Origin: Candidatus Omnitrophota bacterium
Lineage (GTDB): Bacteria > Omnitrophota > Omnitrophia > Omnitrophales > JACQQS01
Direction: 5' to 3'
Length of the DNA: 62,514 nt
Assembly: GCA_016206925.1 (NCBI GenBank)
Contig: JACQQS010000028.1
Location: 1-62,514, forward strand
Every line of letters begins with the position of its first letter. Positions within the stretch are counted from its first letter, which is position 1. The notes beneath the pieces were generated by a model, which had not been told where the DNA came from, made no database searches, and worked only from the letters and a program-made list of their open reading frames with translations. Shown here one piece after another: positions 1-62,514 of this stretch. The position numbers were made by a program, and so were the translations under genes.

Positions 1-157
1 CCCTCTGTCTCTCTTTAACTTCGGCCAATTCGTTAAAAAAATTTCCTGCTTTGAGATTTTTACTTTCTCTTTTCTCTCTTTAGGTAAGGTGCCGTCGCCT
101 AAGAAAAACTTTAAAGATCGTTCACTCTTGGGGAATTTCTGCCCACCCTCACAAAAC

Positions 158-187
158 TTGCCGTAGCCATATGCACCGTGGTACTAT
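158..187 (+). promoter_or_regulatory. sigma70-like promoter of the 35-aa ORF
   Basis: TTGCCG(158-163)-18 bp-TACTAT(182-187) with extended TGn; AAGGAG RBS at 228-233. Confidence 0.5.
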
Positions 188-239
188 ACCTACTAGCATT
201 GATAATTAGTCCCGGTCAGTCTCCGGAAAGGAGTTAATC

Positions 240-347
240 ATGGCAGAATACGCGATAATTTTTGTTATGGTAATGAGCATAGCTGTGGGACTCATGTTCT
301 TAGTCGACCGCCTTCTTGAAAAGCATCGTAAGAAACACCCCCGTTAA
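240..347 (+). CDS. 35-aa single-TM peptide with basic tail (not in ORF track)
   Basis: [35 protein letters not shown]; strong RBS and promoter upstream. Confidence 0.6.
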
Positions 348-880
348 GCTTTCTTAACCGCACCTCTTTCGCCAATTACTTTTGCGGGAACACCGCCAAC
401 CACCGAGTTTGCCGGAACATCCTTCGTTACCACAGCTCCGGCCGCGACGATCACATCATCGCTGATTTTTACGCCGGGCAAAATGACGACATGCGCGCCC
501 AGCCAGACATTATTTCCGATGATGATATCTTTTTCTTCAACCGGCTGATCGATCATCGGCGTGCTCCCGACATCATGCCCGTGATTGGAAGAAAAAATCC
601 CGACACTCGGCCCCATAAGACCGTTATCACCGATGACAATTTTCGAACGTTCGCTTGCCCAGAGACAGCAAAACCGGTTAATGTGGCAATTTTTACCGAT
701 GGAAACATTCTCCGGCACGTTAAAACAGGCTGTGGGCTCAATGACCGTCCCCTTCCCCAAATACCTTAGTCGCGGCACGGCAGAAATATTGTCGAGCCAT
801 AAACGGTTCAGCAAATAAGACAAATATCGCCATGTCTTCGGCGACAAGATAATTTTCAAGAAATTAATAATCCGTCTCAC
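344..880 (-). CDS. hexapeptide-repeat (LbH) sugar O-acyltransferase
   Basis: [29 protein letters not shown]...GVPAKVIG motifs. Confidence 0.9.
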
Positions 881-2145
881 ACACGAACCCTTTTTGTCTG
901 CAGAAGTTCTTTGTAAATGCCGGCCGTATTTTCCGCCATTCTCTCCTCATTAAAAATCTCTGCCAGCCGCGCGCGGCCCTGCGATCCCATCTCCCGGCGC
1001 CGCTCGGTTGAAGCCATCAGCTTTTCGATCAACTCGGCGCATGCACAAAAATCTCCGGACGGAAAAAGGTAACCGGAGATTCCGTCAAGTATCTGCTCGA
1101 CGTTGCCGCCCACCCGCGCGGCCACAATGGGAAGCGAAGCGGCCATCGCTTCGAGAATGGCGTTCGATAAACCTTCCGTTTTCGATGTAAATACAAAAAT
1201 ATCCATCGCGCCCAAGAAATCCTCTGTACGCTCAACCTCACCTGTGAAACGAACCTGGTCTTTTAAACCATGTTCATGAATCCAGCCGTCCATGTCTGCT
1301 TTAAGTTTTTCATCCTTAACGCGCCCCCCGTACACCAAAAGCGCATCCGGATGGCGCAGCGCGATCACTTCAAAAGCGCGAAGAAACGTCATGGGATCCT
1401 TCTCCGTACGGATATTTCCGAGCGTTCCAACAATCATTGCATTTTCCGGAAAATTCAACCGTTTCCGCAAAACGCCCTTCGGCTCGGCAGACAAAAATTC
1501 ATCGGGCCTGATGCCATTATGAACAATTCTCAACCTCTGTGGATTTAAAGCTTCTCTTTTGATCGCTTCGTCGCGAACCGCGTTTGAATTGGCCAGGACA
1601 AGATCCACAAATCTACTGGCAAACCGGCACATTCCAATCTGTCTTGCGCTCATCCAATCGCCCAGATCGCGCCGCGAAGCAATGACGGCGGGAATCTTCA
1701 AAAGCCGCGCGGCAATCGGCGAAAAGAAATTAGCGGTAAAAAGATATGAATGAACAATGTCCGGCTTAAACCTATTCATTTCATTTAAAAGCTTCGCGAA
1801 TCCGCCGATGCCACCTAAGCTATTCCAATTTGAAATGCCGATAATCCGGTAAGGAACATTCAGGCTGCGCAATTCCTCTTCGAGGGGGCCGCCGCACTCA
1901 AGCGCTATGATTTGGATATCAAACTTCTGCCGCGGCAGTGAACGCACGAGCTGGAGAAGATGCTTTTGCGATCCTGCACGCGTAAGTTTATCGATTACAT
2001 AAAGCAAACGAATGGGCGTAACGGGAAACGAGTAACGGGTAACGGGAGATGGGAAACGCGTATTTTCTTGTTCCCCGACACACCCCGTCCCTTGCTTTCT
2101 GCCTTTACCCTGTACCGCTGGAACTTGCGCTAAGTCCTGCCTCAT
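877..2145 (-). CDS. GT4 glycosyltransferase (N-terminus partly encoded by heptamer repeats; true start uncertain)
   Basis: [26 protein letters not shown] (EX7E). Confidence 0.9.
2018..2059. repeat. degenerate heptamer tandem array (GTAACGG-like)
   Basis: GTAACGG GAAACGA GTAACGG GTAACGG GAGATGG GAAACGC. Confidence 0.75.
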
Positions 2146-2198
2146 GGTATTATTCCGTGGTTACCTCTCAAATCATTAACTCTTGATAGAGCAGCTAC

Positions 2199-2447
2199 AT
2201 GAACATCCAAACGCAAAAAATAGAAGACATTCGTAAAAGGTACGACCATGAGTGGTTGCTCATCGCTGTAGATCAAATGAATGAAGCAACATCAACTCCT
2301 CTAACCGGACGTCTCCTTGCCCACAACCCGGATCCTCTGGAAATCCATAAGGTTGCCATGCGGCATGATGGATTTTTGGCAACGATTTATTCCAATGACT
2401 GGCCGGAAGATTTAGCTGCCTGTTTTTATGACCAAATTTCCACTTGA
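2199..2447 (+). CDS. small protein, DUF5678-like partner of aspartyl protease
   Basis: 82 aa, IRKRYDHEWLLIAV...GRLLAH; overlaps the protease start. Confidence 0.7.
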   Translation: MNIQTQKIEDIRKRYDHEWLLIAVDQMNEATSTPLTGRLLAHNPDPLEIHKVAMRHDGFLATIYSNDWPEDLAACFYDQIST

Positions 2448-2829
2448 CCTGGCTTCGCAGGTCATTTTGGTAAACGTGACTCTTACAGGGCCTGTTCGTT
2501 TGCACAATATCTATCTCATCCTCGATACCGGTGCAACGTTCACAATGATCTCTCCCGAAATTCTCCTGAGAATAGGTCTCGATCCGACGAAAAGCGAGAA
2601 ACGCCGCACGATATGCACAGCAAGCGGGATCGAATACGTCCCCTTTCTCACAGTTCCTTCCATTAAAGCGATAGGCGCCGAGCGGAAAAATATCGAAGTT
2701 TGTGCCCATACACTCCCGCCCAACATTCCGGCTCGAGGACTTCTCGGTCTCAATTTTCTCCGCCATTTCAATATCCCTCTCAATTTCTTGGACAATCATA
2801 TTGGTACTACATGCAAGGAAATTAACTAA
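2428..2829 (+). CDS. retropepsin-like (clan AA) aspartyl protease
   Basis: ILDTGAT catalytic motif and GLLGLNFL. Confidence 0.85.
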   Translation: MTKFPLDLASQVILVNVTLTGPVRLHNIYLILDTGATFTMISPEILLRIGLDPTKSEKRRTICTASGIEYVPFLTVPSIKAIGAERKNIEVCAHTLPPNIPARGLLGLNFLRHFNIPLNFLDNHIGTTCKEIN

Positions 2830-2896
2830 CGACCCGCGCTCTCAGCATGGCCGTCCTCTGCTTGACCGATACCTGCCTCTATCTACTTGCCGTTCG

Positions 2897-4213
2897 TTAG
2901 ACGCTGTCTTTTGCTCTCCGCTTCCTGCTTGTTACCTGTTTCTTGTTGCTTGCTACCGTCTCAAACACCCCTTCCACCGCACACGCAAACATCGCTTTTG
3001 AAAATTTCCCCCGCGGGTTCACCGAGATTTTCTCGTGAATGGCCCGCCGGCAAATCCGGAGCGGATCGAAATTCCCGCTATTCTCGCCGGGAACCGTCGA
3101 AAAAGCGAACTCGTAACCGGCACTGCGCACCGCCTCGATCATCCAATCTTCGATCTGCCCGCCGGGAAACGCAAAATGTTTAACGGCGCCGCCCAGTCTT
3201 TTATCAATGATTCTTTTGGATTCAACAATTTCTTCAAGCGCTTTCTCCCTGGAAACTTTTGTCAAAAGAACATGGTTCGCACCGTGAGATCCGATGGTTA
3301 CGCCCGAATCTGAAAGTTCCTTCGCTTCTTCCCAGGAAAGCGTCATCCGCACATCCTCGCCGTTATTGTCGTAGGCCGGGCATCCTGCCCGGCAGTCTCC
3401 GGGGCGGGACGCCGCTTGGCTAAGCGGCGGTCGGCCGCTTGGTCCGGCGGTGCCACGCGGTCGGCGCGGCGCCCCGGCTACGTTGGACACAATCGGGTGA
3501 CGTCTTGTTTCACCATTGAGCTGATTTTTCAAAATGGTTAGAATGTTTTTCTGCTCCGCATCCGTTACTCGGTTGCAAACCGCTTCCAATTCTACAAGCG
3601 CTGCGACTTTAGCAACTGGCGAGGCCATATCAAAAATTGCGCGTTGGGGCAGGCCGTCCGGTTCCTTCCAAGAAAGTTCAACATGCGGTTTATTCGATTG
3701 ATGAACCAGCCGCTCCAGCTCGTCCCACCAAAAAACTTTCTCTTTTCCAATAAGCCCGGTGCTCACAAATACCGCCGCCGGTATTTTGAATTTCTTGAGT
3801 ATTGGAAGCGCTTCCGTGTAATTGTCCAAATACCCATCATCAAACGTGACAGCCAAAGTCGTAGATTGCTTCGCCTCCTTCGGAGGCTCGCAATGACAGT
3901 CGCCCGTCATTGCGAGGAGGCTGCCTTTGGCAGCCGACGAAGCAACCCCACCACCACAAAGTGGTGGTGGGGCAATCTCAGCACAGGCAATAACGCTGTA
4001 ATTCCGCTTCACATACTCCATCTGTTTTTCAAACACCCGCGGTGAAACCGAAAGATGAAAGGGATCCGTCAAAGCGCCGCTGTTTACTTTGTGGTAACGA
4101 AGCACGATTAAACGGCTTCCCTCCGCGCGCCTCGTTTTCCACCAACGGAAAAAAGCAAGTGCGCCGCCATAGTAAACAATCACCGCCAAAATCCACCTAA
4201 CATACCGTTTCAT
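2897..4213 (-). CDS. polysaccharide deacetylase (NodB/CE4) with two in-frame palindromic insertions
   Basis: YHKV, TFDDGY, GSHGANH, FAFPGG motifs. Confidence 0.9.
   Translation of the reverse strand: MKRYVRWILAVIVYYGGALAFFRWWKTRRAEGSRLIVLRYHKVNSGALTDPFHLSVSPRVFEKQMEYVKRNYSVIACAEIAPPPLCGGGVASSAAKGSLLAMTGDCHCEPPKEAKQSTTLAVTFDDGYLDNYTEALPILKKFKIPAAVFVSTGLIGKEKVFWWDELERLVHQSNKPHVELSWKEPDGLPQRAIFDMASPVAKVAALVELEAVCNRVTDAEQKNILTILKNQLNGETRRHPIVSNVAGAPRRPRGTAGPSGRPPLSQAASRPGDCRAGCPAYDNNGEDVRMTLSWEEAKELSDSGVTIGSHGANHVLLTKVSREKALEEIVESKRIIDKRLGGAVKHFAFPGGQIEDWMIEAVRSAGYEFAFSTVPGENSGNFDPLRICRRAIHEKISVNPRGKFSKAMFACAVEGVFETVASNKKQVTSRKRRAKDSV
2921..2955. repeat. degenerate heptamer tandem array (CTTGTTA-like)
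   Basis: CTTCCTG CTTGTTA CCTGTTT CTTGTTG CTTGCTA; roughly inverse of the 2018-2059 array. Confidence 0.65.
3371..3481. repeat. GTAG-type REP pair carrying a nested 60-bp unit (3412-3471), in-frame in CDS
   Basis: GTAGGCCGGGCATCCTGCCCGGC...GGGGCGGGACG[60 bp]CCCCGGCTAC; 111 bp. Confidence 0.85.
3863..3979. repeat. GTCATTGCGAG/AAGCAATC-type palindromic element, in-frame in CDS
   Basis: AGATTGCTTCG..CTCGCAATGAC + GTCATTGCGAG..GACGAAGCAA + CCCCACCACCAC-AAA-GTGGTGGTGGGG hairpin; 117 bp. Confidence 0.85.
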
Positions 4214-4271
4214 AAACAGTTTTAACCTTTACAGGGTTGCATTTGATCCAAATTTCCAAATTTCCGGTCAT

Positions 4272-4308
4272 TTGACACACATACAAACCTTGTATATACT
4301 TCATACAA
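4272..4308 (+). promoter_or_regulatory. sigma70 promoter with RHH operator-like inverted repeat
   Basis: TTGACA-17-TATACT; ATACAA-acc-TTGTAT in the spacer; third ATACAA at 4303. Confidence 0.75.
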
Positions 4309-4328
4309 GACCGAAAGGAGAATTTCCA

Positions 4329-4577
4329 ATGCGAACTGTAACCGTTAACATTTCTTTTCCGCAACGTCTTTTGAAAGCTGTGGATCGGACGGCAAAAAAG
4401 GAAGACCGCACGCGCTCCGAGTTGCTACGCCAAGCATGCCGCATGTACCTAGAAAACAAGGACCGGCTTACGAATGCCATGAATACCCTACGGGCAGAAG
4501 CCCGCAAGGCGGGATATAAACCCGAAGATGTAGAATCTTGGATTGCTGAGGTTCGAAAGAGTCGAAGAGCTGCATGA
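4329..4577 (+). CDS. CopG/RHH antitoxin
   Basis: MRTVTVNISFPQRLLKAVDRTAKKEDRTRSELLRQA; AAGGAG RBS. Confidence 0.85.
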   Translation: MRTVTVNISFPQRLLKAVDRTAKKEDRTRSELLRQACRMYLENKDRLTNAMNTLRAEARKAGYKPEDVESWIAEVRKSRRAA

Positions 4578-4762
4578 CAGCTCCACACGAAATCACTAAC
4601 GTTATTACTCAAAATCCCGATGACGACAGGGTGCTCGAATGTGCTGTCACCGGAAAAGCGCACTTCATTATTTCCGGAGACAAACATCTGCTCAATCTCA
4701 AAGCATTCCGTGATATTCAAATTATTTCTCCGAAAGATTTTCTCCTCAAGCATTCGTTCTAA
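4574..4762 (+). pseudogene. PIN-domain toxin, C-terminal half only
   Basis: NPDDDRVLECAVTGKAHFIISGDKHLL present; N-terminal LDTNV strand absent. Confidence 0.75.
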
Positions 4763-4784
4763 GTAACCGTGCATAGGTTTTAGA

Positions 4785-4840
4785 GTCATTCCCGCCGCGC
4801 CGACCGCCGCTCGGCCAAGCGGTGCCGCTCGTTTAAGCCG
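4785..4840. repeat. variant of the 60-bp unit joined to a GTCATTCCCGC REP end
   Basis: reverse complement ends CGGTCGGCGCGGCGGGAATGAC, identical to 55749-55770. Confidence 0.75.
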
Positions 4841-4961
4841 AGTTTTTTGAGGTCGGTTTGCCGCTCTTCAGGAATACTGGGAACTATATCCAGAATTTTG
4901 TCACCCATATGTTCCTCAACAACTTATCGCTTCGTAAATTGGATATCAACGCTGCTCTGAA

Positions 4962-5270
4962 TTAATTTTCCGAATCGGTCAGGCGTGCGGAACTTAAAAG
5001 ATCTTCCAAGTCAAGATTAAGGTAAGCACCGCAGCTCTTAAGAAGGTCGAAAAATTCCCACGGATTTAGATTCAAACGCAGACACGCTGAGCTCATTGTG
5101 ATTTCTTTGGCGGCGTAGAGTTTTAAAACGGACTCCCGCTTCGCACCCTCGAGCCCGCGCCGTATCACCTCCCTAAGGAAAGCGGCTTTGTCCAGATGTT
5201 GCTCTTGGGCAAACCGATCTACTTCATGCAGCAATTTCTTGTCGACCCGGATATTAAGTGGTATAAGCAT
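4962..5270 (-). CDS. UPF0175-like antitoxin (RHH + HTH)
   Basis: LNIRVDKKLL...LYAAKEITMSSACLRLNLNPWEFFDLL. Confidence 0.75.
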   Translation of the reverse strand: MLIPLNIRVDKKLLHEVDRFAQEQHLDKAAFLREVIRRGLEGAKRESVLKLYAAKEITMSSACLRLNLNPWEFFDLLKSCGAYLNLDLEDLLSSARLTDSEN

Positions 5271-5273
5271 AAT

Positions 5274-5798
5274 TTACTTCCTCTCCCTTTCAGCAGCTGC
5301 TTGCAGCATAATCAAAGCATCTGCAATGATGTTCGGTACATATCTGCCGATGATACTCAGTTTCTCGATGGCTTGTTTTGCACGCTCGAACGAAATTTTA
5401 CCTAGCTTAAAAAGATCTACAGCCACAACAGGCGAAATAATAAAAGGCACCCTTAAATATCTAGCCGCTCGAACGGCATCCCCATCATCCGTTAACAAAA
5501 TACTTCCCGGTAACTCCATGCATAATTCAATGGCCTCTTTCTCGCCAGGACCAAGCTTATGTAAGTAATCAATCTTCTTAACGGATTGAACTTTTTTTAT
5601 CTCGATTACCTTGTCTTGGGCCCATTGTTGAATGGCAAGGGCGTCGGGAAAATGTCTCAATGAATAGTCGCTAACGCACTCCCGATAGACATGCTCAGGA
5701 ACAACAACCTTAAACGCATCGGTCAGAGGGCTCGCCAATCCGGCTTTTGACAGCAATATAAGCGAGCTCGCATCACAAACTATCATTTTTAACGCCAT
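5274..5798 (-). CDS. PIN-domain (DUF3368-like) toxin
   Basis: IVCDASSLI, VYRE, LGPGEKEAI, LLTDD. Confidence 0.8.
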   Translation of the reverse strand: MALKMIVCDASSLILLSKAGLASPLTDAFKVVVPEHVYRECVSDYSLRHFPDALAIQQWAQDKVIEIKKVQSVKKIDYLHKLGPGEKEAIELCMELPGSILLTDDGDAVRAARYLRVPFIISPVVAVDLFKLGKISFERAKQAIEKLSIIGRYVPNIIADALIMLQAAAERERK

Positions 5799-5845
5799 GC
5801 CAAAAACTTTCGGTTGTATAATAATGTATACATTGTTACACGCTA

Positions 5846-5874
5846 AGTATACCTGCCCACAACATTGAAATCAA
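5846..5874 (-). promoter_or_regulatory. sigma70 promoter of the PIN/UPF0175 pair
   Basis: minus strand TTGATT-17-TATACT; AATGTATACATT palindrome just downstream. Confidence 0.55.
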
Positions 5875-5953
5875 GATGGCCTTCGAGATACCGATGCCAA
5901 GCGCCATCAAGTCGTCATGGTTCTAATCGTAACCACATGCATTACATAGTGAT

Positions 5954-7492
5954 TCATGATTTTGGACCAGCTCCATCAAACCAACAGCCGTCCAGCTTGT
6001 ATCTGCGATCGAGAACCGGTCTTTGAATCGCACCGGCCGCGCCCGCAGGAATATTCTGCGGCACTCCCAAGCGCCTTTCTCTCTCATCGATAATCCTCAA
6101 GCGTACAATCATCGCAGCAAGAATCCAGAAGTAACTAAACACTTCCTGCGAATCCAAGCGCGATCCGAACATATTGTTCATTAAGAGCGCAAAAAGACCG
6201 CCGAGAAAACCCAGCGCGAGCGCTTTTGAGTACGGGTCATGCGTGGATTTATAAAGCGCGTATGTATTCCAAAACACCAAACCGATCAGCCAAAGAAAAA
6301 TAATAAGAGCGGGAATTCCCATCTCCGCGGCAATAATTAAATAAGTGTTGTGCGCATCGATGGGGCGCTCACCCGACCAATAATACTTAATCATGGGCTG
6401 GAAAAGATCATAGCCGACTCCAAAAAAGGGGTAATCCGCAACCATCTTCAGACCGCCCTTCCAAACTTCCACGCGGGATCGCGAACTGGTCTCAAGTGAA
6501 CCCTCGATGTCAGAGGTGGTTTCCACATACGAAACGGGTTGCTCCAGCGTCTGACCCATTCGATAGCGTATGCCCGCCGGAAGGAGAATCGGATTTAAAG
6601 CCGCAAGCCACGTAAAAAACAAAAGGAAAGCAAAATAAAGTTTACTTCTAAAAAAAGTGATGGCGTACATCCCTAACGCAAACGCCAGATAGCCCCCGCG
6701 GGAAAATGTCACCATAATGCCGCGAAAGCAAATCAAGAAAGGAATGAGAAGCAGCCAATATTTAAATTTTCTCATGTTCATCAAGAGAAATCCGAGGGGT
6801 AGAAACATGTAGTAGTTAAAGAAAGCCGCAAGCATATTCGGCTGATCGACGATTCCCCCTACCCTGGCTTTCTCCAAGCTGCTGACATTTCCAATTTCGA
6901 TGTAATCATAAATGGCCATCAGACCGACCAATGTCGTGACAAAAATAATGACGTTCACTATTTGTTTGATGGTCTGTTTATCTTTCACGGTATTCAAAAT
7001 CAGAAAGAAAAGAATAAACGGCGTAATCCAGCGTTTGTACTGAATGACACCGATCCACAAACGGCCGGATCCATAATACGAACCTCTGAGCACGGCGATA
7101 AAACCAATGAGTAAAAAGAGAATCAAGGGCGGATTGATAGAATTTTTTATCCAAATCGGTTCGTCCACCGCGTAGCGCCCCGTCATCCACACCAAAATCA
7201 CGAAAATCAAAAGAATGTTTGTGAGATTGAAAGCCGTTGCCAGACCTCCAAAATCACCGGCCAGCTCGCTTGAGAACGGTAAATAGGCAACCAACACATA
7301 AGTCACCATCTCAGGGTGGGAAATTCCCCGAAGAAACAAAACAATTCCGCCGGCCGCGATGCCGATGGCCATAATCCAGGTCGGAATGTAAACTTCTTTC
7401 GTAATGATGTAGCCCAGAGTTGTTGCGATAATAATCGAGAATATAAATGCTCCAGCGCCCTGTTTGGGCTGAGCTTCGGCCTGCGTGGTCAT
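5954..7492 (-). CDS. O-antigen ligase/Wzy-like polymerase
   Basis: multi-TM; PNMLA, TFSRGG, PFFGVG, AHNTYL..AEMG. Confidence 0.85.
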   Translation of the reverse strand: MTTQAEAQPKQGAGAFIFSIIIATTLGYIITKEVYIPTWIMAIGIAAGGIVLFLRGISHPEMVTYVLVAYLPFSSELAGDFGGLATAFNLTNILLIFVILVWMTGRYAVDEPIWIKNSINPPLILFLLIGFIAVLRGSYYGSGRLWIGVIQYKRWITPFILFFLILNTVKDKQTIKQIVNVIIFVTTLVGLMAIYDYIEIGNVSSLEKARVGGIVDQPNMLAAFFNYYMFLPLGFLLMNMRKFKYWLLLIPFLICFRGIMVTFSRGGYLAFALGMYAITFFRSKLYFAFLLFFTWLAALNPILLPAGIRYRMGQTLEQPVSYVETTSDIEGSLETSSRSRVEVWKGGLKMVADYPFFGVGYDLFQPMIKYYWSGERPIDAHNTYLIIAAEMGIPALIIFLWLIGLVFWNTYALYKSTHDPYSKALALGFLGGLFALLMNNMFGSRLDSQEVFSYFWILAAMIVRLRIIDERERRLGVPQNIPAGAAGAIQRPVLDRRYKLDGCWFDGAGPKS

Positions 7493-8718
7493 GCGCTCAC
7501 ACTTCTGCCCGCCAGTGAGGCAAATAAATTTTCATACTGACTTATAGTCTTACCCCAGGAATAGTTCTCAAGTACAAATTTTCGGCCGAGCACCCCCATA
7601 CCTTTTCTCAACAGCCGATTTTCCAGAACGCGCGTAAGCTCACTCATGAATTCGTCCTTACCGGATGCAATGGCAACTGCATCCGAAGGCACATGATCGA
7701 TTCCTTTCACAGCAAGCGGGGTGGCGATCACCGGTAATTCCATGGCCAAAGCTTCCAGAATCTTATTCTTGATTCCACTACCCATTCTCATTGGGCAGAC
7801 AAAGGCCAAAGCGCCTGCCAGATAAGGCCGGATATCCGAAACCTTTCCGGTCACCAGAATGTTTGGATCTTCGCCGAGCTCTAAGACTTCTTCGGCCGGA
7901 TCGGCTCCGGCTATTACGAATTTAATTTCCGGCATTTTTACTTTTAATAAGGGAAAAATAGATTTTGCAAAATACGCCGCGGCATCTTGATTCGGCCTGA
8001 AACTCATATGCCCCGTAAAAACAACATACGGCTGGCTTACCTTGAACGGCTCTACGATCGCAGGATTAAAATAATCCGTATCTACCCCGTTCGGAATCAC
8101 TCGAATCTTACCGTTCTGCCCCTCATACAATCCGGCATCGTCTCTCGCTACAAAAATAGTCGCGTTTGCTTTATCCGCCATATCTTTTTCGAACCGGGTC
8201 TCCCTCATTAACCGCCAGGCCAGCTTAAACCGCTTTTCCCAATTTCCCGCAAGCCTCATCTGCCGTTTTGTCTGTAAAATCATCGAATCCCCGATATCCT
8301 GAATCCAAGGAATAACACCGGAGAGAAACGCGCCGTACTGTGCCACTTCATTATCCAATGTAATCACCAGTTCAATGCGCCACTCCGCCACGATAGTTCG
8401 TAATGCTGATTTGATTCCATCAACTCTTTTCGGAAACTTTGACTCCAAATCAAACCAGGGCTTAAACCGAACGGCTGTTTTAAGCCTGTCCAAGAGAGCG
8501 GGGCAAGACAACTCATTCAACGCTTTGATCCCGGAAAAAGTTTTCCGAGCCCACTTTTCGATTTCTTTCGCCGCGTCTTCATCCGGGCTTCGGGAAGAAG
8601 CGGTCAGGAGATAAATCTTGTTGTCTTTCGCCAGCCTCCCATAAATATTTTTCAAGCGGACGGTCTTACCCGAAAATGGAAACGAAGGAGGCGCGCTATC
8701 GATTAATAGAATATTCAC
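7489..8718 (-). CDS. GT4 glycosyltransferase (PEP-CTERM-locus sugar transferase type)
   Basis: IPNGVD, FTGHMSFRPN, GSGIKNKILEALAM. Confidence 0.9.
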   Translation of the reverse strand: MNILLIDSAPPSFPFSGKTVRLKNIYGRLAKDNKIYLLTASSRSPDEDAAKEIEKWARKTFSGIKALNELSCPALLDRLKTAVRFKPWFDLESKFPKRVDGIKSALRTIVAEWRIELVITLDNEVAQYGAFLSGVIPWIQDIGDSMILQTKRQMRLAGNWEKRFKLAWRLMRETRFEKDMADKANATIFVARDDAGLYEGQNGKIRVIPNGVDTDYFNPAIVEPFKVSQPYVVFTGHMSFRPNQDAAAYFAKSIFPLLKVKMPEIKFVIAGADPAEEVLELGEDPNILVTGKVSDIRPYLAGALAFVCPMRMGSGIKNKILEALAMELPVIATPLAVKGIDHVPSDAVAIASGKDEFMSELTRVLENRLLRKGMGVLGRKFVLENYSWGKTISQYENLFASLAGRSVSA

Positions 8719-9760
8719 GCACCACTCCTGAGTCCCCGTACGGGATTAAATTCCCTTCGCCAAATTTCGGAATACCAGAATGCGCCCGAGCAAATACTCT
8801 GTCTTGCAAATAGTAAATACAACTCATCAAAACACCCCAAATCCCTCCGACAATCCCGGCGCAAGCCGCCGGCAGATATTTGAAGCTTTCATGATTAACC
8901 CGGGGCGACTTAAGGCTTCCGCCAAAAACTCGTCTGAAACAAGTAAGTAAAGGCTTGCTTAAACCTATTTTGACCATGGTCTTTCGAAATAATCCAAAAT
9001 GCTTTGCGTAAAGCCACACCGTGTTTCTCCAAACATAAAACTCAGACCTTAGGTTGAATTCCGACCTAGGTATATCAGGACGTTCCTCTGCGCGGTGGCA
9101 AACCACAGCCTTCGGTTCGAAAATTACCTTAAAGCCCATTCTCCTCACCCAGAGGCATATATCGTCTTCAACGCGGCAATTTTGCCCTCTAAATCTATGA
9201 TCAAAATAATTCATTTGTTCGAGCAAATTTCGTCTCACCGACATATTGCAACCCCGCAAAATATCCACTTCACGGCTCAGCTCAGGATCTAAATAAAGGT
9301 TACTCATAATGTCTCCGCTCGAAGAAAGAAGACCAATGGGCGCACCATCTTCTTTCTTATCAACTCTTTTATTATCCCAATTTTTTGGCAGCACTCTTCC
9401 TCCAACAGCTCCAATCTTTTGGTCGTTGTATAAAGTTTCTATGCGCTCAAGCCAAGCTGGGAAAACTATGGAGTCGTCATCAAGCATCGCAATAATTTTT
9501 CCTCGACACTGGCGCGCACCGAAAGAATACGATTGCGGTCTTGTTCCAAGAGGAAGCGAGATGCGAAAATATCGAGCCCAAGAAAACTTGCTCATGATAT
9601 TCTCCGTGTCCCTGGCCGGAGAAGAATCCACCACAACAACCTCATGTCTATTAAAATCCAATTGAGGATGGAGCGCTTCCAGACATTCACCGACCACGTA
9701 GTGCCGATCGCGTGTAATGATTAAAATGGAAATATTAACGTTTGTTTCAGCCACTGTCAT
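8696..9760 (-). CDS. GT2 glycosyltransferase
   Basis: ISILIIT, LDDD, GCNMS, EDD. Confidence 0.85.
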   Translation of the reverse strand: MTVAETNVNISILIITRDRHYVVGECLEALHPQLDFNRHEVVVVDSSPARDTENIMSKFSWARYFRISLPLGTRPQSYSFGARQCRGKIIAMLDDDSIVFPAWLERIETLYNDQKIGAVGGRVLPKNWDNKRVDKKEDGAPIGLLSSSGDIMSNLYLDPELSREVDILRGCNMSVRRNLLEQMNYFDHRFRGQNCRVEDDICLWVRRMGFKVIFEPKAVVCHRAEERPDIPRSEFNLRSEFYVWRNTVWLYAKHFGLFRKTMVKIGLSKPLLTCFRRVFGGSLKSPRVNHESFKYLPAACAGIVGGIWGVLMSCIYYLQDRVFARAHSGIPKFGEGNLIPYGDSGVVREYSINR

Positions 9761-10694
9761 CCTGTCCTCTACATTGTTTTCTAAGGCCATTTAGATAACC
9801 AAATGCCTCGAAAATCTTTAGCTCATCCAAAAAAGCTCGGCGTTCGCACCGAAGCAGCTTATTCATAATCCAGTTTGGGACAGCGCACAGATACTCTTTT
9901 AAACGCCACACAGGGATTCCTAAAAGTGTGCGATAACCTTTCCCTCGATCCCGCTTTGCCAAAACCATAGTCTCTCCAGACCTGAAATGAAATTTTCGGA
10001 AATAATCTTTATTTGTTCGATCCCGATCGACCCTATGGTAAACAATGACATTAGGATCATAAATCAAACGAAAGCCCTGCGATAAAGCACGCTTACAAAA
10101 TTCCGTATCTTCGTTACCAAGCAAAAGTTTTCCTCTTCTGCCAAGATCCGTTCGGAAATTTCCGATTTTTTCAAATACCGATTTACGAAAAGCCATGTTC
10201 GCTCCATAATACGGCCTGTCAAAATCAAGATTAAATGATTCGTTTCCATAATCAATCAAAGCCAAATTTGGATAAAGTTCCTCTGAAAGCCAATCTGCCG
10301 GATCGACCATCCATCGAGGGAAAATTTTCCCGCCCACCCCATCAACACTTTGTGTTTGAAACGAAGCATTCATCGCCGAAACCCAATTATCCGGCACCAT
10401 TACATCATCATCGGTAAACAAAAGTATCCCGCCCTTAGCCGCGCCAATGGCTTGATTCAAGGCATAGGACTTCCCCAAATGGGCCTCAAAAAAATACCTA
10501 ATTTTTCCACCGCTATTCTCCGCATAATTTTGAGCGAGCTGCCCGGTCTGGTCTGTCGAAGCATTGTTAACGACAATCACTTCATATAGCCCCGAAAAAT
10601 CTTGGTTAAGCAGTGCTATAAGGCAACGATCCAACAATGACGCACGATTATGCGTACAAACAATAACTGAATACAGGCTCAAATTTGTCATCAT
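9747..10694 (-). CDS. GT2 glycosyltransferase
   Basis: SVIVCTHNR, FTDDD, GANMAFR, EDTE. Confidence 0.9.
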   Translation of the reverse strand: MMTNLSLYSVIVCTHNRASLLDRCLIALLNQDFSGLYEVIVVNNASTDQTGQLAQNYAENSGGKIRYFFEAHLGKSYALNQAIGAAKGGILLFTDDDVMVPDNWVSAMNASFQTQSVDGVGGKIFPRWMVDPADWLSEELYPNLALIDYGNESFNLDFDRPYYGANMAFRKSVFEKIGNFRTDLGRRGKLLLGNEDTEFCKRALSQGFRLIYDPNVIVYHRVDRDRTNKDYFRKFHFRSGETMVLAKRDRGKGYRTLLGIPVWRLKEYLCAVPNWIMNKLLRCERRAFLDELKIFEAFGYLNGLRKQCRGQDDSG

Positions 10695-11687
10695 TTACCG
10701 AATATGGTCCTCAGCCTCAGATGTTGCTCCGGCCTCCGCTAGACATCCAACAAGCCTGCTCCAAAATGCCATAATGCCGGTGTAAAAAATTGCCAAATAC
10801 GGCTTCAAAAATCTATAGATGAAAACCTCGGATTTACTCCATCGAATACTGAAGCCGACATTTACATCACTAACAACTGCCTTACAAAAATATTTGAAAG
10901 CTATTCCCCAATCGCTCGCGTCAAGAGCACTGGAAGCTCTAAAATAATTAAACTTAGCATGATTTCTTGAAGCGATACGCTTAATAGGTCTCGGCAAAGG
11001 TTCGGCTAACAACATCTTATAAATCTGAATTGCATTAAGGTATCTCGCATCCAAATTGCTACTCGTACTCATCCCATGACGTCTATACTGCCCGACGATC
11101 TCCGGCAAAAAATCCATAGTAAAGAACCTGCTAATTCTCAGCCACATCTCATAATCGTCAGACCCTTTCAAGTCTATCCTGAATGTTCCAACCGTATCGA
11201 AACACTTCTTCCTTACAAGAACAGAATTAGGCTGAATTACACAATCGGCTACAAGACCTTCGAAATTCTTCACAGGATTATCCGGCCACGTTCTAATAAA
11301 TTTCTTATTCTCATCAACCATATCAACATATGAATAGACCATTCCAATTTTTGGATTCTTGTCTAAGAAGCAAACTTGTGATTCAATCTTTTTCGGATAA
11401 TAAAGGTCATCATCATCTAAGAAAGCGACGTAATCTCCCGAAACATAGGAAATCGCGCGGGCGCGAGCAGCCGAAATGCCGATGTTGTCTTGGAAAAAAT
11501 AACGTATTCTATTGTCTTCTTTTACAAATGATTTCACCAACATGGCCGTCTTATCGTCTGAACCATTATCAAATATCAGCAGTTCCCAATCTTCAAAGGT
11601 TTGTGACGCAACGCTCTCAATCGCTTCCTGTAAATAAGAGGGGCGATTGTGCGTCACAAGAACAATACTGACTTTTGGACTACTCAT
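10695..11687 (-). CDS. GT2 glycosyltransferase
   Basis: VSIVLVTHNR, FLDDDD, DDYEMWLR. Confidence 0.9.
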   Translation of the reverse strand: MSSPKVSIVLVTHNRPSYLQEAIESVASQTFEDWELLIFDNGSDDKTAMLVKSFVKEDNRIRYFFQDNIGISAARARAISYVSGDYVAFLDDDDLYYPKKIESQVCFLDKNPKIGMVYSYVDMVDENKKFIRTWPDNPVKNFEGLVADCVIQPNSVLVRKKCFDTVGTFRIDLKGSDDYEMWLRISRFFTMDFLPEIVGQYRRHGMSTSSNLDARYLNAIQIYKMLLAEPLPRPIKRIASRNHAKFNYFRASSALDASDWGIAFKYFCKAVVSDVNVGFSIRWSKSEVFIYRFLKPYLAIFYTGIMAFWSRLVGCLAEAGATSEAEDHIR

Positions 11688-12700
11688 GCTTTTAATTTCC
11701 CCGGCTTAACCATGGACATAGAAGCACCAAACAGAGCGGCTGTTCTTCGACGCACAGCCTTTAGAACATCGCCACACCAAAGATATCTTTTCCGAATACC
11801 TCGCTTAAGTTGAAAGAATGGAGAAACGCGGCTCAGGTGAAACTGGGCCCAAGATAATTTCTCATCGCAATATTTATCAAAAACGGGCCAGGTTGCCTTT
11901 AGCTTCTCGACCGAAGTTTTGCCCTGCACGGGATTCCATCTAAATTTGAAGAACGGTAAGTCGTACGGTTCAAAAGGAGGCCCGGCAACATAGGTGATGA
12001 CCGATCGCGGTTCAAAAACTATCTTCTCGCCGATTTCCTTGAGTTTAAAACTGTAATTAACGTCTTCGGCTAACGTAAAAGGTTCGAACTCGCTCATCTC
12101 ATCAAGCACCGACTTATGGATCAGGAACGTGTGAAATTCCAGGAAATCATCTTCAATCCTTTTAAAGTTCTGCGCTTCGCTGATATGTTGTCCAACAAAT
12201 TTCATCACGGGCTGAATAATCTGCTTGCCGTTTTTCCGGCCTTTCTTAAATTGGCCGTCTGCCATATGAATCTCCACGCGCCCTTTATGCTCAAGAAAGT
12301 ATAATGGGTGTAAAACTTTAGCCCCCGTTTCCTGGGCCGCTCTCAAGAGCCAGGTCAACCAATGCGGGCTTACTTTTACGTCATTATCAACGAACACGAT
12401 CCACCCGCTCGTATCTTTAAGATGCTCCAACGCTAAATTTTTTGCTTCGTAAGGATATAGATAGCGCGGCGAACTAATGACTTTAAAGTTAGGGTGACTT
12501 TCCCCCCAATTTTCAAACCAAAGGCGAACGGGCTTTGGACTATTTGCATCAAGAAGCAATACCTTGAACGGTTCGCTTGTAAAAGCATAGATGTGTTCCA
12601 CGCACTGCGGGATCAAACTAAACCGCTCACGAGGAACAATAACTATGGTAACTATTTCTGTTCCGGCGGTGCCGGCAGCATGGTTATGAGTTGTGGTCAT
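11684..12700 (-). CDS. GT2 glycosyltransferase
   Basis: VTIVIVPRERF, FVDND, AED. Confidence 0.8.
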   Translation of the reverse strand: MTTTHNHAAGTAGTEIVTIVIVPRERFSLIPQCVEHIYAFTSEPFKVLLLDANSPKPVRLWFENWGESHPNFKVISSPRYLYPYEAKNLALEHLKDTSGWIVFVDNDVKVSPHWLTWLLRAAQETGAKVLHPLYFLEHKGRVEIHMADGQFKKGRKNGKQIIQPVMKFVGQHISEAQNFKRIEDDFLEFHTFLIHKSVLDEMSEFEPFTLAEDVNYSFKLKEIGEKIVFEPRSVITYVAGPPFEPYDLPFFKFRWNPVQGKTSVEKLKATWPVFDKYCDEKLSWAQFHLSRVSPFFQLKRGIRKRYLWCGDVLKAVRRRTAALFGASMSMVKPGKLKA

Positions 12701-14234
12701 CGATTACTCTTCCTTTTTCGTACGGGTCACTCTTAGCGCCTGGGATCATCTTGACGCAAGGCGCATAAGGGTTATCTTTAAGGTTAAATACAAGCTGTTT
12801 TGCCTCGACTACCGATTTTCTGTCCAGCAAATAATAAGTTCCAAAATAGGTCAGCACGCCGGTGCCTCCCAGAATCAACAACTTCAGCAAATGATAGTCA
12901 GCCTGTGCAGGCGATGCGATGGGTAGAAACTCTTTAAGCAAAATAATAGAGCCGGCCATTGCGGCTCCCGACCATAGCGAAGCCGAAAGTTGACCGAACA
13001 ATTGAGCGTATTGAAAGTGAACTATCTTCTTAGCAAGCTCTAAGTTGATAGGCGCAAATAGAACGACAACGATCAACTCTGAAATTACACTTCCTATCAG
13101 ACCAAATTGTTTAAGCAAAATAACCAGCAAGGGTATTCGGATCAATAATCCACAAAGCGTCAGATTAAAGCTGTAATCCGGGCGGCCTTTAGCCATAAAA
13201 ACAGGTGTGGAACATGCCTTGATCGGCGCGATCAATTGCACGAAACCGTACAGTCTCACAAGCCTGACGATGGGCTGCCATTTAGAACCATAGAGGGTGT
13301 ACACAAATTCCTCGGACAGGAAAATGAGTCCTATGCTGAACGGAATAGAAAGTATGCTTATGAACTTAATCGTCTTTAAGTAAACACGGTGAAGTGCTTC
13401 TGCATCGTCTTGAATACGCGCGTATGCAGGAAACATGACTCCGCTTACAAGCTGCGTAAAGTGCGTATTGATAAAATTCGCCACGTTATTCGATACCGCA
13501 AAGTAACCGACCATCACGGTGCCGAGCATTTTCCCTATCACAATGTCGTCCAGATTTACCGAGAGGTACCAGAGAAAGCCCAGCCCCAGCATGAATTTCC
13601 CGAAACGGAAGAGCTCGCGGGCCGCTTTCCACTCAAAGGACCATTTAAGCCGGTAACCCGCCATACGCCAACTGATGACGGTGATGACCAGCTGTTTAAT
13701 GACATACGCCCATACCAGGCTCCATACGGTGGGTGAAATCAAAGCAAAACCAATGGCGAGCACCGAATTGGTTACGGAACCGCACAAACCCACGAAGGCA
13801 ATCTTTTTATATTCCATTTGCTTCGCAAGCAGCGCGGACGGGACTTTGGAAATGCTGTTTAAAAGAAAAATAGCCCCCAGCGCGCGCATCACAGGAGCCA
13901 CCTCTCGATTTTTAAAGAAAATCCCCACATACGGAGCTATGACCTGACAAATAAAAAAAATGACGATGCCGGAGGCGAGAACCAGAAAGAACGTGGTATC
14001 GGATGCTTCTTGAACAGATTCTTTTCTTTGGATAAGCGCCGAGTCCAGTCCGAATGAGCGGACTAAATTCAATCCGTCAATGGCAACAAACGCAAGAGCG
14101 AAAAGCCCAAAGCTGGAAGGCTCAAGAATGCGGGCAAGCACGGCAAAAGATACTACAGAGATAACTTTCTGCAGCACTTTGTTAACGATTTCCCACTTCA
14201 CTCCGGAAACTGTTTTTTGTTTAAGCGATTTCAT
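12684..14234 (-). CDS. wzx: Wzx flippase (WzxC-like)
   Basis: SLKQKTVSGVKW, LARILEPSSFG, about 12 TM, YGSKW. Confidence 0.9.
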   Translation of the reverse strand: MKSLKQKTVSGVKWEIVNKVLQKVISVVSFAVLARILEPSSFGLFALAFVAIDGLNLVRSFGLDSALIQRKESVQEASDTTFFLVLASGIVIFFICQVIAPYVGIFFKNREVAPVMRALGAIFLLNSISKVPSALLAKQMEYKKIAFVGLCGSVTNSVLAIGFALISPTVWSLVWAYVIKQLVITVISWRMAGYRLKWSFEWKAARELFRFGKFMLGLGFLWYLSVNLDDIVIGKMLGTVMVGYFAVSNNVANFINTHFTQLVSGVMFPAYARIQDDAEALHRVYLKTIKFISILSIPFSIGLIFLSEEFVYTLYGSKWQPIVRLVRLYGFVQLIAPIKACSTPVFMAKGRPDYSFNLTLCGLLIRIPLLVILLKQFGLIGSVISELIVVVLFAPINLELAKKIVHFQYAQLFGQLSASLWSGAAMAGSIILLKEFLPIASPAQADYHLLKLLILGGTGVLTYFGTYYLLDRKSVVEAKQLVFNLKDNPYAPCVKMIPGAKSDPYEKGRVIDDHNS

Positions 14235-15436
14235 ACGGTTTCTTCGGTATCTTCCAAAAATGATAAAGGCGTAAGCCGTTCATATAACTTACCAAGACTC
14301 TCTGCTGAGCGGGCCGGATCGCATAGATGAAGGACATGCTCACAGGCTTCCTGACCCAATCGTTTGGCGTAAGAAGGGTCTTCAAGGAGCAAGCAAATGG
14401 CTTTGCCTAATTCATCCGCATGGCCTGGATCTACAAGGATGCCGCGCCGATTATGGTCAAAGAACTCGGCTTCGCCGCCAACGCGAGTGGCAACCACCGG
14501 CTTGGCCATTGACATCGATTGGAGGATAACAAGTCTTGTTCCTTCCGGTCTCACCGAGGCGTCAACGATCACATCAAAAATAGAAATGAGTTCCAGAAAA
14601 TCCTTATCCCATTCGGAAAAAATAACCTTGTCCTCCAATTCCAATTCAAGCGCCTGACGTTTTAATTCTTTTATCTTCCGCCTTTGACTGAATCGTTCCC
14701 TTTCAGCAATAACAAATCTTGCATTCGGAAAACGCTTTGCTGCCAGAGCCGCCGCTTTTAAGAAAATTTCATGTCCTTTGCCTTCAACGACCCGGCTTAA
14801 AATGCCCACGCACGGCCCTTCACTGCAAATACCCAGTAATTGCCGTGTTTCCTCAACATTGTGCGTACAGCCTGATTTTGCTATTGGATCGTAGAGGACA
14901 TTGATTCGATCGTTGGGAATCCCCTGCACGGCATAAAAGTGCCTTACGCCCTCTGCTAAAACTAAGAATTGATCAACAAAACAGGCAGCGAAACGTTCTG
15001 TCAAGGTGAGCCGGCGTAAATTCCTAAGATGAACGACGCAAGGCACCTTTGCTGCAAATGCTGCAAGAATTCCGGAAAGCTGAGCACCGATATGGTTGTT
15101 GAGATGAACAATGATGATATTGCGACGCTTAATAAAAAGAAGCAGCCTGATCGAATGGGGTAAAATACTAAAGATCAGTTCGCAAAGATGTATCAGATAA
15201 GAAACAGGCGGCCGGGCGGAAGAAAGAGAATCAAACAGTTCATCAAAAGGCCGCGGGGCATGGATGACCTCGACATTTAGATCTTTGAACATCACCGCAT
15301 CGGCTTTTTTTCGTTCAAGAACAATGACGGGTCGAAACGGCGAAGGGATAAAAGCCAAAAGCCGCGAAAGGCTCAAGGTCGAACCGCCGCGGCCCGAGGC
15401 AGCTTCAAGATAAAGAATGTTTTTACTAATGTTCAT
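14231..15436 (-). CDS. GT4 glycosyltransferase
   Basis: ILYLE..GRGGS, KGH, EGTRLVILQSM; start MNISK after RBS. Confidence 0.85.
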   Translation of the reverse strand: MNISKNILYLEAASGRGGSTLSLSRLLAFIPSPFRPVIVLERKKADAVMFKDLNVEVIHAPRPFDELFDSLSSARPPVSYLIHLCELIFSILPHSIRLLLFIKRRNIIIVHLNNHIGAQLSGILAAFAAKVPCVVHLRNLRRLTLTERFAACFVDQFLVLAEGVRHFYAVQGIPNDRINVLYDPIAKSGCTHNVEETRQLLGICSEGPCVGILSRVVEGKGHEIFLKAAALAAKRFPNARFVIAERERFSQRRKIKELKRQALELELEDKVIFSEWDKDFLELISIFDVIVDASVRPEGTRLVILQSMSMAKPVVATRVGGEAEFFDHNRRGILVDPGHADELGKAICLLLEDPSYAKRLGQEACEHVLHLCDPARSAESLGKLYERLTPLSFLEDTEETV

Positions 15437-15440
15437 GCCG

Positions 15441-16955
15441 TTATCCTTCTTGACCGGCATCCGTACAGATGATAGACACAAGCGTACGTTCAAAATTTTC
15501 AAATGAATGCCTTTGCTTGATAAATTGCCTGCCGGCCATACCTTTTTCCCTTCTGAGGTCAGCATCGGAACAAATCCGATGGACCGCCTCCGAAAAAAGA
15601 CTAACGGTCCGCTCGTCAAATCCATCGCCCAATATTTCCCCCGTATACGCGCCGAAGTTGCTCACCAAATTGTCCGGATTTTGACAGCTGATGACCGGCT
15701 TTCCGTAAGAAAGCGATTCCAAAAAAGATACCGGTACCGCTTCGTGAACGCTTGTGTTGACGATGCCCCAAGTTTGTCTAAGAAGGTTATCCTTCGCTTG
15801 CCCTTGGACAAGTCCCAGGAATTTGAGATTAGATAATCCGACATAGCGATGGATGACCGGTTTCATAATGGAAGGAAAATGTGTTTCACCTGCTACCAAG
15901 AATTCAATATTCGGAAATCGCTTGGCCAGTTCAAAGAAAATCCACGGACGTTTAATAGGATCCAGCCTTCCTAAAAAGCAGAAGGTGGGCCTGTGGGCCC
16001 AGCTAATTTCCTCAACATCAGGAATGTCTACAGGGGTAGGCAAAAAAACGGGTTCGATATCCGACAAACCATAGGTTTTCTTGGCCAGCTCAATCAGCGA
16101 ATAAGCGGAGGCTGCAAAATAAATTTTCCTGTGAAAAACTTTGCTCATAGCGATGAGCCGCTTGATGGCTTCTCTTTTATTCCGCGCACTCTTCATCAGA
16201 CCCTCCAACCCATTCGCACTGCTTACCGCAACTTCTAGCTGTACGGTTGCGATTTTCGCCATTTCTTCTTCGGGGCGGGGATCGCGAATCCAGACCATAA
16301 GGGGCGTTCTAGGAAGAAGGAGGATGGATCTTAGATAAGCGGGGTAAAACTCGGTGGTTAAAAGGAAGTCGATCTTTCTTTGATTTAGAAACACGGAATA
16401 CCGCAAATTCTCTAAAGTATCCCACCGTTCAGGATCCGGTGCCAAAATGATACTTTGGCCGCCGATTTGTCTCACGCTGAAGTTTCTTTCTCTTCGGGTC
16501 ACGATGACATCGAATTTAATTTGACTTCCGTTAGGATTGAAATGGCTGGATATGTTCTTGGCGGTTTTTCCATATCCGCCAAATCCTCCCGTGGTCTGAT
16601 CAAAGTATTCGATGCTTAGATACCCTACCTTGGCCGTCTTCTCTGTTTTTGATACCCTTCGCCTCACCGTTTCAGACACGGCCAAAAAAGGTATCAGAAG
16701 AGCCATAACGGCTTTGAATAACCCGTGTTTGGCAATTAAAACAGCGCACAAAAACATTTCGGCGTACGGCTTCATAGTGCGGTAAGGTGCCGTAAAACGA
16801 CGCCCCTCAACCATAGAAGCGGTGTCGTCGCTCGAATGGTCATCGACAATAATCAGTTCCCAATCCTGATAGGTCTGCGCCAACACACTTTCGACAGCTT
16901 CCTTAAGGCGTATAGCGCGGTTGTGCGTTGGGATAATAACGCTGACGGTCTTCAT
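15441..16955 (-). CDS. GT4 glycosyltransferase preceded in-frame by a ~50-aa GT2 N-terminal fragment (GT4 may start at 16775)
   Basis: MKTVSVIIPTHNR..IVDDHSSD then GGFGGYG, FLGRLDPIKRP, EAVPVSFLES. Confidence 0.75.
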   Translation of the reverse strand: MKTVSVIIPTHNRAIRLKEAVESVLAQTYQDWELIIVDDHSSDDTASMVEGRRFTAPYRTMKPYAEMFLCAVLIAKHGLFKAVMALLIPFLAVSETVRRRVSKTEKTAKVGYLSIEYFDQTTGGFGGYGKTAKNISSHFNPNGSQIKFDVIVTRRERNFSVRQIGGQSIILAPDPERWDTLENLRYSVFLNQRKIDFLLTTEFYPAYLRSILLLPRTPLMVWIRDPRPEEEMAKIATVQLEVAVSSANGLEGLMKSARNKREAIKRLIAMSKVFHRKIYFAASAYSLIELAKKTYGLSDIEPVFLPTPVDIPDVEEISWAHRPTFCFLGRLDPIKRPWIFFELAKRFPNIEFLVAGETHFPSIMKPVIHRYVGLSNLKFLGLVQGQAKDNLLRQTWGIVNTSVHEAVPVSFLESLSYGKPVISCQNPDNLVSNFGAYTGEILGDGFDERTVSLFSEAVHRICSDADLRREKGMAGRQFIKQRHSFENFERTLVSIICTDAGQEG

Positions 16956-17667
16956 TGATAATCCCCACCCCCTTAAGTGAACGTTCATGGATGAAAAGTC
17001 CTGCCAAGAAAGTAATGGCGCCGATCATCTCAAACGATTCCTCCAGCACAATCTCTATTTGCCAAAGCCACTCTGCCGTTCGGCGGTTCATAAAATTAGC
17101 GAACCATTCAAACCCCATCGATCCCAGCAAAAATAGTACTGCACCTAAATAGAGATACTTTAACGTTTCGCCGGAGGCGCAAGTGCGGCTGCGCACAAAT
17201 GCCGCAAGAGAAATCAATCCGGCAATGATGAACGGCCCGATTCCTATAGGCCAAGTATTTGAATCGGGATTTAAAAAACTCTGCGGCCAAATGCGGAGAA
17301 TCCGCCGCGCCACTGCTTTACCCAAGGTTTCGTGGAGCATCGCTACTTCGTCAAGCGAAAGCATGAGCAGCGTAACGGCCAGTACGAACCACACGCGCCT
17401 TTCCTCCACGGCCAAACTGCCTCGTGCGCACCGGATCGCGGTCAACGCACCCAGTATCAGAACAAAACTGGAAAACCAGGTGGGCACGTTACTTTCAAAA
17501 TTCAGATGAAACAGGCGCTCTAGATGCCAAAATCGATCCCCAGCCCACAAAGCCGCAAAATGGCAAAGAACAAGAATGACCGTTACAGCCAAAAGAAGAC
17601 GGATAACGTTTTTGATATCGGTATCCGCACAAGTCATGTGAGTCTTTGTAGTCAATGTATTTTTCAT
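16903..17667 (-). CDS. multi-pass membrane protein of unknown function
   Basis: about 6 TM; E.NVPTWFS, LDE...LHE, EE..EM.G. Confidence 0.75.
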   Translation of the reverse strand: MKNTLTTKTHMTCADTDIKNVIRLLLAVTVILVLCHFAALWAGDRFWHLERLFHLNFESNVPTWFSSFVLILGALTAIRCARGSLAVEERRVWFVLAVTLLMLSLDEVAMLHETLGKAVARRILRIWPQSFLNPDSNTWPIGIGPFIIAGLISLAAFVRSRTCASGETLKYLYLGAVLFLLGSMGFEWFANFMNRRTAEWLWQIEIVLEESFEMIGAITFLAGLFIHERSLKGVGIINEDRQRYYPNAQPRYTP

Positions 17668-17712
17668 AGCCACCACCTTCCGGAATCGGACCGGCACAAG
17701 AAATCGGCCGCA

Positions 17713-17741
17713 TTGACACCTGCAACCCCTTCAGATAAACT
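17713..17741 (+). promoter_or_regulatory. sigma70 promoter of hicBA
   Basis: TTGACA-17-TAAACT. Confidence 0.6.
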
Positions 17742-17784
17742 TAATCACAGCAGCGAAAATATTGACTTAAAGAAAGGATTGCTT

Positions 17785-18003
17785 ATGAAGATTCGAGTGC
17801 GCTTAGAATGCGACGAAGATGGTATGTTCGTTATAACATCACCGTCTCTTCCCGGCTGTATTTCACAAGGCAAAACGGAGCGCGAGGCTCTAAAAAATTT
17901 CAGGGAGGCTGTCCGCCTCCATGTTAGAACTCTGCTCGAAGACAGCCGCCCCTTGTTCCGAAAGCGTAACGTTAAAGAAACAAGTCTTGAGGTTTCTTTG
18001 TGA
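17785..18003 (+). CDS. hicB: HicB antitoxin (short form)
   Basis: DEDGMFVITSPSLPGCISQGKTEREALKNFREAV. Confidence 0.9.
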   Translation: MKIRVRLECDEDGMFVITSPSLPGCISQGKTEREALKNFREAVRLHVRTLLEDSRPLFRKRNVKETSLEVSL

Positions 18004-18221
18004 GCAAACTGCCCGTTGTTTCGGGGCAGAAAGTCATCAAGGCCCTCCAAACTCTTGGATACACCATCCGAAGCCAGGAAGGCAGTCACGTTCACCTACG
18101 CCACCCCGGCCGCCCTCCGCTCACCATTCCTAATCACAAGGAAATCGCCAGAGGAACGCTCCGCGCCATTATCCGGCAGGCTAACCTGAGCGTCGAAGAA
18201 TTTATCCGGCTCTTGTCTTAA
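18000..18221 (+). CDS. hicA: HicA mRNA interferase
   Basis: LPVVSGQKVIKAL, EGSHV, TIPNH..GTLRAII. Confidence 0.9.
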   Translation: MSKLPVVSGQKVIKALQTLGYTIRSQEGSHVHLRHPGRPPLTIPNHKEIARGTLRAIIRQANLSVEEFIRLLS

Positions 18222-18317
18222 TCCCATATTTAATCGCCTTTCCAGATCTCCCTCCACCAAGTTCATACTGATACTTGGCAAGCACTTGGCAAGCAAATTA
18301 CTGCCATACGGCACACT

Positions 18318-19655
18318 CTAGATTCTTACGACGATTTTCCGGGAGTCGGAAAAGGGCCGTGTGGCGTTCCGGGTGTCGAGAATGAGAGCTGCGTGCTTTA
18401 AGATGAACTCGTAATCAAAGCATTTGTGGTTGGTAAGGATGATAGAAAGATCGCTCTCTTCAAGCGCGCTTTGAAACGCACCGTTTTTGGCCTGAGTGGA
18501 AATAGAGCGCCAGGCCTTATCATGCAGACGGACTTCGGGCACGTAGGGATCGGCAAATGAAACTTCCGCACCGCCTTTTTCGAGAAGCTCAATCACTTCA
18601 AGGGCCGGCGACTCGCGTATGTCGTCGATATTGGCTTTGTAGGTGACGCCCAGAACGAGAATTTTCGCGCCATTCAGCGCTTTCTTTTTTTCGTTTAGTA
18701 TCGCGCGTGATTTCTCCACCACAAATTCCGGCATGCTGGCGTTTACCTCACTCGCCAGTTCAATAAAGCGCGGGCTGAATCCGTGAATACGCGCTTTCCA
18801 GGCGAGGTAATGCGGATCGATGGGAATGCAGTGCCCGCCGAGGCCCGGTCCCGGATAAAAAGGCATGAATCCAAACGGCTTGGTTGCTGCCGCATCGATG
18901 ATTTCCCAAATATCCACGCCGAGCTTTGCGCTCATTTTACACAGTTCATTTACCAGACCGATATTCACGCTGCGGAATGTATTCTCGAGAAGCTTTACCA
19001 TTTCCGCCGCGCTACAGGAGGAAACGGAATGAACTTTCTCGATGGCAAGTTTGTAGAACTCTACCGCCAAGCGGGTGCATTCCTCGGTAACGCCACCGAC
19101 GACTTTGGGGATGTTTTTGGTGTTGTAAACAGGATTGCCCGGATCCACGCGCTCGGGCGAGAATGCCAGGAACACATCCTTGCCCACTTTAAATCCCTTT
19201 TCTTCTATCATGGGCAGAATAACTTCTTCGGTGGTCCCGGGATAGGTCGTGCTTTCAAGAATAACGAGCATGCCTTCGTGCAGGTACTTCACGATTTCCT
19301 GCGTGGCATTCACAATATAGGAGATGTCCGGATCCTTTGATTTCCGGAGTGGCGTGGGCACGCAGATGTTCACGGTGTCGAGATTACGTATTATCGAAAA
19401 GTCAGTTGTGGCGCGAAGCTTTTTTTGACTCACAAGATCGCTGAAGAGCTTCCCGTCCACATCCTGGATGTAACATTCCTTACGGTTAATGGCATCGACC
19501 TTGCGCGAATCGATATCGATACCGACCGTCTCTACGCCCGCACGCGCAAATTCCACCGCAAGCGGCAGGCCAACGTAACCCAGACCAATGACCCCGGCGC
19601 GAACTTGTCGGGTTGCGATCTTTTCCTCAATGGTCACGGTAACTTGTGCATCCAT
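18318..19655 (-). CDS. nucleotide-sugar dehydrogenase (UDP-Glc/UDP-GlcNAc 6-DH family)
   Basis: GLGYVGLP, CVPTP, ESTTYPGTT, GGHCIPIDP, DIRESP. Confidence 0.95.
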   Translation of the reverse strand: MDAQVTVTIEEKIATRQVRAGVIGLGYVGLPLAVEFARAGVETVGIDIDSRKVDAINRKECYIQDVDGKLFSDLVSQKKLRATTDFSIIRNLDTVNICVPTPLRKSKDPDISYIVNATQEIVKYLHEGMLVILESTTYPGTTEEVILPMIEEKGFKVGKDVFLAFSPERVDPGNPVYNTKNIPKVVGGVTEECTRLAVEFYKLAIEKVHSVSSCSAAEMVKLLENTFRSVNIGLVNELCKMSAKLGVDIWEIIDAAATKPFGFMPFYPGPGLGGHCIPIDPHYLAWKARIHGFSPRFIELASEVNASMPEFVVEKSRAILNEKKKALNGAKILVLGVTYKANIDDIRESPALEVIELLEKGGAEVSFADPYVPEVRLHDKAWRSISTQAKNGAFQSALEESDLSIILTNHKCFDYEFILKHAALILDTRNATRPFSDSRKIVVRI

Positions 19656-19678
19656 TTATCTCTCCTTTCAGAAACGAG

Positions 19679-19707
19679 GTAACGGTGTATCGGAGTGTCG
19701 GAGTAAC
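19679..19707. repeat. octamer array, inverted copy of 20173-20212
   Basis: reverse complement GTTACTCCGACACTCCGATACACCGTTAC. Confidence 0.75.
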
Positions 19708-19721
19708 AAAAAAACAAAAGA

Positions 19722-20141
19722 TTACGTGGCTCTGATCAACCATTTCTCCGCGCTATCAATCATTAAAACAATCTGTGAAATTATCCGATCACATTTTTGA
19801 TCAAATCGTGACGCCTCATCGGCTGGCACATAACCGCACCGACGTGCTATTTCGATCCATACCTGCGTCTCACAAGCTTCTGATTCAGCGTCGCTCAACT
19901 TGCTAATGAAGGCAGCTTTGTATCTTCTTTTTCGCCAAGCTTCTGCGATATTGCCGCACACCGAGCGTGATGATCTTCTAATTTGGTCGGTCAACGAATA
20001 CCGCTCTTCTTTCGGAAAGCCCCTGCTGCAATCAAAAATCTCCATCGCCAAGTTCATCGCACCGATGAACACGTCCAGCTCTTTGAAATTCGTTACGTAC
20101 GCTCTCGCTTTCTTGCTTTCTTTCTCTATCAGTTCCGGCAT
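19722..20141 (-). CDS. four helix bundle protein (23S rRNA IVP family)
   Basis: FKELDV, FPKEERYSLTDQIRRSSRSVCGNIAEAW, SEACETQVW. Confidence 0.9.
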   Translation of the reverse strand: MPELIEKESKKARAYVTNFKELDVFIGAMNLAMEIFDCSRGFPKEERYSLTDQIRRSSRSVCGNIAEAWRKRRYKAAFISKLSDAESEACETQVWIEIARRCGYVPADEASRFDQKCDRIISQIVLMIDSAEKWLIRAT

Positions 20142-20172
20142 TTTCCATTCCCAGTTACCCCGCCACTCACTC

Positions 20173-20212
20173 ACTCCGATACTCCGTTACTCCGTTACTC
20201 CATTACTCCCTC
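20173..20212. repeat. octamer tandem array (ACTCCGTT)
   Basis: ACTCCGAT ACTCCGTT ACTCCGTT ACTCCATT ACTCCCTC. Confidence 0.85.
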
Positions 20213-20238
20213 TCGCTCTTCCGCCGTTTCACCCATAC

Positions 20239-22077
20239 TCACTCCACGGTGACGCTTTTCGCGAGGTTCCGCGGTTGATCGACATCCGTTCCGCGGAGCG
20301 TCGCCACATAATAGGCAAGATACTGCAAAGGCAGAACGCTTAGAAAGGGCGACAAAAATTCGCTCGTTTCCGGAATGTAAATCACGTCATCAGCCAGCCT
20401 TTCAATCGCCGTATTCCCTTCTGTTGTGACAACAATAAGCTTTCCGGACCGGGCCTTCACTTCCTGAATATTTGAAACCATCTTTTCGTACACGGACGAC
20501 TCGGGCATGATGGCCACGACCGGCATGTTTTCATCGATGAGCGCAATGGGACCGTGCTTCATTTCGCCGGCCGGATGCCCCGTCGCATGAATGTAGGCAA
20601 TTTCCTTGATCTTCAGCGCACCTTCGTGTGCGTTCGGATAGTTAATGCCCCGCGCCAGGAATAGAAAATCGCGGGCCTGGAAATATTTCTCGGCGATTTC
20701 CAGTACCCGGTCCTTGGCTGAGATAATCTTCCGCATTTTATCCGGCAGCTCCCGGAATTCATCGGCCAGTCTTCTGTAAGTGCCTTCGTTGACGGAGCCG
20801 CGTTCGCGCGCCCACCAAAGGCTGAGTGCAAACAAGACCCCGAGCTGGGCCGTATAGGCTTTCGTGGAAGCCACGCCGATTTCAGGGCCTGCATGCGTGT
20901 AAATAACCGCGTCGGATTCACGCGTAACCGTACTGCCGAGCACATTGCAAATGGAAAGCGCCTTAAAGCCGCTCTGCTTCGCGTGGCGCAGGCCCATCAG
21001 CGTATCGATCGTCTCGCCCGATTGCGTGATGGAGAGAAGTAATTCTTTTTTTTGAGGAATGAGTTTGCGGTAGCGAAATTCGGAAGACACATCGACTTCC
21101 GCCGGAATGCCGGACAGGCTCTCAAAGAAAAACTTTCCGGTAAGCGCTGCGTGCCATGACGTACCGCAGGCTTGTATCACGACGCGCTCGACTTTTTTTA
21201 ACTGCGAAACGTCAAACCGCAACACGTCGAAAAGTTTGGGTTCCCCGCCATTTTCAAAACGCATACGGAAAAGACGATCGATAACAGCGGGCTGCTCCTC
21301 AATTTCCTTGAGCATAAAGTGCTCAAAACCTTCCTTGCTGACATCCTTCGCGTCCCAATCGATGCGCACCACTTTTTCTCTGATGCGTTCCCCGGCGTTG
21401 GAGGTGATCTTAACCTCATCCCTTGATACAACCGCCATTTGGTAATCCTCAAGAAAAACGGCATTTCGGGTAAAATCAACGATGGCCGGAGCATCGGAAG
21501 CGACAAAATTCTCTCCGTTGCCGAGGCCCACCACAAGCGGGCTCCCATTTCTGGCCGCTATAAAAACATTTTCTTCACGGCTGCTGACGACACAGAAGGC
21601 ATAACTGCCCTTGATTTCACCGATGGTCCTCCGGACAGATTCCTCCAATCCACAGCCCTGGATTACATGAAATCGCTCGATGAGGTGCGCCAGCACTTCG
21701 GTGTCGGTGTCCGAAGTAAACTTGTGCCCCTCCCGGATTAAATGCGATTTTAATGTATCGTGGTTTTCAATGATGCCGTTATGAACGATGGCCACCGTGT
21801 TTGTGCAATCAGAATGCGGATGGGCGTTTCGTTCGGACGGCTCGCCGTGCGTCGCCCAGCGCGTATGGCCGATGCCGAGCGTTCCTGCAACCGGATTTTC
21901 CTTGACACGCATGACGAGGCGCGTAAGTTTCCCGGGCTCTTTCAAAATCGAAAGGGTTCCTTGATTTACCGTCGCGAGTCCGGCCGAGTCGTAGCCGCGG
22001 TATTCAAGGCGCGACAACGCTTTCAAGAGAACTGTGTCGATTTTCCTGCTGCCAATGTAACCTACAATTCCGCACAT
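20239..22077 (-). CDS. glmS: glutamine--fructose-6-phosphate transaminase
   Basis: MCGIVG, GHTRWATHG, QSGET, PRNLAKSVTVE. Confidence 0.97.
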   Translation of the reverse strand: MCGIVGYIGSRKIDTVLLKALSRLEYRGYDSAGLATVNQGTLSILKEPGKLTRLVMRVKENPVAGTLGIGHTRWATHGEPSERNAHPHSDCTNTVAIVHNGIIENHDTLKSHLIREGHKFTSDTDTEVLAHLIERFHVIQGCGLEESVRRTIGEIKGSYAFCVVSSREENVFIAARNGSPLVVGLGNGENFVASDAPAIVDFTRNAVFLEDYQMAVVSRDEVKITSNAGERIREKVVRIDWDAKDVSKEGFEHFMLKEIEEQPAVIDRLFRMRFENGGEPKLFDVLRFDVSQLKKVERVVIQACGTSWHAALTGKFFFESLSGIPAEVDVSSEFRYRKLIPQKKELLLSITQSGETIDTLMGLRHAKQSGFKALSICNVLGSTVTRESDAVIYTHAGPEIGVASTKAYTAQLGVLFALSLWWARERGSVNEGTYRRLADEFRELPDKMRKIISAKDRVLEIAEKYFQARDFLFLARGINYPNAHEGALKIKEIAYIHATGHPAGEMKHGPIALIDENMPVVAIMPESSVYEKMVSNIQEVKARSGKLIVVTTEGNTAIERLADDVIYIPETSEFLSPFLSVLPLQYLAYYVATLRGTDVDQPRNLAKSVTVE

Positions 22078-22168
22078 AAGAATAAATCCCTTTCGTACTA
22101 TGCAATCAAAATAGCTAGATAAGGCACAAGCGCCGACGGGGCAACCGGTTAAAGCGTGCAAGCCAAAT

Positions 22169-23134
22169 TTATTTCGAAGCGGCTATCCGTGCAAACTCGG
22201 GCTGGGTTAAAAACCAATCCACCGTTTTGTGGAGCCCTTCGCGAAAGCGGGTCTGCACCTTAAACCCCAGCTGTTTTTCCGCTTTTGTAATATCCGCGTA
22301 CGTGCGCCGGACATCGCCGGCGCGCTTGGGTTGAAAGGAGGGTTCAATATTGCGGATCTTCAGAATATCTTTAAGGCCGTTAAAGATATCGATGACCGAA
22401 AATTCTTCGTGACAGGCAACGTTGAAGATTTCACCCGCAACTCCTTTCGCCAGCGCCGCCCGAATATTGCCTTCGACCACATTATCAACATACGAAAAAT
22501 CCCTGGATTGTTTCCCATCCCAGTGGATTTCGGGCGACTTGCCTTTCAAAAGGCAGTCGATAAAAATCGGTATGACGGCGGAATATTTCGATTCGGGATT
22601 CTGGCGCGGCCCAAAAACATTAAAGTACCTAAGGCTCACCGTCTCCAGACCGTACAGTTTCGTAAATATCCTGCAGTAATACTCGCCCATGATTTTGGAT
22701 GCGGCATAGGGAGACTGTGGATTGGGTGTATCCGCTTCCTGACAGGGGAACTTCTCCGTATCGCCATAAACAGATGAGGATGAAGAAAAGATGACACGCT
22801 TTGCCTTTAAATCGCGGGCCGCCAGAAGTACATTCAGCATGCCTGTGACGTTAACGTCGGTGGTTTCTCGGGGGTCATCCACGGAACGCAAAACCGCTCT
22901 TAGCGCGGCTACGTGAAAAACGTGTTCCACTCCCCGCACGGCATCACGTACGGCCGATTCGTCCCGCAGGTCCCCGACAATAAGATCGATTTTGGAAGCG
23001 ACGCGCGCGAGATTCTCGCGCTTTCCGGTCGATAAATTATCGAAGACGCGAACATCGCACCCGCGCTCGACCAACGCATCGACAATATGGGAACCGATGA
23101 ATCCCGCTCCGCCGGTAACCAGACACTTTGGCAT
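22169..23134 (-). CDS. NAD-dependent epimerase (WbpP/WbmH-like SDR)
   Basis: GGAGFIGSH, YAASK, RYFNVFGPRQ, RAGDV. Confidence 0.9.
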   Translation of the reverse strand: MPKCLVTGGAGFIGSHIVDALVERGCDVRVFDNLSTGKRENLARVASKIDLIVGDLRDESAVRDAVRGVEHVFHVAALRAVLRSVDDPRETTDVNVTGMLNVLLAARDLKAKRVIFSSSSSVYGDTEKFPCQEADTPNPQSPYAASKIMGEYYCRIFTKLYGLETVSLRYFNVFGPRQNPESKYSAVIPIFIDCLLKGKSPEIHWDGKQSRDFSYVDNVVEGNIRAALAKGVAGEIFNVACHEEFSVIDIFNGLKDILKIRNIEPSFQPKRAGDVRRTYADITKAEKQLGFKVQTRFREGLHKTVDWFLTQPEFARIAASK

Positions 23135-23163
23135 TAAAGTTCCTCTATTTGAAGCACCCTCAC

Positions 23164-23190
23164 GTAGGCGGGGCAAGATGCCCCGCCTAC
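23164..23190. repeat. GTAG-type REP hairpin
   Basis: GTAGGCGGGGCAAGATGCCCCGCCTAC. Confidence 0.85.
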
Positions 23191-23196
23191 GTCCCT

Positions 23197-24165
23197 CTAT
23201 TTCTTGCTCTGCAATTTCTTTTCCCACCAAGCGGCCAATCTGTTTTCGAAACCCTGCAGCCGTTCACCCACAACTTTCACTCGCCGGCGAATCCGTTGCT
23301 TGGCCCCTTCTTGTTCTCCCGGTTTATAGTTATATGAATAGCCGTAGTCGTAGCGATACTCGGATGTTTGAAACTCCACATTGGTCAGTACATAGCCGAG
23401 CATCTTGGCGCCGGCCTGCTTAAAAAGCATGTTCGAGTGCGCAACGATGCTCTTCGGCGTCCTGCCCAGCTGAATGATCATCAGTACGCCATCAGCTTCG
23501 TGGGACAGAATTCCGGCATCGGCCACCGCCATGATAGGCGGAGAATCGATCACGATATAATCAAAATGGTTTCTAAGCTCGGCAATCAGGATTTTAAACC
23601 TGTTGGAGCTGATCAAACCGGAAGGGTTTGATAATGCCTCGCCTCTCGGCATGATGACGAGGTTTTCCTTTGCATTTCTAAACATCACTTTCTTCGGCGA
23701 AAGCCCGTTTGTGTCAGCCAAAAACTCATGCAAACCCTGCCGCTTTCCGCCGAGCCCGAGATAATCGGCAACCCTGCCGCGTCTGAGATCGCCATCGATC
23801 AAAGCCACCTTCGCGTCGCCGCTTTCGGCCAAAGACATGGCCAAATTGGCGGCCGTAACTGTCTTGCCCTCGTTATGAATAGAGCTTGAAACAAGAATAA
23901 CCTGGGCTCTTTCCTTATCCAGATTCGTTTTTAAATTCATACGCAGTATTCGATACTGCTCCGCAATCAGAGAATTCTGGAAATGATGGGTCACAATGCT
24001 GTGCTCGGGAACGGTATTCTTGACCTCTGACACCCCCTGAATCCAGGACGGGCGCCGGTCGGGCTCGGTGTCCGGCACAGAGAAAGCCGGAAGCGGTCTT
24101 CCCGGTTCGGTTTCCTCCTGCTTCAGGTCCTGAAGTTTTTCCAACGCTTTAGTAAACTTGCTCAT
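23197..24165 (-). CDS. CpsD/CapB tyrosine-protein kinase
   Basis: EGKT Walker A, IDGDLR, IDSPP, Tyr-rich tail YRYDYGYSYNY. Confidence 0.92.
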   Translation of the reverse strand: MSKFTKALEKLQDLKQEETEPGRPLPAFSVPDTEPDRRPSWIQGVSEVKNTVPEHSIVTHHFQNSLIAEQYRILRMNLKTNLDKERAQVILVSSSIHNEGKTVTAANLAMSLAESGDAKVALIDGDLRRGRVADYLGLGGKRQGLHEFLADTNGLSPKKVMFRNAKENLVIMPRGEALSNPSGLISSNRFKILIAELRNHFDYIVIDSPPIMAVADAGILSHEADGVLMIIQLGRTPKSIVAHSNMLFKQAGAKMLGYVLTNVEFQTSEYRYDYGYSYNYKPGEQEGAKQRIRRRVKVVGERLQGFENRLAAWWEKKLQSKK

Positions 24166-24991
24166 ATCTTTTTTCTCCTCGAAAACGAAGTTCTGTGATG
24201 GTCTCCTCAACCATAAAGGGCGTAACCACCCTCGTTTCTTCCAGGCAGCCCGTCAACAGTGCGTGATCACATAAAAGATTTATCAAGCGCGGGATGCCGC
24301 GCGAATATCGATAGACCACCGCCACGGCGCCGGCATTAAAAATCGGGTCCATCCACTGGTCCTCGCTGCGCACGCGGTTCAGCCTATGCAGGATATAATC
24401 GCTGGTTTCGGATTCGGTCAGCGGTTGAAGGTGGTAATGGACGGCGATGCGCTGCCTCAACTGCTCCAGCTTCGGCGTATCAATCTTTTTTCTGAGTTCC
24501 GGCTGGCCCACCAAAACAACCTGAATCAATTTCTCTTTCTCTGTTTCCAGATTGGACAGCATGCGCACTTCCTCAAGACAGCGGGGTGATAGATTCTGCG
24601 CCTCATCGATCACAAGAACAACGGTCTTATCTTCGGATGCCTGGCGGATCAAATACTCATTTAATTGGAGCAAGAGTCTTTCTTTTATGCCCATCTGATA
24701 GGGAACGCCGAGGTCTTCCAGAAGCATGTACAAAATCCCCTTCGGAGAAATATGGGTATTGGTGATCAGCGCGGTTTTAACACTTTCGCCGAGGCGCCTC
24801 AGAAACGTGCGGGCTACGGTAGTCTTTCCCGAACCAATTTCACCTGTCACTACGACAAAACCCTTGCGCCGGCGAATAGCGTAAAGCAAAGCATCCAGCG
24901 CCGACTTATGTTTCTCCGATGGAAAGAAAAAACTTGAATCGGGCGTCTGATTAAACGGGTTTTCTTTAAATCCGTAAAAGCTGTTATACAC
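24149..24991 (-). CDS. ExeA-like AAA ATPase (PEP-CTERM/EPS-locus type)
   Basis: MYNSFYGFKENPF, GEIGSGKT, IDEAQNL, LVGQPEL, GIPRLIN. Confidence 0.9.
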   Translation of the reverse strand: MYNSFYGFKENPFNQTPDSSFFFPSEKHKSALDALLYAIRRRKGFVVVTGEIGSGKTTVARTFLRRLGESVKTALITNTHISPKGILYMLLEDLGVPYQMGIKERLLLQLNEYLIRQASEDKTVVLVIDEAQNLSPRCLEEVRMLSNLETEKEKLIQVVLVGQPELRKKIDTPKLEQLRQRIAVHYHLQPLTESETSDYILHRLNRVRSEDQWMDPIFNAGAVAVVYRYSRGIPRLINLLCDHALLTGCLEETRVVTPFMVEETITELRFRGEKRYEQVY

Positions 24992-26198
24992 TGGCCATTC
25001 TCCTCAAACGGTCGCCGGCCAAAAGCTCTTCGGGCCGGATGGTACCGATCACGCCCAATATCGGAAGTTCCAGCAAGAACCGGGCTTCATCGACATTACG
25101 AATGGAGTTATCGCTCAATTCGGCAATGCACACGGCAATACTTCCCAATCCGAGGCCAACCAGAAAACCCGCAACAAGCATCAGAAAAGGATTTGGCTTT
25201 ACCGGCTTAAGCGGCAGACGGGCCGGTTCAAGAATGCGGAACTTGGTTCCTTTCTCGGAGCTTTCCAAGCGATGCGAAATCTTGGCCGCTTCCAGTTTCT
25301 GCAGAAGCGATTCATAAATACCGGCATTGACGAAGTAATCGCGCTGCAGCTTGGCCAGCTGCTGCTCCTGACGAGGTACGCTGGTAATGAGATTTGCGTA
25401 TTCGGTCGCATCGATATTTACCCCTTCTTCCTGAGCCATCTTAATTTGCTTATCACGCTGGCTTTCAAGATGCGTAATGAGGTTTCGGGTTTCGATAACG
25501 CGCGGATGCGCTTCGGTATTTTCCGTAAGCAATCGGTTGAGTTCGATCTTGAGAGCGACCAGCTGCTCATTCATGCGTGTCGCGATGGGCAGATTGGCAT
25601 TGTAGATTTCCTTGAAGTCCCGCAAGTCCTCTTCCGATTTTTCAAGATTCGTGCGGTACATTTCAAGTTCTTCCTCAATAAAACTGATGGCGCTATTCGC
25701 ATCTGTGTCCTGTGAGGTAAGACTCCCTTCTATGATAATTTCGCCAAGCGTATGGACAATATCCTGCGCCCGCTTTGGATCCGGTCCTTCAAAACTTACC
25801 GTAATGATATTCGTGCCCCGCAGTTTGATTTGAATATGCTCACGCAGATCTTTGATTAAACGCTCATATTCATAAGGCGTCTTTACGATTTTATCCAGCT
25901 TCAGTTCCTCAACCAAACGGGTTAGGCGCGTCCAGGACAAAAGCTCTTCTCGGAGCGTTCCCAAACGCTCGCTTACACGGGTCGAAATAGCCAGGCCGCG
26001 GATCAGCGGATTCAGGATTTGTTCTTCCTCTACGAGCAGAACGGTCTCGGCACGATACGTCTTGGGAAGAAACAGGCACATCACGAGCGAGAAAACAACA
26101 CATACCGCGATAGAGCCGAAGAAAATCCTCTTGTGCCGCAGAACCATGTAGTAATACTCACGAAGTCTTAATGAGCTCGAAAAATTCTGTAAATTCAT
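24984..26198 (-). CDS. polysaccharide chain-length determinant (Wzz/Wzc-N)
   Basis: two TM flanking coiled coil, HPRV, EPARLPLKPVKP. Confidence 0.88.
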   Translation of the reverse strand: MNLQNFSSSLRLREYYYMVLRHKRIFFGSIAVCVVFSLVMCLFLPKTYRAETVLLVEEEQILNPLIRGLAISTRVSERLGTLREELLSWTRLTRLVEELKLDKIVKTPYEYERLIKDLREHIQIKLRGTNIITVSFEGPDPKRAQDIVHTLGEIIIEGSLTSQDTDANSAISFIEEELEMYRTNLEKSEEDLRDFKEIYNANLPIATRMNEQLVALKIELNRLLTENTEAHPRVIETRNLITHLESQRDKQIKMAQEEGVNIDATEYANLITSVPRQEQQLAKLQRDYFVNAGIYESLLQKLEAAKISHRLESSEKGTKFRILEPARLPLKPVKPNPFLMLVAGFLVGLGLGSIAVCIAELSDNSIRNVDEARFLLELPILGVIGTIRPEELLAGDRLRRMASV

Positions 26199-26225
26199 TT
26201 AATTCTCCTCTAAACTTTCGAATTC

Positions 26226-26302
26226 GTCATTGCGTAAATCTCGTAGGCGGGGCTTCCAGCCCCGCGTCATCCCTGTTAGATCCCCGCTTGCGCGGGGATG
26301 AC
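26226..26302. repeat. cluster of REP-like palindromes (three types abutting)
   Basis: GTCATTGCG; GTAGGCGGGGCTTCCAGCCCCGC; GATCCCCGCTTGCGCGGGGATGAC. Confidence 0.8.
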
Positions 26303-26309
26303 ATCCATG

Positions 26310-26423
26310 TCAGCTTTCGATCATGTTCCATAAGTTGAGAACAATGCGCACGCCAAGCCGCGCGCCCAGGACAATCAGGGGCCAAAAAAATAGCGTATGG
26401 TAATATCTTAACTTTCTCATCAT
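26310..26423 (-). CDS. putative 37-aa hydrophobic peptide between REPs
   Basis: MMRKLRYYHTLFFWPLIVLGARLGVRIVLNLWNMIES*; AGGA upstream. Confidence 0.3.
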   Translation of the reverse strand: MMRKLRYYHTLFFWPLIVLGARLGVRIVLNLWNMIES

Positions 26424-26432
26424 CCAAATCCT

Positions 26433-26454
26433 GTAGGCGGGGCGCCCCGGCTAC
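26433..26454. repeat. GTAG-type REP (shortened)
   Basis: GTAGGCGGGGCGCCCCGGCTAC. Confidence 0.75.
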
Positions 26455-26459
26455 AACCT

Positions 26460-27476
26460 TTAATTCAAAAAGCCGTCTTGGTTGCCGTAGGCCAGTTCAT
26501 AAACAGCAGAGGCCTGGAAAAGCGGGCCGACCAACTTCGAGAAACTATTTACAAACTTATCGAAGTATTTCTGATGTACAACAATGGTATCTCCCGGCTC
26601 CAAGAAGAAATCCTCTGCGGCATTTCCTTTAATGATCAGGTCCTTGAGATTTACCTTTTTACTTACGGCTTTGCCGTCCTCGGTTAAATTTGACGGCCTG
26701 ACGACATATACCCGCTTCATGGAGCCGTCTTCTCGAGGAAGACCGGCCGCCACGATAGCTTCCTTTACCGTAATTTGATCGCCCTTCATTGCGTATTTGC
26801 CCTGCCGATTCACATAGCCGAACACAAATACATATTTACTGCGGTAATCCGAGATCATGACGGCCACTTCCGGATAACGCACAAACTTCTTCAACGACTC
26901 ACCGATGTCTTTTCTAAGTTCATCCTTGGTTTTACCGGCAGCTTTAATATCGCCGGCAAAGCTGTACTGGATGTTTCCTTCCGGATCCACTACAAAGCGC
27001 CCGGAAAAATCAGGCTGGTTACGCACAATCACCGTAACGACATCATCAATACCCAGCGTATATTTAGCCCCTTCTCCGATCACTTCAATATAGGGAGAAT
27101 AACGCGAAAACGGAGATACCTCCTGCGCTCCGTAAGGATCCGTAGGCTGCGGACCGGCGCCCTGAACAATGCCGGGGAATCCGGGGTTGGCCGACATATA
27201 TTGCTGCTGAAGAGCTCCCGCACTGTAGGGAGACTGCATAAAACTGGCGTAAGGGCTAAATTGCGCTCCATAACCGGTTGAATACCCAACCGGCACCAGA
27301 GGTGATGCCCCCGGCGGCGTTTGGCTTGACGGACTATTTGCCGCGTAGCTCAAATCATTCGGATTGCCTGCATAGGAGAGGTCTTCGGCAAAACTATTGG
27401 CTACCGACATTAGAATGATGGAAATTAGAAACGCGAAGAAAACGCTGTGGATTTGAATTTGTTTTGGACTTTTCAT
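26460..27476 (-). CDS. polysaccharide export protein (Wza/OPX)
   Basis: signal peptide; YTLGIDD, VDPEGNI, G.VNRQGKY, LEPGDTIVV. Confidence 0.88.
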   Translation of the reverse strand: MKSPKQIQIHSVFFAFLISIILMSVANSFAEDLSYAGNPNDLSYAANSPSSQTPPGASPLVPVGYSTGYGAQFSPYASFMQSPYSAGALQQQYMSANPGFPGIVQGAGPQPTDPYGAQEVSPFSRYSPYIEVIGEGAKYTLGIDDVVTVIVRNQPDFSGRFVVDPEGNIQYSFAGDIKAAGKTKDELRKDIGESLKKFVRYPEVAVMISDYRSKYVFVFGYVNRQGKYAMKGDQITVKEAIVAAGLPREDGSMKRVYVVRPSNLTEDGKAVSKKVNLKDLIIKGNAAEDFFLEPGDTIVVHQKYFDKFVNSFSKLVGPLFQASAVYELAYGNQDGFLN

Positions 27477-27527
27477 TTGTATATGTTCCTCTCGCTTGAG
27501 CGACTCCCTTCGGGTTTCGTGCAATCC

Positions 27528-27746
27528 CTAGACTTCGTATACCGCTGTAGTAATTTTCTCGATGTCGGAAATTTCAGCTTCTGTGTAGGAACGCCAGCCC
27601 TTCCAGTCACGCTTCGCTTTTTTTATGCGACCGGCTTTTTCCCAACGAATAATTGTTTTTACCGTTACGCCGACGCGATCGGCAACCTCTGTAATCGTCA
27701 ATCGCTTGCCATTGTCATCCACGATTGAAAACCTCCGTTTGTTCAA
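27528..27746 (-). CDS. stand-alone MerR-type wHTH protein
   Basis: LTITEVADRVGVTVKTIIRWEKAG..RD..GWRSYT. Confidence 0.85.
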   Translation of the reverse strand: MNKRRFSIVDDNGKRLTITEVADRVGVTVKTIIRWEKAGRIKKAKRDWKGWRSYTEAEISDIEKITTAVYEV

Positions 27747-27871
27747 TACTACTGTACTGTTCTAGCCGTTATGAACTGCTTAGTGCTCTTGCATGAAGAA
27801 TGATGCCTTGAAATATTCTGGCTGCCCTTTGTCCATTATTGACCGGGGCTGTCCGGTAGAGTCTAGGTATG

Positions 27872-27888
27872 AGCAGTTTCTATGCCAA
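27872..27888 (-). promoter_or_regulatory. sigma54 -24/-12 promoter of the EPS operon
   Basis: minus strand TTGGCATAGAAACTGCT (GG-N10-GC), flanked by an AT-rich tract. Confidence 0.6.
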
Positions 27889-28225
27889 AAGCCTATAAAC
27901 TGCATATAACGCAAAAAGATCTCTTAGCCACTTATAAATCGAGTAACTTCCGAATAGGATATCTCAACAACTAAATATTGACCTAAGTTCAAAAGTTAGC
28001 CTCTGTTGAATAAAAAAATAGACCATTTTAATAAAATTGTGAAATTTTTATCATAACTTATTTATTAGTAAGTTTTTATATAGCGTTTAAAAAAGTAAAC
28101 GATAAACTGCTCTTCCGTACAAAATTGGTTTCACTCTTAAAACATACGGTTTGCAGAAGTTGCCTTTTATAGGTTACTCTTATAGGCGGAACACTGTCCC
28201 TTCAAAGGGATGGTACCAAGGAAGG

Positions 28226-28642
28226 ATGAAAATGGCGATTGAATTAAATAGCGAGGCAGGAACGCGAATTCTCGTTGTCGATGATGATATTGACACGTTG
28301 CAACTCCTAAAAATCAGGCTCTCCGGAGCCAATTACCATGTCCTTTCAGCGTCCTCAGGTATCGAGGCATTGCGCCGGGCAAAGACGGACTCTCCCGACC
28401 TTATTCTTTTAGACGTTGTTATGAAAGACATGAGCGGCTTCGAGGTATGCTTCCTCTTAAAGCAAGACATAGCGACTCAGCATATTCCAGTGATCATGTT
28501 AACTCAAAAAGACAATCCCGAAGATATGTATAAAGGCCTTCAGTCTGGCGCAACATGCTACCATACAAAGCCTTACAATCCATCCGCTCTTCTCGAAGAG
28601 ATTCGACTCGCCATAAACTCCAGTTTTAGTCTCTGTAAGTAG
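28226..28642 (+). CDS. single-domain response regulator
   Basis: ILVVDDD, LILLDVVM, MLT, KPY. Confidence 0.9.
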   Translation: MKMAIELNSEAGTRILVVDDDIDTLQLLKIRLSGANYHVLSASSGIEALRRAKTDSPDLILLDVVMKDMSGFEVCFLLKQDIATQHIPVIMLTQKDNPEDMYKGLQSGATCYHTKPYNPSALLEEIRLAINSSFSLCK

Positions 28643-28802
28643 ATTCAAAAAATAACTTATGTAAATTTCATAATATTTTTCTGCCACTTATATTGGTATT
28701 GCTTCATCGATTTGATACTTATCGGAACGTCTGCTAATCTTTACGTAGCAGTTCTGAGGGCCTAAATTTAACTCCTAAAGGATGGGAGGTCTCGAATGCA
28801 TC

Positions 28803-29216
28803 ATGGACGGCAAAAAGGGCAAACGCATACTCATCGTCGAAGACGAACATCAAATAGCTCACCTACTTGAGCAACGACTTAAGCGGCTTGGCTTCAATGT
28901 ACTTTTGGCTTACACAGGCGAAGCCGCGCTCAAATTAATAGAAAAAGACAAGCCCAATCTAATCCTTCTCGATGTGATGTTGCCCGGCATAGACGGATAC
29001 TCCGTTTTAAGACAAATCCGCCAGCACGAGCATTCCCACAACGCACAGAAACAAGTGCCGGTCATCATGCAGTCTGCACGCGGACTCCCGACCGAAATAC
29101 TCTGTGAAAGTGAAGGGATTTCCGGCTATGTCCGCAAGCCGTACGAAATTACCGAATTGCTCGGTGCAATTTCTGAAGCATTGGATGAAGAAGAGTACAA
29201 CCCCCAGAATGGCTAG
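28803..29216 (+). CDS. single-domain response regulator
   Basis: ILIVEDE, LILLDVMLP, QSA, KPY. Confidence 0.9.
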   Translation: MDGKKGKRILIVEDEHQIAHLLEQRLKRLGFNVLLAYTGEAALKLIEKDKPNLILLDVMLPGIDGYSVLRQIRQHEHSHNAQKQVPVIMQSARGLPTEILCESEGISGYVRKPYEITELLGAISEALDEEEYNPQNG

Positions 29217-29312
29217 ACGCTCATAAGTTGTTTTGTTATAATCCCGACCTCAGAGAGCAAGATCTCGTCATTCAGTATTAAATCCCCGTAGAACAGGTGA
29301 ATCGAGGCTGCC

Positions 29313-31112
29313 ATGACCGAAAATAACGCTCCGACCAGGAATCAAGCTGTGCTCAAGTGGGTAGATGACATGGCAAAACTCTGTAAGCCGGACAAGATCG
29401 TCTGGTGTGACGGCTCGGAAGAAGAGCGAGCTCGACTCACGAAGGAATGCCTGGCGGCTGGGGAGTTGATCGAACTCAATCAGCAAAAATTGCCGGGATG
29501 CTATCTCCATCGCTCGGATCCAAATGACGTAGCGCGCGTGGAGAAACTTACGTTTATCTGTACAAAAAATAAGGAAGATGCCGGCCCAACCAATAACTGG
29601 ATGGCGCCCGATGAAGCTTACAAAAAAGCCCGGGCTATTTTTGACGGATCTATGAAGGGGCGTACGATGTACGTCATTCCGTTCCTGATGGGTCTGCCAA
29701 ACTCGCCGTTTGCGAAGATCGGTTTCGAGCTGACCGATTCCCGGTACGTGGTTCTCAACATGAGAATAATGACGCGAATGGGCAAAATTGCGCTTGAACA
29801 GCTCGGGGATTCGCCGAATTTCACGAAGGGTCTTCACAGCAGGGCGGACTTAAATATAGAAAGGCGTTACATACTTCATTTCCCCGAGGACAACACGATC
29901 TGGAGCGTGGGGTCGGCCTACGGTGGAAACGTGCTCCTGGGGAAAAAATGCCTTGCGCTTAGAATCGGCAGCTGGCTTGGCAGAAAGGAGAGTTGGCTTG
30001 CAGAACATATGCTCATCCTCGGCATTCAAAATCCTAAGGGCGAGATCCGCTACGTTTGTGCCGCATTCCCCAGCCAATGCGGGAAGACGAACTTGGCGAT
30101 GGTCGTTGCGCCAAACGCGCTGAAGGGCTACAAAACCTGGACGGTCGGCGATGATATCTCATGGCTGCGAATCGGCCCAGATGGAAAGCTCTGGGCTGTA
30201 AATCCGGAAGCTGGATTTTTTGGCGTGGCGCCCGGCACAAGTTTAAAGACCAATCCGGCAGCGCTCCAGACCGTTCAGCGAAGTACCCTTTTCACGAACG
30301 TAGCTTTAAAGCCTGATGGAACGGTCTGGTGGGAAGGCCTTGACGGCGACCCGCCCGCCAACTGCATTGACTGGCTCGGCAAGCCCTGGACGCCGGCATC
30401 CAAAGACAAAGCGGCCCACCCCAACAGCCGTTTCACGGCGCCGGCCTCCCAGTGCCCTTCCATTTCGCCGGAATGGGAAAATCCGAAGGGTGTCCCGATC
30501 AGTGCAATTATTTTCGGCGGAAGACGTGCTAAGGTAGCGCCGCTCGTATTTGAAACTTTTAACTGGCAGCACGGTGTTTATGTCGGTTCCACGATGGCCT
30601 CTGAAACAACGGCTGCGGCAGCTGGACAAGTGGGCGTGGTTCGCCGTGACCCGATGGCCATGCTTCCCTTCCTGGGCTATCACGCGGGCGAATATTTCCG
30701 CCATTGGCTTGATATGGGAAAGAAAATAACGAAACCGCCAAAAATTTTCCATGTGAACTGGTTCCGGACAAACAACCAGGGCAAATTTATCTGGCCGGGA
30801 TTCGGCGAAAACCTGAGAGTAATACTCTGGATCCTGGACCGCTGTGAGGGTAAAGGCGATGCATTAAAGACTCCGATTGGATGCGTTCCGACACCGGATG
30901 CTATTGCGACAACCGGACTTGCCATTTCGCCGGAAACGTTTAAGGAACTGCTAAGCGTTAACCGGGAGGAGTGGAGACAGGAACTCGAACTTCAAAACGA
31001 GTGGTTCGCAAGCATCGGCCCGCGCTTACCAAAAGAGCTGTGGGATGAGCATTCTGCGCTTGCGAAACGGCTTGAAGCTAAGCCCGAGTCCGTTGTGCTT
31101 AAAGAAGGTTAA
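29313..31112 (+). CDS. pckG: phosphoenolpyruvate carboxykinase (GTP)
   Basis: DVARVE, AFPSQCGKTNLAM, VGDDI, HPNSRF, RRDPMAMLPF. Confidence 0.97.
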   Translation: MTENNAPTRNQAVLKWVDDMAKLCKPDKIVWCDGSEEERARLTKECLAAGELIELNQQKLPGCYLHRSDPNDVARVEKLTFICTKNKEDAGPTNNWMAPDEAYKKARAIFDGSMKGRTMYVIPFLMGLPNSPFAKIGFELTDSRYVVLNMRIMTRMGKIALEQLGDSPNFTKGLHSRADLNIERRYILHFPEDNTIWSVGSAYGGNVLLGKKCLALRIGSWLGRKESWLAEHMLILGIQNPKGEIRYVCAAFPSQCGKTNLAMVVAPNALKGYKTWTVGDDISWLRIGPDGKLWAVNPEAGFFGVAPGTSLKTNPAALQTVQRSTLFTNVALKPDGTVWWEGLDGDPPANCIDWLGKPWTPASKDKAAHPNSRFTAPASQCPSISPEWENPKGVPISAIIFGGRRAKVAPLVFETFNWQHGVYVGSTMASETTAAAAGQVGVVRRDPMAMLPFLGYHAGEYFRHWLDMGKKITKPPKIFHVNWFRTNNQGKFIWPGFGENLRVILWILDRCEGKGDALKTPIGCVPTPDAIATTGLAISPETFKELLSVNREEWRQELELQNEWFASIGPRLPKELWDEHSALAKRLEAKPESVVLKEG

Positions 31113-32089
31113 ATCCTTCTCAAGCGCTGCGAAAAGACGGATGCCGCTGAAATGCCAGCGGCAAGAAGAATGATCGAGGACGGTTCAGGTATAGCCGGTT
31201 CCCCACCTTGATCGGGCGGCAAAAATCCTCTCACCACAACAACCCGGTCGCCACCGCCAAAAGTAGAAAACAGGAAATCCCCGGTTAATGGATCAATAAA
31301 AGCACCTTCAGCCCCGGACAACTCGGATAGAAATTCCCGGCGCGACGCCGGAATGGGATTGCCGTCCGCGTCTATTTCGTATGCCCCGACTTTACCCGCA
31401 GACCACTCTGAAAGCAGTAAACTATCTACGGGAAATCCGGCATTGCCGGCGGCAATGTACACAAATCCCTCAGGGCCCCCGGGCAGGGTTGTTTCGTGTG
31501 TCACCGAAGTGATATCGAAAGTCCCCGCCCCATCCGGGCTAAACTCAGCCGTATAAAATTGGCCGCCGGACCAGGAAACCAATTTCATTTGGCCGGCACC
31601 CGAAAATCCGGCAGGAACAAAATTAATGGCCGCGTGTGAGCTTGCAACGCCCAAGGGAACCAAGTCAATTACCTTATCCGGCGCCACACTGCCGGGCAGG
31701 TACTGGCCAAGCTTATTGACAGGCCACTGTGATGCAAAGAGAACCCCGCTTGGGCCAAACACTACCCCGCCGTCATTAAAAGGGGCTGCGGCAAAAAACG
31801 TTGCTACGCCGGAAAAACCGCTGATGTGGTTATCCGCTCCTCGCGTCACGCCAACTGTGTAAAGAGCGCCCGGAGCCGCGTTTGCTGAACCGCCTATTAA
31901 AAGAGTATTTGGATCTCCCTGAAGAAGCGTAAGGCCACCGTAACTAGGGGGAAGGCTGGGCACAGAACCCAAATCTGTGAACTCGTAATCGGCCGCAAAC
32001 TCGGCGCCGATCATAATCGCCTGGGCCGGATCTGCTGCTAAAACTAAAACGCCCACGAAAAAAATTACCATCATCAGATCTTTTCGCAT
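31109..32089 (-). CDS. PEP-CTERM sorting-domain surface protein
   Basis: signal peptide AQA; C-terminal IPEPSS-TM-RLRR. Confidence 0.92.
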   Translation of the reverse strand: MRKDLMMVIFFVGVLVLAADPAQAIMIGAEFAADYEFTDLGSVPSLPPSYGGLTLLQGDPNTLLIGGSANAAPGALYTVGVTRGADNHISGFSGVATFFAAAPFNDGGVVFGPSGVLFASQWPVNKLGQYLPGSVAPDKVIDLVPLGVASSHAAINFVPAGFSGAGQMKLVSWSGGQFYTAEFSPDGAGTFDITSVTHETTLPGGPEGFVYIAAGNAGFPVDSLLLSEWSAGKVGAYEIDADGNPIPASRREFLSELSGAEGAFIDPLTGDFLFSTFGGGDRVVVVRGFLPPDQGGEPAIPEPSSIILLAAGISAASVFSQRLRRI

Positions 32090-32167
32090 GCTTGGTTCCC
32101 TCACGAATAAGGCAAGATTTCGGCTTATAAAATATTACAAATTACAAGTGAAAGTGTTCTCACAACA

Positions 32168-32183
32168 TGCAATATCCGTGCCG
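32168..32183 (-). promoter_or_regulatory. sigma54 promoter of the PEP-CTERM gene
   Basis: minus strand CGGCACGGATATTGCA, near-consensus. Confidence 0.8.
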
Positions 32184-32367
32184 CTAAACGTGTGAACATA
32201 ATTTCGCAACTCTTCATCGGATTTTACCTCTGCATTTTAGCGAAATAAATCAGTGATACCACAAGGAGGGTTATTGCGCTGGGGTGAATAAATAATGTAA
32301 AGCGTTATAATTATGTCCTGTTTACACTACCGAGTGGAATTTTCTAAACAAAACCCGCGCAGAAATC

Positions 32368-32958
32368 TCATGTTTTAGGACGCTTTTTTTGCCCCTCCGG
32401 ATCGGAAATGATCCCTTCCAGCTCCCCAATTCTTTTCCTTACAAATGGTTTCCAAAAAAATGTGACAGGGTACGGATCCAGCTCCAGCTCTTCCGCCGCC
32501 TTCCTTGTTAATCCGTCATACTTCATGCGGTAAAGGACAGAGACAACGCCTGTGCGCTCAGCGCCGCGCTTGCAATGAAAGAAAACCGGCTTTTTGGCGG
32601 GATCGTCTATGACGGAGAAAAATTCCTTCAAAACAGCGGGGGGCACCGATTCATATATTTTCCACGGGATGCTGACATAATTTAAGCCGGTCGCGCCGGC
32701 CCACCGTCCCTCCTCGGAAATCCGGTCTTTCTCGTGCCTAAAATTAACCACCGTTCGAATGCCGAAATCCCTGAGGGGCGGAAAAGCTTCCTCCGGCGGC
32801 TGCGCGCCGCGGTATAAACCGTCGGCCACTTTTGCGAAATGTTCGATTTTATTTTTTAACATCGCTTCGTCCTGTTGTTCCGCACTCGTCTGAACATCTC
32901 CGCTGAAAATAAGCGCAAAAGCAAGGATGGCGGCACAGAAGCGGCGCGGAAAGTTCAT
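32368..32958 (-). CDS. exported PTP/dual-specificity phosphatase family protein
   Basis: signal peptide; LYRGAQP, HCKRGAERTG (CX5R). Confidence 0.85.
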   Translation of the reverse strand: MNFPRRFCAAILAFALIFSGDVQTSAEQQDEAMLKNKIEHFAKVADGLYRGAQPPEEAFPPLRDFGIRTVVNFRHEKDRISEEGRWAGATGLNYVSIPWKIYESVPPAVLKEFFSVIDDPAKKPVFFHCKRGAERTGVVSVLYRMKYDGLTRKAAEELELDPYPVTFFWKPFVRKRIGELEGIISDPEGQKKRPKT

Positions 32959-33077
32959 TTTCGCTTACCTCACGAGACAAGCTTGCGCAGTTTAGAATCG
33001 ATATATTTTCGCATTGCAATGAAACCTCTCAAAAATTATTACATAAAGAGAAAGCGGCGGGAATCGCAAGCAAGTGA

Positions 33078-33782
33078 TCAGTTAGCGGATGAAGGGGCTT
33101 CGGCTTTCAATTCCTCGAAAACCGGGCAGGATCTGAATTTTTGCGCAGCGTCGAAACAATAGCGGTCAGCCTCGTTCTGCATGTCGGGACGGTCACCGAC
33201 ATGAAAACACTGCGGATTTTTTGACGGAAGATACGGGCATTCCACGGTTGTTTGAAAAGGATGCGACTCGCCGATCTGTTTCAAGAAACCTTGAGAAAAC
33301 TTGGCCCCGTTATACGCGCAGATAGCCGACGCCGGATGCGTGGAGAATAAGTCATTTACCCGTGTCTCATACAGGACAAATTCTTTCTCGGTATTCGCTC
33401 GAACCAACGAATCGCTTAACTCCACCGCTATTCTCAAACCTTTAAACCGCCGCCCCAGAAGGGCCGGCACATACGCTCGATAATAGGCCAGCATGGCCGC
33501 GCCGCTAAACATTCCAAATCCGAAATAGGTATCGCGCGTAGACAAAATTTCGAGGAGTTCCAACTTTTCATAGACCCGCGCGTCGCAACCCCGCGCGGCC
33601 AAAGCGTCCCTGACTTCATCCGGCGTCGAATCGTCAAGTGCATACATGCATTTTTCGCCCTTAGAAAGGCCGTACATCAGGTAGGGTAGAATGACGTTAA
33701 AAAGATCGCACGGGGAGAGATAAATGTGGTAAGCGTGTTCGTGTGCAACCAACGTGGCAGGTATTCGACTCGACGGCATCAT
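33078..33782 (-). CDS. MEDS-domain protein with Cys-rich tail
   Basis: HEHAYHIY, GLSKGEKC, GLRIAVE, YETRVN, ICAY, HP; AGGAG RBS. Confidence 0.75.
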   Translation of the reverse strand: MMPSSRIPATLVAHEHAYHIYLSPCDLFNVILPYLMYGLSKGEKCMYALDDSTPDEVRDALAARGCDARVYEKLELLEILSTRDTYFGFGMFSGAAMLAYYRAYVPALLGRRFKGLRIAVELSDSLVRANTEKEFVLYETRVNDLFSTHPASAICAYNGAKFSQGFLKQIGESHPFQTTVECPYLPSKNPQCFHVGDRPDMQNEADRYCFDAAQKFRSCPVFEELKAEAPSSAN

Positions 33783-34054
33783 GCCTGTTTCTCCTGAAAA
33801 GGAATCCCGGCATACCAATCTAGAACAAGTCGCGTGAGTTTCTATGTGCGGGTTACTTAGAATAATAACTCGCTCTCCCAGAGAAGTCAAATGATGAGCG
33901 CCATGCGCCCCATGAGCGCCCAGCGCACAAGAAGACAGGCGTTGGTAAAAACCCTCAATGTTGGAGATTATCTAAGGTGGATCAAACTGTTAATTTTACC
34001 AAGCCGAGGTCGTAGCACTTGGCGATGAGGTGCTTGAACATTTCGTTTCGTCGG

Positions 34055-34282
34055 TCATTTAGCGCGCTTGAACACCTCGACCGTTTCAGAAATGACATCT
34101 AAAATTTGCTGCATCGTACCCGATATTCCAGATAGTCTGTCCCAAAGCTCGTCAGCAATAAGAATTTCATCGGGTGCGAAAAACTTCTTGAACTCAACAA
34201 GATAATCGAAAAATCGTTGTTTATCATAACCCGTTGGTGTTGGCGAAGTAGGATCGAAAGGAAAACCAACGAAATATTTTAG
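34055..34282 (-). pseudogene. C-terminal remnant of a type II restriction endonuclease (TdeIII-like)
   Basis: start-less frame KYFVGFPFDPTS..YDKQRFF..ELWDRLSG..TMQQIL. Confidence 0.6.
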
Positions 34283-34382
34283 TCAATCTTCTTTTATAGC
34301 CACCAGATAAAATAAACAAATTGAAATCGGTTTTCCCGCAAAAGGTGCGGGACCGACCAGCGGGAGAACCTGGCTGGTTTAC

Positions 34383-34610
34383 TTAATCCTCCAGTTTTTC
34401 AATGATGGCTTCTGCATGAGATCGCTTATGAACAATGACCGATCCGTCACTATTTATGTCCTGATCGACCTCTTTGATTCCTGTTGGATTAATGTCGATC
34501 CATTCAAGAAATCGTCCGTCGTAATTGTTCTTTATGATGTAATCTGGAATCCTTCTACCTTTTTCATTCTTGAATTCGTAAATCTTAGCCTTGCATATCG
34601 TAAATGACAT
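34383..34610 (-). CDS. hypothetical protein, 75 aa
   Basis: ORF with purine-rich leader; no family recognised. Confidence 0.55.
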   Translation of the reverse strand: MSFTICKAKIYEFKNEKGRRIPDYIIKNNYDGRFLEWIDINPTGIKEVDQDINSDGSVIVHKRSHAEAIIEKLED

Positions 34611-34733
34611 AACTTCTCTTTTCTCTCCTTTTTTGACCTGATGCTTTTCGCACCAAAACTTCAGCAGTCGTAGAAAATACTATTTTGCTCATAAAAATCG
34701 ATGCGGCAGTTAAACTTTTTTCTTGCGTTGTGC

Positions 34734-35489
34734 TCATCCCTTGTTGTTTGTAACAATTTTCTTAAATCCTGAATTGTATTCGACCAGCTTCTCCCAATTG
34801 ATTTTTCCATCTTCGCAAAATTGCTGCGAGAATTCAAGGGTCAACTGATTGATCGCTTGGGCATAACGTTCCAAAAATGCTTCGTTGTGTTGTTTTGCTT
34901 GATAACCTATCGGCTCGATAATATCAACGTAAAGCTTCTGATCTCCTGAAACAAACCCCCAGAATATCTGACCGCACAGTTTTAAATACCCTTTTTTATC
35001 CGAACGATTATTCCTCCCAAAGCAACATCCGTTAACTGCAACGACTTTTTTCCCCGTCCTTTTCTTCAATATTTTTTCTGCTTTCTTAAAATTAATTTTC
35101 AACTGTTTAATTTGGCTTGCATTGCCCCAATTCCATCCTGCCTTTATCTCAACAATATAAACAATGCCTTCTTTTTCGAATTCTAAATCAATACCTGTTA
35201 ATTCTGATTTCCTCGCATTATAAACCTTGCCACAAACAAAAACAGCCAACCTTTCCATAAAGTCGCCAAACAACGTTTCCTCCTGGGATTGCAAAAAAGC
35301 ATCGAGGAAACCCTTAACCAAATCCTGAGCGGTTAATATATTTTTCGCTTTGGAAAGATATGGATTCTTTTGGCGCAAAATCTTCAGCAAATCCAATTTA
35401 TTCCTGACATAATCCAGACGTCTCTGATGAAAAATGGAAATATGCTCCTCAACGAATTTATAAATTTGCCTCAAACCTAATTTTTTCAT
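34734..35489 (-). CDS. type II restriction endonuclease (PmeII-like)
   Basis: KNPYL, ETLFGDFME, GIDLEF..IVEIKAGWNWGN (PD-EXK), CGQ.FW. Confidence 0.8.
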   Translation of the reverse strand: MKKLGLRQIYKFVEEHISIFHQRRLDYVRNKLDLLKILRQKNPYLSKAKNILTAQDLVKGFLDAFLQSQEETLFGDFMERLAVFVCGKVYNARKSELTGIDLEFEKEGIVYIVEIKAGWNWGNASQIKQLKINFKKAEKILKKRTGKKVVAVNGCCFGRNNRSDKKGYLKLCGQIFWGFVSGDQKLYVDIIEPIGYQAKQHNEAFLERYAQAINQLTLEFSQQFCEDGKINWEKLVEYNSGFKKIVTNNKG

Positions 35490-35500
35490 ATTGTTGCTAA

Positions 35501-36788
35501 GTCCTTGTTAAACAATAATTACTTCATTAGGCGAGACGGTTTTGGATGAATCGTATAATTCCAATCACCATGAAATCGGTTGCGTTTCAAATGGATAGTG
35601 GCCAATTGCTCGTCCGAGATCTTCAATCCCTTTGGATACTTGCCGGGGTCGAGTTCGCATCTCACCCGCAATCCTTGACTCGTTCGTGTAGCACCAATCA
35701 AACTATGATGACCGCCACGCTCTCCAACGGACGGCCTCTCCAGTTCCGGCTGATGAAGGAAAACATCCGATGTTCGATTTTGTTCCACTTGCTCGTTCCC
35801 GGCGGAAAATGACACACCGAAATCGGCAACCCGATCCGATTGGCCAGGCGTTGAAGTTCCCATTTCCACAAACGCGTCCGCGCGCCGTTGCTCCCACCGG
35901 CATCGGCTGTGATCATCAGGGATTTGGCTTTCGGGTAAGCAGGGCATCCCATGGTCCGCCACCACCGCTGAATACTCTGAACGGCAAACGCCGCAGTGTC
36001 GTGATCGATTCCCACGCTCACCCAACCCTCGTTGCGCGTCAAATCGTACACGCCATACGGGCTCACTTTCCCATTTTCTGGAATGATGAAGTCGTGAACC
36101 AGCACAGGACGGGGATGCCCTTTCGGACGCCATTCCCTCCCTGCGTTTTTGAAGTTGCCAACCAGTTCTTTCTTCTTGGTGTCCACCGAAATCACCGGTT
36201 GATCGGCGCGTTGTTTCTCGATCACCTGCCGGTTGATGTGCTCGAATTGCGCATTGCGGTCGGAATGTTGTTTCCCTTCGCGAGTTTTGCGATTGGCTTG
36301 CAAACTGTACCTCTCCGACCGCAAAATCTTTCCCACTACCGGATGACTCACGGAATGCCCCATTTGTCGAAGTTGCGCGGACAAACGCCGGAGACTTTTG
36401 GATGTCCACCGAAGCGGCGATTGCGGATCTCCTCGCGTTGCCGATTCCACCAGCGACCGCAAATCCTTCGTCACGCGGGGATCCTTCCTGGTAACAGCTT
36501 TCCGACCGCCTCCCGCTCGGCGGATTCGCGACGGATCCACACCGGGATTGTCTCCCCGAATCTCTTTCAACCCTTGAACGATGGTGGAGCGCGCTATTCC
36601 CGATGCGGCAAAAACTGCGGTGACTCCTCCGCGGCCAAGGGCTTTCGCTTCCGTGGCTGCATAGATGCGCCGACTGCGTTCGTTCAGCGTCGGCATCAAT
36701 ACCGAAAACTTTTCTTTCAACGCTTGGATATCCACTCATATCATATCGGCAGATTCCAAAATTGGAGCAGTTATTTATTGACAATTCC
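35501..36788 (-). mobile_element. ISAzo13-family insertion sequence
   Basis: imperfect IRs GTCCTTGTTAAACAATAA / GGAATTGTCAATAAATAA; TAA direct repeat at 35498-35500 and 36789-36791. Confidence 0.85.
35519..36735 (-). pseudogene. ISAzo13 transposase with a frameshift near 35704
   Basis: ISVDTKKKE, ADAGGSN, PPGTSKWNKIEHR; C-terminus (LIGAT..HGDWNYTI) in another frame. Confidence 0.85.
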
Positions 36789-37945
36789 TAACGATTAATT
36801 ATCGTTTCTTTTTCTTGCACCTTTTTCTTGATAATCTCCAAATACTCGGGAACGATCTCAATGCCAATTGAGTTTCTCTCCATTCTTTGCGCCGTTTCTG
36901 CAGTTGTTCCGGAACCTAAAAAAGGATCCAACACCCAGTCGCCTTTTTTTGTAAACAGTTTAATAAACCATTCCGGCAATTCTCGCGGGAAAGGTGCGCT
37001 GTGATTTGTATTGCCACAAACAGTCGCAAAATGTAAAACATTTGTCGGGTAAACAGTCTTTCGATTAATCCAATTAGAAATGTTTTTTCCAAACCCGCTC
37101 CCACTCTTAGAAGTATCTCTGAGCTTGTCTGTGTCGCTGAGATTTCTTAATCTTCCATTCGCCCATTCACCGATCGGCACCATAACTTCTTCTTGATACA
37201 TATGGAAGATTTTTGTTTTATTAAACTGTAAAAGCTTCTCCCATGCATCTCTGAAACGATTTGGCCATTTACCAGGGTAGCAATTTTTTTTATGCCAGAT
37301 AAACTCTTCCGTCCACAACCAGCCTTGTTTTCGCAAAGCCAAAATAAGTTCAATTACATAAGTGTGTCTCTCTCCAGTTTCGGCTTTTTCCTTAATGTTC
37401 AAAATAAAAGTACCGGTGGGTTTCAGAACCCTTAATAACTGTTCACTGATCGGGAGGAACCACTCAACGTATTCTTCCGGTTTGACTCCTCCATATGTAT
37501 TTTTTCTCCTATCCGCGTATGGCGGAGAAGTTACAATTAAGTCAATGGAATTGTCATGAAGCGTCCTCAAAACTTGACCACAGTCTCCTAATATTATTTT
37601 TGTCTGAATATTTTGTACTGTTTCAACTTTACGCTTAGCACAATAGGAATCGTAATGCCTGACTAGATCTTGTTTTTGAATGAAAATGGTACCATTATGA
37701 ATGCGCTTTTTAACGCGTCCATATTGGACGAGGTAGGAAATATTGGAAGGGGTAACTTTTCGCTTTAAGTACTTGGTGGCCCACTCACTTGCTTCTTTAA
37801 TACTAAAAAGATCTGCAACTTTATCTTCGTCCGCAAATAAAATGGTGCTTGCATGGTGAAGGCTTTTTGCCACTATTTCAATCTCAGTGGTGTGAAGTAG
37901 CTGGGCTTGTTCAGGAGATTCTAAATTCTTATTTTCGTTACTCAT
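36788..37945 (-). CDS. N4/N6 DNA methyltransferase with N-terminal HTH
   Basis: TSPPY, HSAPFP, DPFLGSGTT; N-terminal SIKEASEWA..SNISYLVQYGR; AGGAGG RBS. Confidence 0.92.
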   Translation of the reverse strand: MSNENKNLESPEQAQLLHTTEIEIVAKSLHHASTILFADEDKVADLFSIKEASEWATKYLKRKVTPSNISYLVQYGRVKKRIHNGTIFIQKQDLVRHYDSYCAKRKVETVQNIQTKIILGDCGQVLRTLHDNSIDLIVTSPPYADRRKNTYGGVKPEEYVEWFLPISEQLLRVLKPTGTFILNIKEKAETGERHTYVIELILALRKQGWLWTEEFIWHKKNCYPGKWPNRFRDAWEKLLQFNKTKIFHMYQEEVMVPIGEWANGRLRNLSDTDKLRDTSKSGSGFGKNISNWINRKTVYPTNVLHFATVCGNTNHSAPFPRELPEWFIKLFTKKGDWVLDPFLGSGTTAETAQRMERNSIGIEIVPEYLEIIKKKVQEKETIINR

Positions 37946-38171
37946 CGATTTACCCTCCTTTTGCTTGAAGGGCAAATCGTTTTTACCGATCTTTACATGA
38001 GACGATTCCTTTGGGAAGGAAACGCTCGTAACCCGATAGTTGTTAAAATGAATTCCTAAGTTTGGAAGTATTATATCCAAAGAAAGCAAATTTTTCGATA
38101 CCTAAGTTAATTTCCCAGCGCGCAAATTTCCCCGCGCGCAAGATTCGGAACGCAAGCGGCTGAGCGTATAG

Positions 38172-38519
38172 TTATCCTGCTTTTTGGCCGGATAACTCGG
38201 CTTTCTTTGCAAGAAGCTGCCGGGCATAGCCGGACTGGAAACCGCCCATTTTTTCCTGGACTTCCTTTAGTTTGGCATCTACTTCTTTAAGGGTCATGGC
38301 GGAAATCTTCGGGGCACGCTTCTTCTCGGCATCCTCTTTGGCTTCCTTCTCTCCCGCCGCTTCCGGCGCTTTACCTTTTTCCTCCGGCGGCTCCTTTCGG
38401 TCTTTTGCCTTTTTTACTTCCTTCTCAGCCGCGGCGTCCGGCCGGCTTTCCGCTTTTTTTTCGTCTTTTTCAGCTTTTGCTTCCTGCTGCGGCGTCTCTT
38501 TTTTTTCCTGTTCACTCAT
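38172..38519 (-). CDS. small Lys/Glu-rich protein with ordered C-terminal helix
   Basis: low-complexity N-terminus; KISAMTLKEV..MGGFQSGYARQLL. Confidence 0.7.
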   Translation of the reverse strand: MSEQEKKETPQQEAKAEKDEKKAESRPDAAAEKEVKKAKDRKEPPEEKGKAPEAAGEKEAKEDAEKKRAPKISAMTLKEVDAKLKEVQEKMGGFQSGYARQLLAKKAELSGQKAG

Positions 38520-38637
38520 AAACGTCAAAGCCTCTTTGTGTGAAATTCATTCCATGGAAGGGGCGTACGATAGCCGAATACCATCCCCCTGTCAAGATTT
38601 CGAGAAATACCCCAGAAATACCGGGGCATTCTCGCTG

Positions 38638-40311
38638 TCAAACACGTGATAAAAGACCGCGCTTTGTCTTGGCCGCAGCAACCGCAAGATAAAGTATTTC
38701 AAGGATTAAATAAAGAACTATCCACTGCCCGCCGCCGGCGCCAAAGCCGTAGCTGTGAAGCCCCCGCCCGAGCACAAAATTAACGCCGTACCAAGTCATC
38801 ACAACAAGCATAAAGCAAAGAAGAGATCCGACCGCCAGGCCGAATTCCCGGATCCAGCCGATATGCCGGGCATGCAGAAGAGCCAAATAACCCAAGAGCG
38901 AAATAAGCGCCCAGGTTTCCTTGGGATCCCAGCCCCAAAACCGGCCCCAGGATTCATTGGCCCAAACACCGCCAAGTATCGTGCCGGCAGCCAAAAGGAT
39001 GACCCCGATCTGCATACTGCGATACGTTAGCTGAGTTAGATCCTTAATTCTGCTTTGTGCACGAGAGGCCCAGATGAAATGCCCGAGCGCCACATGACCT
39101 ATTCCCATAGCGAGTGCAAATGCACCGTAACTGGAAACGATGGTAAGCACGTGAATGGTAAGCCAATAGTTGCTCCGGAGCACCGGCACCAGCACATCGA
39201 GGCTTGGATCAAAAGGCATGAGACTGCCCAGGATCAGTATCGCCGCGCCGACAAACGCAGAGACGTTGATCAAGAGCATGCGTTTTAAGATTAAAGCAAG
39301 AACCAGTGCGAATACGGAAACCATCCAGGACATAAATACCACCGACTCGAACATATTGGACACCGGCGGCCGGCTGAGCACAAGAATTCTGAGCGTAAGC
39401 CCTATCGTGTGATACACGAATGCTGCGGCAAATGCAGCGATTCCGGCGCGATTCCACCATTTACCCCGAACGCGCCACCCCGTTATCAAAAGCACACCGC
39501 TCAGCAGATAAAAAATCCACGAAATGCGAAAAGGCTCCTGCGATTGATAAGCTATTTCCAAATCCCATTTCCACGCATCCGCCCATATTTCAGGATGGGC
39601 GCTTTTGAGCGAAGCGATGAGCCGCGCGGCTTCCTCGTTAAATGCCGCCTGATTCACATTTGCGCAAAAATCCATTAATTTCCGGACGGCCACAAGTATG
39701 GATAAATTCCTTTCGCTGGGGTGTTCGGCTAATTCGCGGAGCGAGAACCACGCCTCGCTCGGCCCCGGCTCAGGAGGACCGATGCGTAAAATATCGCCGG
39801 TCAGAACCGCATTCATCATGAGAAGCGCACTGCGCACGCTTTGAGTCTTGCGGTCGAGCGGCAGAAGGTCCTCGCCGCTTTCGCTTTTCGCCTCGAGCTG
39901 GGCAAACATGCCTTGCAGGCCTTCGCTGGATTCAAGTTCCGACATGGAGAAATAATTTTGCCCGGCGTCCAAACCGGTTTCGCGCTTCAGAGGGAGGCAG
40001 CCGATCTTTAGAACCGGACGGCTGTACCACACATCGGGCCGCGACATAAGGTCAAAGAAAAATTCCAGGGCCGTAAGCCCGTCGATTGATTTCCTCCCGT
40101 GGACCGTTTCGGCAAGATTGATAGCCAGTGATTCCAAGGGCTGAACGCGGCCGTTATATTGAACGGGGAGTTTCCTAATCGCAGAAACATCAAAGGTATC
40201 GGAAGCAATCGCGAATGCAACAGCATTAAACAACACAAACAGACCCATCAATGACATTTGAACACGTGAAATCACAAGTTTATTCATAGATTCCTCATAC
40301 GGCTGTGCCAC
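38638..40311 (-). CDS. ccsA: cytochrome c biogenesis protein CcsA
   Basis: WLTIHV, WANESWGRFWGWDPKETWA, GLHSY. Confidence 0.93.
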   Translation of the reverse strand: MAQPYEESMNKLVISRVQMSLMGLFVLFNAVAFAIASDTFDVSAIRKLPVQYNGRVQPLESLAINLAETVHGRKSIDGLTALEFFFDLMSRPDVWYSRPVLKIGCLPLKRETGLDAGQNYFSMSELESSEGLQGMFAQLEAKSESGEDLLPLDRKTQSVRSALLMMNAVLTGDILRIGPPEPGPSEAWFSLRELAEHPSERNLSILVAVRKLMDFCANVNQAAFNEEAARLIASLKSAHPEIWADAWKWDLEIAYQSQEPFRISWIFYLLSGVLLITGWRVRGKWWNRAGIAAFAAAFVYHTIGLTLRILVLSRPPVSNMFESVVFMSWMVSVFALVLALILKRMLLINVSAFVGAAILILGSLMPFDPSLDVLVPVLRSNYWLTIHVLTIVSSYGAFALAMGIGHVALGHFIWASRAQSRIKDLTQLTYRSMQIGVILLAAGTILGGVWANESWGRFWGWDPKETWALISLLGYLALLHARHIGWIREFGLAVGSLLCFMLVVMTWYGVNFVLGRGLHSYGFGAGGGQWIVLYLILEILYLAVAAAKTKRGLLSRV

Positions 40312-42217
40312 CTTTAGTAGGGCTGGAAAACGGCTTAATATAAAACATGGTCACCATACCGGCCACCATGACGATGGCCCCCAAATAAATGATGTTCGTG
40401 CCGGGCGCCTTAGCCACCTGAAAAATCGATATTTCCGGCGCGCCGGGCGGCACTTCAACAAAGCTGGATTGGAATATGCGGAAGCCTTTGTAATCCAGCG
40501 GATGGTTCATGTAAATTTTTTTCTCGATGGCCACGCCGGCGCTACGATCGTGGAGCAGAACGTCGCTTTCATAAGCAGACGGAATTCTTGTCCCCGGATA
40601 AAAGGTTCTCCTGAAATCGATCAGCTTAAGCGAAAACGGAACAGGCTCGGTGTGATAGCGGTAGACGACATGGGCCGTCACTAGGCCCGCCGATAGGGTT
40701 CTGTCTTCGCCGAACGAAAGCCACTCGGGACCGGTTGATATCTTTTCTCCAGTTGACGGATCCGGATAGAACAGTTCCAATTGAACAGCCGGTTGACTTT
40801 CGGTGTCATTGTCATTCCCGCGCCGCTCGTTCAAACGGCGCGGGGACGACAAAAATTCCATTTCATACTGCGCCTCGGCACGCGGAAAATATTCTTTTAC
40901 CCGGAACTGAAAGTCCATCCAGCCAGCTGCCTGCCATTCGCCCTGCCGGACTTCGCCCGAAACATGCCCGCCTTTTGCCGTCTCGCTTACAAAGCGCAAT
41001 TTTTCATCTGTACCCTGGACAAAAGTGAAATCGGCCTTGGGCCCGGCGTTGGCCGCCAGGCGAGAAGCATCAAGTTCGGCACGCAATTTACTCCATCCGC
41101 CGGAGCCGGAGCCGTGAAGCGTATCAAATTCGGGAAAAAGCGCGAAAGCGGTATGCTGTTCCACCCGCCCGTCTTTCGCTTTGACTTCAAAACGAACGGC
41201 TGGATTCGGCGCGGCACCGGGTTCGTTTATCAGTTCGTTGCCAACAACCCGCGCATTTTGAAAATAATCCACGATCCGGAGCGACGCATCCAGACCCGGT
41301 AAATCAACCGGATTGTTTTTATCCGCCGCTGCGGGAATACGAATCGGCGCTTCTCGGCCGGGTAAATGAATCACCAGGTAAGGAATGTCCTCCCGGGGCT
41401 CCTTCCGATCGGGAGTTTTTAAAAGCATTTTCTCTTCCGCATCGGAAAGGGCCATCAGCAGCCTGAATGTGGCCGGCCCCAGCGACCAAGTATTGCTGTG
41501 AGGATTTGACGCATCAAAATAAACAAGTGTTCCCTCCTCATGAAAGCCGGCCATTTCGCTTTTCATTTCAAACACAACCGCAGGGTTTCTTTCCGCCTTT
41601 CCGGAATCAACGACATTCAGTTCCTTGCCGGCCTCCTCCGCAAATTGCAAAAAAGTCAGATAAGACCCGCTGCTGCCCAATTTAAGAGGCTCACCGATTT
41701 TACTTTTCAATTTAAATTCATCGGCAGGAACCCTGTACGATCCCGCTCCGCTCAAATCCAGGCTAACGACACGATCGCCGAGCGTTATTTGATCGACGCC
41801 GTCTCCCTCCGTCAAATACATCTGGCCTTCAATCCCGGCATGCCTGTTGACGGCCGACCCAAGGCAGATGATCAGGAGGCCAAGATGCGTGATGATAAAA
41901 CCCGCATGCCGGCGCTCGAAAGGGTAGCGCAGGACTACCGCACAGAACACGTTTAACGCGAACAAAGTCAGAAAAAGATCGAACCACCCGTTTGTATAAA
42001 TGAACCGCTGGGCAAGTTCCGTAGATTCAAACGACTCGTAGAAAGTCGAAAAAATCAGGATAACCGCCAAAATGGCAATCAGAAATACCGCGAGGCGCGT
42101 GGAGCCGAAATAGCGGCAAGTCTTTAAGAATATATTTTCCTTCCTTCTCGCTTGAGTACCGGCTTTCACGCTTTTTCCTTTGATCAGCAATGGGAGTGTT
42201 TTACCTGACTGCAGCAA
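40295..42217 (-). CDS. cytochrome c biogenesis protein ResB/CcsB
   Basis: three N-terminal TM, ITHLG, AYESDV, MNHPLDYKG.RIFQSSF. Confidence 0.85.
   Translation of the reverse strand: MLQSGKTLPLLIKGKSVKAGTQARRKENIFLKTCRYFGSTRLAVFLIAILAVILIFSTFYESFESTELAQRFIYTNGWFDLFLTLFALNVFCAVVLRYPFERRHAGFIITHLGLLIICLGSAVNRHAGIEGQMYLTEGDGVDQITLGDRVVSLDLSGAGSYRVPADEFKLKSKIGEPLKLGSSGSYLTFLQFAEEAGKELNVVDSGKAERNPAVVFEMKSEMAGFHEEGTLVYFDASNPHSNTWSLGPATFRLLMALSDAEEKMLLKTPDRKEPREDIPYLVIHLPGREAPIRIPAAADKNNPVDLPGLDASLRIVDYFQNARVVGNELINEPGAAPNPAVRFEVKAKDGRVEQHTAFALFPEFDTLHGSGSGGWSKLRAELDASRLAANAGPKADFTFVQGTDEKLRFVSETAKGGHVSGEVRQGEWQAAGWMDFQFRVKEYFPRAEAQYEMEFLSSPRRLNERRGNDNDTESQPAVQLELFYPDPSTGEKISTGPEWLSFGEDRTLSAGLVTAHVVYRYHTEPVPFSLKLIDFRRTFYPGTRIPSAYESDVLLHDRSAGVAIEKKIYMNHPLDYKGFRIFQSSFVEVPPGAPEISIFQVAKAPGTNIIYLGAIVMVAGMVTMFYIKPFSSPTKGGTAV
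40811..40850. repeat. GTCATTCCCGCG-type REP hairpin in-frame in ResB
   Basis: GTCATTCCCGCG-CCGCTCGTTCAAACGG-CGCGGGGACGAC; encodes SSPRRLNERRGND. Confidence 0.7.
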
Positions 42218-42307
42218 CGCGGACTAACGCGTATTATACGCGCATTTAATTTATTCCCTAGCGATTTCAATCGTTACGGTTTCAGCAAAAATGCTACAAT
42301 ACCGCCC

Positions 42308-43804
42308 ATGAGTTACGTGCTGGCCATTGATCAGGGCACCACCGGAACCCGCGCATTTATTTTCGATAAAAACGTCCGTCCCGTCGCAAGCGATTATCAA
42401 GAATTCCGCCAATTCTATCCCCAGCCCGGCTGGGTCGAACACGACGCCACCCAGATCTGGAAAAGCACCCGGAGCGTAATTGCCGGCGCGCTTAGAAAAG
42501 GGCGTATCCCCGCGAAGAAAATTGCGGCCATTGGAATAACCAATCAGCGCGAAACAACGGTTCTGTGGGAAAGAAAAACGTCCCGCACCGTCGGACGCGC
42601 CATTGTCTGGCAGTGCCGCCGGACCATAGAAATGTGCCAAAATCTCAAGCGTGCGGGCCACGAACCGCTCTTTAAGAAAATTACGGGTCTGGTTCTGGAT
42701 CCCTATTTTTCCGGAACGAAAATAAGCTGGTACCTGGAAAATTTCCCTGCCTTGCGCGAGCGCGCAAAGTTGGGCGATGTTTTATTCGGCACGATCGATT
42801 CCTGGCTGATTTGGAATTTAACCGGCGGACAGAGCCACGTCACGGACTTTACCAACGCTTCCCGCACGCTTTGTTACGATATCTTCAGGAAACAATGGTC
42901 TGCGCCTCTGCTCAAGATTTTAAAAATTCCCCCCGCGATGCTTCCGGAAGTCCGGGCCTCATCTTCATTATTCGGGCGGACAAGCAGATTGGGCATTCTG
43001 CCCGACGGAATTCCCATCACGGGCAACGCAGGCGATCAGCAGGCGGCCCTGTTCGGACAGGGCTGTGTCCAGCCCGGCACCATCAAGAACACGTACGGCA
43101 CCGGGTGTTTTTTGTTGTTAAATACGGGTAAACGCGGGATTCATTCGCGGAAAGGTTTTTTGACGACGCTGGCCTGTGGACCGGGCGGCGCACCCTGTTT
43201 TGCTCTGGAAGGGGCGGTCTTTATCGCCGGCGCTGCAATCCAGTGGCTTCGGGATGAAATGAAACTCATTAAAAACGCTTCCGAAACTGAAATGATCGCC
43301 GGAAAAATGAAGGGTACGGACGGTGTTTACCTGGTTCCAGCATTTGTCGGCCTGGGCGCTCCGTATTGGAACGCAAAGGCCAGGGGCATCATCACGGGCC
43401 TTACGCGCGGTGTTGGCCGGAACGCTGTCATTCGCGCCGCGCTTGAATCGCTGGCTTACCAGACCAAGGATGTCGTAGACACGATGCAGAAGGAATTGGG
43501 GAAAAGATTTCGAGTACTTAAAGTAGACGGCGGTGCGGCCGCCAATAATTTTTTGATGCAGTTCCAGGCCGATATTTTGGGAATGACCATCGAGAAACCG
43601 CGGATTTTAGAAACAACCGCAAGAGGCGCTGCCCTGCTTGCCGGCCTCGGCGTGCGGCTTTACTCAAGCAGGCAGTTTAATCCTTCCGTAGGAAAGAGAT
43701 TTAAACCGCGCCTGGGCAAGGCGAAAAAGAAGGAATTAAAGGAATTATATCAAGGCTGGCTTCATGCCGTTCGCCAGGCTACCGCTGGAACAAAGCTTTG
43801 CTAA
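42308..43804 (+). CDS. glpK: glycerol kinase
   Basis: DQGTT, ITNQRETT, AIVWQCRRT, GDQQAALFG, KNTYGTG. Confidence 0.97.
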   Translation: MSYVLAIDQGTTGTRAFIFDKNVRPVASDYQEFRQFYPQPGWVEHDATQIWKSTRSVIAGALRKGRIPAKKIAAIGITNQRETTVLWERKTSRTVGRAIVWQCRRTIEMCQNLKRAGHEPLFKKITGLVLDPYFSGTKISWYLENFPALRERAKLGDVLFGTIDSWLIWNLTGGQSHVTDFTNASRTLCYDIFRKQWSAPLLKILKIPPAMLPEVRASSSLFGRTSRLGILPDGIPITGNAGDQQAALFGQGCVQPGTIKNTYGTGCFLLLNTGKRGIHSRKGFLTTLACGPGGAPCFALEGAVFIAGAAIQWLRDEMKLIKNASETEMIAGKMKGTDGVYLVPAFVGLGAPYWNAKARGIITGLTRGVGRNAVIRAALESLAYQTKDVVDTMQKELGKRFRVLKVDGGAAANNFLMQFQADILGMTIEKPRILETTARGAALLAGLGVRLYSSRQFNPSVGKRFKPRLGKAKKKELKELYQGWLHAVRQATAGTKLC

Positions 43805-44181
43805 AAGAGTAGCCCCCACCTTACGGCAATAATGATGATGCTGATCTGAAGCGAGCTCCACACATACCAGATCACCACTTTCTTCATCAGCGGAACATCT
43901 TTCACCAGCCGGAAAACAAGAAGCAAAGCTATGGATTCCGCGATGATCGCTCCGATCTGGCGGTTAAAGAGCGGCATTCCGGGCCAAATGGCATGGCAGA
44001 CCCAGATCATCCAGAATATTGAGATGGAAAACGCATTGGCTCGAAGGGCTTTCCGGTAATCGATCAAATCCTTCGACCGCATCATTTTTGAAGCAAACAT
44101 CATAAACCACGCACCGGCAAAGATGAGTACCAATGCGAGGATCGTGGATCGAGCAAGAAGACCATAAAGATACATAAACAT
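43801..44181 (-). CDS. 4-TM hypothetical membrane protein
   Basis: four hydrophobic segments. Confidence 0.65.
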   Translation of the reverse strand: MFMYLYGLLARSTILALVLIFAGAWFMMFASKMMRSKDLIDYRKALRANAFSISIFWMIWVCHAIWPGMPLFNRQIGAIIAESIALLLVFRLVKDVPLMKKVVIWYVWSSLQISIIIIAVRWGLLF

Positions 44182-44325
44182 CTCCCGTGTTTCGAGTTTC
44201 AACTGTCTTTATATGCTACGAATTGAGTAAATATATATATGAATACGCTGTACAAGTTTATCGGCATTTCAATGCTTCGAATTAAATGAGCCCTCCGGAA
44301 AATTTTCCTAACCCTATCATTTGAA

Positions 44326-45531
44326 TCAAGATGCGTTTTCGGACATAGCTCTCCCGAAAGCCTCCGCATTCACGTGAAGTATGGTGCTGAAATCAACGTC
44401 GAAAAACCCTCTCATGTGTTCGCGCATAAAACGGGCTTGTTTGGGATCTCCATCGAGTATGAACCAAAACTGCATCTGATTTCCCAATTCAACCAGCTGC
44501 GGCCAAGTACAGAAGTCAATTCCGATCGATCCGCGCCTCAGCGGATTTTCCACACGGTCAAAAAGATATACTCTTCTTCCCAAAGGAATCCTCGATATAT
44601 AAAGCGGATCGAATTCCGGAAGGAACTCCAAGCGGTAATCGACTTCCCGTCCTCCGGCACCGGGAGGATAAATAATGTCGATCCCGCCCAAGAGCGGCTC
44701 CTTGGCCTGCCCGATGAGGTACGGTATTTCCCTGAAATCCAAAGACGCAAATCGCTGGATGCGGCTCTGTCCGTCAGAAAATAGATACGGTTGATTAGAA
44801 CGAAGGCTGAAAGCGATTCGCACGCGTCCATCCGGCGGCAAAACCAGGTCCTTGCGGCCCGCAACGTAGGTGCGAAAATGATCGTACTGCCCCAGCATCA
44901 CCGCGACAACCCGGTCCGCCTCATCCAACACGACATAAACACTTGAGTGTTCGAGTTCCCGCCATTTTTCCGGATCGAGCGCGAAAGGTACCAGCACCTC
45001 CTTGTAAGACGCGAGGCGCATAGGCAAGCCCCCGTAGAGAAAAACGTAATGATATCTTAGAAACTTGAATTTGAAGGAAGTGATTAACCCGTGAACGGTC
45101 AGGTTGACCGTTTCAAAAGAAACGCGCCCGTAGGCTTTCGGCGTAGAGGATTCCGGATGCCCGGGGCCCTGATACTCCAGATAATACTCAGGATTAAATA
45201 TGAACTCTTTCAACCGGTCCCGTTCGGGAGCGCGTTCCTTTACCAAATCTTTTTCCGTCGCCCGCCGCACGACGGTATAGGGCAAGTAGTCGGCATAAAA
45301 ATCAACGGGCTTGGCGCCTTCCGGTGCTACGTAAATTCGCGGCTTAAATTGCTCAAGCAGTTGAACATCCTCCGCGCCCGGAAAATTTCCTTCTTCGCCG
45401 GATTTCAGAGGATGCCCAAGGGACTGCGCCAGTGCATGGGTCCAAACGTTGACATCCTTCCACATGAGCGGCCCGGCAAAAGCCGTGGAGTGGACAAGAA
45501 CCGTCAGCAAGACGATCAGCCTAAAAATCAT
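44326..45531 (-). CDS. hypothetical secreted protein
   Basis: signal peptide AFA; 401-aa ORF; no family recognised. Confidence 0.7.
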   Translation of the reverse strand: MIFRLIVLLTVLVHSTAFAGPLMWKDVNVWTHALAQSLGHPLKSGEEGNFPGAEDVQLLEQFKPRIYVAPEGAKPVDFYADYLPYTVVRRATEKDLVKERAPERDRLKEFIFNPEYYLEYQGPGHPESSTPKAYGRVSFETVNLTVHGLITSFKFKFLRYHYVFLYGGLPMRLASYKEVLVPFALDPEKWRELEHSSVYVVLDEADRVVAVMLGQYDHFRTYVAGRKDLVLPPDGRVRIAFSLRSNQPYLFSDGQSRIQRFASLDFREIPYLIGQAKEPLLGGIDIIYPPGAGGREVDYRLEFLPEFDPLYISRIPLGRRVYLFDRVENPLRRGSIGIDFCTWPQLVELGNQMQFWFILDGDPKQARFMREHMRGFFDVDFSTILHVNAEAFGRAMSENAS

Positions 45532-45572
45532 AATTTATTCTAACCTCTCCTTTTGCTTCAACAGGCAGCCGA

Positions 45573-46496
45573 TTAAATATGCCCTTCTTCCAGCGTTGAT
45601 TCCGGCTCGATGTGAACGACAACGTCACTCACGCCCGGATAACGTTTGGAGATTCTTCCTTCCACCAAATGCGAAATCTCATGCGCGGTCTTCACATCCA
45701 TATGGTCCGCCACCAATACATGGAGATCAACCTGCGCGTCATCGCTTCTTCCCCGGCTGCGGACCATGTGGCAGCTCTTCACGCCCTTCACTTGTGTTAC
45801 GAGCGAGCGTACTTCCTCCGCGTCAAGAACGATATGATCGCAAAGCACGTCCGAACTTTGCTTAACAATATCCAGAGCAACGCGCAGAATGACTAGAGCC
45901 ACAAACATCGTTGTCAACGAATCGGCCCAAACCCAGCCAGCCCGTATGAGCACGAGTCCTGCGATGACCGAGAGCGACACCAGCACATCGCTTGCCGTAT
46001 GCATCGAATCGGAGCGCAGGAGATCGCTTTGCAACTCGCCGGCTCTTTTCCGCTCATAAAGAGCCACTGCGATATTGACCAGCATCGTGGCCAGCATCAC
46101 GGCGAAACTAAGCGGCGGAGCGCCGGGACTCGTGCGCGAACTTTTAAATAGGCGGTAGGCTTCTTCGAACAGGTGGAAGGAGACAAAAAAAAGTATGATG
46201 GCAATGGCCAGCGAAGCCAGCGTTTCATACCGCCTGTGGCCGTACGGATGATCAAAATCCTTGGGCTGGCGCGAAAGATGAATGCCGAAAAGCCCGATGA
46301 TGTTGGAAGCGCCGTCGCTAAATGAGTGGACGCCGTCGGCCAGAACACTCAGACAATTTGTGGCCCACCCCAGAATTATTTTCCCGGCTGCGACAGAGAA
46401 ATTCAGAAAGAGAACGATCCAAAGAACATCGCTGATTTTCCGGTAACGCTCCCGCCGTTCGGCGGATAATTTATCGAGAGCGAGATTTTCCTCCAT
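45573..46496 (-). CDS. cation diffusion facilitator (FieF-like)
   Basis: ADGVHSFSD, HPYGHRRYE, HTASD, VVVHIEP. Confidence 0.93.
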   Translation of the reverse strand: MEENLALDKLSAERRERYRKISDVLWIVLFLNFSVAAGKIILGWATNCLSVLADGVHSFSDGASNIIGLFGIHLSRQPKDFDHPYGHRRYETLASLAIAIILFFVSFHLFEEAYRLFKSSRTSPGAPPLSFAVMLATMLVNIAVALYERKRAGELQSDLLRSDSMHTASDVLVSLSVIAGLVLIRAGWVWADSLTTMFVALVILRVALDIVKQSSDVLCDHIVLDAEEVRSLVTQVKGVKSCHMVRSRGRSDDAQVDLHVLVADHMDVKTAHEISHLVEGRISKRYPGVSDVVVHIEPESTLEEGHI

Positions 46497-46583
46497 GGCC
46501 GATCGGTCCTTTTCCCTGTTAAGCTTGCAAAAACGCTAAATTCTCGCAATCTTTTACTCAAACCGCAAGAGCAAAGAAAAAAC

Positions 46584-47636
46584 TTACTTTTCCCAATCGA
46601 GAAGAGAAAATTTGTCCTTGCGGACGGCGAAACCTTTTTCGAGCAAGAGATTGTTCAGAAAGATCTCCTTGGCGTCCTTCATTTTTAGAAAGACATCCGA
46701 AAGATAGCGGTCCCATTTATCGGGTTTGGTGGTGGTAATTGTAACAGCAACGGCTTTCTTAAAGAGCGCTTCCACGGAACGTTTTGCCCGGCGGCCGGCA
46801 ACCGTGTTGAGCTCGGGCGCGTCCAGACCGCGCAGGCGGAGTTTTTCCTCAAGCCAATGCGGTTTCTCAAGCCAAATTTTCATCCAGTATGTGTCGGCAT
46901 CAATAACGCGCACCAGCTCGGCTTCGTAGGTGAAAAGGTCTGCCGTCTTCGCATCCTTCACCTTCTCTATTTTACCGGCGGAAAATCGAATGAAATCGCC
47001 GGCTTTTAAATTTTTTTTGCCATTCCCCGACTTGTCCGGCAGCGCCACGTAAGCCGTAAACCCGAGATCGATATTTAATCCGCCTCTCTTATCAACAATC
47101 TGGAAAATTCCGATCCTGCCTTTTTTGGGCTCGAGCAGATTCAGCTTCGAAACGGCTTTACCGTTGCTGCCGGCTTTTATCGGAGGCTTTACCATCGCCC
47201 TAACTTTCTTTTCAAGCTCATTCGTTGTCCAACCGTCTTTCTCTGCTCTGACTTCTAATTCCAACCGTTTCTTCTTGTTGGAAATTCTCGCTAGTGCGTC
47301 ATAATGCCTTGCCGTCAATTTCCGCGCTGGCGCGGAAATTGGATAAGCCTCGTAGATATGCTTTGCCTTATAAAGAACATCGTCACTAATCCCAAGATCG
47401 TGAGCAAGTTTTAGAATTACTTCTTTACCGTAAGCAGCGCGGCCTCCATTTTGATAAACGTGGGCATAGAGAGACCTCCCTGTTTCCCAATCCATTGTTA
47501 ATTTGATCTCTTTTATTCTCAGCCAACCTAGAGCAAGAATTTTCCTTACCCGCGCGCGGAGGGCGGCGTACGTTTTCACGTTCGGCAGATTCGCCGGCAG
47601 CCTGTTTTTAACAACGGTAATTTTTTTCGTTTTCAT
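46584..47636 (-). CDS. DUF1016/YhcG N-terminal domain fused to thermonuclease (SNase) domain
   Basis: WETGR, RAAYGKEVILKLAHDL, GWTTNELE; VIDADT, RLRGLDAPE, DKWDRYL, LNNLLLEKGFA. Confidence 0.8.
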   Translation of the reverse strand: MKTKKITVVKNRLPANLPNVKTYAALRARVRKILALGWLRIKEIKLTMDWETGRSLYAHVYQNGGRAAYGKEVILKLAHDLGISDDVLYKAKHIYEAYPISAPARKLTARHYDALARISNKKKRLELEVRAEKDGWTTNELEKKVRAMVKPPIKAGSNGKAVSKLNLLEPKKGRIGIFQIVDKRGGLNIDLGFTAYVALPDKSGNGKKNLKAGDFIRFSAGKIEKVKDAKTADLFTYEAELVRVIDADTYWMKIWLEKPHWLEEKLRLRGLDAPELNTVAGRRAKRSVEALFKKAVAVTITTTKPDKWDRYLSDVFLKMKDAKEIFLNNLLLEKGFAVRKDKFSLLDWEK

Positions 47637-47797
47637 TTCTGCTCCTTAACTCTTGCTTAAACCACCGTAGTTTTGATTCCTATTTTGTCGGATTGTAAGG
47701 TGCCATTAACAAATTGTAAATAACTTCGAATAAAGGATAGATGCATTCAAAAATAGTTTATGCTATCATTCGTGACGCTGTGCCTTAATCAAGGAGA

Positions 47798-48124
47798 ATG
47801 AGCGTGAGCGATCAAGTACGAATTATAATCAATGAACTTCATAATTACCTGGAACAGGCATACGGCCCCCGCCTCAATCAAGTCATTTTATACGGCTCGC
47901 AAGCCAGAGGCGATGCAGAGGAAGGATCTGATATCGATGTATTGGTCGTATTAAACGACCGCGTTGACGCCGGGGATGAAATCGCTAAAACAAGCAAAAC
48001 CATTTCGCGCTTATCGCTGAAATACGATACGCTTGTTTCTTGCACGTTTGTTTCTCGCGACCGTTTTACTAAAGAGCAAAGTCCTTTGTTCCTTAATGTG
48101 CGGCGAGAAGGAATCGCTGCATGA
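47798..48124 (+). CDS. minimal nucleotidyltransferase (MNT) antitoxin
   Basis: LYGSQARGD..SDIDVLVV. Confidence 0.9.
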   Translation: MSVSDQVRIIINELHNYLEQAYGPRLNQVILYGSQARGDAEEGSDIDVLVVLNDRVDAGDEIAKTSKTISRLSLKYDTLVSCTFVSRDRFTKEQSPLFLNVRREGIAA

Positions 48125-48499
48125 ATTCCGAACAAGCAGCATTGTTACATAAAGCTCAGGAGAGTTTGGAAGCAGCCAAACTGCTTTCAGAAATACTACA
48201 ATTTTTCCGTTTCGCGAGCCTATTACACAATGTTCTATCTTGCAGAAGCTTTGCTTTTGAGTGAAGGTCTGTCGTTTTCCAAACATTCGGGTGTATTAGC
48301 GGCTTTTGGAAAGCAATTTGTTAAAAGCAGAAAAATATCCGAAGAGTTTCATCAATACTTGGTTGAGGGCCATCAAAACCGAAATATTAGCGATTACGAC
48401 TCCGGTCCTGGCCTATCTAAAGAGCAAGCAGAAAAACAAATTATTCACGCCGACTATTTTCTTCAACTCGCCCAAAAATTTCTTGGTGCCTTTCCCTAA
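48121..48499 (+). pseudogene. HEPN toxin with a frameshift near 48190
   Basis: MNSEQ..KAQESLEAAKLL in one frame; YYNFSVSRAYYTMF..KHSGV..RNISDY in the next. Confidence 0.75.
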
Positions 48500-48544
48500 A
48501 TTAATTCCAATCGTCGACAAATTGTCGATAGTTATTCCATTAAT

Positions 48545-50698
48545 TTATTCGTAGCGAAGGGATTCAATCGGGTCGAGCCGGCTAGCGCGGTAGGCGGGCC
48601 AGACGCCGAATCCAATACCCAGCAAGGCGGAAAAAAGGAAACCCAAAAAGTTGGATTGAACGGAAATCAGCACCGGCCAGTCCGCCGCAGCCGCAATCGC
48701 CCAGGACACCAGAATGCCGAGTATAACGCCGGAAATTCCGCCGACCCCGCTCAGCACCGTGGACTCCACCAGAAATTGCGAAAGCACATCCCGGTTCCGT
48801 GCACCCACCGCTTTTCGTATGCCGATTTCACGTGTACGTTCCGTGACGGAAACCAGCATAACATTCATAATTCCAATCCCTCCGACCAGAAGTGAAACAG
48901 CCGCCACCGCACCGAGCAGCGTGGAGAAAATCCGCGTGCTCTGAGACATGGCTTCCTGAATATCTGCCATATTGCGCACATAAAAAGCCTCCGCATTCTC
49001 ATCCGACGTCTTTATCCGGTGCCTTCTCTTCAGTAATTCCTTCAACGATTCCATGACATGATAAATATCATCGCTCGTGGCCGCTTCCACCTGAATCTGA
49101 TCGAGATACCGCGTGCCCTTTAGGCGGGAAAGGGCCGTGTAGAGCGGAACGAGCAAAACATCATCCCGATCCCGGAATGAACTGCCGCCTTTTTCCGCAA
49201 GCACGCCGAGCACCTGAAATTCGAGCCGGTCAATGCGGATGGTTTTTCCGACCGGATCCTCGCTGCCGAATAATTCACGGTAAACGGTCGGCCCAAGCAG
49301 TGCCACTCTTTCTCTTCTGAGATCTTCTTCCCTGGTAAACCGCCGTCCGATCGTCGGCTCCAAAGAAAGCATATCAATGTATTCCGTCGACACACCGGTG
49401 ACTTCGGTTTTCCAGTTCTTGCTCTTGTAAGTAATGCGGCTGTACTTACCGACATAGCCGGATACCGCACGGATTCCGGAAATTTTCTCTCGAATGGCGG
49501 CGAGATCGTCCATCGTGAACCTGGCCACCTCGCCAACCATCATTCGCACCGAACCCCGGACGCTTCCGGAGCCGGGCCTGACCGAAAGCAGGTTTGATCC
49601 CAGAGAAGAAAGTTCTTCGGCTATCTGCGCCTTCGCCCCCTCGCCGATGGAAAGCATCGAGATAAGGCAGGCCACGCCGATCATCACGCCCAGCATGGAG
49701 AGAAATGAACGCATGCGATGCGCCTTGAGCATAATCAGCGCCTGCCGAAAATGGTCGGCAATCTCGTTCCAGGTAAGACCGGCGATTTCGGTCATTGCGA
49801 GCCCCGTAAGGGGCAAAGCAGTCCGCGAAGCGTCGCGAGACTCCGAAGGAGTCGTGGCGATCTCCGTCTCAGAACGGAGACTGCTTCGGGCGCTCTGCGC
49901 CCTCGCAGCGACATCCTTGTCGGATTGCTTCGCCGAACCGACCGTTCGGTGCCGCTGGTCCAAGCGCCCGACCGGCGCTTGATCAAGCGGCGTCGCGCCT
50001 TCGGCGCTCCTCGCAATGACGGCGGACAAATTGTTTTTCTTATCTTCGACAATATGGCCGTCCTTCATGCGGATGATGCGGTCGGCTCTCCGGCTCACTT
50101 CCTCTTCATGCGTAACGATGATCAGGGTAAACCCGTTACGATGAAGCCGCTCAAATATCGAAAGAATTTCGTCGCGGGCGGATGAATCCAGATTACCCGT
50201 AGGCTCGTCCGCAAGAATGATCTTGGGCTTATTAACGAGCGAACGCGCGATAGCCACGCGCTGCTGCTGTCCGCCGGAAAGCTGGTTGGGAAAATGATGC
50301 CGGCGGTCCGACAGGCCGACGTCATCCAAAAGGCTGCGCGCGCGGTGAATGCCGCTCCGGCGGCCTGAATACATGAGCGGAAGAGCGACATTTTGCTCCG
50401 CCGTAGTTCGCGGAAGAAGGCTGAACTGCTGGAATACGAATCCGATCGCGCGGCTCCTGAGCGCCGTACGTTCGTCATCACTTAACGAGCTGATTTCCCT
50501 TCCGTCAAACAGATAGGTTCCCCCGCTCGGCCGGTCCAGAAGGCCCAGCAAATGAAGCAACGTAGATTTGCCCGACCCTGACGGGCCCGTTATGGCCGCA
50601 AACTCCCCCTGCCGGATTTCCAAATCGACGGACTTTAAAGCCTCAACTCGAACCAAGCCTAATCGATAGACTTTGGATATGCCTTTTAACTGGATCAC
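48545..50698 (-). CDS. macB: MacB-type ABC ATPase/permease with in-frame REP-encoded linker
   Basis: [36 protein letters not shown]. Confidence 0.93.
49791..50020. repeat. composite GTCATTGCGAG-type palindrome with nested 60-bp unit (49931-49990), in-frame in macB
   Basis: terminal GTCATTGCGAG / CTCGCAATGAC; internal hairpins. Confidence 0.85.
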
Positions 50699-51696
50699 GA
50701 ACCGCCGCGCCTGCGTCCGCCAAACGCGCTGAAACTGCGTTGGCCGGAACCTTTCTCGTTCTTCTTTTTCCGTAACGCCAGAACGGTTTCGCTCTCCTTA
50801 AGCCCGGAATTTACTTCAACGATGGAACCGGTGAGAAGCCCGATGTCGATTTCCTTCCAAACGGGTTGTCCCTTTTTCACTCCGGAGGCAACGCAGTTCG
50901 CGCCGGTGCGGAATCGGCCGGTCTCCGGACAGACCAACACAGCCTCCTGTGGAAGCGTCAAAACATCGTGCTTCTCCGCCGCGCGAATCGTAACCTGCGC
51001 CGTCATGCCGGACCGAAATATCGGATCCAAATCCTCTGGGAGCACGTCAACATGGTAAATATTCACATTTTGCTCAAGCACCGCTTCAAAAGCAATATGA
51101 TCTACCTTTCCCGAAAACGAGCGCTCCGGATAAGCGTCCAGAATGACGGCGGCTTCTTGCCCGATTTTAACGTAGCCGACATCCGTTTCATTCACGGAGG
51201 CATCTACAATCAGCCGGTCTGAAATGACCACGACCGCAACGCCATCGTCAACCGTTTGGCCCGGCTCCACAGCCCGCACAATGATCGTGCCGTCAATAGG
51301 AGCAATCAAAGGTGTGGGGCGATACGTTTCCTTCCAATATTCCATCGCCTCTCCCCCTTTTGCACGCGCGGCATCCAGCATCGCAGCTCTCTCGGTTGAA
51401 CTCAGTTCAGCCAGCAGATCCCCCTTTTTTACTTCATTGCCTTCCTTCACATAAATTTCCTCAACCCGCCCGGCGATCGGTGGCCTTACTTCAAGACGGT
51501 TCTGCGGCTTGATCTCGCCCGTAGCCGATATATTCAGGATAACCGACCCCTTCTCAACGCGGACTTTTCTCACAACCTCCCAGGTAAATTCACCCTCGGC
51601 CGATTTTTTGGAGCAGCTTCTTATCACGAAAAACACAACCAGTACGGCCAGCACAAAGCGCCAATATTTTTTGGCGTAATTAAGCACGGTAGGCAT
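50695..51696 (-). CDS. MacA-type periplasmic adaptor
   Basis: SATGEIKP, IAGRVEEIYVKEG, APIDGT, FRSGMTA. Confidence 0.9.
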   Translation of the reverse strand: MPTVLNYAKKYWRFVLAVLVVFFVIRSCSKKSAEGEFTWEVVRKVRVEKGSVILNISATGEIKPQNRLEVRPPIAGRVEEIYVKEGNEVKKGDLLAELSSTERAAMLDAARAKGGEAMEYWKETYRPTPLIAPIDGTIIVRAVEPGQTVDDGVAVVVISDRLIVDASVNETDVGYVKIGQEAAVILDAYPERSFSGKVDHIAFEAVLEQNVNIYHVDVLPEDLDPIFRSGMTAQVTIRAAEKHDVLTLPQEAVLVCPETGRFRTGANCVASGVKKGQPVWKEIDIGLLTGSIVEVNSGLKESETVLALRKKKNEKGSGQRSFSAFGGRRRGGS

Positions 51697-53032
51697 CGAA
51701 CGAAAGACCTTGACTGCGGAGCCAGTCCGCTTCCGCTAAAACGGCATCACGCAATGCGTTTAGCAGAGCAATGCGGCTGTTCACCAGCTCCTGTTCGATA
51801 TCATCCCAATCCTTAAATGAAACGAGGCCGTCCTGATATTGAATACTCGATATCTCGGCACGCTCGACCGAAGCACCGAGAAACTTTTTACGCACCTCGA
51901 CAAATTCAACGGCATTCAGGAATTCCGTCCACTTTTCTATCAGATCCGCATAAGCCGAATCGCGCACATCCTTAAGCGTGTAGAAAGCTTCGCGCTGGTC
52001 GGAGCGCGCCGAATAGAGACCGGCCAATTCCTCACCGCCGCTGAAGATAGGAAAGTTAATGCTGAAACCGGCATCCCAGGTGCGCGTGTTCATATCTGGA
52101 GTCCGGCCTGAATTGGCATAACTGGCGGAACCCGTAACCGTCGGCCAAAAATCGGATTGTTCTGCGATCACATTGGCACCCGCAGCGTCTTTTAGCTCTC
52201 TCCTTCTTAAAACGGACGGGATGATTTCGGCAAGCGCGGCAAAATCAGGCCGGCTTTCGGGTGCGGAGGAAATCATGATCTCAAGATCTCCGGAAACAGC
52301 CGGCTCCATTTCGTACCGGCCTCCCAGCTCGCGCGCCAGCGCATTTCGTTCAGTGATAATACTCCGCTCCGCTTCGCGCACATCGAACATCGCTTCGTTA
52401 TATATCGCTTCGGCCCGTTTCAATGATCCGCGGTGCTCCCGTCCGCCCTCGTAGCGAAGCCGTACGATTTCCTCATTCAACTTCCTGCGCTCGGCAATAA
52501 AATTCCGCAGCACAGCCAGTTCCTGGGCATGCAGCAATCGGACGAATGCCTGCCTTGTCTCTAGTGCAATTCGTGATTCTATATCGTCGTAATTGAATTT
52601 CTCGGCGCGGAAATTTCGCCTTGCCCTGAGCACCTCCGCCGTATTTTCAAATCCGGAAAACCATTCTTCGGAAACGGAGGTGGCAAACGAAAAGCTGTTC
52701 GTTGCTTTGGCGTCGTCCACCTGTCTCCTGGTTCGTTCAAATTCAGCGCTGGCGTCGGGAAGAAAACCCTCGAAAGATTGCATCCAGGCCGCCCGGGCTT
52801 GTTTGACCGCCTCTCTAGCCGCAAGAAGCTCCGGATGGTCTTTTTCCGAGAAGGCGGCGCATTCGGACCAATTGAGGATTGCGGGGAGCTTGCCTTCTTC
52901 CGTAAGAAGAGAGACCGGCTCAAGCCTGAGACAGCCGGTCAGCATAATAAAGGCAACGGATGATAAAAAACGTAGGCGCATTCGAGATGGGTTCAAAACT
53001 CCGGAAGGCATTTGCTCATCCTTAGTAATCAA
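51680..53032 (-). CDS. TolC-family outer membrane factor (lipobox LTGC)
   Basis: HPEL, FLP, RYEGG, FWP, NFPIFSGG. Confidence 0.88.
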   Translation of the reverse strand: MITKDEQMPSGVLNPSRMRLRFLSSVAFIMLTGCLRLEPVSLLTEEGKLPAILNWSECAAFSEKDHPELLAAREAVKQARAAWMQSFEGFLPDASAEFERTRRQVDDAKATNSFSFATSVSEEWFSGFENTAEVLRARRNFRAEKFNYDDIESRIALETRQAFVRLLHAQELAVLRNFIAERRKLNEEIVRLRYEGGREHRGSLKRAEAIYNEAMFDVREAERSIITERNALARELGGRYEMEPAVSGDLEIMISSAPESRPDFAALAEIIPSVLRRRELKDAAGANVIAEQSDFWPTVTGSASYANSGRTPDMNTRTWDAGFSINFPIFSGGEELAGLYSARSDQREAFYTLKDVRDSAYADLIEKWTEFLNAVEFVEVRKKFLGASVERAEISSIQYQDGLVSFKDWDDIEQELVNSRIALLNALRDAVLAEADWLRSQGLSFDAYRA

Positions 53033-53116
53033 AATTCCTTATCCTGAAAGCAATGTTGATGGCGGGGTATTTTAATACATTAGGGGTTAGAGGAGAACCT
53101 AAAATTTTATACGAAA

Positions 53117-53203
53117 GTCATTCCCGCGCAAGCGGGAATCTGTAGTAGACTGGATTCCCGCCCACGCAAGACCCGCTCTTTTCGAGGTGCCTGTGCGGGA
53201 CGA
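53117..53203. repeat. GTCATTCCCGCG-type REP pair
   Basis: GTCATTCCCGCGCAAGCGGGAATC...GGATTCCCGC. Confidence 0.8.
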
Positions 53204-53207
53204 GAAA

Positions 53208-54053
53208 ATGCCAAAACAATTGCAAAAAAAAGTCGCACTCATCACCGGCGGAACAAGCCGCATCGGCCAATCCATCGCCATGAAACTGGGCAGCGCGGGC
53301 GCACGTTTGGCATTAACCTATCATTCCTCACGCCAGCACGCGGAGGAGGCCGTCAAGGAAATTGAGTCGGCAGGCATTTCTGCAAAACTATATTCGTATG
53401 ATCTCGCCAAGCCCGGCAGCGCTTCCAAACTTATTGAGCAGGTCATCCGTGAATTTGGTTTGCTCGATATCCTCATCAATAACGCTTCGGTTTTTACGGA
53501 AACCCCGCTGGGCAATATCAACGAGACAGACTGGGATCAAATCCTCAATACGAACGCGCGCGGGCCTTTCTTTTTAATTCAAGCCGCTTCAGAAGCGCTG
53601 AAAAAAACCGGCGGCGCGATTGTCAATATCAGCGATCTCTACGGAAATCAACCACTTTTAAGGGACCGTATCCCGTACTGCGTTTCCAAGGCGGCTTTGA
53701 ATGCGATCACAAAAGGCCTCGCACTTGCGCTCGCGCCGCAAATACGCGTCAATGCGGTCGCGCCCGGCGCCATTACTTTTCCGGAGAATTACACCGATGA
53801 TAAAAAAGGCGGGCTTCTAAAAGAGATTCCGCTGGGCCGGCCGGGAAATGCAACCGATATCGCGGAAGCCGTAGCGTTTTTATTGATGGATGCACCCTAC
53901 GTAACGGGACAAATTCTCGCCGTGGACGGCGGCCGCTCGATGAAAAATCAGGAACGCGAAACTTTTTGGACGGCCCCCGAACAAACTTCTGCCCAATCAC
54001 CCAAGCGTCTAACCGGTTCTTCGGCAAATGCCTTTGATGCCAAATGTTCCTGA
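53208..54053 (+). CDS. pteridine reductase/FolM-like SDR
   Basis: TGGTSRIG, NNAS, YCVSK, LAPQIRVNAVAPG, VDGG; adjacent to folB-folK. Confidence 0.85.
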   Translation: MPKQLQKKVALITGGTSRIGQSIAMKLGSAGARLALTYHSSRQHAEEAVKEIESAGISAKLYSYDLAKPGSASKLIEQVIREFGLLDILINNASVFTETPLGNINETDWDQILNTNARGPFFLIQAASEALKKTGGAIVNISDLYGNQPLLRDRIPYCVSKAALNAITKGLALALAPQIRVNAVAPGAITFPENYTDDKKGGLLKEIPLGRPGNATDIAEAVAFLLMDAPYVTGQILAVDGGRSMKNQERETFWTAPEQTSAQSPKRLTGSSANAFDAKCS

Positions 54054-54868
54054 ATTGTTGATCCGGTTCCCGGCTCAATCAAATCTGGCCTAATCTCCGC
54101 AAGCGGTACCAAAATAAACGCCCTGTCAACAAGTGAAGACTCTTCCGAAGCGCTCCCGGTGTGCCAATGCTTGCCAAAAATCAAAATGTCGATATCGATA
54201 TTTCTCGAAGCAAACTTATCTTCCGAGCGGATACGGCCCAAGTGGTTTTCCAGATGCAACAACTGGTCTTTCAGTTCCGTTTCAGACAGCTCGGTCCGGA
54301 GCTCCATGATTAAATTCCAGTACTTCGGCTGATTTGCCGCACCGTAAGGCAGTGTTTCATAAATTTGAGAGACTTCGTTAACAAAAAAAGATTCTTGAAG
54401 CAGCCGGATGGCTTCGCCGATGTTTCTTTCCGGATCAATATTTGATCCGATGCTCAAATAGACGGTCGTTGCCGCATCCGGGAGATAGTCGGAAATTTCC
54501 CGGAAAACGGTAACGCTGACATTTTCGGCACCGCGAAGCGCTCCGGGCTTGCTCACGCGGACTTTAATATGTTTGACTCGAAACTTGTTTATGCAAAAGG
54601 AGGCAATGTTCTCGGCCAGCGTTTCAACCAGATAAAATCTGCTTTGCTCGACAAATGAAATGACCGATTTTGAGATCCTCTTGTAGTCAAGCGTGTCTTC
54701 GATACGATCGTTTTGAGAAGCTCGGCGGGCATCGCAGGGCAGTTCGAGATCGATTACAACTTTTTGACTCACGGCCCGTTCCCAGTCAAAAATGCCGACA
54801 ATGCAGCCGGCGGCAAGACCTTGAATAGCGATCAGATCGTTTCTTGGATGATCTCCGGATTCGTCCAC
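53948..54868 (-). CDS. folK: bifunctional dihydroneopterin aldolase / HPPK (FolB-FolK)
   Basis: VGIFDWER, DTLDY, LVETLAE, SKPGA; LSIGSN, RNIDIDIL, RAFILVPL. Confidence 0.92.
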   Translation of the reverse strand: MDESGDHPRNDLIAIQGLAAGCIVGIFDWERAVSQKVVIDLELPCDARRASQNDRIEDTLDYKRISKSVISFVEQSRFYLVETLAENIASFCINKFRVKHIKVRVSKPGALRGAENVSVTVFREISDYLPDAATTVYLSIGSNIDPERNIGEAIRLLQESFFVNEVSQIYETLPYGAANQPKYWNLIMELRTELSETELKDQLLHLENHLGRIRSEDKFASRNIDIDILIFGKHWHTGSASEESSLVDRAFILVPLAEIRPDLIEPGTGSTIQEHLASKAFAEEPVRRLGDWAEVCSGAVQKVSRS

Positions 54869-55416
54869 ACGTCCTCCTGGAGCGGCAGATAAACGGGCAT
54901 GGCTTTGGGCCCTTCCTTTTCAAGAATCTTTCTCGCCTCCTGGAAACCTTTAAGAAGGGCTTGCGCCGGAACATAGCGGCGGGTGTAAGGATCGAGGATT
55001 TGGGGATCAATGGGGCCCAGCGCGGACTTTTCGCTTAATCCAATCTCATCGCCGGAAAGGACGAGCAGCGTCGCGGCACTGTAAGCCGAATGCGGGACGA
55101 GGAAACGAACAGCCTTAAAATTGGAACGAAGAAGATTGACGATTCGTTCCGCGGCCTCGGCAGAACCGCCCGGGCTGTGAATGAAGACATCAATGGCATC
55201 GCTCGAAATGCCTTCGATCAAATCGGAGAAGCCCACGATATCGGCTTCATCCATACTTGCCAGCATGGCCGCGGGCGAAGGTTTTAAAAAACTTGAAGCG
55301 TAAACAATGAGCGGGCGTTCCGTATGTCCTTCGATTTTTCTAATCAGACCGATCCGCAATTGCTGCGCCTCTTTGGGATCTTTGAGGCCGTCAATGAGTT
55401 GCTGATACGTCGGCAT
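54832..55416 (-). CDS. SDH-family Clp-fold serine protease, probably C-terminally truncated
   Basis: IHSPGG, AYSAATLL, LGPIDPQ. Confidence 0.75.
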   Translation of the reverse strand: MPTYQQLIDGLKDPKEAQQLRIGLIRKIEGHTERPLIVYASSFLKPSPAAMLASMDEADIVGFSDLIEGISSDAIDVFIHSPGGSAEAAERIVNLLRSNFKAVRFLVPHSAYSAATLLVLSGDEIGLSEKSALGPIDPQILDPYTRRYVPAQALLKGFQEARKILEKEGPKAMPVYLPLQEDVWTNPEIIQETI

Positions 55417-55603
55417 TAAACTGAACTTCGGCAGAGTTGGAGGGTTCCAGGCGGAGGTCTTCAAAAGGCAGGATGCCCATATGCCTCAAAGCTTCGTAAT
55501 ATTCTTTCTCAGAGGTCTGGAAAAGTTCAAAAATGTCCTTCTCTTCCGGATGCTTTTTCCAGTACCGATCTGCGTACTCCAAAATGTCTTTCCCGTTCTT
55601 CAT
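55391..55603 (-). CDS. hypothetical 70-aa protein overlapping the SDH start
   Basis: ORF with protein-like composition, coupled to the next gene. Confidence 0.55.
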   Translation of the reverse strand: MKNGKDILEYADRYWKKHPEEKDIFELFQTSEKEYYEALRHMGILPFEDLRLEPSNSAEVQFNADVSATH

Positions 55604-55666
55604 GGCTGCACCGCCGCAAATTGTACTCGATTCTTCCTGTTGAGAAAAGCGCTAAAATTTCAAAAC

Positions 55667-55793
55667 GTAGCCGGTTGTTCAAGCGGCGGTCGGGCGCTCG
55701 GTCCGACGGCACCGCGCGGTCGGCGCGGCGAACGGTCGGTTCGGCGCACGGTCGGCGCGGCGGGAATGACGCGGGGCGAGACGCCCCGCCTAC
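55667..55793. repeat. GTAG REP with nested 60-bp unit (55671-55730) plus two extra 16-bp terminal copies
   Basis: GTAG[60 bp][AACGGTCGGTTCGGCG][CACGGTCGGCGCGGCG]GGAATGAC-GCGGGGCGAGACGCCCCGCCTAC. Confidence 0.85.
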
Positions 55794-55816
55794 GCGATCG
55801 TCACGCCAACCGGAGC

Positions 55817-56029
55817 TTACGAAACCAGTGAGGGATAACGGGGAGCGGGGGCTTTCTCAGCGGGTTTAATCTTTGCCCGGGCTTGCAGAGATGCTAATTG
55901 CCAAAGACAGGGGCTGCAGTATTTAATGTGCTCAAGAATACTCACATTGTGCGAACCGAAGAGGCGGTTCTCAAGATAGGCGTGCAGGAGTGTTCGATCG
56001 GGACATTGTTCTTGTGATTTGCGCTCCAT
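55817..56029 (-). CDS. stand-alone zf-HC2 (anti-sigma-like zinc finger)
   Basis: CPD..L.AYLE.RL......EHI..C..C. Confidence 0.7.
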   Translation of the reverse strand: MERKSQEQCPDRTLLHAYLENRLFGSHNVSILEHIKYCSPCLWQLASLQARAKIKPAEKAPAPRYPSLVS

Positions 56030-56148
56030 GTTTTTCCCCTTGGTGTTTTTTTACCCCACGTCTTAAATCTGCCATACCGAAATGCTCCTGTCAAAATTTC
56101 GGTAAAATTAATCCGGCTTATAACCCCAGAAATTGCCATCGCGAAGGC

Positions 56149-56190
56149 GTAGGCGGGGCTTCTAGCCCTGCAGCGAGACGCCCCGGCTAC
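56149..56190. repeat. GTAG-type REP pair
   Basis: GTAGGCGGGGCTTCTAGCCCTGC-AGCGAGACGCCCCGGCTAC. Confidence 0.8.
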
Positions 56191-56251
56191 TAAATTAGCT
56201 CTGTTTCAAGGACGATAATCCTTCAATAGGACGATTGGAAACTTAATAAAC

Positions 56252-58138
56252 ATGATTCTTTCAGCGCTCATATTCCCTTTCTGGACAGGTTATCAACTGA
56301 CTTTTTCTTTGAACCAACGCTTGAGTTTTAAAGAGCGCCTCGTCTGGGGTTTTCTGATGGGCCACGTCCTATTCACCTGGCTCGTGTACTTGCTTTCCCT
56401 GGCTCTGGGCTTCAATTTTGTTTCGATGACAACCGCCCTCGCGATGACCCTCGGAACCGGAATCCGGTTTGCCTTGAAAAACAAGCAGTGGGAATCCGAT
56501 TTCAGGAATGCCGTCAAGAATGGCAAAAAGGCGCTGGGGCAGCCGAAAACCTGGATGCACATCGCGGCCGCCGGCGCGATCCTCTTGCTCATTTTTCGAC
56601 TGGCATCCAAAGTTGCCATCGTCAAACCGATAGGCTTGCTGACCGGTATTCCGAATAACGGCGGCGATCTGGTCTGGCACCTGGCCCAAATAACATCTTT
56701 TGCTTCCGGCAACAACTTCCCGCCCGAAGACCCCTCTTTTGCGGGCACCGCTCTTTATTATCCGTTTCTAGCAAATCTTTTCTCCGCCGTATTCGTAAAA
56801 TTTGGAGCCCCGGTATTTCAATTTCTGAACGTACAATCGTTTGTCTTTATTTTAATCACGCTGGCGGCGCTGGCCTTTTACACCGCGCATCTCACCAAGA
56901 ACACCGGTTCCACTCCCTGGCTGGGCATCGCACTCCTGCTTTTTAACGGCGGACTGGGGTTTGTGCACCTGATCATCGGTCACGAGCTGGATATTCCATA
57001 TCTGCTTCGGACGCTTCTCCCGCCCCCCTACGATCTGACCGGAAACATTCCGGGTCAGCATTTCCATTGGATGAATTTCATCTCGGCGCTGATCGTCCCC
57101 CAACGCACGCTCCTTTTCGGCCTGCCGATGACCCTTTTTATTCTCTGCCTCCTGTGGTGGGGAATTCACATCGGCAGAAAAGAAGAATTCATCTGGGCGG
57201 GACTTTTTGCCGGCGGCCTCCCTTTTTTCCACGGTCATACCTATATTTCCGTCATGATCTACGCGGCAGCACTCATGATGTTGTTTCCTTCAAGGAAATG
57301 GCTTTACTTTTTCCTGCCGGCCGTTGTCCTGGCGCTGCCCCAGTGGATCCATATTATTCTGGCCCCGAATAAACTTGGCGGGGCGCTTAAGTTTAATTTC
57401 GGATGGATGGCCAAGGGAGAAAACATTCTGGTCTTCTGGGCAAGAAACTTGGGGGCGTTCCTGCCGATCTATGTCCTGAGCGTGTGGAAGGCGAAATTAC
57501 CCAAAAAAAGCCGCCTGTTCATGGCGGGAGCGCTTGCCGTATTCATCGCCGCAAACCTGATCCAGTTTGCCCCGTGGGATTGGGACAATATTAAAATCAT
57601 ACTTACCTGGTATGTGGCGTCGATTCCGCTGGTTGCGCAGTTTTTCTCCCAGACGCTCATCTCAAATAAAATTCCGAAAGTCTTTCTTACCGCTCTGGCA
57701 TTCCTCCTCACTACCCTTTCCGGTGCGTTGACTGTTTACCGGCTTTCCATTCCCGACCTGGATGCAGGGCTGATCTATTCGCGGGAGGAAATGATGATCG
57801 GTGAATCGCTCGGCAAGCTGACGCCGGCTGGCTCCGTTATTCTAGGCGGGCCGGTTACAAACCAAATTACATTTTTAGCGGGGCGAAAGTCCTACGCCGG
57901 TTATCCCGGCTGGCTTTGGTCGCACGGAATCGACGACACCTGGCGGGAGGCCGAAGTTAAGCAGTTTTACTTGAACCCGAAAGAAAACGAAGACCGCCTG
58001 AAGCAGGCAGGAATTGATTACGTTATTTTCGGGCCGGCCGAGAAAAAAGAATTTAAAATGGAAAACTGGGAACCCCCGCCTTCTTTTGCGAGGCTATTTA
58101 AAGCGAAAAACTATGAAATCTTCAGACGCGCCGGTTGA
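56252..58138 (+). CDS. GT-C-like multi-pass membrane protein
   Basis: GDLVWH, FPPEDP..G..LYYPF, WDWDNIK, GYPGWLWSHG, IDYVIFGPAE. Confidence 0.75.
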   Translation: MILSALIFPFWTGYQLTFSLNQRLSFKERLVWGFLMGHVLFTWLVYLLSLALGFNFVSMTTALAMTLGTGIRFALKNKQWESDFRNAVKNGKKALGQPKTWMHIAAAGAILLLIFRLASKVAIVKPIGLLTGIPNNGGDLVWHLAQITSFASGNNFPPEDPSFAGTALYYPFLANLFSAVFVKFGAPVFQFLNVQSFVFILITLAALAFYTAHLTKNTGSTPWLGIALLLFNGGLGFVHLIIGHELDIPYLLRTLLPPPYDLTGNIPGQHFHWMNFISALIVPQRTLLFGLPMTLFILCLLWWGIHIGRKEEFIWAGLFAGGLPFFHGHTYISVMIYAAALMMLFPSRKWLYFFLPAVVLALPQWIHIILAPNKLGGALKFNFGWMAKGENILVFWARNLGAFLPIYVLSVWKAKLPKKSRLFMAGALAVFIAANLIQFAPWDWDNIKIILTWYVASIPLVAQFFSQTLISNKIPKVFLTALAFLLTTLSGALTVYRLSIPDLDAGLIYSREEMMIGESLGKLTPAGSVILGGPVTNQITFLAGRKSYAGYPGWLWSHGIDDTWREAEVKQFYLNPKENEDRLKQAGIDYVIFGPAEKKEFKMENWEPPPSFARLFKAKNYEIFRRAG

Positions 58139-59669
58139 TCCGGATATTCGGAAAAGCAGTTTTATTTTTTTCTCTGCCGTCATTCTAATTCTGGCCGCTG
58201 ACCTCCGGCTGTGCCTCCTGTGGCTCAAACCGTTTCATAATGACGAAGGGGTGAATGCGCATTTCCTGCTCGAGCTCCTCCGGCACGGCAAATACGCCTA
58301 CGATCCCGAAAATTACCACGGCCCTTTCATTTACTTTTTCACTGTCCTGCTGGTGAAGCTGTTCGGATTCTCAGATTTTGTCCTGCGACTTTCTCCCGTA
58401 CTCTTCAGCGTGGCTCAACTGACTTTGCTTTTCTGCCTGAAAAACCGCTTAAAGAAGCCGGGGGTGCTGACGGCGCTTGTACTCATGGGATTTTCGCCGA
58501 ATATCATTTACTTTTCGAGAACTTTCATCCATGAAATTTATTTCACGGCGGCGACCTTGGCCTTGTTCGTCTCCATTTATTATCTTTGCGAAAAGCGCAA
58601 CACACGTTTCCTGATACCGGCCGCATTGTCAATGGCGCTTCTCATCACCATCAAGGAAACTTTTGTAATCACGCTGGCCTGCCTCTCGGCTGCCGGAGCC
58701 GTCTCCTGGCTGGCCCGCCGGAGGGACGCACCACCGGGCCGCAAATCCATTAAACTTCCAGACGCGGTTGATGCGGCCATACTGGCTATTTATGCAGGGC
58801 TTGGGCTTTGCGTATTTCTGTTGATTTACCTGCTGCTCTATTCATCCTTCTTTCAAAATCCAAGCGGGCCCTGGGCTGCCGGTGAAAGCTTGTTTCATTG
58901 GCGGGACCGAAGCCGTTATGATCACGTTAAAGGTTTTCTTTATTACTTCAAAATCATTCTGCAATTCGAACTTCCCGTGCTGGCTTTAACGCTCTTCGGA
59001 TTGGCGCGCGCTGTTCAAAAGCGGGGTTTTTTTCTTCTCTTTCTATCCGGCTGGACTGTTCTCACTTTTCTGGCCTATTCTTTGATTCCCTACAAAACGC
59101 CCTGGCTCGTGCTCAATATCCTGCTGCCCGCAATCCTCACAGCAGGAGCGGCCGTCGGCGATGCGGCGGGCATTTGGATAACCACAAAGACCGGCCAAAG
59201 GATTTTTGCCGTCGTTCTATGGATCCTTATAGCGGGAGGCGGCATTCGCAGCGCCGAAGTCAATTTCTTGCGGTACGATGATGATGCTTTGCCGATGGTT
59301 TACGTCCAAACCCATCGTTCTTACCGGAATTTTTTTCCGATTTGGAATGTTTTCAGAGCGAAATATGGCGACGAGACCAAGACTGCGATATTTTCGCCCA
59401 GTTATTGGCCGCTTCCCTGGGATTTGAGAGATCACAAAACAGTCGGTTATTACGCCAAGCTGACTCCCGGCCTCGAGGACCACCCTTTCCTCATTACCGA
59501 AGACACCCAGCATGTCGAAACAAAGAAAATCTATGGAGTTACCCATCACAAACTGGAAATGCCTTTCGCCCTCCGTCCCGGATTTAACCTCTATCTGTGG
59601 ATTCGAAAAGATATGTGGGAAGACACATTTGGCGACGAGAATTGGCGGCCCATTTCGCCTCAACCTTAA
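58113..59669 (+). CDS. GT-C/PMT-like membrane protein (TIGR03663/Agl23-like)
   Basis: PFHNDEGVN, YDPENYHGP, YFSR, YKTPW, YWPLPW. Confidence 0.8.
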   Translation: MKSSDAPVDPDIRKSSFIFFSAVILILAADLRLCLLWLKPFHNDEGVNAHFLLELLRHGKYAYDPENYHGPFIYFFTVLLVKLFGFSDFVLRLSPVLFSVAQLTLLFCLKNRLKKPGVLTALVLMGFSPNIIYFSRTFIHEIYFTAATLALFVSIYYLCEKRNTRFLIPAALSMALLITIKETFVITLACLSAAGAVSWLARRRDAPPGRKSIKLPDAVDAAILAIYAGLGLCVFLLIYLLLYSSFFQNPSGPWAAGESLFHWRDRSRYDHVKGFLYYFKIILQFELPVLALTLFGLARAVQKRGFFLLFLSGWTVLTFLAYSLIPYKTPWLVLNILLPAILTAGAAVGDAAGIWITTKTGQRIFAVVLWILIAGGGIRSAEVNFLRYDDDALPMVYVQTHRSYRNFFPIWNVFRAKYGDETKTAIFSPSYWPLPWDLRDHKTVGYYAKLTPGLEDHPFLITEDTQHVETKKIYGVTHHKLEMPFALRPGFNLYLWIRKDMWEDTFGDENWRPISPQP

Positions 59670-59774
59670 ATTTCTTTTCCAAATGTGCGGGGATAGATTG
59701 CTCCGTCATCTTTGCGCAGACGTTATGACATTCACTATGAAATTCATGTACTTGGCCGGCCAGTTATAATCATG

Positions 59775-59811
59775 TTGACAGTAAGCATTCAATACGTATA
59801 CTGCTGTATAC
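59775..59811 (+). promoter_or_regulatory. lexA promoter with palindromic operator candidate
   Basis: TTGACA-16-TATACT; GTATAC-TGCT-GTATAC (59796-59811) overlaps the -10. Confidence 0.6.
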
Positions 59812-59813
59812 AT

Positions 59814-60434
59814 ATGAAGTACGTGGTAACTGAAAAAGAATTGCAAGCTATTCGTGAAATCCGGAACACTTTTGTTCACAGAGGCAAATTTCCGTCAACC
59901 CGGGATCTTATGAAGACGCTTGGTTATAGGTCTCCACGATCCTCTGCTTTGATTATTGAACGTTTAATTCTGAAAGGATTTCTACGGCGCAGGCAAAACG
60001 GAAGCCTGCAGCTTGTGAAAGCCACAGAAGGCGATACAACGAGCGCGAAAACGGTCAATGTTCCGCTGGTCGGAACAGTTGCGTGTGGTATCCCAATTTT
60101 GGCAGATGAAAATATCGAAGCCATGATTCCTGTTTCGACCGACCTGGCTAAACCACCGGCAAAGTATTTTTTATTAAGGGCCAAAGGGGATTCTATGGAT
60201 TTGAGCGGAATTAACGACGGAGATATTGTATTGGTTCGCCAACAGGCCACGGCCACAGCGGGCGATTCAGTTGTCGCGCTAATTGATGATGAAGCGACGA
60301 TCAAAGAATTACACCCATCTCCTCACGCGATTGTCTTAAAACCAAAATCAAAAAACAGACAACACAAACCTATTGTTCTAACAAAGAATTTTCGCATTCA
60401 AGGAATCGTTGTTACTGCAATACCAAATCTATAA
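59814..60434 (+). CDS. lexA: LexA-family repressor
   Basis: wHTH (PSTRDL), VPLVGTVACG cleavage site, GDSM, TIK. Confidence 0.9.
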   Translation: MKYVVTEKELQAIREIRNTFVHRGKFPSTRDLMKTLGYRSPRSSALIIERLILKGFLRRRQNGSLQLVKATEGDTTSAKTVNVPLVGTVACGIPILADENIEAMIPVSTDLAKPPAKYFLLRAKGDSMDLSGINDGDIVLVRQQATATAGDSVVALIDDEATIKELHPSPHAIVLKPKSKNRQHKPIVLTKNFRIQGIVVTAIPNL

Positions 60435-60445
60435 TGAGGTAAGTG

Positions 60446-60649
60446 ATGGCTAAGTACATAAGGAATGCTGGAAAGCATTGGTCCGCACAGGAAGTAAGAT
60501 CATTGAAAAATCTGGCAAATCAAAATACACCTACGCGCGTTATCGGGTTAAAACTTGGCAGGCCGGTCGCAGGGGTATACGCTAAGGCATTGGAAAAGAG
60601 CATCTCTCTTGCTCCGACGAACCAGTCGCCCTATAACCGCCGTAAGTGA
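60446..60649 (+). CDS. small basic Myb/HTH-like hypothetical protein
   Basis: RNAGKHWS..NTPTRVIGLKLGR..PTNQSPYNRRK; GAGG RBS. Confidence 0.8.
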   Translation: MAKYIRNAGKHWSAQEVRSLKNLANQNTPTRVIGLKLGRPVAGVYAKALEKSISLAPTNQSPYNRRK

Positions 60650-60747
60650 TTTGTCAGGCCAAGCGGTTTTTAGCCGATAAAATTGATGTAAATTGTTTTT
60701 TAAAAAGCATCCAGTGGTAATGCATATTTCAAAGTAGAGGCAACCGA

Positions 60748-61644
60748 ATGCGACGCGCAATTCTTGATCAGCCGGAACTTTTTGACCCAATAGCATCTCT
60801 ATCCCATACGAAGATTCCTACCGGAGTAAAACCATTCATAAAATGGGCGGGAGGGAAATCTCAGCTTCTGCCCGTGTTGCGAAAAATGATTCCCAATTCT
60901 TTTAACCGTTATTTCGAGCCATTTCTAGGGGGTGGCGCATTATTTTTTGATACAGGCCCATCTTCAGCAATTCTCGCTGATGCTAATGAAGAATTGGTTA
61001 ATTGTTATCGCATTGTTCAAACCTCCCCTAAAAAGTTGCTTCTGGCGTTGGTTGAATTCAAGGTTGGAGAAAATGAATACTATAAAATCAGAGCTATGGA
61101 TCCTACCAAGCTTTCGAATATAGAAAGGGCTGCGAGGTTTTTGTATTTGAATAAAACCTGTTTCAACGGCTTATACCGTGTTAACAAACAAGGGCGATTT
61201 AACACGCCTTTTGGCCATTTCAAGAATGTGAACTTGGCAGACGAAGAAAATTTATTCAGGGCGAGTGATTTATTGCAATTTGCCGAGGTTCGTTGCATTG
61301 ATTACCATCAACTACTAATGGTAGAAGCAAAGCATGGAGATTTTATCTACCTGGATCCGCCTTATTTGCCCATTAGTAAGTATTCCGATTTTAAACGCTA
61401 TACGAAGAATTTTTTTTATGAAGAGGATCACGTGCGCCTAGCCTCTTTATTCAAAAATCTGCACCGGCGCGGTTGTAAAATTCTGTTGAGTAATTCCTAT
61501 CACCCGGTTGTCGTGGATTTATACGAAGGATTTAATACGCGCATTGTAGAGGCATCGCGTTTTATAAACTGCAAAGGTAACAAGAGAGGCGCTGTTAGGG
61601 AACTCATAGTTTCAAATTTTTACGCGCCGTTGGAAATGTCATGA
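60748..61644 (+). CDS. Dam-like D12-class adenine methyltransferase
   Basis: KWAGGK, EPFLGGG, FNGLYRVN, YLDPPY. Confidence 0.93.
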   Translation: MRRAILDQPELFDPIASLSHTKIPTGVKPFIKWAGGKSQLLPVLRKMIPNSFNRYFEPFLGGGALFFDTGPSSAILADANEELVNCYRIVQTSPKKLLLALVEFKVGENEYYKIRAMDPTKLSNIERAARFLYLNKTCFNGLYRVNKQGRFNTPFGHFKNVNLADEENLFRASDLLQFAEVRCIDYHQLLMVEAKHGDFIYLDPPYLPISKYSDFKRYTKNFFYEEDHVRLASLFKNLHRRGCKILLSNSYHPVVVDLYEGFNTRIVEASRFINCKGNKRGAVRELIVSNFYAPLEMS

Positions 61645-62373
61645 CATTTCCAGATACGAAATACATGGGCAGTAAACAAAATTTACTCCCATTCATAACG
61701 CAGAACACTAAAAATTTGAAGTTTAATACAGCACTCGATGCGTTTTCGGGCAGCGGATGTGTTGCGTATGCTTTCAAAGAAATGGGCAAAAGGGTTTTAA
61801 CGAACGATTTTTTAAAATTCTCTTATCACACCACGCGCGCTCTTGTGGAGAACAATTCAACGACTCTATCTGATCAAGATATTACGGAGTTGTTGCGCAA
61901 ACCTAGACAAGCACCAGATTTTGTTCGCCGAACTTTTAACAATTTATATTTTGACCAGGAAGATTGTGAGTTTTTAGACAATTTATGGGCTAATGCATCC
62001 CAGTTTAATGGGTCTTTGAAACGCTCATTGGTTCTTGCCGCTGCGGCTCGTGCCTGCATGAAAAAGAGACCGCGGGGAATCTTCACTTTTACGGGGAAAA
62101 AAGGGTGGGATGGCCGGAAGGATCTTAAACTGACCATGAGGGACCAATTCCTGCAAGCGGTAAAACTTTTCAATCAGGCCGTTTTCTCCAACGGGAAACA
62201 AAACAAATCCTTCTGCAAGGACGTTTTCGACTTGGATCCTAAAGATACGGACTTGGTTTATATTGATACGCCTTACATTAGCCCTTATTCAGATTGTGAT
62301 TACACAAGGAGATATCATTTCGTAGAAGGTTATTCCGTATATTGGAAGGGCCTTGAAGTCTTGCTGATACCAA
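61641..62373 (+). pseudogene. second D12-class adenine methyltransferase, interrupted by IS
   Basis: KYMGSK, DAFSGSG, YIDTPY; MTase-like sequence ends after YWKGLEV. Confidence 0.75.
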
Positions 62374-62514
62374 CTCATTTTCGACACTTCGGCGTTGGCG
62401 ATTTTCGTCTACTGGGTTTTCGTGAGAGGCCAGATCTGAAATTAAGGAAGGGTACGTTGTTCTTTGAATAACCAGAAGCGCGGATGTTTCAGCCCCAGTC
62501 TTTTTAAGATACGG
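62374..62514 (-). mobile_element. end of an IS (IS1634-like), continues beyond the window
   Basis: terminus CTCATTTTCGACAC; minus-strand ORF end RILKRLGLKHPRFWLFKEQRTLP* (stop 62442-62444). Confidence 0.55.

Follow-up and report, generated by a model that had tools for sequence, protein, structure and literature searches.

To our knowledge, HUH single-strand transposition, as in IS200/IS605 elements, does not produce a 2-bp duplication; we know of no target duplication made by these elements, nor of any insertion other than after a fixed tetra- or pentanucleotide. Their hairpin ends are bound by one protein, and the target is set mainly by bases 5' of the insertion point. IS630-type MITEs duplicate TA, serine and IS110-type recombinases use a crossover dinucleotide (2 nt), IS1397 and ISKpn1 are insertion sequences targeting REPs, and pneumococcal BOX elements are modular, one short module varying in number; we know of no loop targeting or 2-nt repeat in BOX elements. 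REPs have been described inside uvrB and uvrA and, in three species, nested in other palindromes (PMC3733652). Rickettsia palindromic elements (RPEs) are selfish palindromes lying in frame in many apparently functional genes (PMC10969869, PMC3733652), MITEs are described as having terminal inverted repeats of 15-30 bp and a length of 70-300 bp (PMC3733652), and ISPpu9, of the IS110 family, was found inserted into REPs (PMC8450116).

The 60-nt unit analyzed here, found in a 62,514-nt stretch of DNA (hereafter the window), shares features with each of these systems. Like the REPs and REPINs associated with RAYT (Y1 HUH) enzymes, as portrayed in PMC2817692, PMC3116915 and PMC3733652, it is a short G+C-rich palindromic sequence present in tens of copies, non-autonomous, variable by compensatory stem changes, sometimes intragenic, and with hairpin ends that are presumably read single-stranded. 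Unlike them, within what these accounts describe, it lacks terminal GTAG and CGTC tags (its ends are CCG...CGG plus YR, a pyrimidine-purine step), consists of two unequal hairpins with the same loop instead of a single hairpin or an inverted REP pair, and is accompanied by a 2-nt direct repeat. It resembles IS200/IS605 elements and their miniature derivatives (PATEs, as outlined in PMC6006769) in having a hairpin at each end and in being strand-specific, but its repeated dinucleotide varies and follows the target, its cleavage points would abut the hairpin feet, and no TnpA is linked to it. Like RPEs, it occurs inside long ORFs (15 of 35 copies); RPEs are set apart by their description in the cited accounts, being about 100-150 bp, from another phylum and reported there without a 2-nt repeat or loop targeting. 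With classical MITEs (Correia/NEMIS and RUP, as summarized in PMC10969869) the unit shares its miniature size, non-autonomy and presence/absence polymorphism, and with the IS630-type members a 2-bp target duplication, whereas its ends match over only CCG/CGG (3 bp), its length is 58 nt and its stems co-vary rather than keep their sequence. Like IS1397, ISKpn1 and ISPpu9, it is a mobile DNA with a preference for hairpins belonging to other repeats; those are full-size elements of 1-1.5 kb that carry a transposase gene of their own, while the unit encodes nothing, and many of its targets form clusters larger than the unit. Its 16-nt short-hairpin module, which occurs 1-4 times, recalls BOX elements, to which it is unrelated in sequence and host.

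Copies of the unit in the window and the genome

The initial annotation listed three ungapped 60-nt copies in the window, and all three were recovered at the same positions (Table 1), with pairwise identities recounted at 46, 50 and 49 of 60, in agreement with it. An unfiltered covariance-model scan of the entire window returned only these as strong matches (74.6-84.3 bits, E 8e-12 to 1e-13), the next-ranked matches being their reverse-strand shadows. The source organism is an uncultured groundwater bacterium with a genome of 2.0 Mb, in which an HMM built from the three copies found ~40 matches at E < 1e-3 and the covariance model 35 full copies, showing that the unit is not a chance resemblance. 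The genome contains 55 GGTCG-loop hairpins whose stem is ≥5 bp, compared to 5-9 for composition-like control loops; the reverse-complement loop likewise gave 55, as expected by necessity.

Table 1. Positions of the unit, its fragments, its host repeats and the overlapping reading frames in the window.
Feature	Position	Strand	Remarks
Polysaccharide deacetylase-like ORF, 438 aa	2897-4213	-	Copy 1 in frame; Pfam domain matched in two stretches
Copy 1 host repeat, left half, CCGGGGCGGGACG	3399-3411	+	GTAG-type hairpin-plus-CTAC REP
Unit copy 1	3412-3471	+	74.6 bits; 58-nt core 3412-3469
Copy 1 hairpins	long 3412-3450; short about 3453-3469	+	
Copy 1 terminal CG	3470-3471	+	Repeats CG at 3410-3411
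Copy 1 host repeat, right half, CCCCGGCTAC	3472-3481	+	Cf. uninterrupted copy 56169-56190
Deleted unit	4793-4822	-	Positions 1-23 joined to 54-60; read by eye; 14.4 bits, E 0.8
16-nt fragment, unit positions 1-16	40823-40838	-	Read by eye; model E 4.9
MacB-type ABC transporter ORF, 717 aa	48545-50698	-	Copy 2 in frame, in linker between ATPase and permease
Copy 2 host repeat, right part, AAGCAATC	49923-49930	-	
Unit copy 2	49931-49990	-	84.3 bits, top score in window; terminal CG repeats CG of left flank ...GCGACG
Copy 2 host repeat, left part, GTCATTGCGAGG...GACG type	49991-50020	-	Inner GCGCC/GGCGC hairpin
Unit copy 3	55671-55730	+	76.5 bits; preceded by CGTAG
Two additional 16-nt short-hairpin modules	55731-55746, 55747-55762	+	Directly after copy 3
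Orphan GGAATGAC, 8 nt	55763-55770	+	Right half of GTCATYCCCGC-type host hairpin, carried with unit
REP hairpin plus CTAC, GCGGGGCGAGACGCCCCGCCTAC	55771-55793	+	GTAG partner at 55667-55670, left of insert

As the initial annotation had it, copies 1 and 2 both follow ...GACG and both end in CG. Excising the 60 nt of copy 1 joins ...GGGACG to CCCCGGCTAC and matches the uninterrupted repeat at ~56169-56190; uninterrupted counterparts of the joined flanks occur 34 times elsewhere in the genome, and the insertion point lies 2 nt beyond the host loop. The genome's own GTAG REPs are targets of the unit, not its relatives. Excising copy 2 joins ...GCGACG to AAGCAATC and matches the uninterrupted repeat at ~3925-3945 (full example, 3905-3945), with 1 weak uninterrupted match elsewhere in the genome; in metagenome loci and in two relatives, G037 and G035, the unit occupies the identical place in this host type.

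Copy 3 follows CGTAG, and the two 16-nt tails described for it were present, but 8 further nt, the orphan GGAATGAC, had been overlooked. These are comparable to the right flanks of nested copies of type (c). Since they are half of a different host repeat, the copy 3 insert is 100 nt and its ends are not clean. The inner stem of its long hairpin is mismatched (GCGGC vs GGCGC), so that copy 3 looks like a hybrid of two stem variants, and this hairpin is absent from the minimum-energy fold. A like array of 16-nt modules stands behind units in G035. Contigs from sequencing runs carry a 3-nt variant in the module stretch (55731-55762). The two partial copies that had been proposed are true fragments by eye, although both are weak under the model. 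In the deleted unit, which adjoins GGAATGAC at 4785-4792, everything from one GGTCGG loop to the other is missing, a loop-to-loop deletion; the 16-nt fragment occupies a hairpin loop (GTCATTCCCGCG...CGCGGGG) and, given its E value, is not significant alone.

Ends, fold and reading frame

Tabulation of flanks and lengths supported a discrete miniature element with fixed ends. The unit measured exactly 60 nt at 174 of 179 distinct sites, and its last 2 nt (mostly CG, CA, TG or TA) were identical to the dinucleotide that ends the left flank at 144 of the 179, compared to 70 ± 4.7 agreements and a maximum of 88 in 5000 shuffled unit-flank pairings; because unit copies are related and host families recur, these site counts, like those for flank folding and loop position below, are not independent events. 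Among 40 near-identical core pairs with differently ending flanks, 28 followed their own flank and 11 shared one end. We read the unit as a 58-nt core plus a 2-bp duplication. The repeated CG reported earlier is therefore present, but belongs to a 2-nt direct repeat that follows the target and may also be CA, TG or TA. Of 91 sites, 32 had a flanking repeat of 2 nt, 23 one of 3 nt and 15 one of 4-19 nt, with a 40-nt tandem case in addition, and some flanks matched the unit 3' end across 5-11 nt.

Insertion is precise, with the 2-nt pyrimidine-purine target step repeated on both sides, and each event consequently adds exactly 60 nt and keeps reading frames. Preservation of frame was confirmed for the two window genes for which it had been claimed (Table 1), and at least 15 of the 35 genome copies lie in frame within long ORFs, among them genes for UvrB, MacB and pilus proteins as well as giant ORFs.

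The unit folds into a 39-nt imperfect hairpin and a 17-nt hairpin separated by a 2-nt pyrimidine-purine linker, both closed by CCG/CGG and each with a five-base GGTCG-type loop and compensatory stem changes. Cells in the modeled stems were paired in 89% of cases, compared to 31-43% with partners slid, and 51 were changed on both sides, a number reached by 0 of 500 shuffles; RNAalifold, run independently, returned the same two hairpins. Loop positions 18-22 and 48-52 were each 72-97% conserved across 90 copies. With RNA parameters, 77 of 88 units folded better as the top strand, and with DNA parameters 66 of 88 did; the modeled pairs included 222 G-T vs 97 A-C. For the window's three copies alone, DNA folding did not favor the top strand, and 2 of 3 bottom strands were slightly better. 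Compensation in the stems, loop conservation and the surplus of G-T over A-C pairs suggest recognition of a folded single strand; the element ends would then be read as folded single strands of one polarity.

Targets and recent movement

Flanks joined over the insertion point folded at -8 kcal/mol or lower at 32% of 123 sites, compared to 8% of 1230 random 40-mers, and of the 72 strongly folding sites, 21 had the insertion point within the nearest loop, 13 had it 5' of that loop and 38 had it 3'. The unit shows a strong statistical preference for steps that fall within the loops of G+C-rich hairpins or a few bases beyond them on the 3' side. Target information lies at positions -5 to -1, 5' of the insertion point as in IS200/IS605, and single-stranded targets, as for those elements, would explain the loop preference. 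Roughly half of the copies in the genome are located at the loop of another palindromic repeat or another unit, or immediately 3' of such a loop, and removal restores an uninterrupted paralogous repeat for 17-18 of 35. REP targeting, as initially proposed, holds insofar as hairpin repeats are hit far above their genome share; what is targeted is not the REP itself but a pyrimidine-purine step located at a hairpin loop or directly 3' of it. Such loops include some within unique coding sequence, as in UvrB and a RAYT-like gene, and those of other unit copies. The flank consensus, CGG-YR to the left of the insertion point and CCG to the right, equals the junction between two units, so that tandem and nested arrays are also built.

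Mobility is supported by two empty alleles, a tandem polymorphism and the UvrB insert. Empty alleles had been suggested as a check, and those found, in near-identical contigs, together with one copy-number polymorphism, point to recent movement. At the first (L369 vs L335 and G029:C49), flanks are 99.7-99.9% identical over 2081 + 1667 nt and the insertion point is the 3' edge of the loop in GGGCCGA/TCGGCCC; at the second (L295 vs L292 and G029:C29), they are 99.6-99.7% identical over 5616 + 1226 nt. Both are compatible with insertion or precise excision alike. One locus carries one or two copies in tandem, and UvrB contains an exact 20-aa insert missing from 6 of 6 aligned orthologues (68-71% identity).

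Mobilization and alternative explanations

As the initial annotation stated, the window holds no RAYT or GIY-YIG gene: domain searches of its contig found no Y1/RAYT and no GIY-YIG match, so any enzyme must act in trans. The genome's sole Y1 match was weak (28 bits) and by eye lacked the HUH histidines. The suggested tie to an HUH or GIY-YIG gene found no support; none of 11 Y1 loci examined was flanked by the unit or by GGTCG-loop hairpins, which differs from REP/RAYT systems as the accounts cited above depict them. Y1 genes occurred in 20 of 28 unit-free vs 9 of 13 unit-bearing genomes, and none of Y1/RAYT, IS110, resolvase, reverse transcriptase or GIY-YIG families tracked the element or its copy number across the genomes tested.

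We consider it probable, with considerable reservation, that the unit is a non-autonomous mobile element, a loop-preferring two-hairpin core of 58 nt whose ends are recognized by a protein supplied in trans. The putative recognizer would be structure-specific. A Y1 HUH (RAYT/IS200-like) enzyme is the nearest known model for hairpin-end recognition, but the 2-bp duplication does not fit it.

Replication copy-choice without a dedicated enzyme would also leave a precise-looking insert with a short flanking repeat: a growing strand held up at a hairpin would use microhomology to continue on a unit located elsewhere and, with that unit copied, go back to its first template. The 5-11-nt flank matches and the foreign 8 nt of copy 3, from another host's flank, look more like homology or copy-choice and count against the mobile-element reading. 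Copy-choice is likewise favored by the variable repeat length, the target of the second empty allele, which resembles the last 11 nt of the unit at 10 of 11 positions, the tandem units and 16-nt module arrays, the loop-to-loop deletion and the failure of any tested enzyme family to track the element. We nevertheless judge it unlikely, since ends and length are fixed at 174 of 179 sites and flanking repeats are mostly just 2-3 nt, the conserved five-base loops and co-varying stems across the order's families point to shape recognition beyond polymerase stalling, and bursts occur in a few genomes, with none in sister genomes that have similar hairpin repeats.

Site-specific recombination through a common 2-bp core, by a recombinase of IS110/bridge, serine or tyrosine type acting on abutted CGG-YR-CCG ends and look-alike genomic sites, would place the core on both sides. 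The flank logo, the dinucleotide length of the repeat, the insertions both beside and within other units, and the known targeting of REPs by IS110-family elements (at least as recounted in PMC8450116) agree with such a route. It is quite unlikely, however: IS110 transposase domains were not found in four of five unit-rich genomes (G000, G029, G035, G011), nor resolvase domains in G029, G035 and G011 (72-86% complete), many targets have nothing but the dinucleotide in common with the junction, a double-stranded circle of 58-60 bp would be mechanically implausible, and near-identical cores take target-following end dinucleotides, which duplication fits better than a fixed core.

Unit subfamilies track host class (identity 0.933 within vs 0.831 between, a separation that 0 of 2000 label shuffles attained), so joint spread with the host may account for some nested copies. 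This tracking, also expected from host and unit spreading together, counts against the mobile-element reading, and identical insertion points recur inside a host family. That the unit entered each host family only once or twice, the composite being spread by host machinery and REP targeting largely apparent, is nonetheless improbable, given that one unit subfamily occurs in both compensatory host-stem variants (ATTCCC...GGGAAT and ATCCCC...GGGGAT), at two CG steps and in opposite orientations, with identity between contexts c and d of 0.92, that some 15 of 35 copies occupy unique sequence, UvrB among them, that both empty alleles lie in non-repeat hairpins, and that joined flanks at non-repeat sites fold too. 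A functional motif under selection (a small RNA, terminator/attenuator or protein-binding site) would account for the conserved loops, compensatory changes and the G-U bias toward one strand, clearest with RNA parameters, but is highly improbable, as orientation relative to overlapping ORFs is mixed (21 same vs 14 opposite for all 35 copies; 8 vs 7 for the 15 clearly internal), orthologues of the conserved proteins that contain copies have nothing there, presence differs between near-identical contigs, and no Rfam match reached the gathering threshold within the window.

The mobile element that we favor was present in 12 of 40 genomes of the same order, three of these with 25-34 copies, and its distribution is patchy and burst-like. 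Its loop preference leads it to nest in REPs and other palindromic repeats, within further copies of itself and in those parts of genes that form hairpins. Taken together, these findings place the unit, seen in one order that probably belongs to Candidatus Omnitrophota, as a novel variant within REP/MITE-like selfish DNA.

Structure and boundaries of the unit

As claimed in the initial annotation, the window holds three 60-nt copies of the unit, which agree pairwise at 46, 50 and 49 of 60 positions, and these were the only full copies found there by a covariance model scan. A profile built from them gave ~40 matches at E < 1e-3 in the source genome, G000 (2.01 Mb, 87 contigs, 49.5% G+C). R1, a covariance model of the unit built from 35 full copies in G000, found 35 full-length copies again, a match by construction as these were its training set. 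The two partial copies described previously are genuine fragments as judged by eye, while their scores were not significant. Window copy 3 is followed by additional 16-nt repeats of the short hairpin, as are some other units. At window position 55744, inside this short-hairpin array, contigs from three sequencing runs bear a 3-nt insertion (CAC); the array there is either population-variable or mis-assembled.

Alignment resolved the unit into a long, imperfect hairpin of 39 nt (positions 1-39) and a short hairpin of 17 nt (positions 42-58), both with a CCG/CGG closure and a loop of five bases that reads GGTCG or close to it. Pyrimidine-purine (YR) dinucleotides occupy positions 40-41, between the hairpins, and 59-60, after the second. 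Loop and CCG/CGG columns were the most conserved among 90 copies from five genomes, and copies from different families displayed compensatory differences with the loops kept. Standard pairs filled 89% of pair cells, compared to 31-43% when the 3' partners were slid; both-side changes occurred in 51 cells, a number reached by 0 of 500 shuffles; and RNAalifold independently predicted identical helices. G-T pairs outnumbered A-C mismatches (222 vs 97), and G000 has 55 GGTCG-loop hairpins, compared to 5-9 for control loops. Compared with its complement, the strand as oriented folded better for 77 of 88 distinct units under RNA parameters and for 66 of 88 under DNA parameters; the three window copies alone exhibited no such advantage with DNA parameters. 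Single-sequence folding z-scores for these three copies were -0.85, -3.89 and -0.47, weak values that arise because shuffles of such G+C-rich sequence fold too. The case for the structure rests on covariation.

We pooled copies from G000, four related genomes and 120 metagenome loci, yielding 214 near-full copies at 179 distinct sites. Length was exactly 60 nt at 174 of the 179 sites, and the terminal 2 nt of the unit were the same as the terminal 2 nt of the left flank at 144 (CG 93, CA 23, TG 20, TA 6, others 2), compared to 70 +/- 4.7 for shuffled unit-flank pairings (maximum 88 in 5000). Units not ending in CG matched their own flank in 51 of 75 cases. Among 40 informative pairs, in which the 58-nt cores are at most 2 bases apart and the flanks end differently, both ends tracked their own flank in 28 and one end was common to the pair in 11. 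Since position 58 is fixed (G in 90 of 90 copies), flank position -3 is variable and the dinucleotide tracks the flank, we read the element as a 58-nt core plus a duplicated 2-nt target step. In the flank logo, CGGYR precedes the unit and a weak CCG follows it, corresponding to the unit-unit junction sequence; some flanks match the 3' end of the unit across 5-11 nt. Because of long flank homologies, arrays of the short-hairpin module and the 8 foreign flanking nt of window copy 3, we keep copy-choice replication at hairpins alive as a less likely rival source of new copies.

Features of the window, the source genome and related loci
Feature	Location	Strand	Details
Unit copy 1	3412-3471	+	window
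Unit copy 2	49931-49990	-	window
Unit copy 3	55671-55730	+	window
Extra 16-nt short-hairpin copies	55731-55762		window, after unit copy 3
Deleted unit	4793-4822	-	window; positions 1-23 fused to 54-60; loop-to-loop deletion; by eye
Unit fragment	40823-40838		window; positions 1-16; by eye
GTAG-type REP	3370-3393		window
GTAG-type REP	23163-23186		window
GTAG-type REP	26242-26265		window
GTAG-type REP	26433-26454		window
GTAG-type REP	56148-56190		window
Deacetylase-like ORF	2897-4213		window
Second in-frame repeat of that ORF	3905-3945		window
Very long ORF	C55:4888-45084		G000; uninterrupted; 13,398 aa
Very long ORF	C33:61597-87849		G000; uninterrupted; 8,750 aa
Very long ORF	C17:33315-44066		G000; uninterrupted; at least 3,583 aa
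Y1_Tnp match	C83:8463-9815 (L037:577-1929)	-	G000; 450-aa ORF; strand as given for L037
Small GIY-YIG gene	C67:9690-10040		G000
RAYT-like gene	L335:3326-3922		allele
RAYT-like gene	L369:1285-1821		allele
RAYT-like gene	G029:C49:9781-10380		also found

Movement and insertion sites

For 17-18 of the 35 copies in G000, the flanks rejoined minus 60 nt matched uninterrupted repeats elsewhere in the same genome, at up to 100% over 28-34 nt spanning the junction. UvrB, encoded on contig C75, bears an exact 20-aa insert between conserved blocks that was missing from 6 of 6 aligned orthologues from other genera of the order (68-71% identity). Two empty alleles, near-identical contigs without the unit, were found. 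In the first, the unit is present in metagenome locus L335 and in contig C49 of the same-order relative G029 and is missing from L369, with flank identities of 99.7% over 2081 nt and 99.9% over 1667 nt; the site in L369 retains one GTG. In the second, the unit is present in L292 and G029:C29 and missing from L295, with flank identities of 99.7% over 5616 nt and 99.6% over 1226 nt. Both empty alleles carry the repeated 2 nt once only, and insertion is a precise 58 + 2 nt. Tandem copies also vary, with two in L353 vs one in G029:C68. The unit has been gained or lost recently, and the allelic pairs, being compatible with gain or exact loss alike, do not tell the direction.

At orthologous intergenic sites of four same-genus genomes (~70-77% identical), the whole repeat cluster was absent and no clean empty site was seen. 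The region is present in four DNA sequencing runs from one study, in which contigs break within repeats; among the joints listed from these runs, none skips 60 nt at either unit, and the listed joints link different repeat copies. There was no RNA run among those listed as containing the region. We conclude that this miniature element is genuine, has precise boundaries and has been active recently; the initial annotation had likewise taken it for a miniature element.

Four kinds of host repeat are interrupted by the unit in G000. These are the GTCATYCCCGC-loop-GCGGGRAT hairpin family, entered at two neighbouring CG steps in opposite orientations; GTAG-type REPs of two kinds; the GTCATTGCGAGG...AAGCAATC repeat; and other units, entered following GGGCG in the long hairpin or following CACCG ahead of the short hairpin. 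The unit targets itself. Simple patterns counted about 77, 11, 38 and 21 uninterrupted hosts, an occupancy of about one host in ten, and the hosts are a very small share of G000. Unit subfamily is linked to host class, as would follow if the unit were hitch-hiking with host repeats; subfamily-specific target choice would also produce this link, and we keep both readings alive.

Host families recur, so the following counts are not independent: with sites bearing unit-like flanks left out (123 of 154 kept), the joined flanks folded at -8 kcal/mol or below in 32% of 123 sites, compared to 8% of 1230 random 40-mers, and in 72 sites folding at -6 or below the insertion point lay 5' of the nearest loop in 13 (including some wrongly assigned owing to another hairpin that terminates immediately upstream), within the loop in 21 and 3' of it in 38. 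The unit repeatedly uses YR steps that lie at hairpin loops or after them. In the first empty allele, the insertion point is the last loop base of GGGCCGA-CCAACGTG-TCGGCCC, which shows the loop rule without any repeat family. The earlier view that the unit targets REPs was thus correct as regards nesting in hairpin repeats and too narrow as regards this non-repeat hairpin.

The GTAG-type REPs of the window, frequently arranged as inverted doublets, are a separate repeat family and a target of the unit. In metagenomes, the unit occupies one fixed point of the host palindrome GGACACCCT...AGGGTGTCCG followed by CAGCAGGACGCCTGC in six loci, and the loop 3' edge of the host palindrome GCCGCGGATG, before GCGGC, in five loci. 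Loci listed for further host palindromes are L313, L336, L300, L355, L316 and L387.

Host genes, distribution and candidate enzymes

Fifteen of the 35 copies in G000 are internal to an ORF of 200 aa or more, with 30 codons or more on each side; their orientation relative to the ORF was the same in 8 and opposite in 7 (21 and 14 for all 35). Host genes confirmed by Pfam encode UvrB, a PilM-PilN fusion, a TPR-STN protein of a pilus cluster, a TPR/BamD-like protein and, within the window, a MacB-type transporter and a polysaccharide deacetylase with its domain match split into two stretches; the last two bear out the in-frame insertions previously ascribed to two window genes. The deacetylase-like ORF has a second in-frame repeat, of GTCATTGCGAGG...AAGCAACC type, ~500 nt from its REP-plus-unit cluster, so that palindromic inserts of at least three kinds share this one gene. 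Very long ORFs of 13,398 (two copies), 8,750, 3,583 and 2,352 aa hold five copies, with no Pfam match near the insert. Those on C55, C33 and C17 had almost no Pfam match in the parts scanned and bear one or two in-frame units each; ORFs of great length are consistent with Candidatus Omnitrophota (bioRxiv 10.1101/2023.11.21.568195). A copy upstream of a ribosome recycling factor domain probably lies outside the true gene. The unit can persist inside genes because every insertion adds whole codons.

The unit was present in 12 of 40 same-order genomes, with 34 copies in G029, 33 in G035, 25 in G016, 11 in G011 and 1-5 in the other positive relatives; one family of the order had none in 12 genomes. 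In an even draw of 150 phylum genomes analyzed with stricter filters, 6 had the unit, all in families of the same order, and it was found in 0 of 48 genomes of a large family and 0 of 81 genomes of further families. Our first genome-wide pattern proved too loose, as most matches to named records were single, chance matches in G+C-rich taxa; the records matched repeatedly were Candidatus Omnitrophota MAGs. Two loose-pattern matches 430 nt apart in L222, a named record of the unrelated alphaproteobacterium Candidatus Tokpelaia, may be chance or a different repeat. No unit was found in viral contigs by pattern search or in plasmid or phage records by blastn.

We profiled five enzyme families in G000 and 40 relatives, and none tracked unit copy number across these 41 genomes, of which the five unit-rich ones are incomplete (64-86% complete). 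Y1_Tnp was present in 30 of 41 genomes, including 5 of 5 unit-rich and 20 of 28 unit-free ones, and GIY-YIG was ubiquitous (40 of 41). Of the five unit-rich genomes, four had no reverse transcriptase match (11 of 41 overall). IS110 (9 of 41) and resolvase (22 of 41) were not found in four and three, respectively, of these five incomplete genomes, which argues against recombination via the shared core as the route of insertion.

Neither a flanking unit nor a flanking GGTCG-loop hairpin was seen at 11 Y1 loci from unit-rich and unit-free genomes, and the unit-flanked HUH gene envisaged in the initial annotation was therefore not among them. The sole Y1_Tnp match of G000, on C83, is weak and has no unit nearby. 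Its N-terminus is a translated GTCATTCCCGC-type repeat, its C-terminal extension is long, and the HUH position reads N-R-L-E-L by eye, apparently without the catalytic histidines. A RAYT-like Y1 protein whose H-x-H motif looks intact occurs as 199 aa with the unit and 179 aa without it, indicating that the unit invaded a transposase-like gene; in G029:C49 the unit likewise lies within this ORF, not alongside. A GIY-YIG gene next to the unit was found once in G000, on C67, where a unit lies ~55 nt upstream of the start; the other three did not adjoin a unit. A 15-nt inverted repeat (CCCATCACCTGCTTG / CAAGCAGGTGATGGG) encloses the C67 gene, which looks like a small cassette. ORFs by partial copies (long or short hairpin only) on C49, C24, C87, C72 and C74 included nothing transposase-like by eye. 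When 938 ORFs located up to 3 kb from units in 80 metagenome loci were clustered, a RAYT-like protein was the sole mobile-DNA family to recur, at 4 loci; one of these is the actual insertion site, and two represent a single locus, filled and empty.

Relation to known elements and possible mechanism

Classical MITEs possess terminal inverted repeats of ~15-30 bp and a target-site duplication; the unit shares the duplication, and its ends have in common CCG...CGG (3 bp) only. In a REPtron the repeat flanks a RAYT (Y1 transposase) gene, an arrangement absent from the 11 Y1 loci. In REPINs, two inverted REPs form one long hairpin, while the long hairpin of the unit is a single imperfect palindrome without REP tags and its second hairpin is tandem, not inverted. 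PATEs derived from IS200/IS605 have subterminal hairpins at both ends and insert without duplication 3' of one fixed short sequence. The unit likewise has two same-loop, covariation-supported hairpins; in contrast to these derivatives it has a 2-nt duplication, and its repeated dinucleotide varies. As to a cognate TnpA, Y1 domains occur in unit-rich and unit-free genomes alike, and at the Y1 loci read none had ends matching the unit. REPs are palindromes of 20-40 bp with a conserved GTAG or CGTC at one end, and have been reported nested in other palindromes and inside uvrB (PMC3733652). The unit begins with CCG (85, 80 and 89 of 90 copies) and ends with CGG+YR, with no conserved GTAG or CGTC column. 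In its in-frame insertion behavior it resembles the Rickettsia palindromic elements (RPEs), for which in-frame palindromic inserts are described as a hallmark (PMC10969869).

The unit behaves like REPs/REPINs, RPEs and MITEs and yet departs from defining features of known families, as it has no GTAG/CGTC tag, no RAYT association at the loci read and no long inverted terminal repeats, and carries a duplication that IS200/IS605 derivatives do not have. Rfam gave 0 matches at the gathering threshold across the whole window. No description of the unit was found in literature on Omnitrophota palindromic repeats or nested miniature REPs, and the Omnitrophota genome papers covered made no mention of palindromes, hairpins or MITEs. 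The unit is palindromic selfish DNA with an unusual, well-defined rule set.

The conserved loops, co-varying stems and G-T excess suggest that a protein reads both ends as folded single strands of a single polarity. Y1 HUH enzymes, as known from REPs and IS200/IS605, provide the nearest model. Several points speak against it: the 2-nt duplication, the lack of a unit-flanked Y1 gene in the loci read, the lack of association with Y1 presence, and the weak single match in G000, with histidines seemingly missing by eye. Selection for the unit as a structural motif is a further rival. We know of no HUH, DDE, serine or tyrosine system that has all three of hairpin ends lacking inverted repeats, a 2-bp duplication and targets defined by structure. 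A new enzyme that would read two hairpin ends by their shared five-base loop, insert 58 nt at a YR step exposed in the loop of a target hairpin and duplicate that step is a speculative and rather unlikely candidate. If it were real, few defined substrates of transposition would be smaller than the unit, which would also offer a natural example of insertion guided by structure. Since the unit fits none of the known mechanisms, a search for its enzyme is worthwhile, and the rules (58-nt core, 2-nt repeat, sites in or 3' of loops) are sharp enough for oligonucleotide tests of candidates.

To our knowledge, movement of most REP-like repeats has been inferred from copy number alone. For the unit, exact boundaries, a duplicated dinucleotide and the kind of target can be read directly from allelic pairs and a conserved gene. 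As many copies lie at contig ends, the unit explains part of the assembly fragmentation in this group. It also shows how selfish DNA can inhabit essential genes and giant ones in an uncultured lineage with streamlined genomes.

Follow-up and report, generated by a model that had tools for sequence, protein, structure and literature searches.

Among the elements that carry a gene of the PF05635 family are the intervening sequences (IVSs) of bacterial 23S rRNA, which replace small tetraloops of rRNA helices and have long been suspected of being selfish or mobile (PMC4990558). In the Coxiella IVS, as set out in the parts of that paper on which we draw, the ORF is homologous to the PF05635 gene, decaying and probably untranslated, the termini form a 28-bp stem, and two to three tandem GACAGAT heptamers together with a degenerate one precede the start codon. 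The copy number of this heptamer varies between strains, and cleavage by RNase III falls inside the 28-bp stem, at the point where the first repeat begins (PMC4990558). Members of the family are also found between cas genes (PMC3936711, which quotes the family motif G..R...S...N..E) and, in CPR bacteria, within insertions in rRNA (preprint 10.1101/2024.02.27.582315), and Avd, the accessory protein of the DGRs, is described in the section consulted here as a homologous four-helix bundle (PMC10053308). One question then is what such a gene, and the repeats around it, might be doing when they lie between protein-coding genes.

A second body of work concerns short repeats in the spacers between genes. 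Heptameric simple-sequence repeats are reported to be over-represented in bacterial intergenic DNA, where a role in translation has been proposed, the examples including the cyanobacterial STRR, TAACTGA in Beggiatoaceae and GGGAATC in Xanthomonas, of which the last forms 70-75 convergent inverted pairs per genome that are able to adopt stem-loops (PMC4692102 for the pairs; PMC4692102, PMC4679880 for the remainder, in the portions available to us). A term search of these two papers returned no mention of an enclosed PF05635-family gene. Our literature search, carried out outside subscription journals, likewise found no paper tying PF05635 or TIGR02436 to flanking inverted arrays outside rRNA.

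The locus considered here lies in a window comprising the whole 62,514-nt stretch of DNA that was analysed, a contig of a Candidatus Omnitrophota genome (G000; 2.0 Mb, 86% complete). Window positions 19679-20212 hold a PF05635/TIGR02436 four-helix-bundle (4HB) gene together with inverted octamer arrays, situated in the spacer between two co-directional host genes of sugar metabolism, a glmS-like gene and a dehydrogenase gene. The features are as follows, the evidence being given in brackets.

18318 to 19655, minus strand: downstream host gene, UDP-glucose/GDP-mannose dehydrogenase family (three-domain Pfam match)
19656 to 19678, minus strand: spacer that follows the 3' arm immediately and contains AAAGGAGAG, a Shine-Dalgarno-like element belonging to the dehydrogenase gene (sequence, fold)
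19679 to 19707, minus strand: 3' arm, with some 3.6 degenerate units that are the reverse complement of those in the 5' arm (sequence, complementarity, duplex energy)
19722 to 20141, minus strand: gene of the 139-aa 4HB protein, ATG at 20141-20139, stop codon TAA at 19724-19722 (PF05635, TIGR02436, PDB 2gsc)
20165 to 20212, minus strand: arm on the 5' side of the gene, made of six octamers in tandem that read as GGAGTAAC-type units in the sense strand (sequence, Tandem Repeats Finder, inverted-repeat arm)
20239 to 22161, minus strand: upstream host gene, glmS-like, with GATase (glutamine amidotransferase) and SIS domains, ending ...VTVE* (Pfam)

Read along the plus strand, the octamers at 20165-20212 are ACTCACTC, ACTCCGAT, ACTCCGTT twice, ACTCCATT and ACTCCCTC, and Tandem Repeats Finder reports this array at 20173-20209 (period 8, 4.6 copies, 93% matches, score 60). 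The array at 19679-19707, GTAAC GGTGTATC GGAGTGTC GGAGTAAC, is more degenerate than its 5' counterpart. On the minus strand glmS is separated from the first array by 26 nt, the array from the ORF by 23 nt and the ORF from the 3' array by 14 nt, the latter being U-rich, and the whole glmS-dehydrogenase junction comes to 583 nt. The spacer of 23 nt that bears AAAGGAGAG is unpaired in the predicted fold. An Rfam scan of the window returned no family at its gathering score, and inspection by eye for a target-site duplication yielded only a short GAGAG that occurs on either side but not equally far from the two arms.

What sets the two arrays apart is their clustering and inverted pairing rather than the frequency of the octamer, since individual octamers occur in the window about as often as expected (44 matches at one mismatch or fewer against 42.8). 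A repeat search of the window gives arms of 35 nt that are 80% complementary and lie 460-468 nt apart. When the 120-nt upstream flank is aligned locally with the reverse complement of the 113-nt downstream flank the score is 37, which none of 200 shuffles reaches, and the duplex between the arms in the sense-strand RNA is computed at -46.7 kcal/mol against -26.6 +/- 4.4 for shuffled arms, with 0/300 shuffles attaining it; on the antisense strand the duplex is nearly as strong (-43.7 kcal/mol). The terminal stem is present in both the minimum-energy and the centroid fold of a 596-nt stretch, the fold of that stretch as a whole being unexceptional (z -0.92; 17/100 shuffles fold as well). The cassette has the complementary termini, predicted to form a long stem around an ORF, that are a feature of the IVSs.

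The protein encoded between the arms is, by profile match, a member of the PF05635/TIGR02436 family. The 139-aa ORF matches PF05635 (23S_rRNA_IVP) at 5.9e-30 and 104.1 bits, where the cut-off is 33.8, over profile positions 1-104 of 106, and TIGR02436 at 2.2e-29 and 101.8 bits, where the cut-off is 24, over positions 5-107 of 109; it also matches PDB 2gsc (E 1.7e-10), by its title the Xanthomonas protein XCC0516, a crystallised, pentameric member of the family. The conserved family motif is present, the invariant residues Q53, N64, E67 and E91 being accompanied by the near-invariant R56 and S60 (alignment A1). Matches to Avd are below threshold (Pfam bAvd 5.5e-5, PHROG Avd 9.9e-9, NCBIfam Avd 4e-4), and the scores lie under the curated cut-offs (20.7 against 80 bits for NF033474 and 24 against 40 bits for a second Avd model), indicating a distant sequence relationship. 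By homology the 4HB protein would be a pentameric, Avd-like helical bundle. A nucleic acid is a possible target for it, perhaps the arrays themselves. Profile searches returned no recognised catalytic domain. The locus differs from a DGR in that G000, at 86% completeness, contains no match to the reverse transcriptase profile RVT_1 and in that no template and variable repeats were seen. With no reverse transcriptase found in this 86% of the genome and with the Avd models below their cut-offs, identity as a DGR was rejected.

Evidence that the cassette is an inserted unit comes from related genomes. The dehydrogenase was sought in 40 genomes of the same order, 19 relatives' loci were fetched and glmS was looked for in them by tblastn; it lies beside the dehydrogenase gene in only two of the 19, G033 (L176) and G024 (L177). 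In the former the TGA of glmS is followed after 7 nt by the ATG of the dehydrogenase gene, in the latter the spacer is 50 nt, and neither junction contains repeats, a hairpin or an extra gene. Because these relatives have spacers of 7 and 50 nt, the glmS-dehydrogenase cassette is, on this comparison, an insertion. Much of what the sequence-only reading had seen in this locus is borne out: inverted octamer arrays around a 4HB gene in the glmS-dehydrogenase spacer (it counted five upstream units, where we find six), a stem predicted to loop out the gene, a self-contained cassette of arms plus gene that is missing from two related junctions, and a protein of the family first met in 23S rRNA intervening sequences, with distant kinship to Avd.

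Comparison with the rRNA elements of Leptospira, Coxiella and others, as far as the cited sections describe them, shows likeness in the homologous ORF, in an enclosing stem of about 28 bp, in a size of about 430-530 nt and in short tandem units directly before the ORF, which in the IVS are heptamers of variable copy number. The cassette differs in that its unit is an octamer, in that its ORF looks intact whereas that of Coxiella is reported to be decaying, and in that it lies between protein-coding genes of an operon and not in helix 9, 25 or 45. Since its location is not in rRNA we do not file it as a 23S IVS; it is a variant on the IVS plan, outside rRNA. The description of the locus as an IVS-like element in an mRNA stands as a statement about architecture, for which both the Coxiella plan and the homologues discussed next provide grounds.

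Whether this arrangement is peculiar to one locus can be judged from the family at large. G000 itself contains five TIGR02436 genes, each of which stands between inverted arrays of short units, with a unit that differs from gene to gene; four of the five pass the flank test and the fifth (L005) was found paired by other analyses, while one copy, truncated to 82 aa (L004), still sits within its arms. These paralogues are only about 25% identical and so give no indication that the family has transposed recently in G000. The family was found in 28/41 same-order genomes, G000 counted, and a single peptide pattern retrieved at least 597 confirmed relatives. The survey covered 118 family ORFs in 114 loci, of which 113 ORFs were testable, five being left out for short flanks; the loci are not independent, L035 duplicating L012 and several Flavobacterium loci being orthologous.

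In 77 of the 113 testable genes the complementarity of the flanks goes beyond all 200 shuffles, and in 70 significant pairing is combined with the same tandem period in both arms, which is seven in 61 loci and eight in nine. Array-bracketed genes make up 4/5 of those in the window's own genome, 19/29 in the same order and 47/79 in other phyla, the distant loci, from many phyla, being the best 80 of the at least 597 peptide-pattern matches and not a random sample of the family. The 1500 mismatched pairs of upstream and downstream flanks score 14.5 on average, with a 99th percentile of 26; the true pairs have a median of 28, and 64 of them (out of 113) exceed that percentile. Of the 1749 G000 ORFs that are 150 aa or longer a single one passes the flank test, namely the window's own gene, so that the other ORFs give 0/1748. 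The survey of homologues' flanks that had been proposed from the sequence thus came out in favour of the cassette: the inverted-array layout is the rule for the PF05635/TIGR02436 family across many phyla and holds for most of the members surveyed. Significant arms are absent from 36/113 genes, including three with long N-terminal extensions (L019, L022, L024).

The units differ among nearly all of the 70 tandem-periodic cassettes, so that the layout is conserved while the arm sequence changes. The median arm is 26.5 nt long and 88% complementary and contains 3.7 units; in 30/70 cassettes no more than 5 nt separate the stop codon from the beginning of the 3' arm, which often takes the codon in. 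The neighbours on both sides are co-directional in 84/113 cases, as judged roughly from the longest ORFs. The cassette at L031 has a tRNA gene on either side, and that at L010 comes after one. An rRNA location was found in none of the 13 loci, out of 114, that were scanned with Rfam, and no 23S rRNA is assembled in G000. In one set of close relatives arms and protein can be followed across sites. The protein at L095 is 83-86% identical to those at L060 and L100 and has TGTATA-type arms in common with them, in different spacers, between a MarR-like and a 3-hydroxyacyl-CoA-dehydrogenase-like gene in the former case and in the latter between a thiolase-like gene and one whose translation ends in ...KGKPLRN, these names having been read from translations rather than from a profile search. 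We infer that arms and gene travel as a unit, now or in the past.

Taking these observations together we hold, with moderate confidence, that the cassette is an insertion built on the plan of the ORF-bearing 23S IVS, placed in the glmS-dehydrogenase spacer and working in the following way. No match to a sigma-70-type promoter or an intrinsic terminator was found within 19500-20400, and because the cassette contains no such site it would be transcribed together with glmS and the dehydrogenase gene, probably by read-through from glmS. Once the 3' arm had been made, pairing of the arrays would yield an imperfect stem, about 29 bp long, that loops out the ORF and draws the glmS stop codon towards the dehydrogenase ribosome-binding site. 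By analogy with the rRNA IVSs such a stem would be a likely substrate for RNase III, and since G000 encodes this enzyme cleavage within the stem is plausible. The tandem make-up of the arms would allow pairing in several registers, unit number changing by slippage, and the cassette would move, or would have moved, as arms and gene together. An insertion of about 0.5 kb might be tolerated inside an operon on this account, as the stem could loop it out and leave the flanking genes functionally adjacent.

The mismatches in the stems bear on the level at which pairing is maintained. The 70 stems contain 223 non-Watson-Crick positions, among which, in the sense-strand reading, G-U and A-C are equally frequent (52 each). 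Selection on pairing in the sense RNA should favour G-U, and so this equality gives no sign of it; the parity fits complementarity at the level of DNA or an absence of selection on mismatches. In 54 loci against 13 the first arm is rich in G and poor in C, a bias that is uninformative about the strand of the gene because it would be the same on both strands of any inverted repeat. One idea is that this composition might keep the C-rich arm from exposure to Rho. The excess of Shine-Dalgarno-like tetramers in the first arm (36 against 3) follows from the arm composition. Two suggestions as to the number and length of the units were set aside. That units of 7 or 8 nt serve to place stops in all three frames is a weak reason, there being 7.4 stop triplets per 100 nt against 6.2 expected and 19/70 first arms that stop all three frames; that five units correspond to five subunits of a pentamer is unsupported by the median arm.

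The parity of mismatches is what would be expected if complementarity were kept in DNA, and it leads to the first of the other explanations to be weighed, according to which this is a DNA-level element of the REPIN-RAYT or integron attC kind, the arrays folding in DNA, as hairpins or cruciforms, to become a substrate for copying or recombination and RNA pairing being a by-product. The 4HB protein would then be a single-copy trans factor flanked by its cognate repeats, and hairpins without an ORF its non-autonomous derivatives. Integron cassettes are small and promoterless, and their attC sites are conserved in structure, as imperfect inverted repeats, and not in sequence. An attC is, however, one-sided and needs an integrase and an attI, whereas the arms described here are two-sided and solitary in operon spacers, with no integrase nearby. 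REPINs with their flanked single-copy RAYT gene provide a precedent, sharing with the present cassettes, in the portions of the papers used here, a single-copy gene between inverted cognate repeats, scattered ORF-less hairpins and mostly vertical inheritance (PMC3337134, PMC3116915). They differ in that RAYT is a Y1 transposase of known chemistry, while the 4HB protein has no known catalytic motif, and in that REPs are unique palindromes where the cassette arms are tandem arrays.

Arrays without the gene lend this explanation further weight. G000 contains 51 tandem arrays of period 6-9, 37 of them heptameric, against one in the shuffled genome. An inverted partner that scores above the null exists for 18 of the 51, and several of these pairs enclose 30-200 nt with no ORF and lie just upstream of ribosome-binding sites. 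A search with G-U allowed gave few partners for the 22 arrays that stand alone. The arrays group into unit families, and the GTAAGT-type unit of one cassette (L001) is common to ORF-less hairpins on C77 and C78. A related genome, G020, carries three near-identical ORF-less hairpins in the spacers of infC-rpmI-rplT-pheS-pheT, and the tracking of arms with protein relatedness across different sites, described above for L095, points in the same direction. Against this, a search at E <= 1 found no PF05635 in G020, at 94% completeness, nor did it in G004 and G031, and the density of arrays does not track the presence of the family in six genomes, being per 100 kb 1.5, 4.1 and 1.5 in the family-negative G004, G020 and G026 and 6.5, 1.5 and 2.5 in the family-positive G034, G032 and G000. 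Thirteen ORF-less hairpin loops contain no relic of the gene (all matches at E > 1), and, of the 40 arrays of period 7 or 8 in G000, the octamer array of the window shares its unit family with no other. With these points and the want of a recognised catalytic domain, we consider the DNA-level explanation, taken as a whole, unlikely. The near-identical copies within one genome that mark MITE- or REPIN-type elements are missing for the window array, a singleton in a genome whose paralogues are only distantly alike; the ORF-less hairpins of G020 do show such copies. A Y1 transposase was rejected as array mobiliser because the sole Y1_Tnp-like gene that G000 carries goes with a REP-like palindrome of its own, unrelated to the heptamer arrays.

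Alternatively the arrays could be pre-existing hairpins of the host, concerned with mRNA stability, processing or translation, in whose loops the 4HB gene has come to live as a selfish lodger. The position of ORF-less hairpins in operon spacers just ahead of ribosome-binding sites would suit this, as would the difference in arms from one gene copy to the next, the replacement of rRNA tetraloops by IVSs and the inverted intergenic heptamer arrays reported with no mention of PF05635 in the portions cited at the outset. The hairpin is nevertheless absent from both empty glmS-dehydrogenase sites, the arms adjoin the start and stop codons, no remnant of a loop being left, related proteins keep their arm units at different sites, and none of the 1748 other long ORFs of G000 is so bracketed, so that we judge this account quite improbable. 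The weakest explanation, in which polymerase slippage produced simple-sequence or cis-regulatory 5'-UTR repeats unrelated to the gene and their inverted pairing is coincidental, can draw on the general excess of intergenic heptamers and their proposed part in translation and on the composition-derived Shine-Dalgarno-like tetramers, but it is hardly credible given the pairing in 77/113 family genes as opposed to 0/1748 other ORFs, the scores of true over mismatched flanks and the only slight enrichment of stop triplets.

The reading that we prefer, an insertion on the IVS plan, would change the standing of these genes in several respects. What had been an rRNA curiosity becomes a general element, most members of which carry their own inverted tandem arrays, and the purpose of the IVS ORF, the excess of intergenic heptamers and the role of stand-alone Avd-like proteins come within one testable frame. 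The repeats have a practical use in annotation, as they mark the true start and stop of the gene and flag frames that run accidentally into repeats. The intergenic heptamer repeats are akin to the cassette arms in consisting of short tandem units, often just upstream of start codons, and are set apart, in the sections cited, by the dominance of one unit in a genome where nearly every cassette here has a unit of its own. A more far-reaching proposal is that PF05635 genes with their arrays constitute a widespread class of selfish cassettes residing in operon and tRNA spacers and in rRNA helices, that the rRNA IVSs are members of this class and that the intergenic heptamer arrays are its ORF-less derivatives, produced or kept up in trans by an Avd-like pentamer that acts on cognate arrays, in the manner of REPIN-RAYT. 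We offer it tentatively, and think it doubtful.

A final point concerns the reach of the 4HB protein within its own locus, where it had been suggested as the trans factor for other repeat-bounded cassettes. The second cassette of the window, which carries an aspartyl protease gene, shares with the octamer arrays only the core GTAAC-G, and a scan found its pairing no better than that of chance partners; with the G020 hairpins existing in a genome in which no PF05635 was detected, this part of the earlier proposal is not upheld. Homologues of the aspartyl protease, at seven loci in four other genomes and G000, show no clear inverted pair. Some of these homologue loci have arrays nearby.

Inverted heptamer arrays also occur in the window's own genome as hairpins that enclose no ORF, with loops of 30-200 nt, and the majority of these are followed immediately by a start codon with its ribosome-binding site. 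Their loops yielded no relic of the four-helix-bundle gene.

ORF-less hairpins in the window's own genome (contig:positions)
C77:41299-41530
C78:3800-4111
C9:9577-9754
C29:2601-2851
C29:43421-43654
C33:13045-13184
C61:15933-16014
C70:32801-32908
C70:61659-61807

A truncated family gene of 82 aa on contig C70 (locus L004, 1444-1689), still enclosed by GTAGCAAG-type inverted arrays, may represent a decay intermediate on the way to such a hairpin. In a related genome, in which the genome search returned no PF05635 match, the three spacers of the infC-rpmI-rplT-pheS-pheT string each contain one ORF-less hairpin, the three copies being near-identical, with heptamer arms of the TAGCG type and a conserved loop of ~38 nt.

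ORF-less hairpins in the related genome (locus L127, contig C3)
9396-9514
10508-10665
11340-11460

The cassette with its gene is found in differing surroundings. Comparison of the Flavobacteriia loci L060 and L100 with L095 shows a cassette protein 83-86% identical and a common arm unit in different spacers, the neighbours of which, named from reading their translations, look like fatty-acid beta-oxidation genes. Elsewhere the array-flanked gene is placed among structured RNA genes rather than in mRNA, being situated between two same-strand tRNA genes at locus L031 (1350-2006) and following a tRNA gene on the same strand at locus L010 (17-97). The family genes of loci L019, L022 and L024, which have N-terminal extensions of 50-70 aa and no flanking arrays, look like a different context or subfamily; a conserved sequence common to all three lies downstream, for which Rfam gave no RNA family.

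Within the window itself, positions 2014-2960 constitute a possible second repeat-bounded cassette, both ORFs of which are situated inside, and antisense to, a minus-strand string of glycosyltransferase/polysaccharide-deacetylase genes.

Features of the candidate second cassette (window positions)
2018-2062, GTAACGG-type heptamer array, one boundary
2199-2429, plus strand, 77-aa ORF, no family match found
2428-2829, plus strand, gag-type aspartyl protease, 133 aa
2928-2956, CTTGTTA-type array (reverse complement GTAACAA-type), other boundary

The arm duplex amounts to -40.7 kcal/mol on the plus strand, a value reached by 0/300 shuffles, and to -25.5 kcal/mol on the minus strand; a scan turned up chance partners equal in quality to the proposed arm, and around aspartyl protease homologues elsewhere no clear inverted pairs were found. 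Two further tandem repeats of 16-nt period occur in the window, at 38109-38141 (2.1 copies, 94% matches) and 55714-55762 (2.9 copies, 83% matches).

Separate from the heptamer arrays, a REP-like palindrome with a CCCGCGAAAGCGGG core recurs in the window's own genome.

REP-like palindrome sites
L205 (contig C83) 1858-1916
C40:1935-1964/2712-2741
C3:37895-38330
C84:14085-15471

A 450-aa open frame that matches Y1_Tnp weakly (28 bits) overlaps one of these copies with its 5' end; this may be a system of the REPIN/RAYT type, separate from the heptamer arrays.
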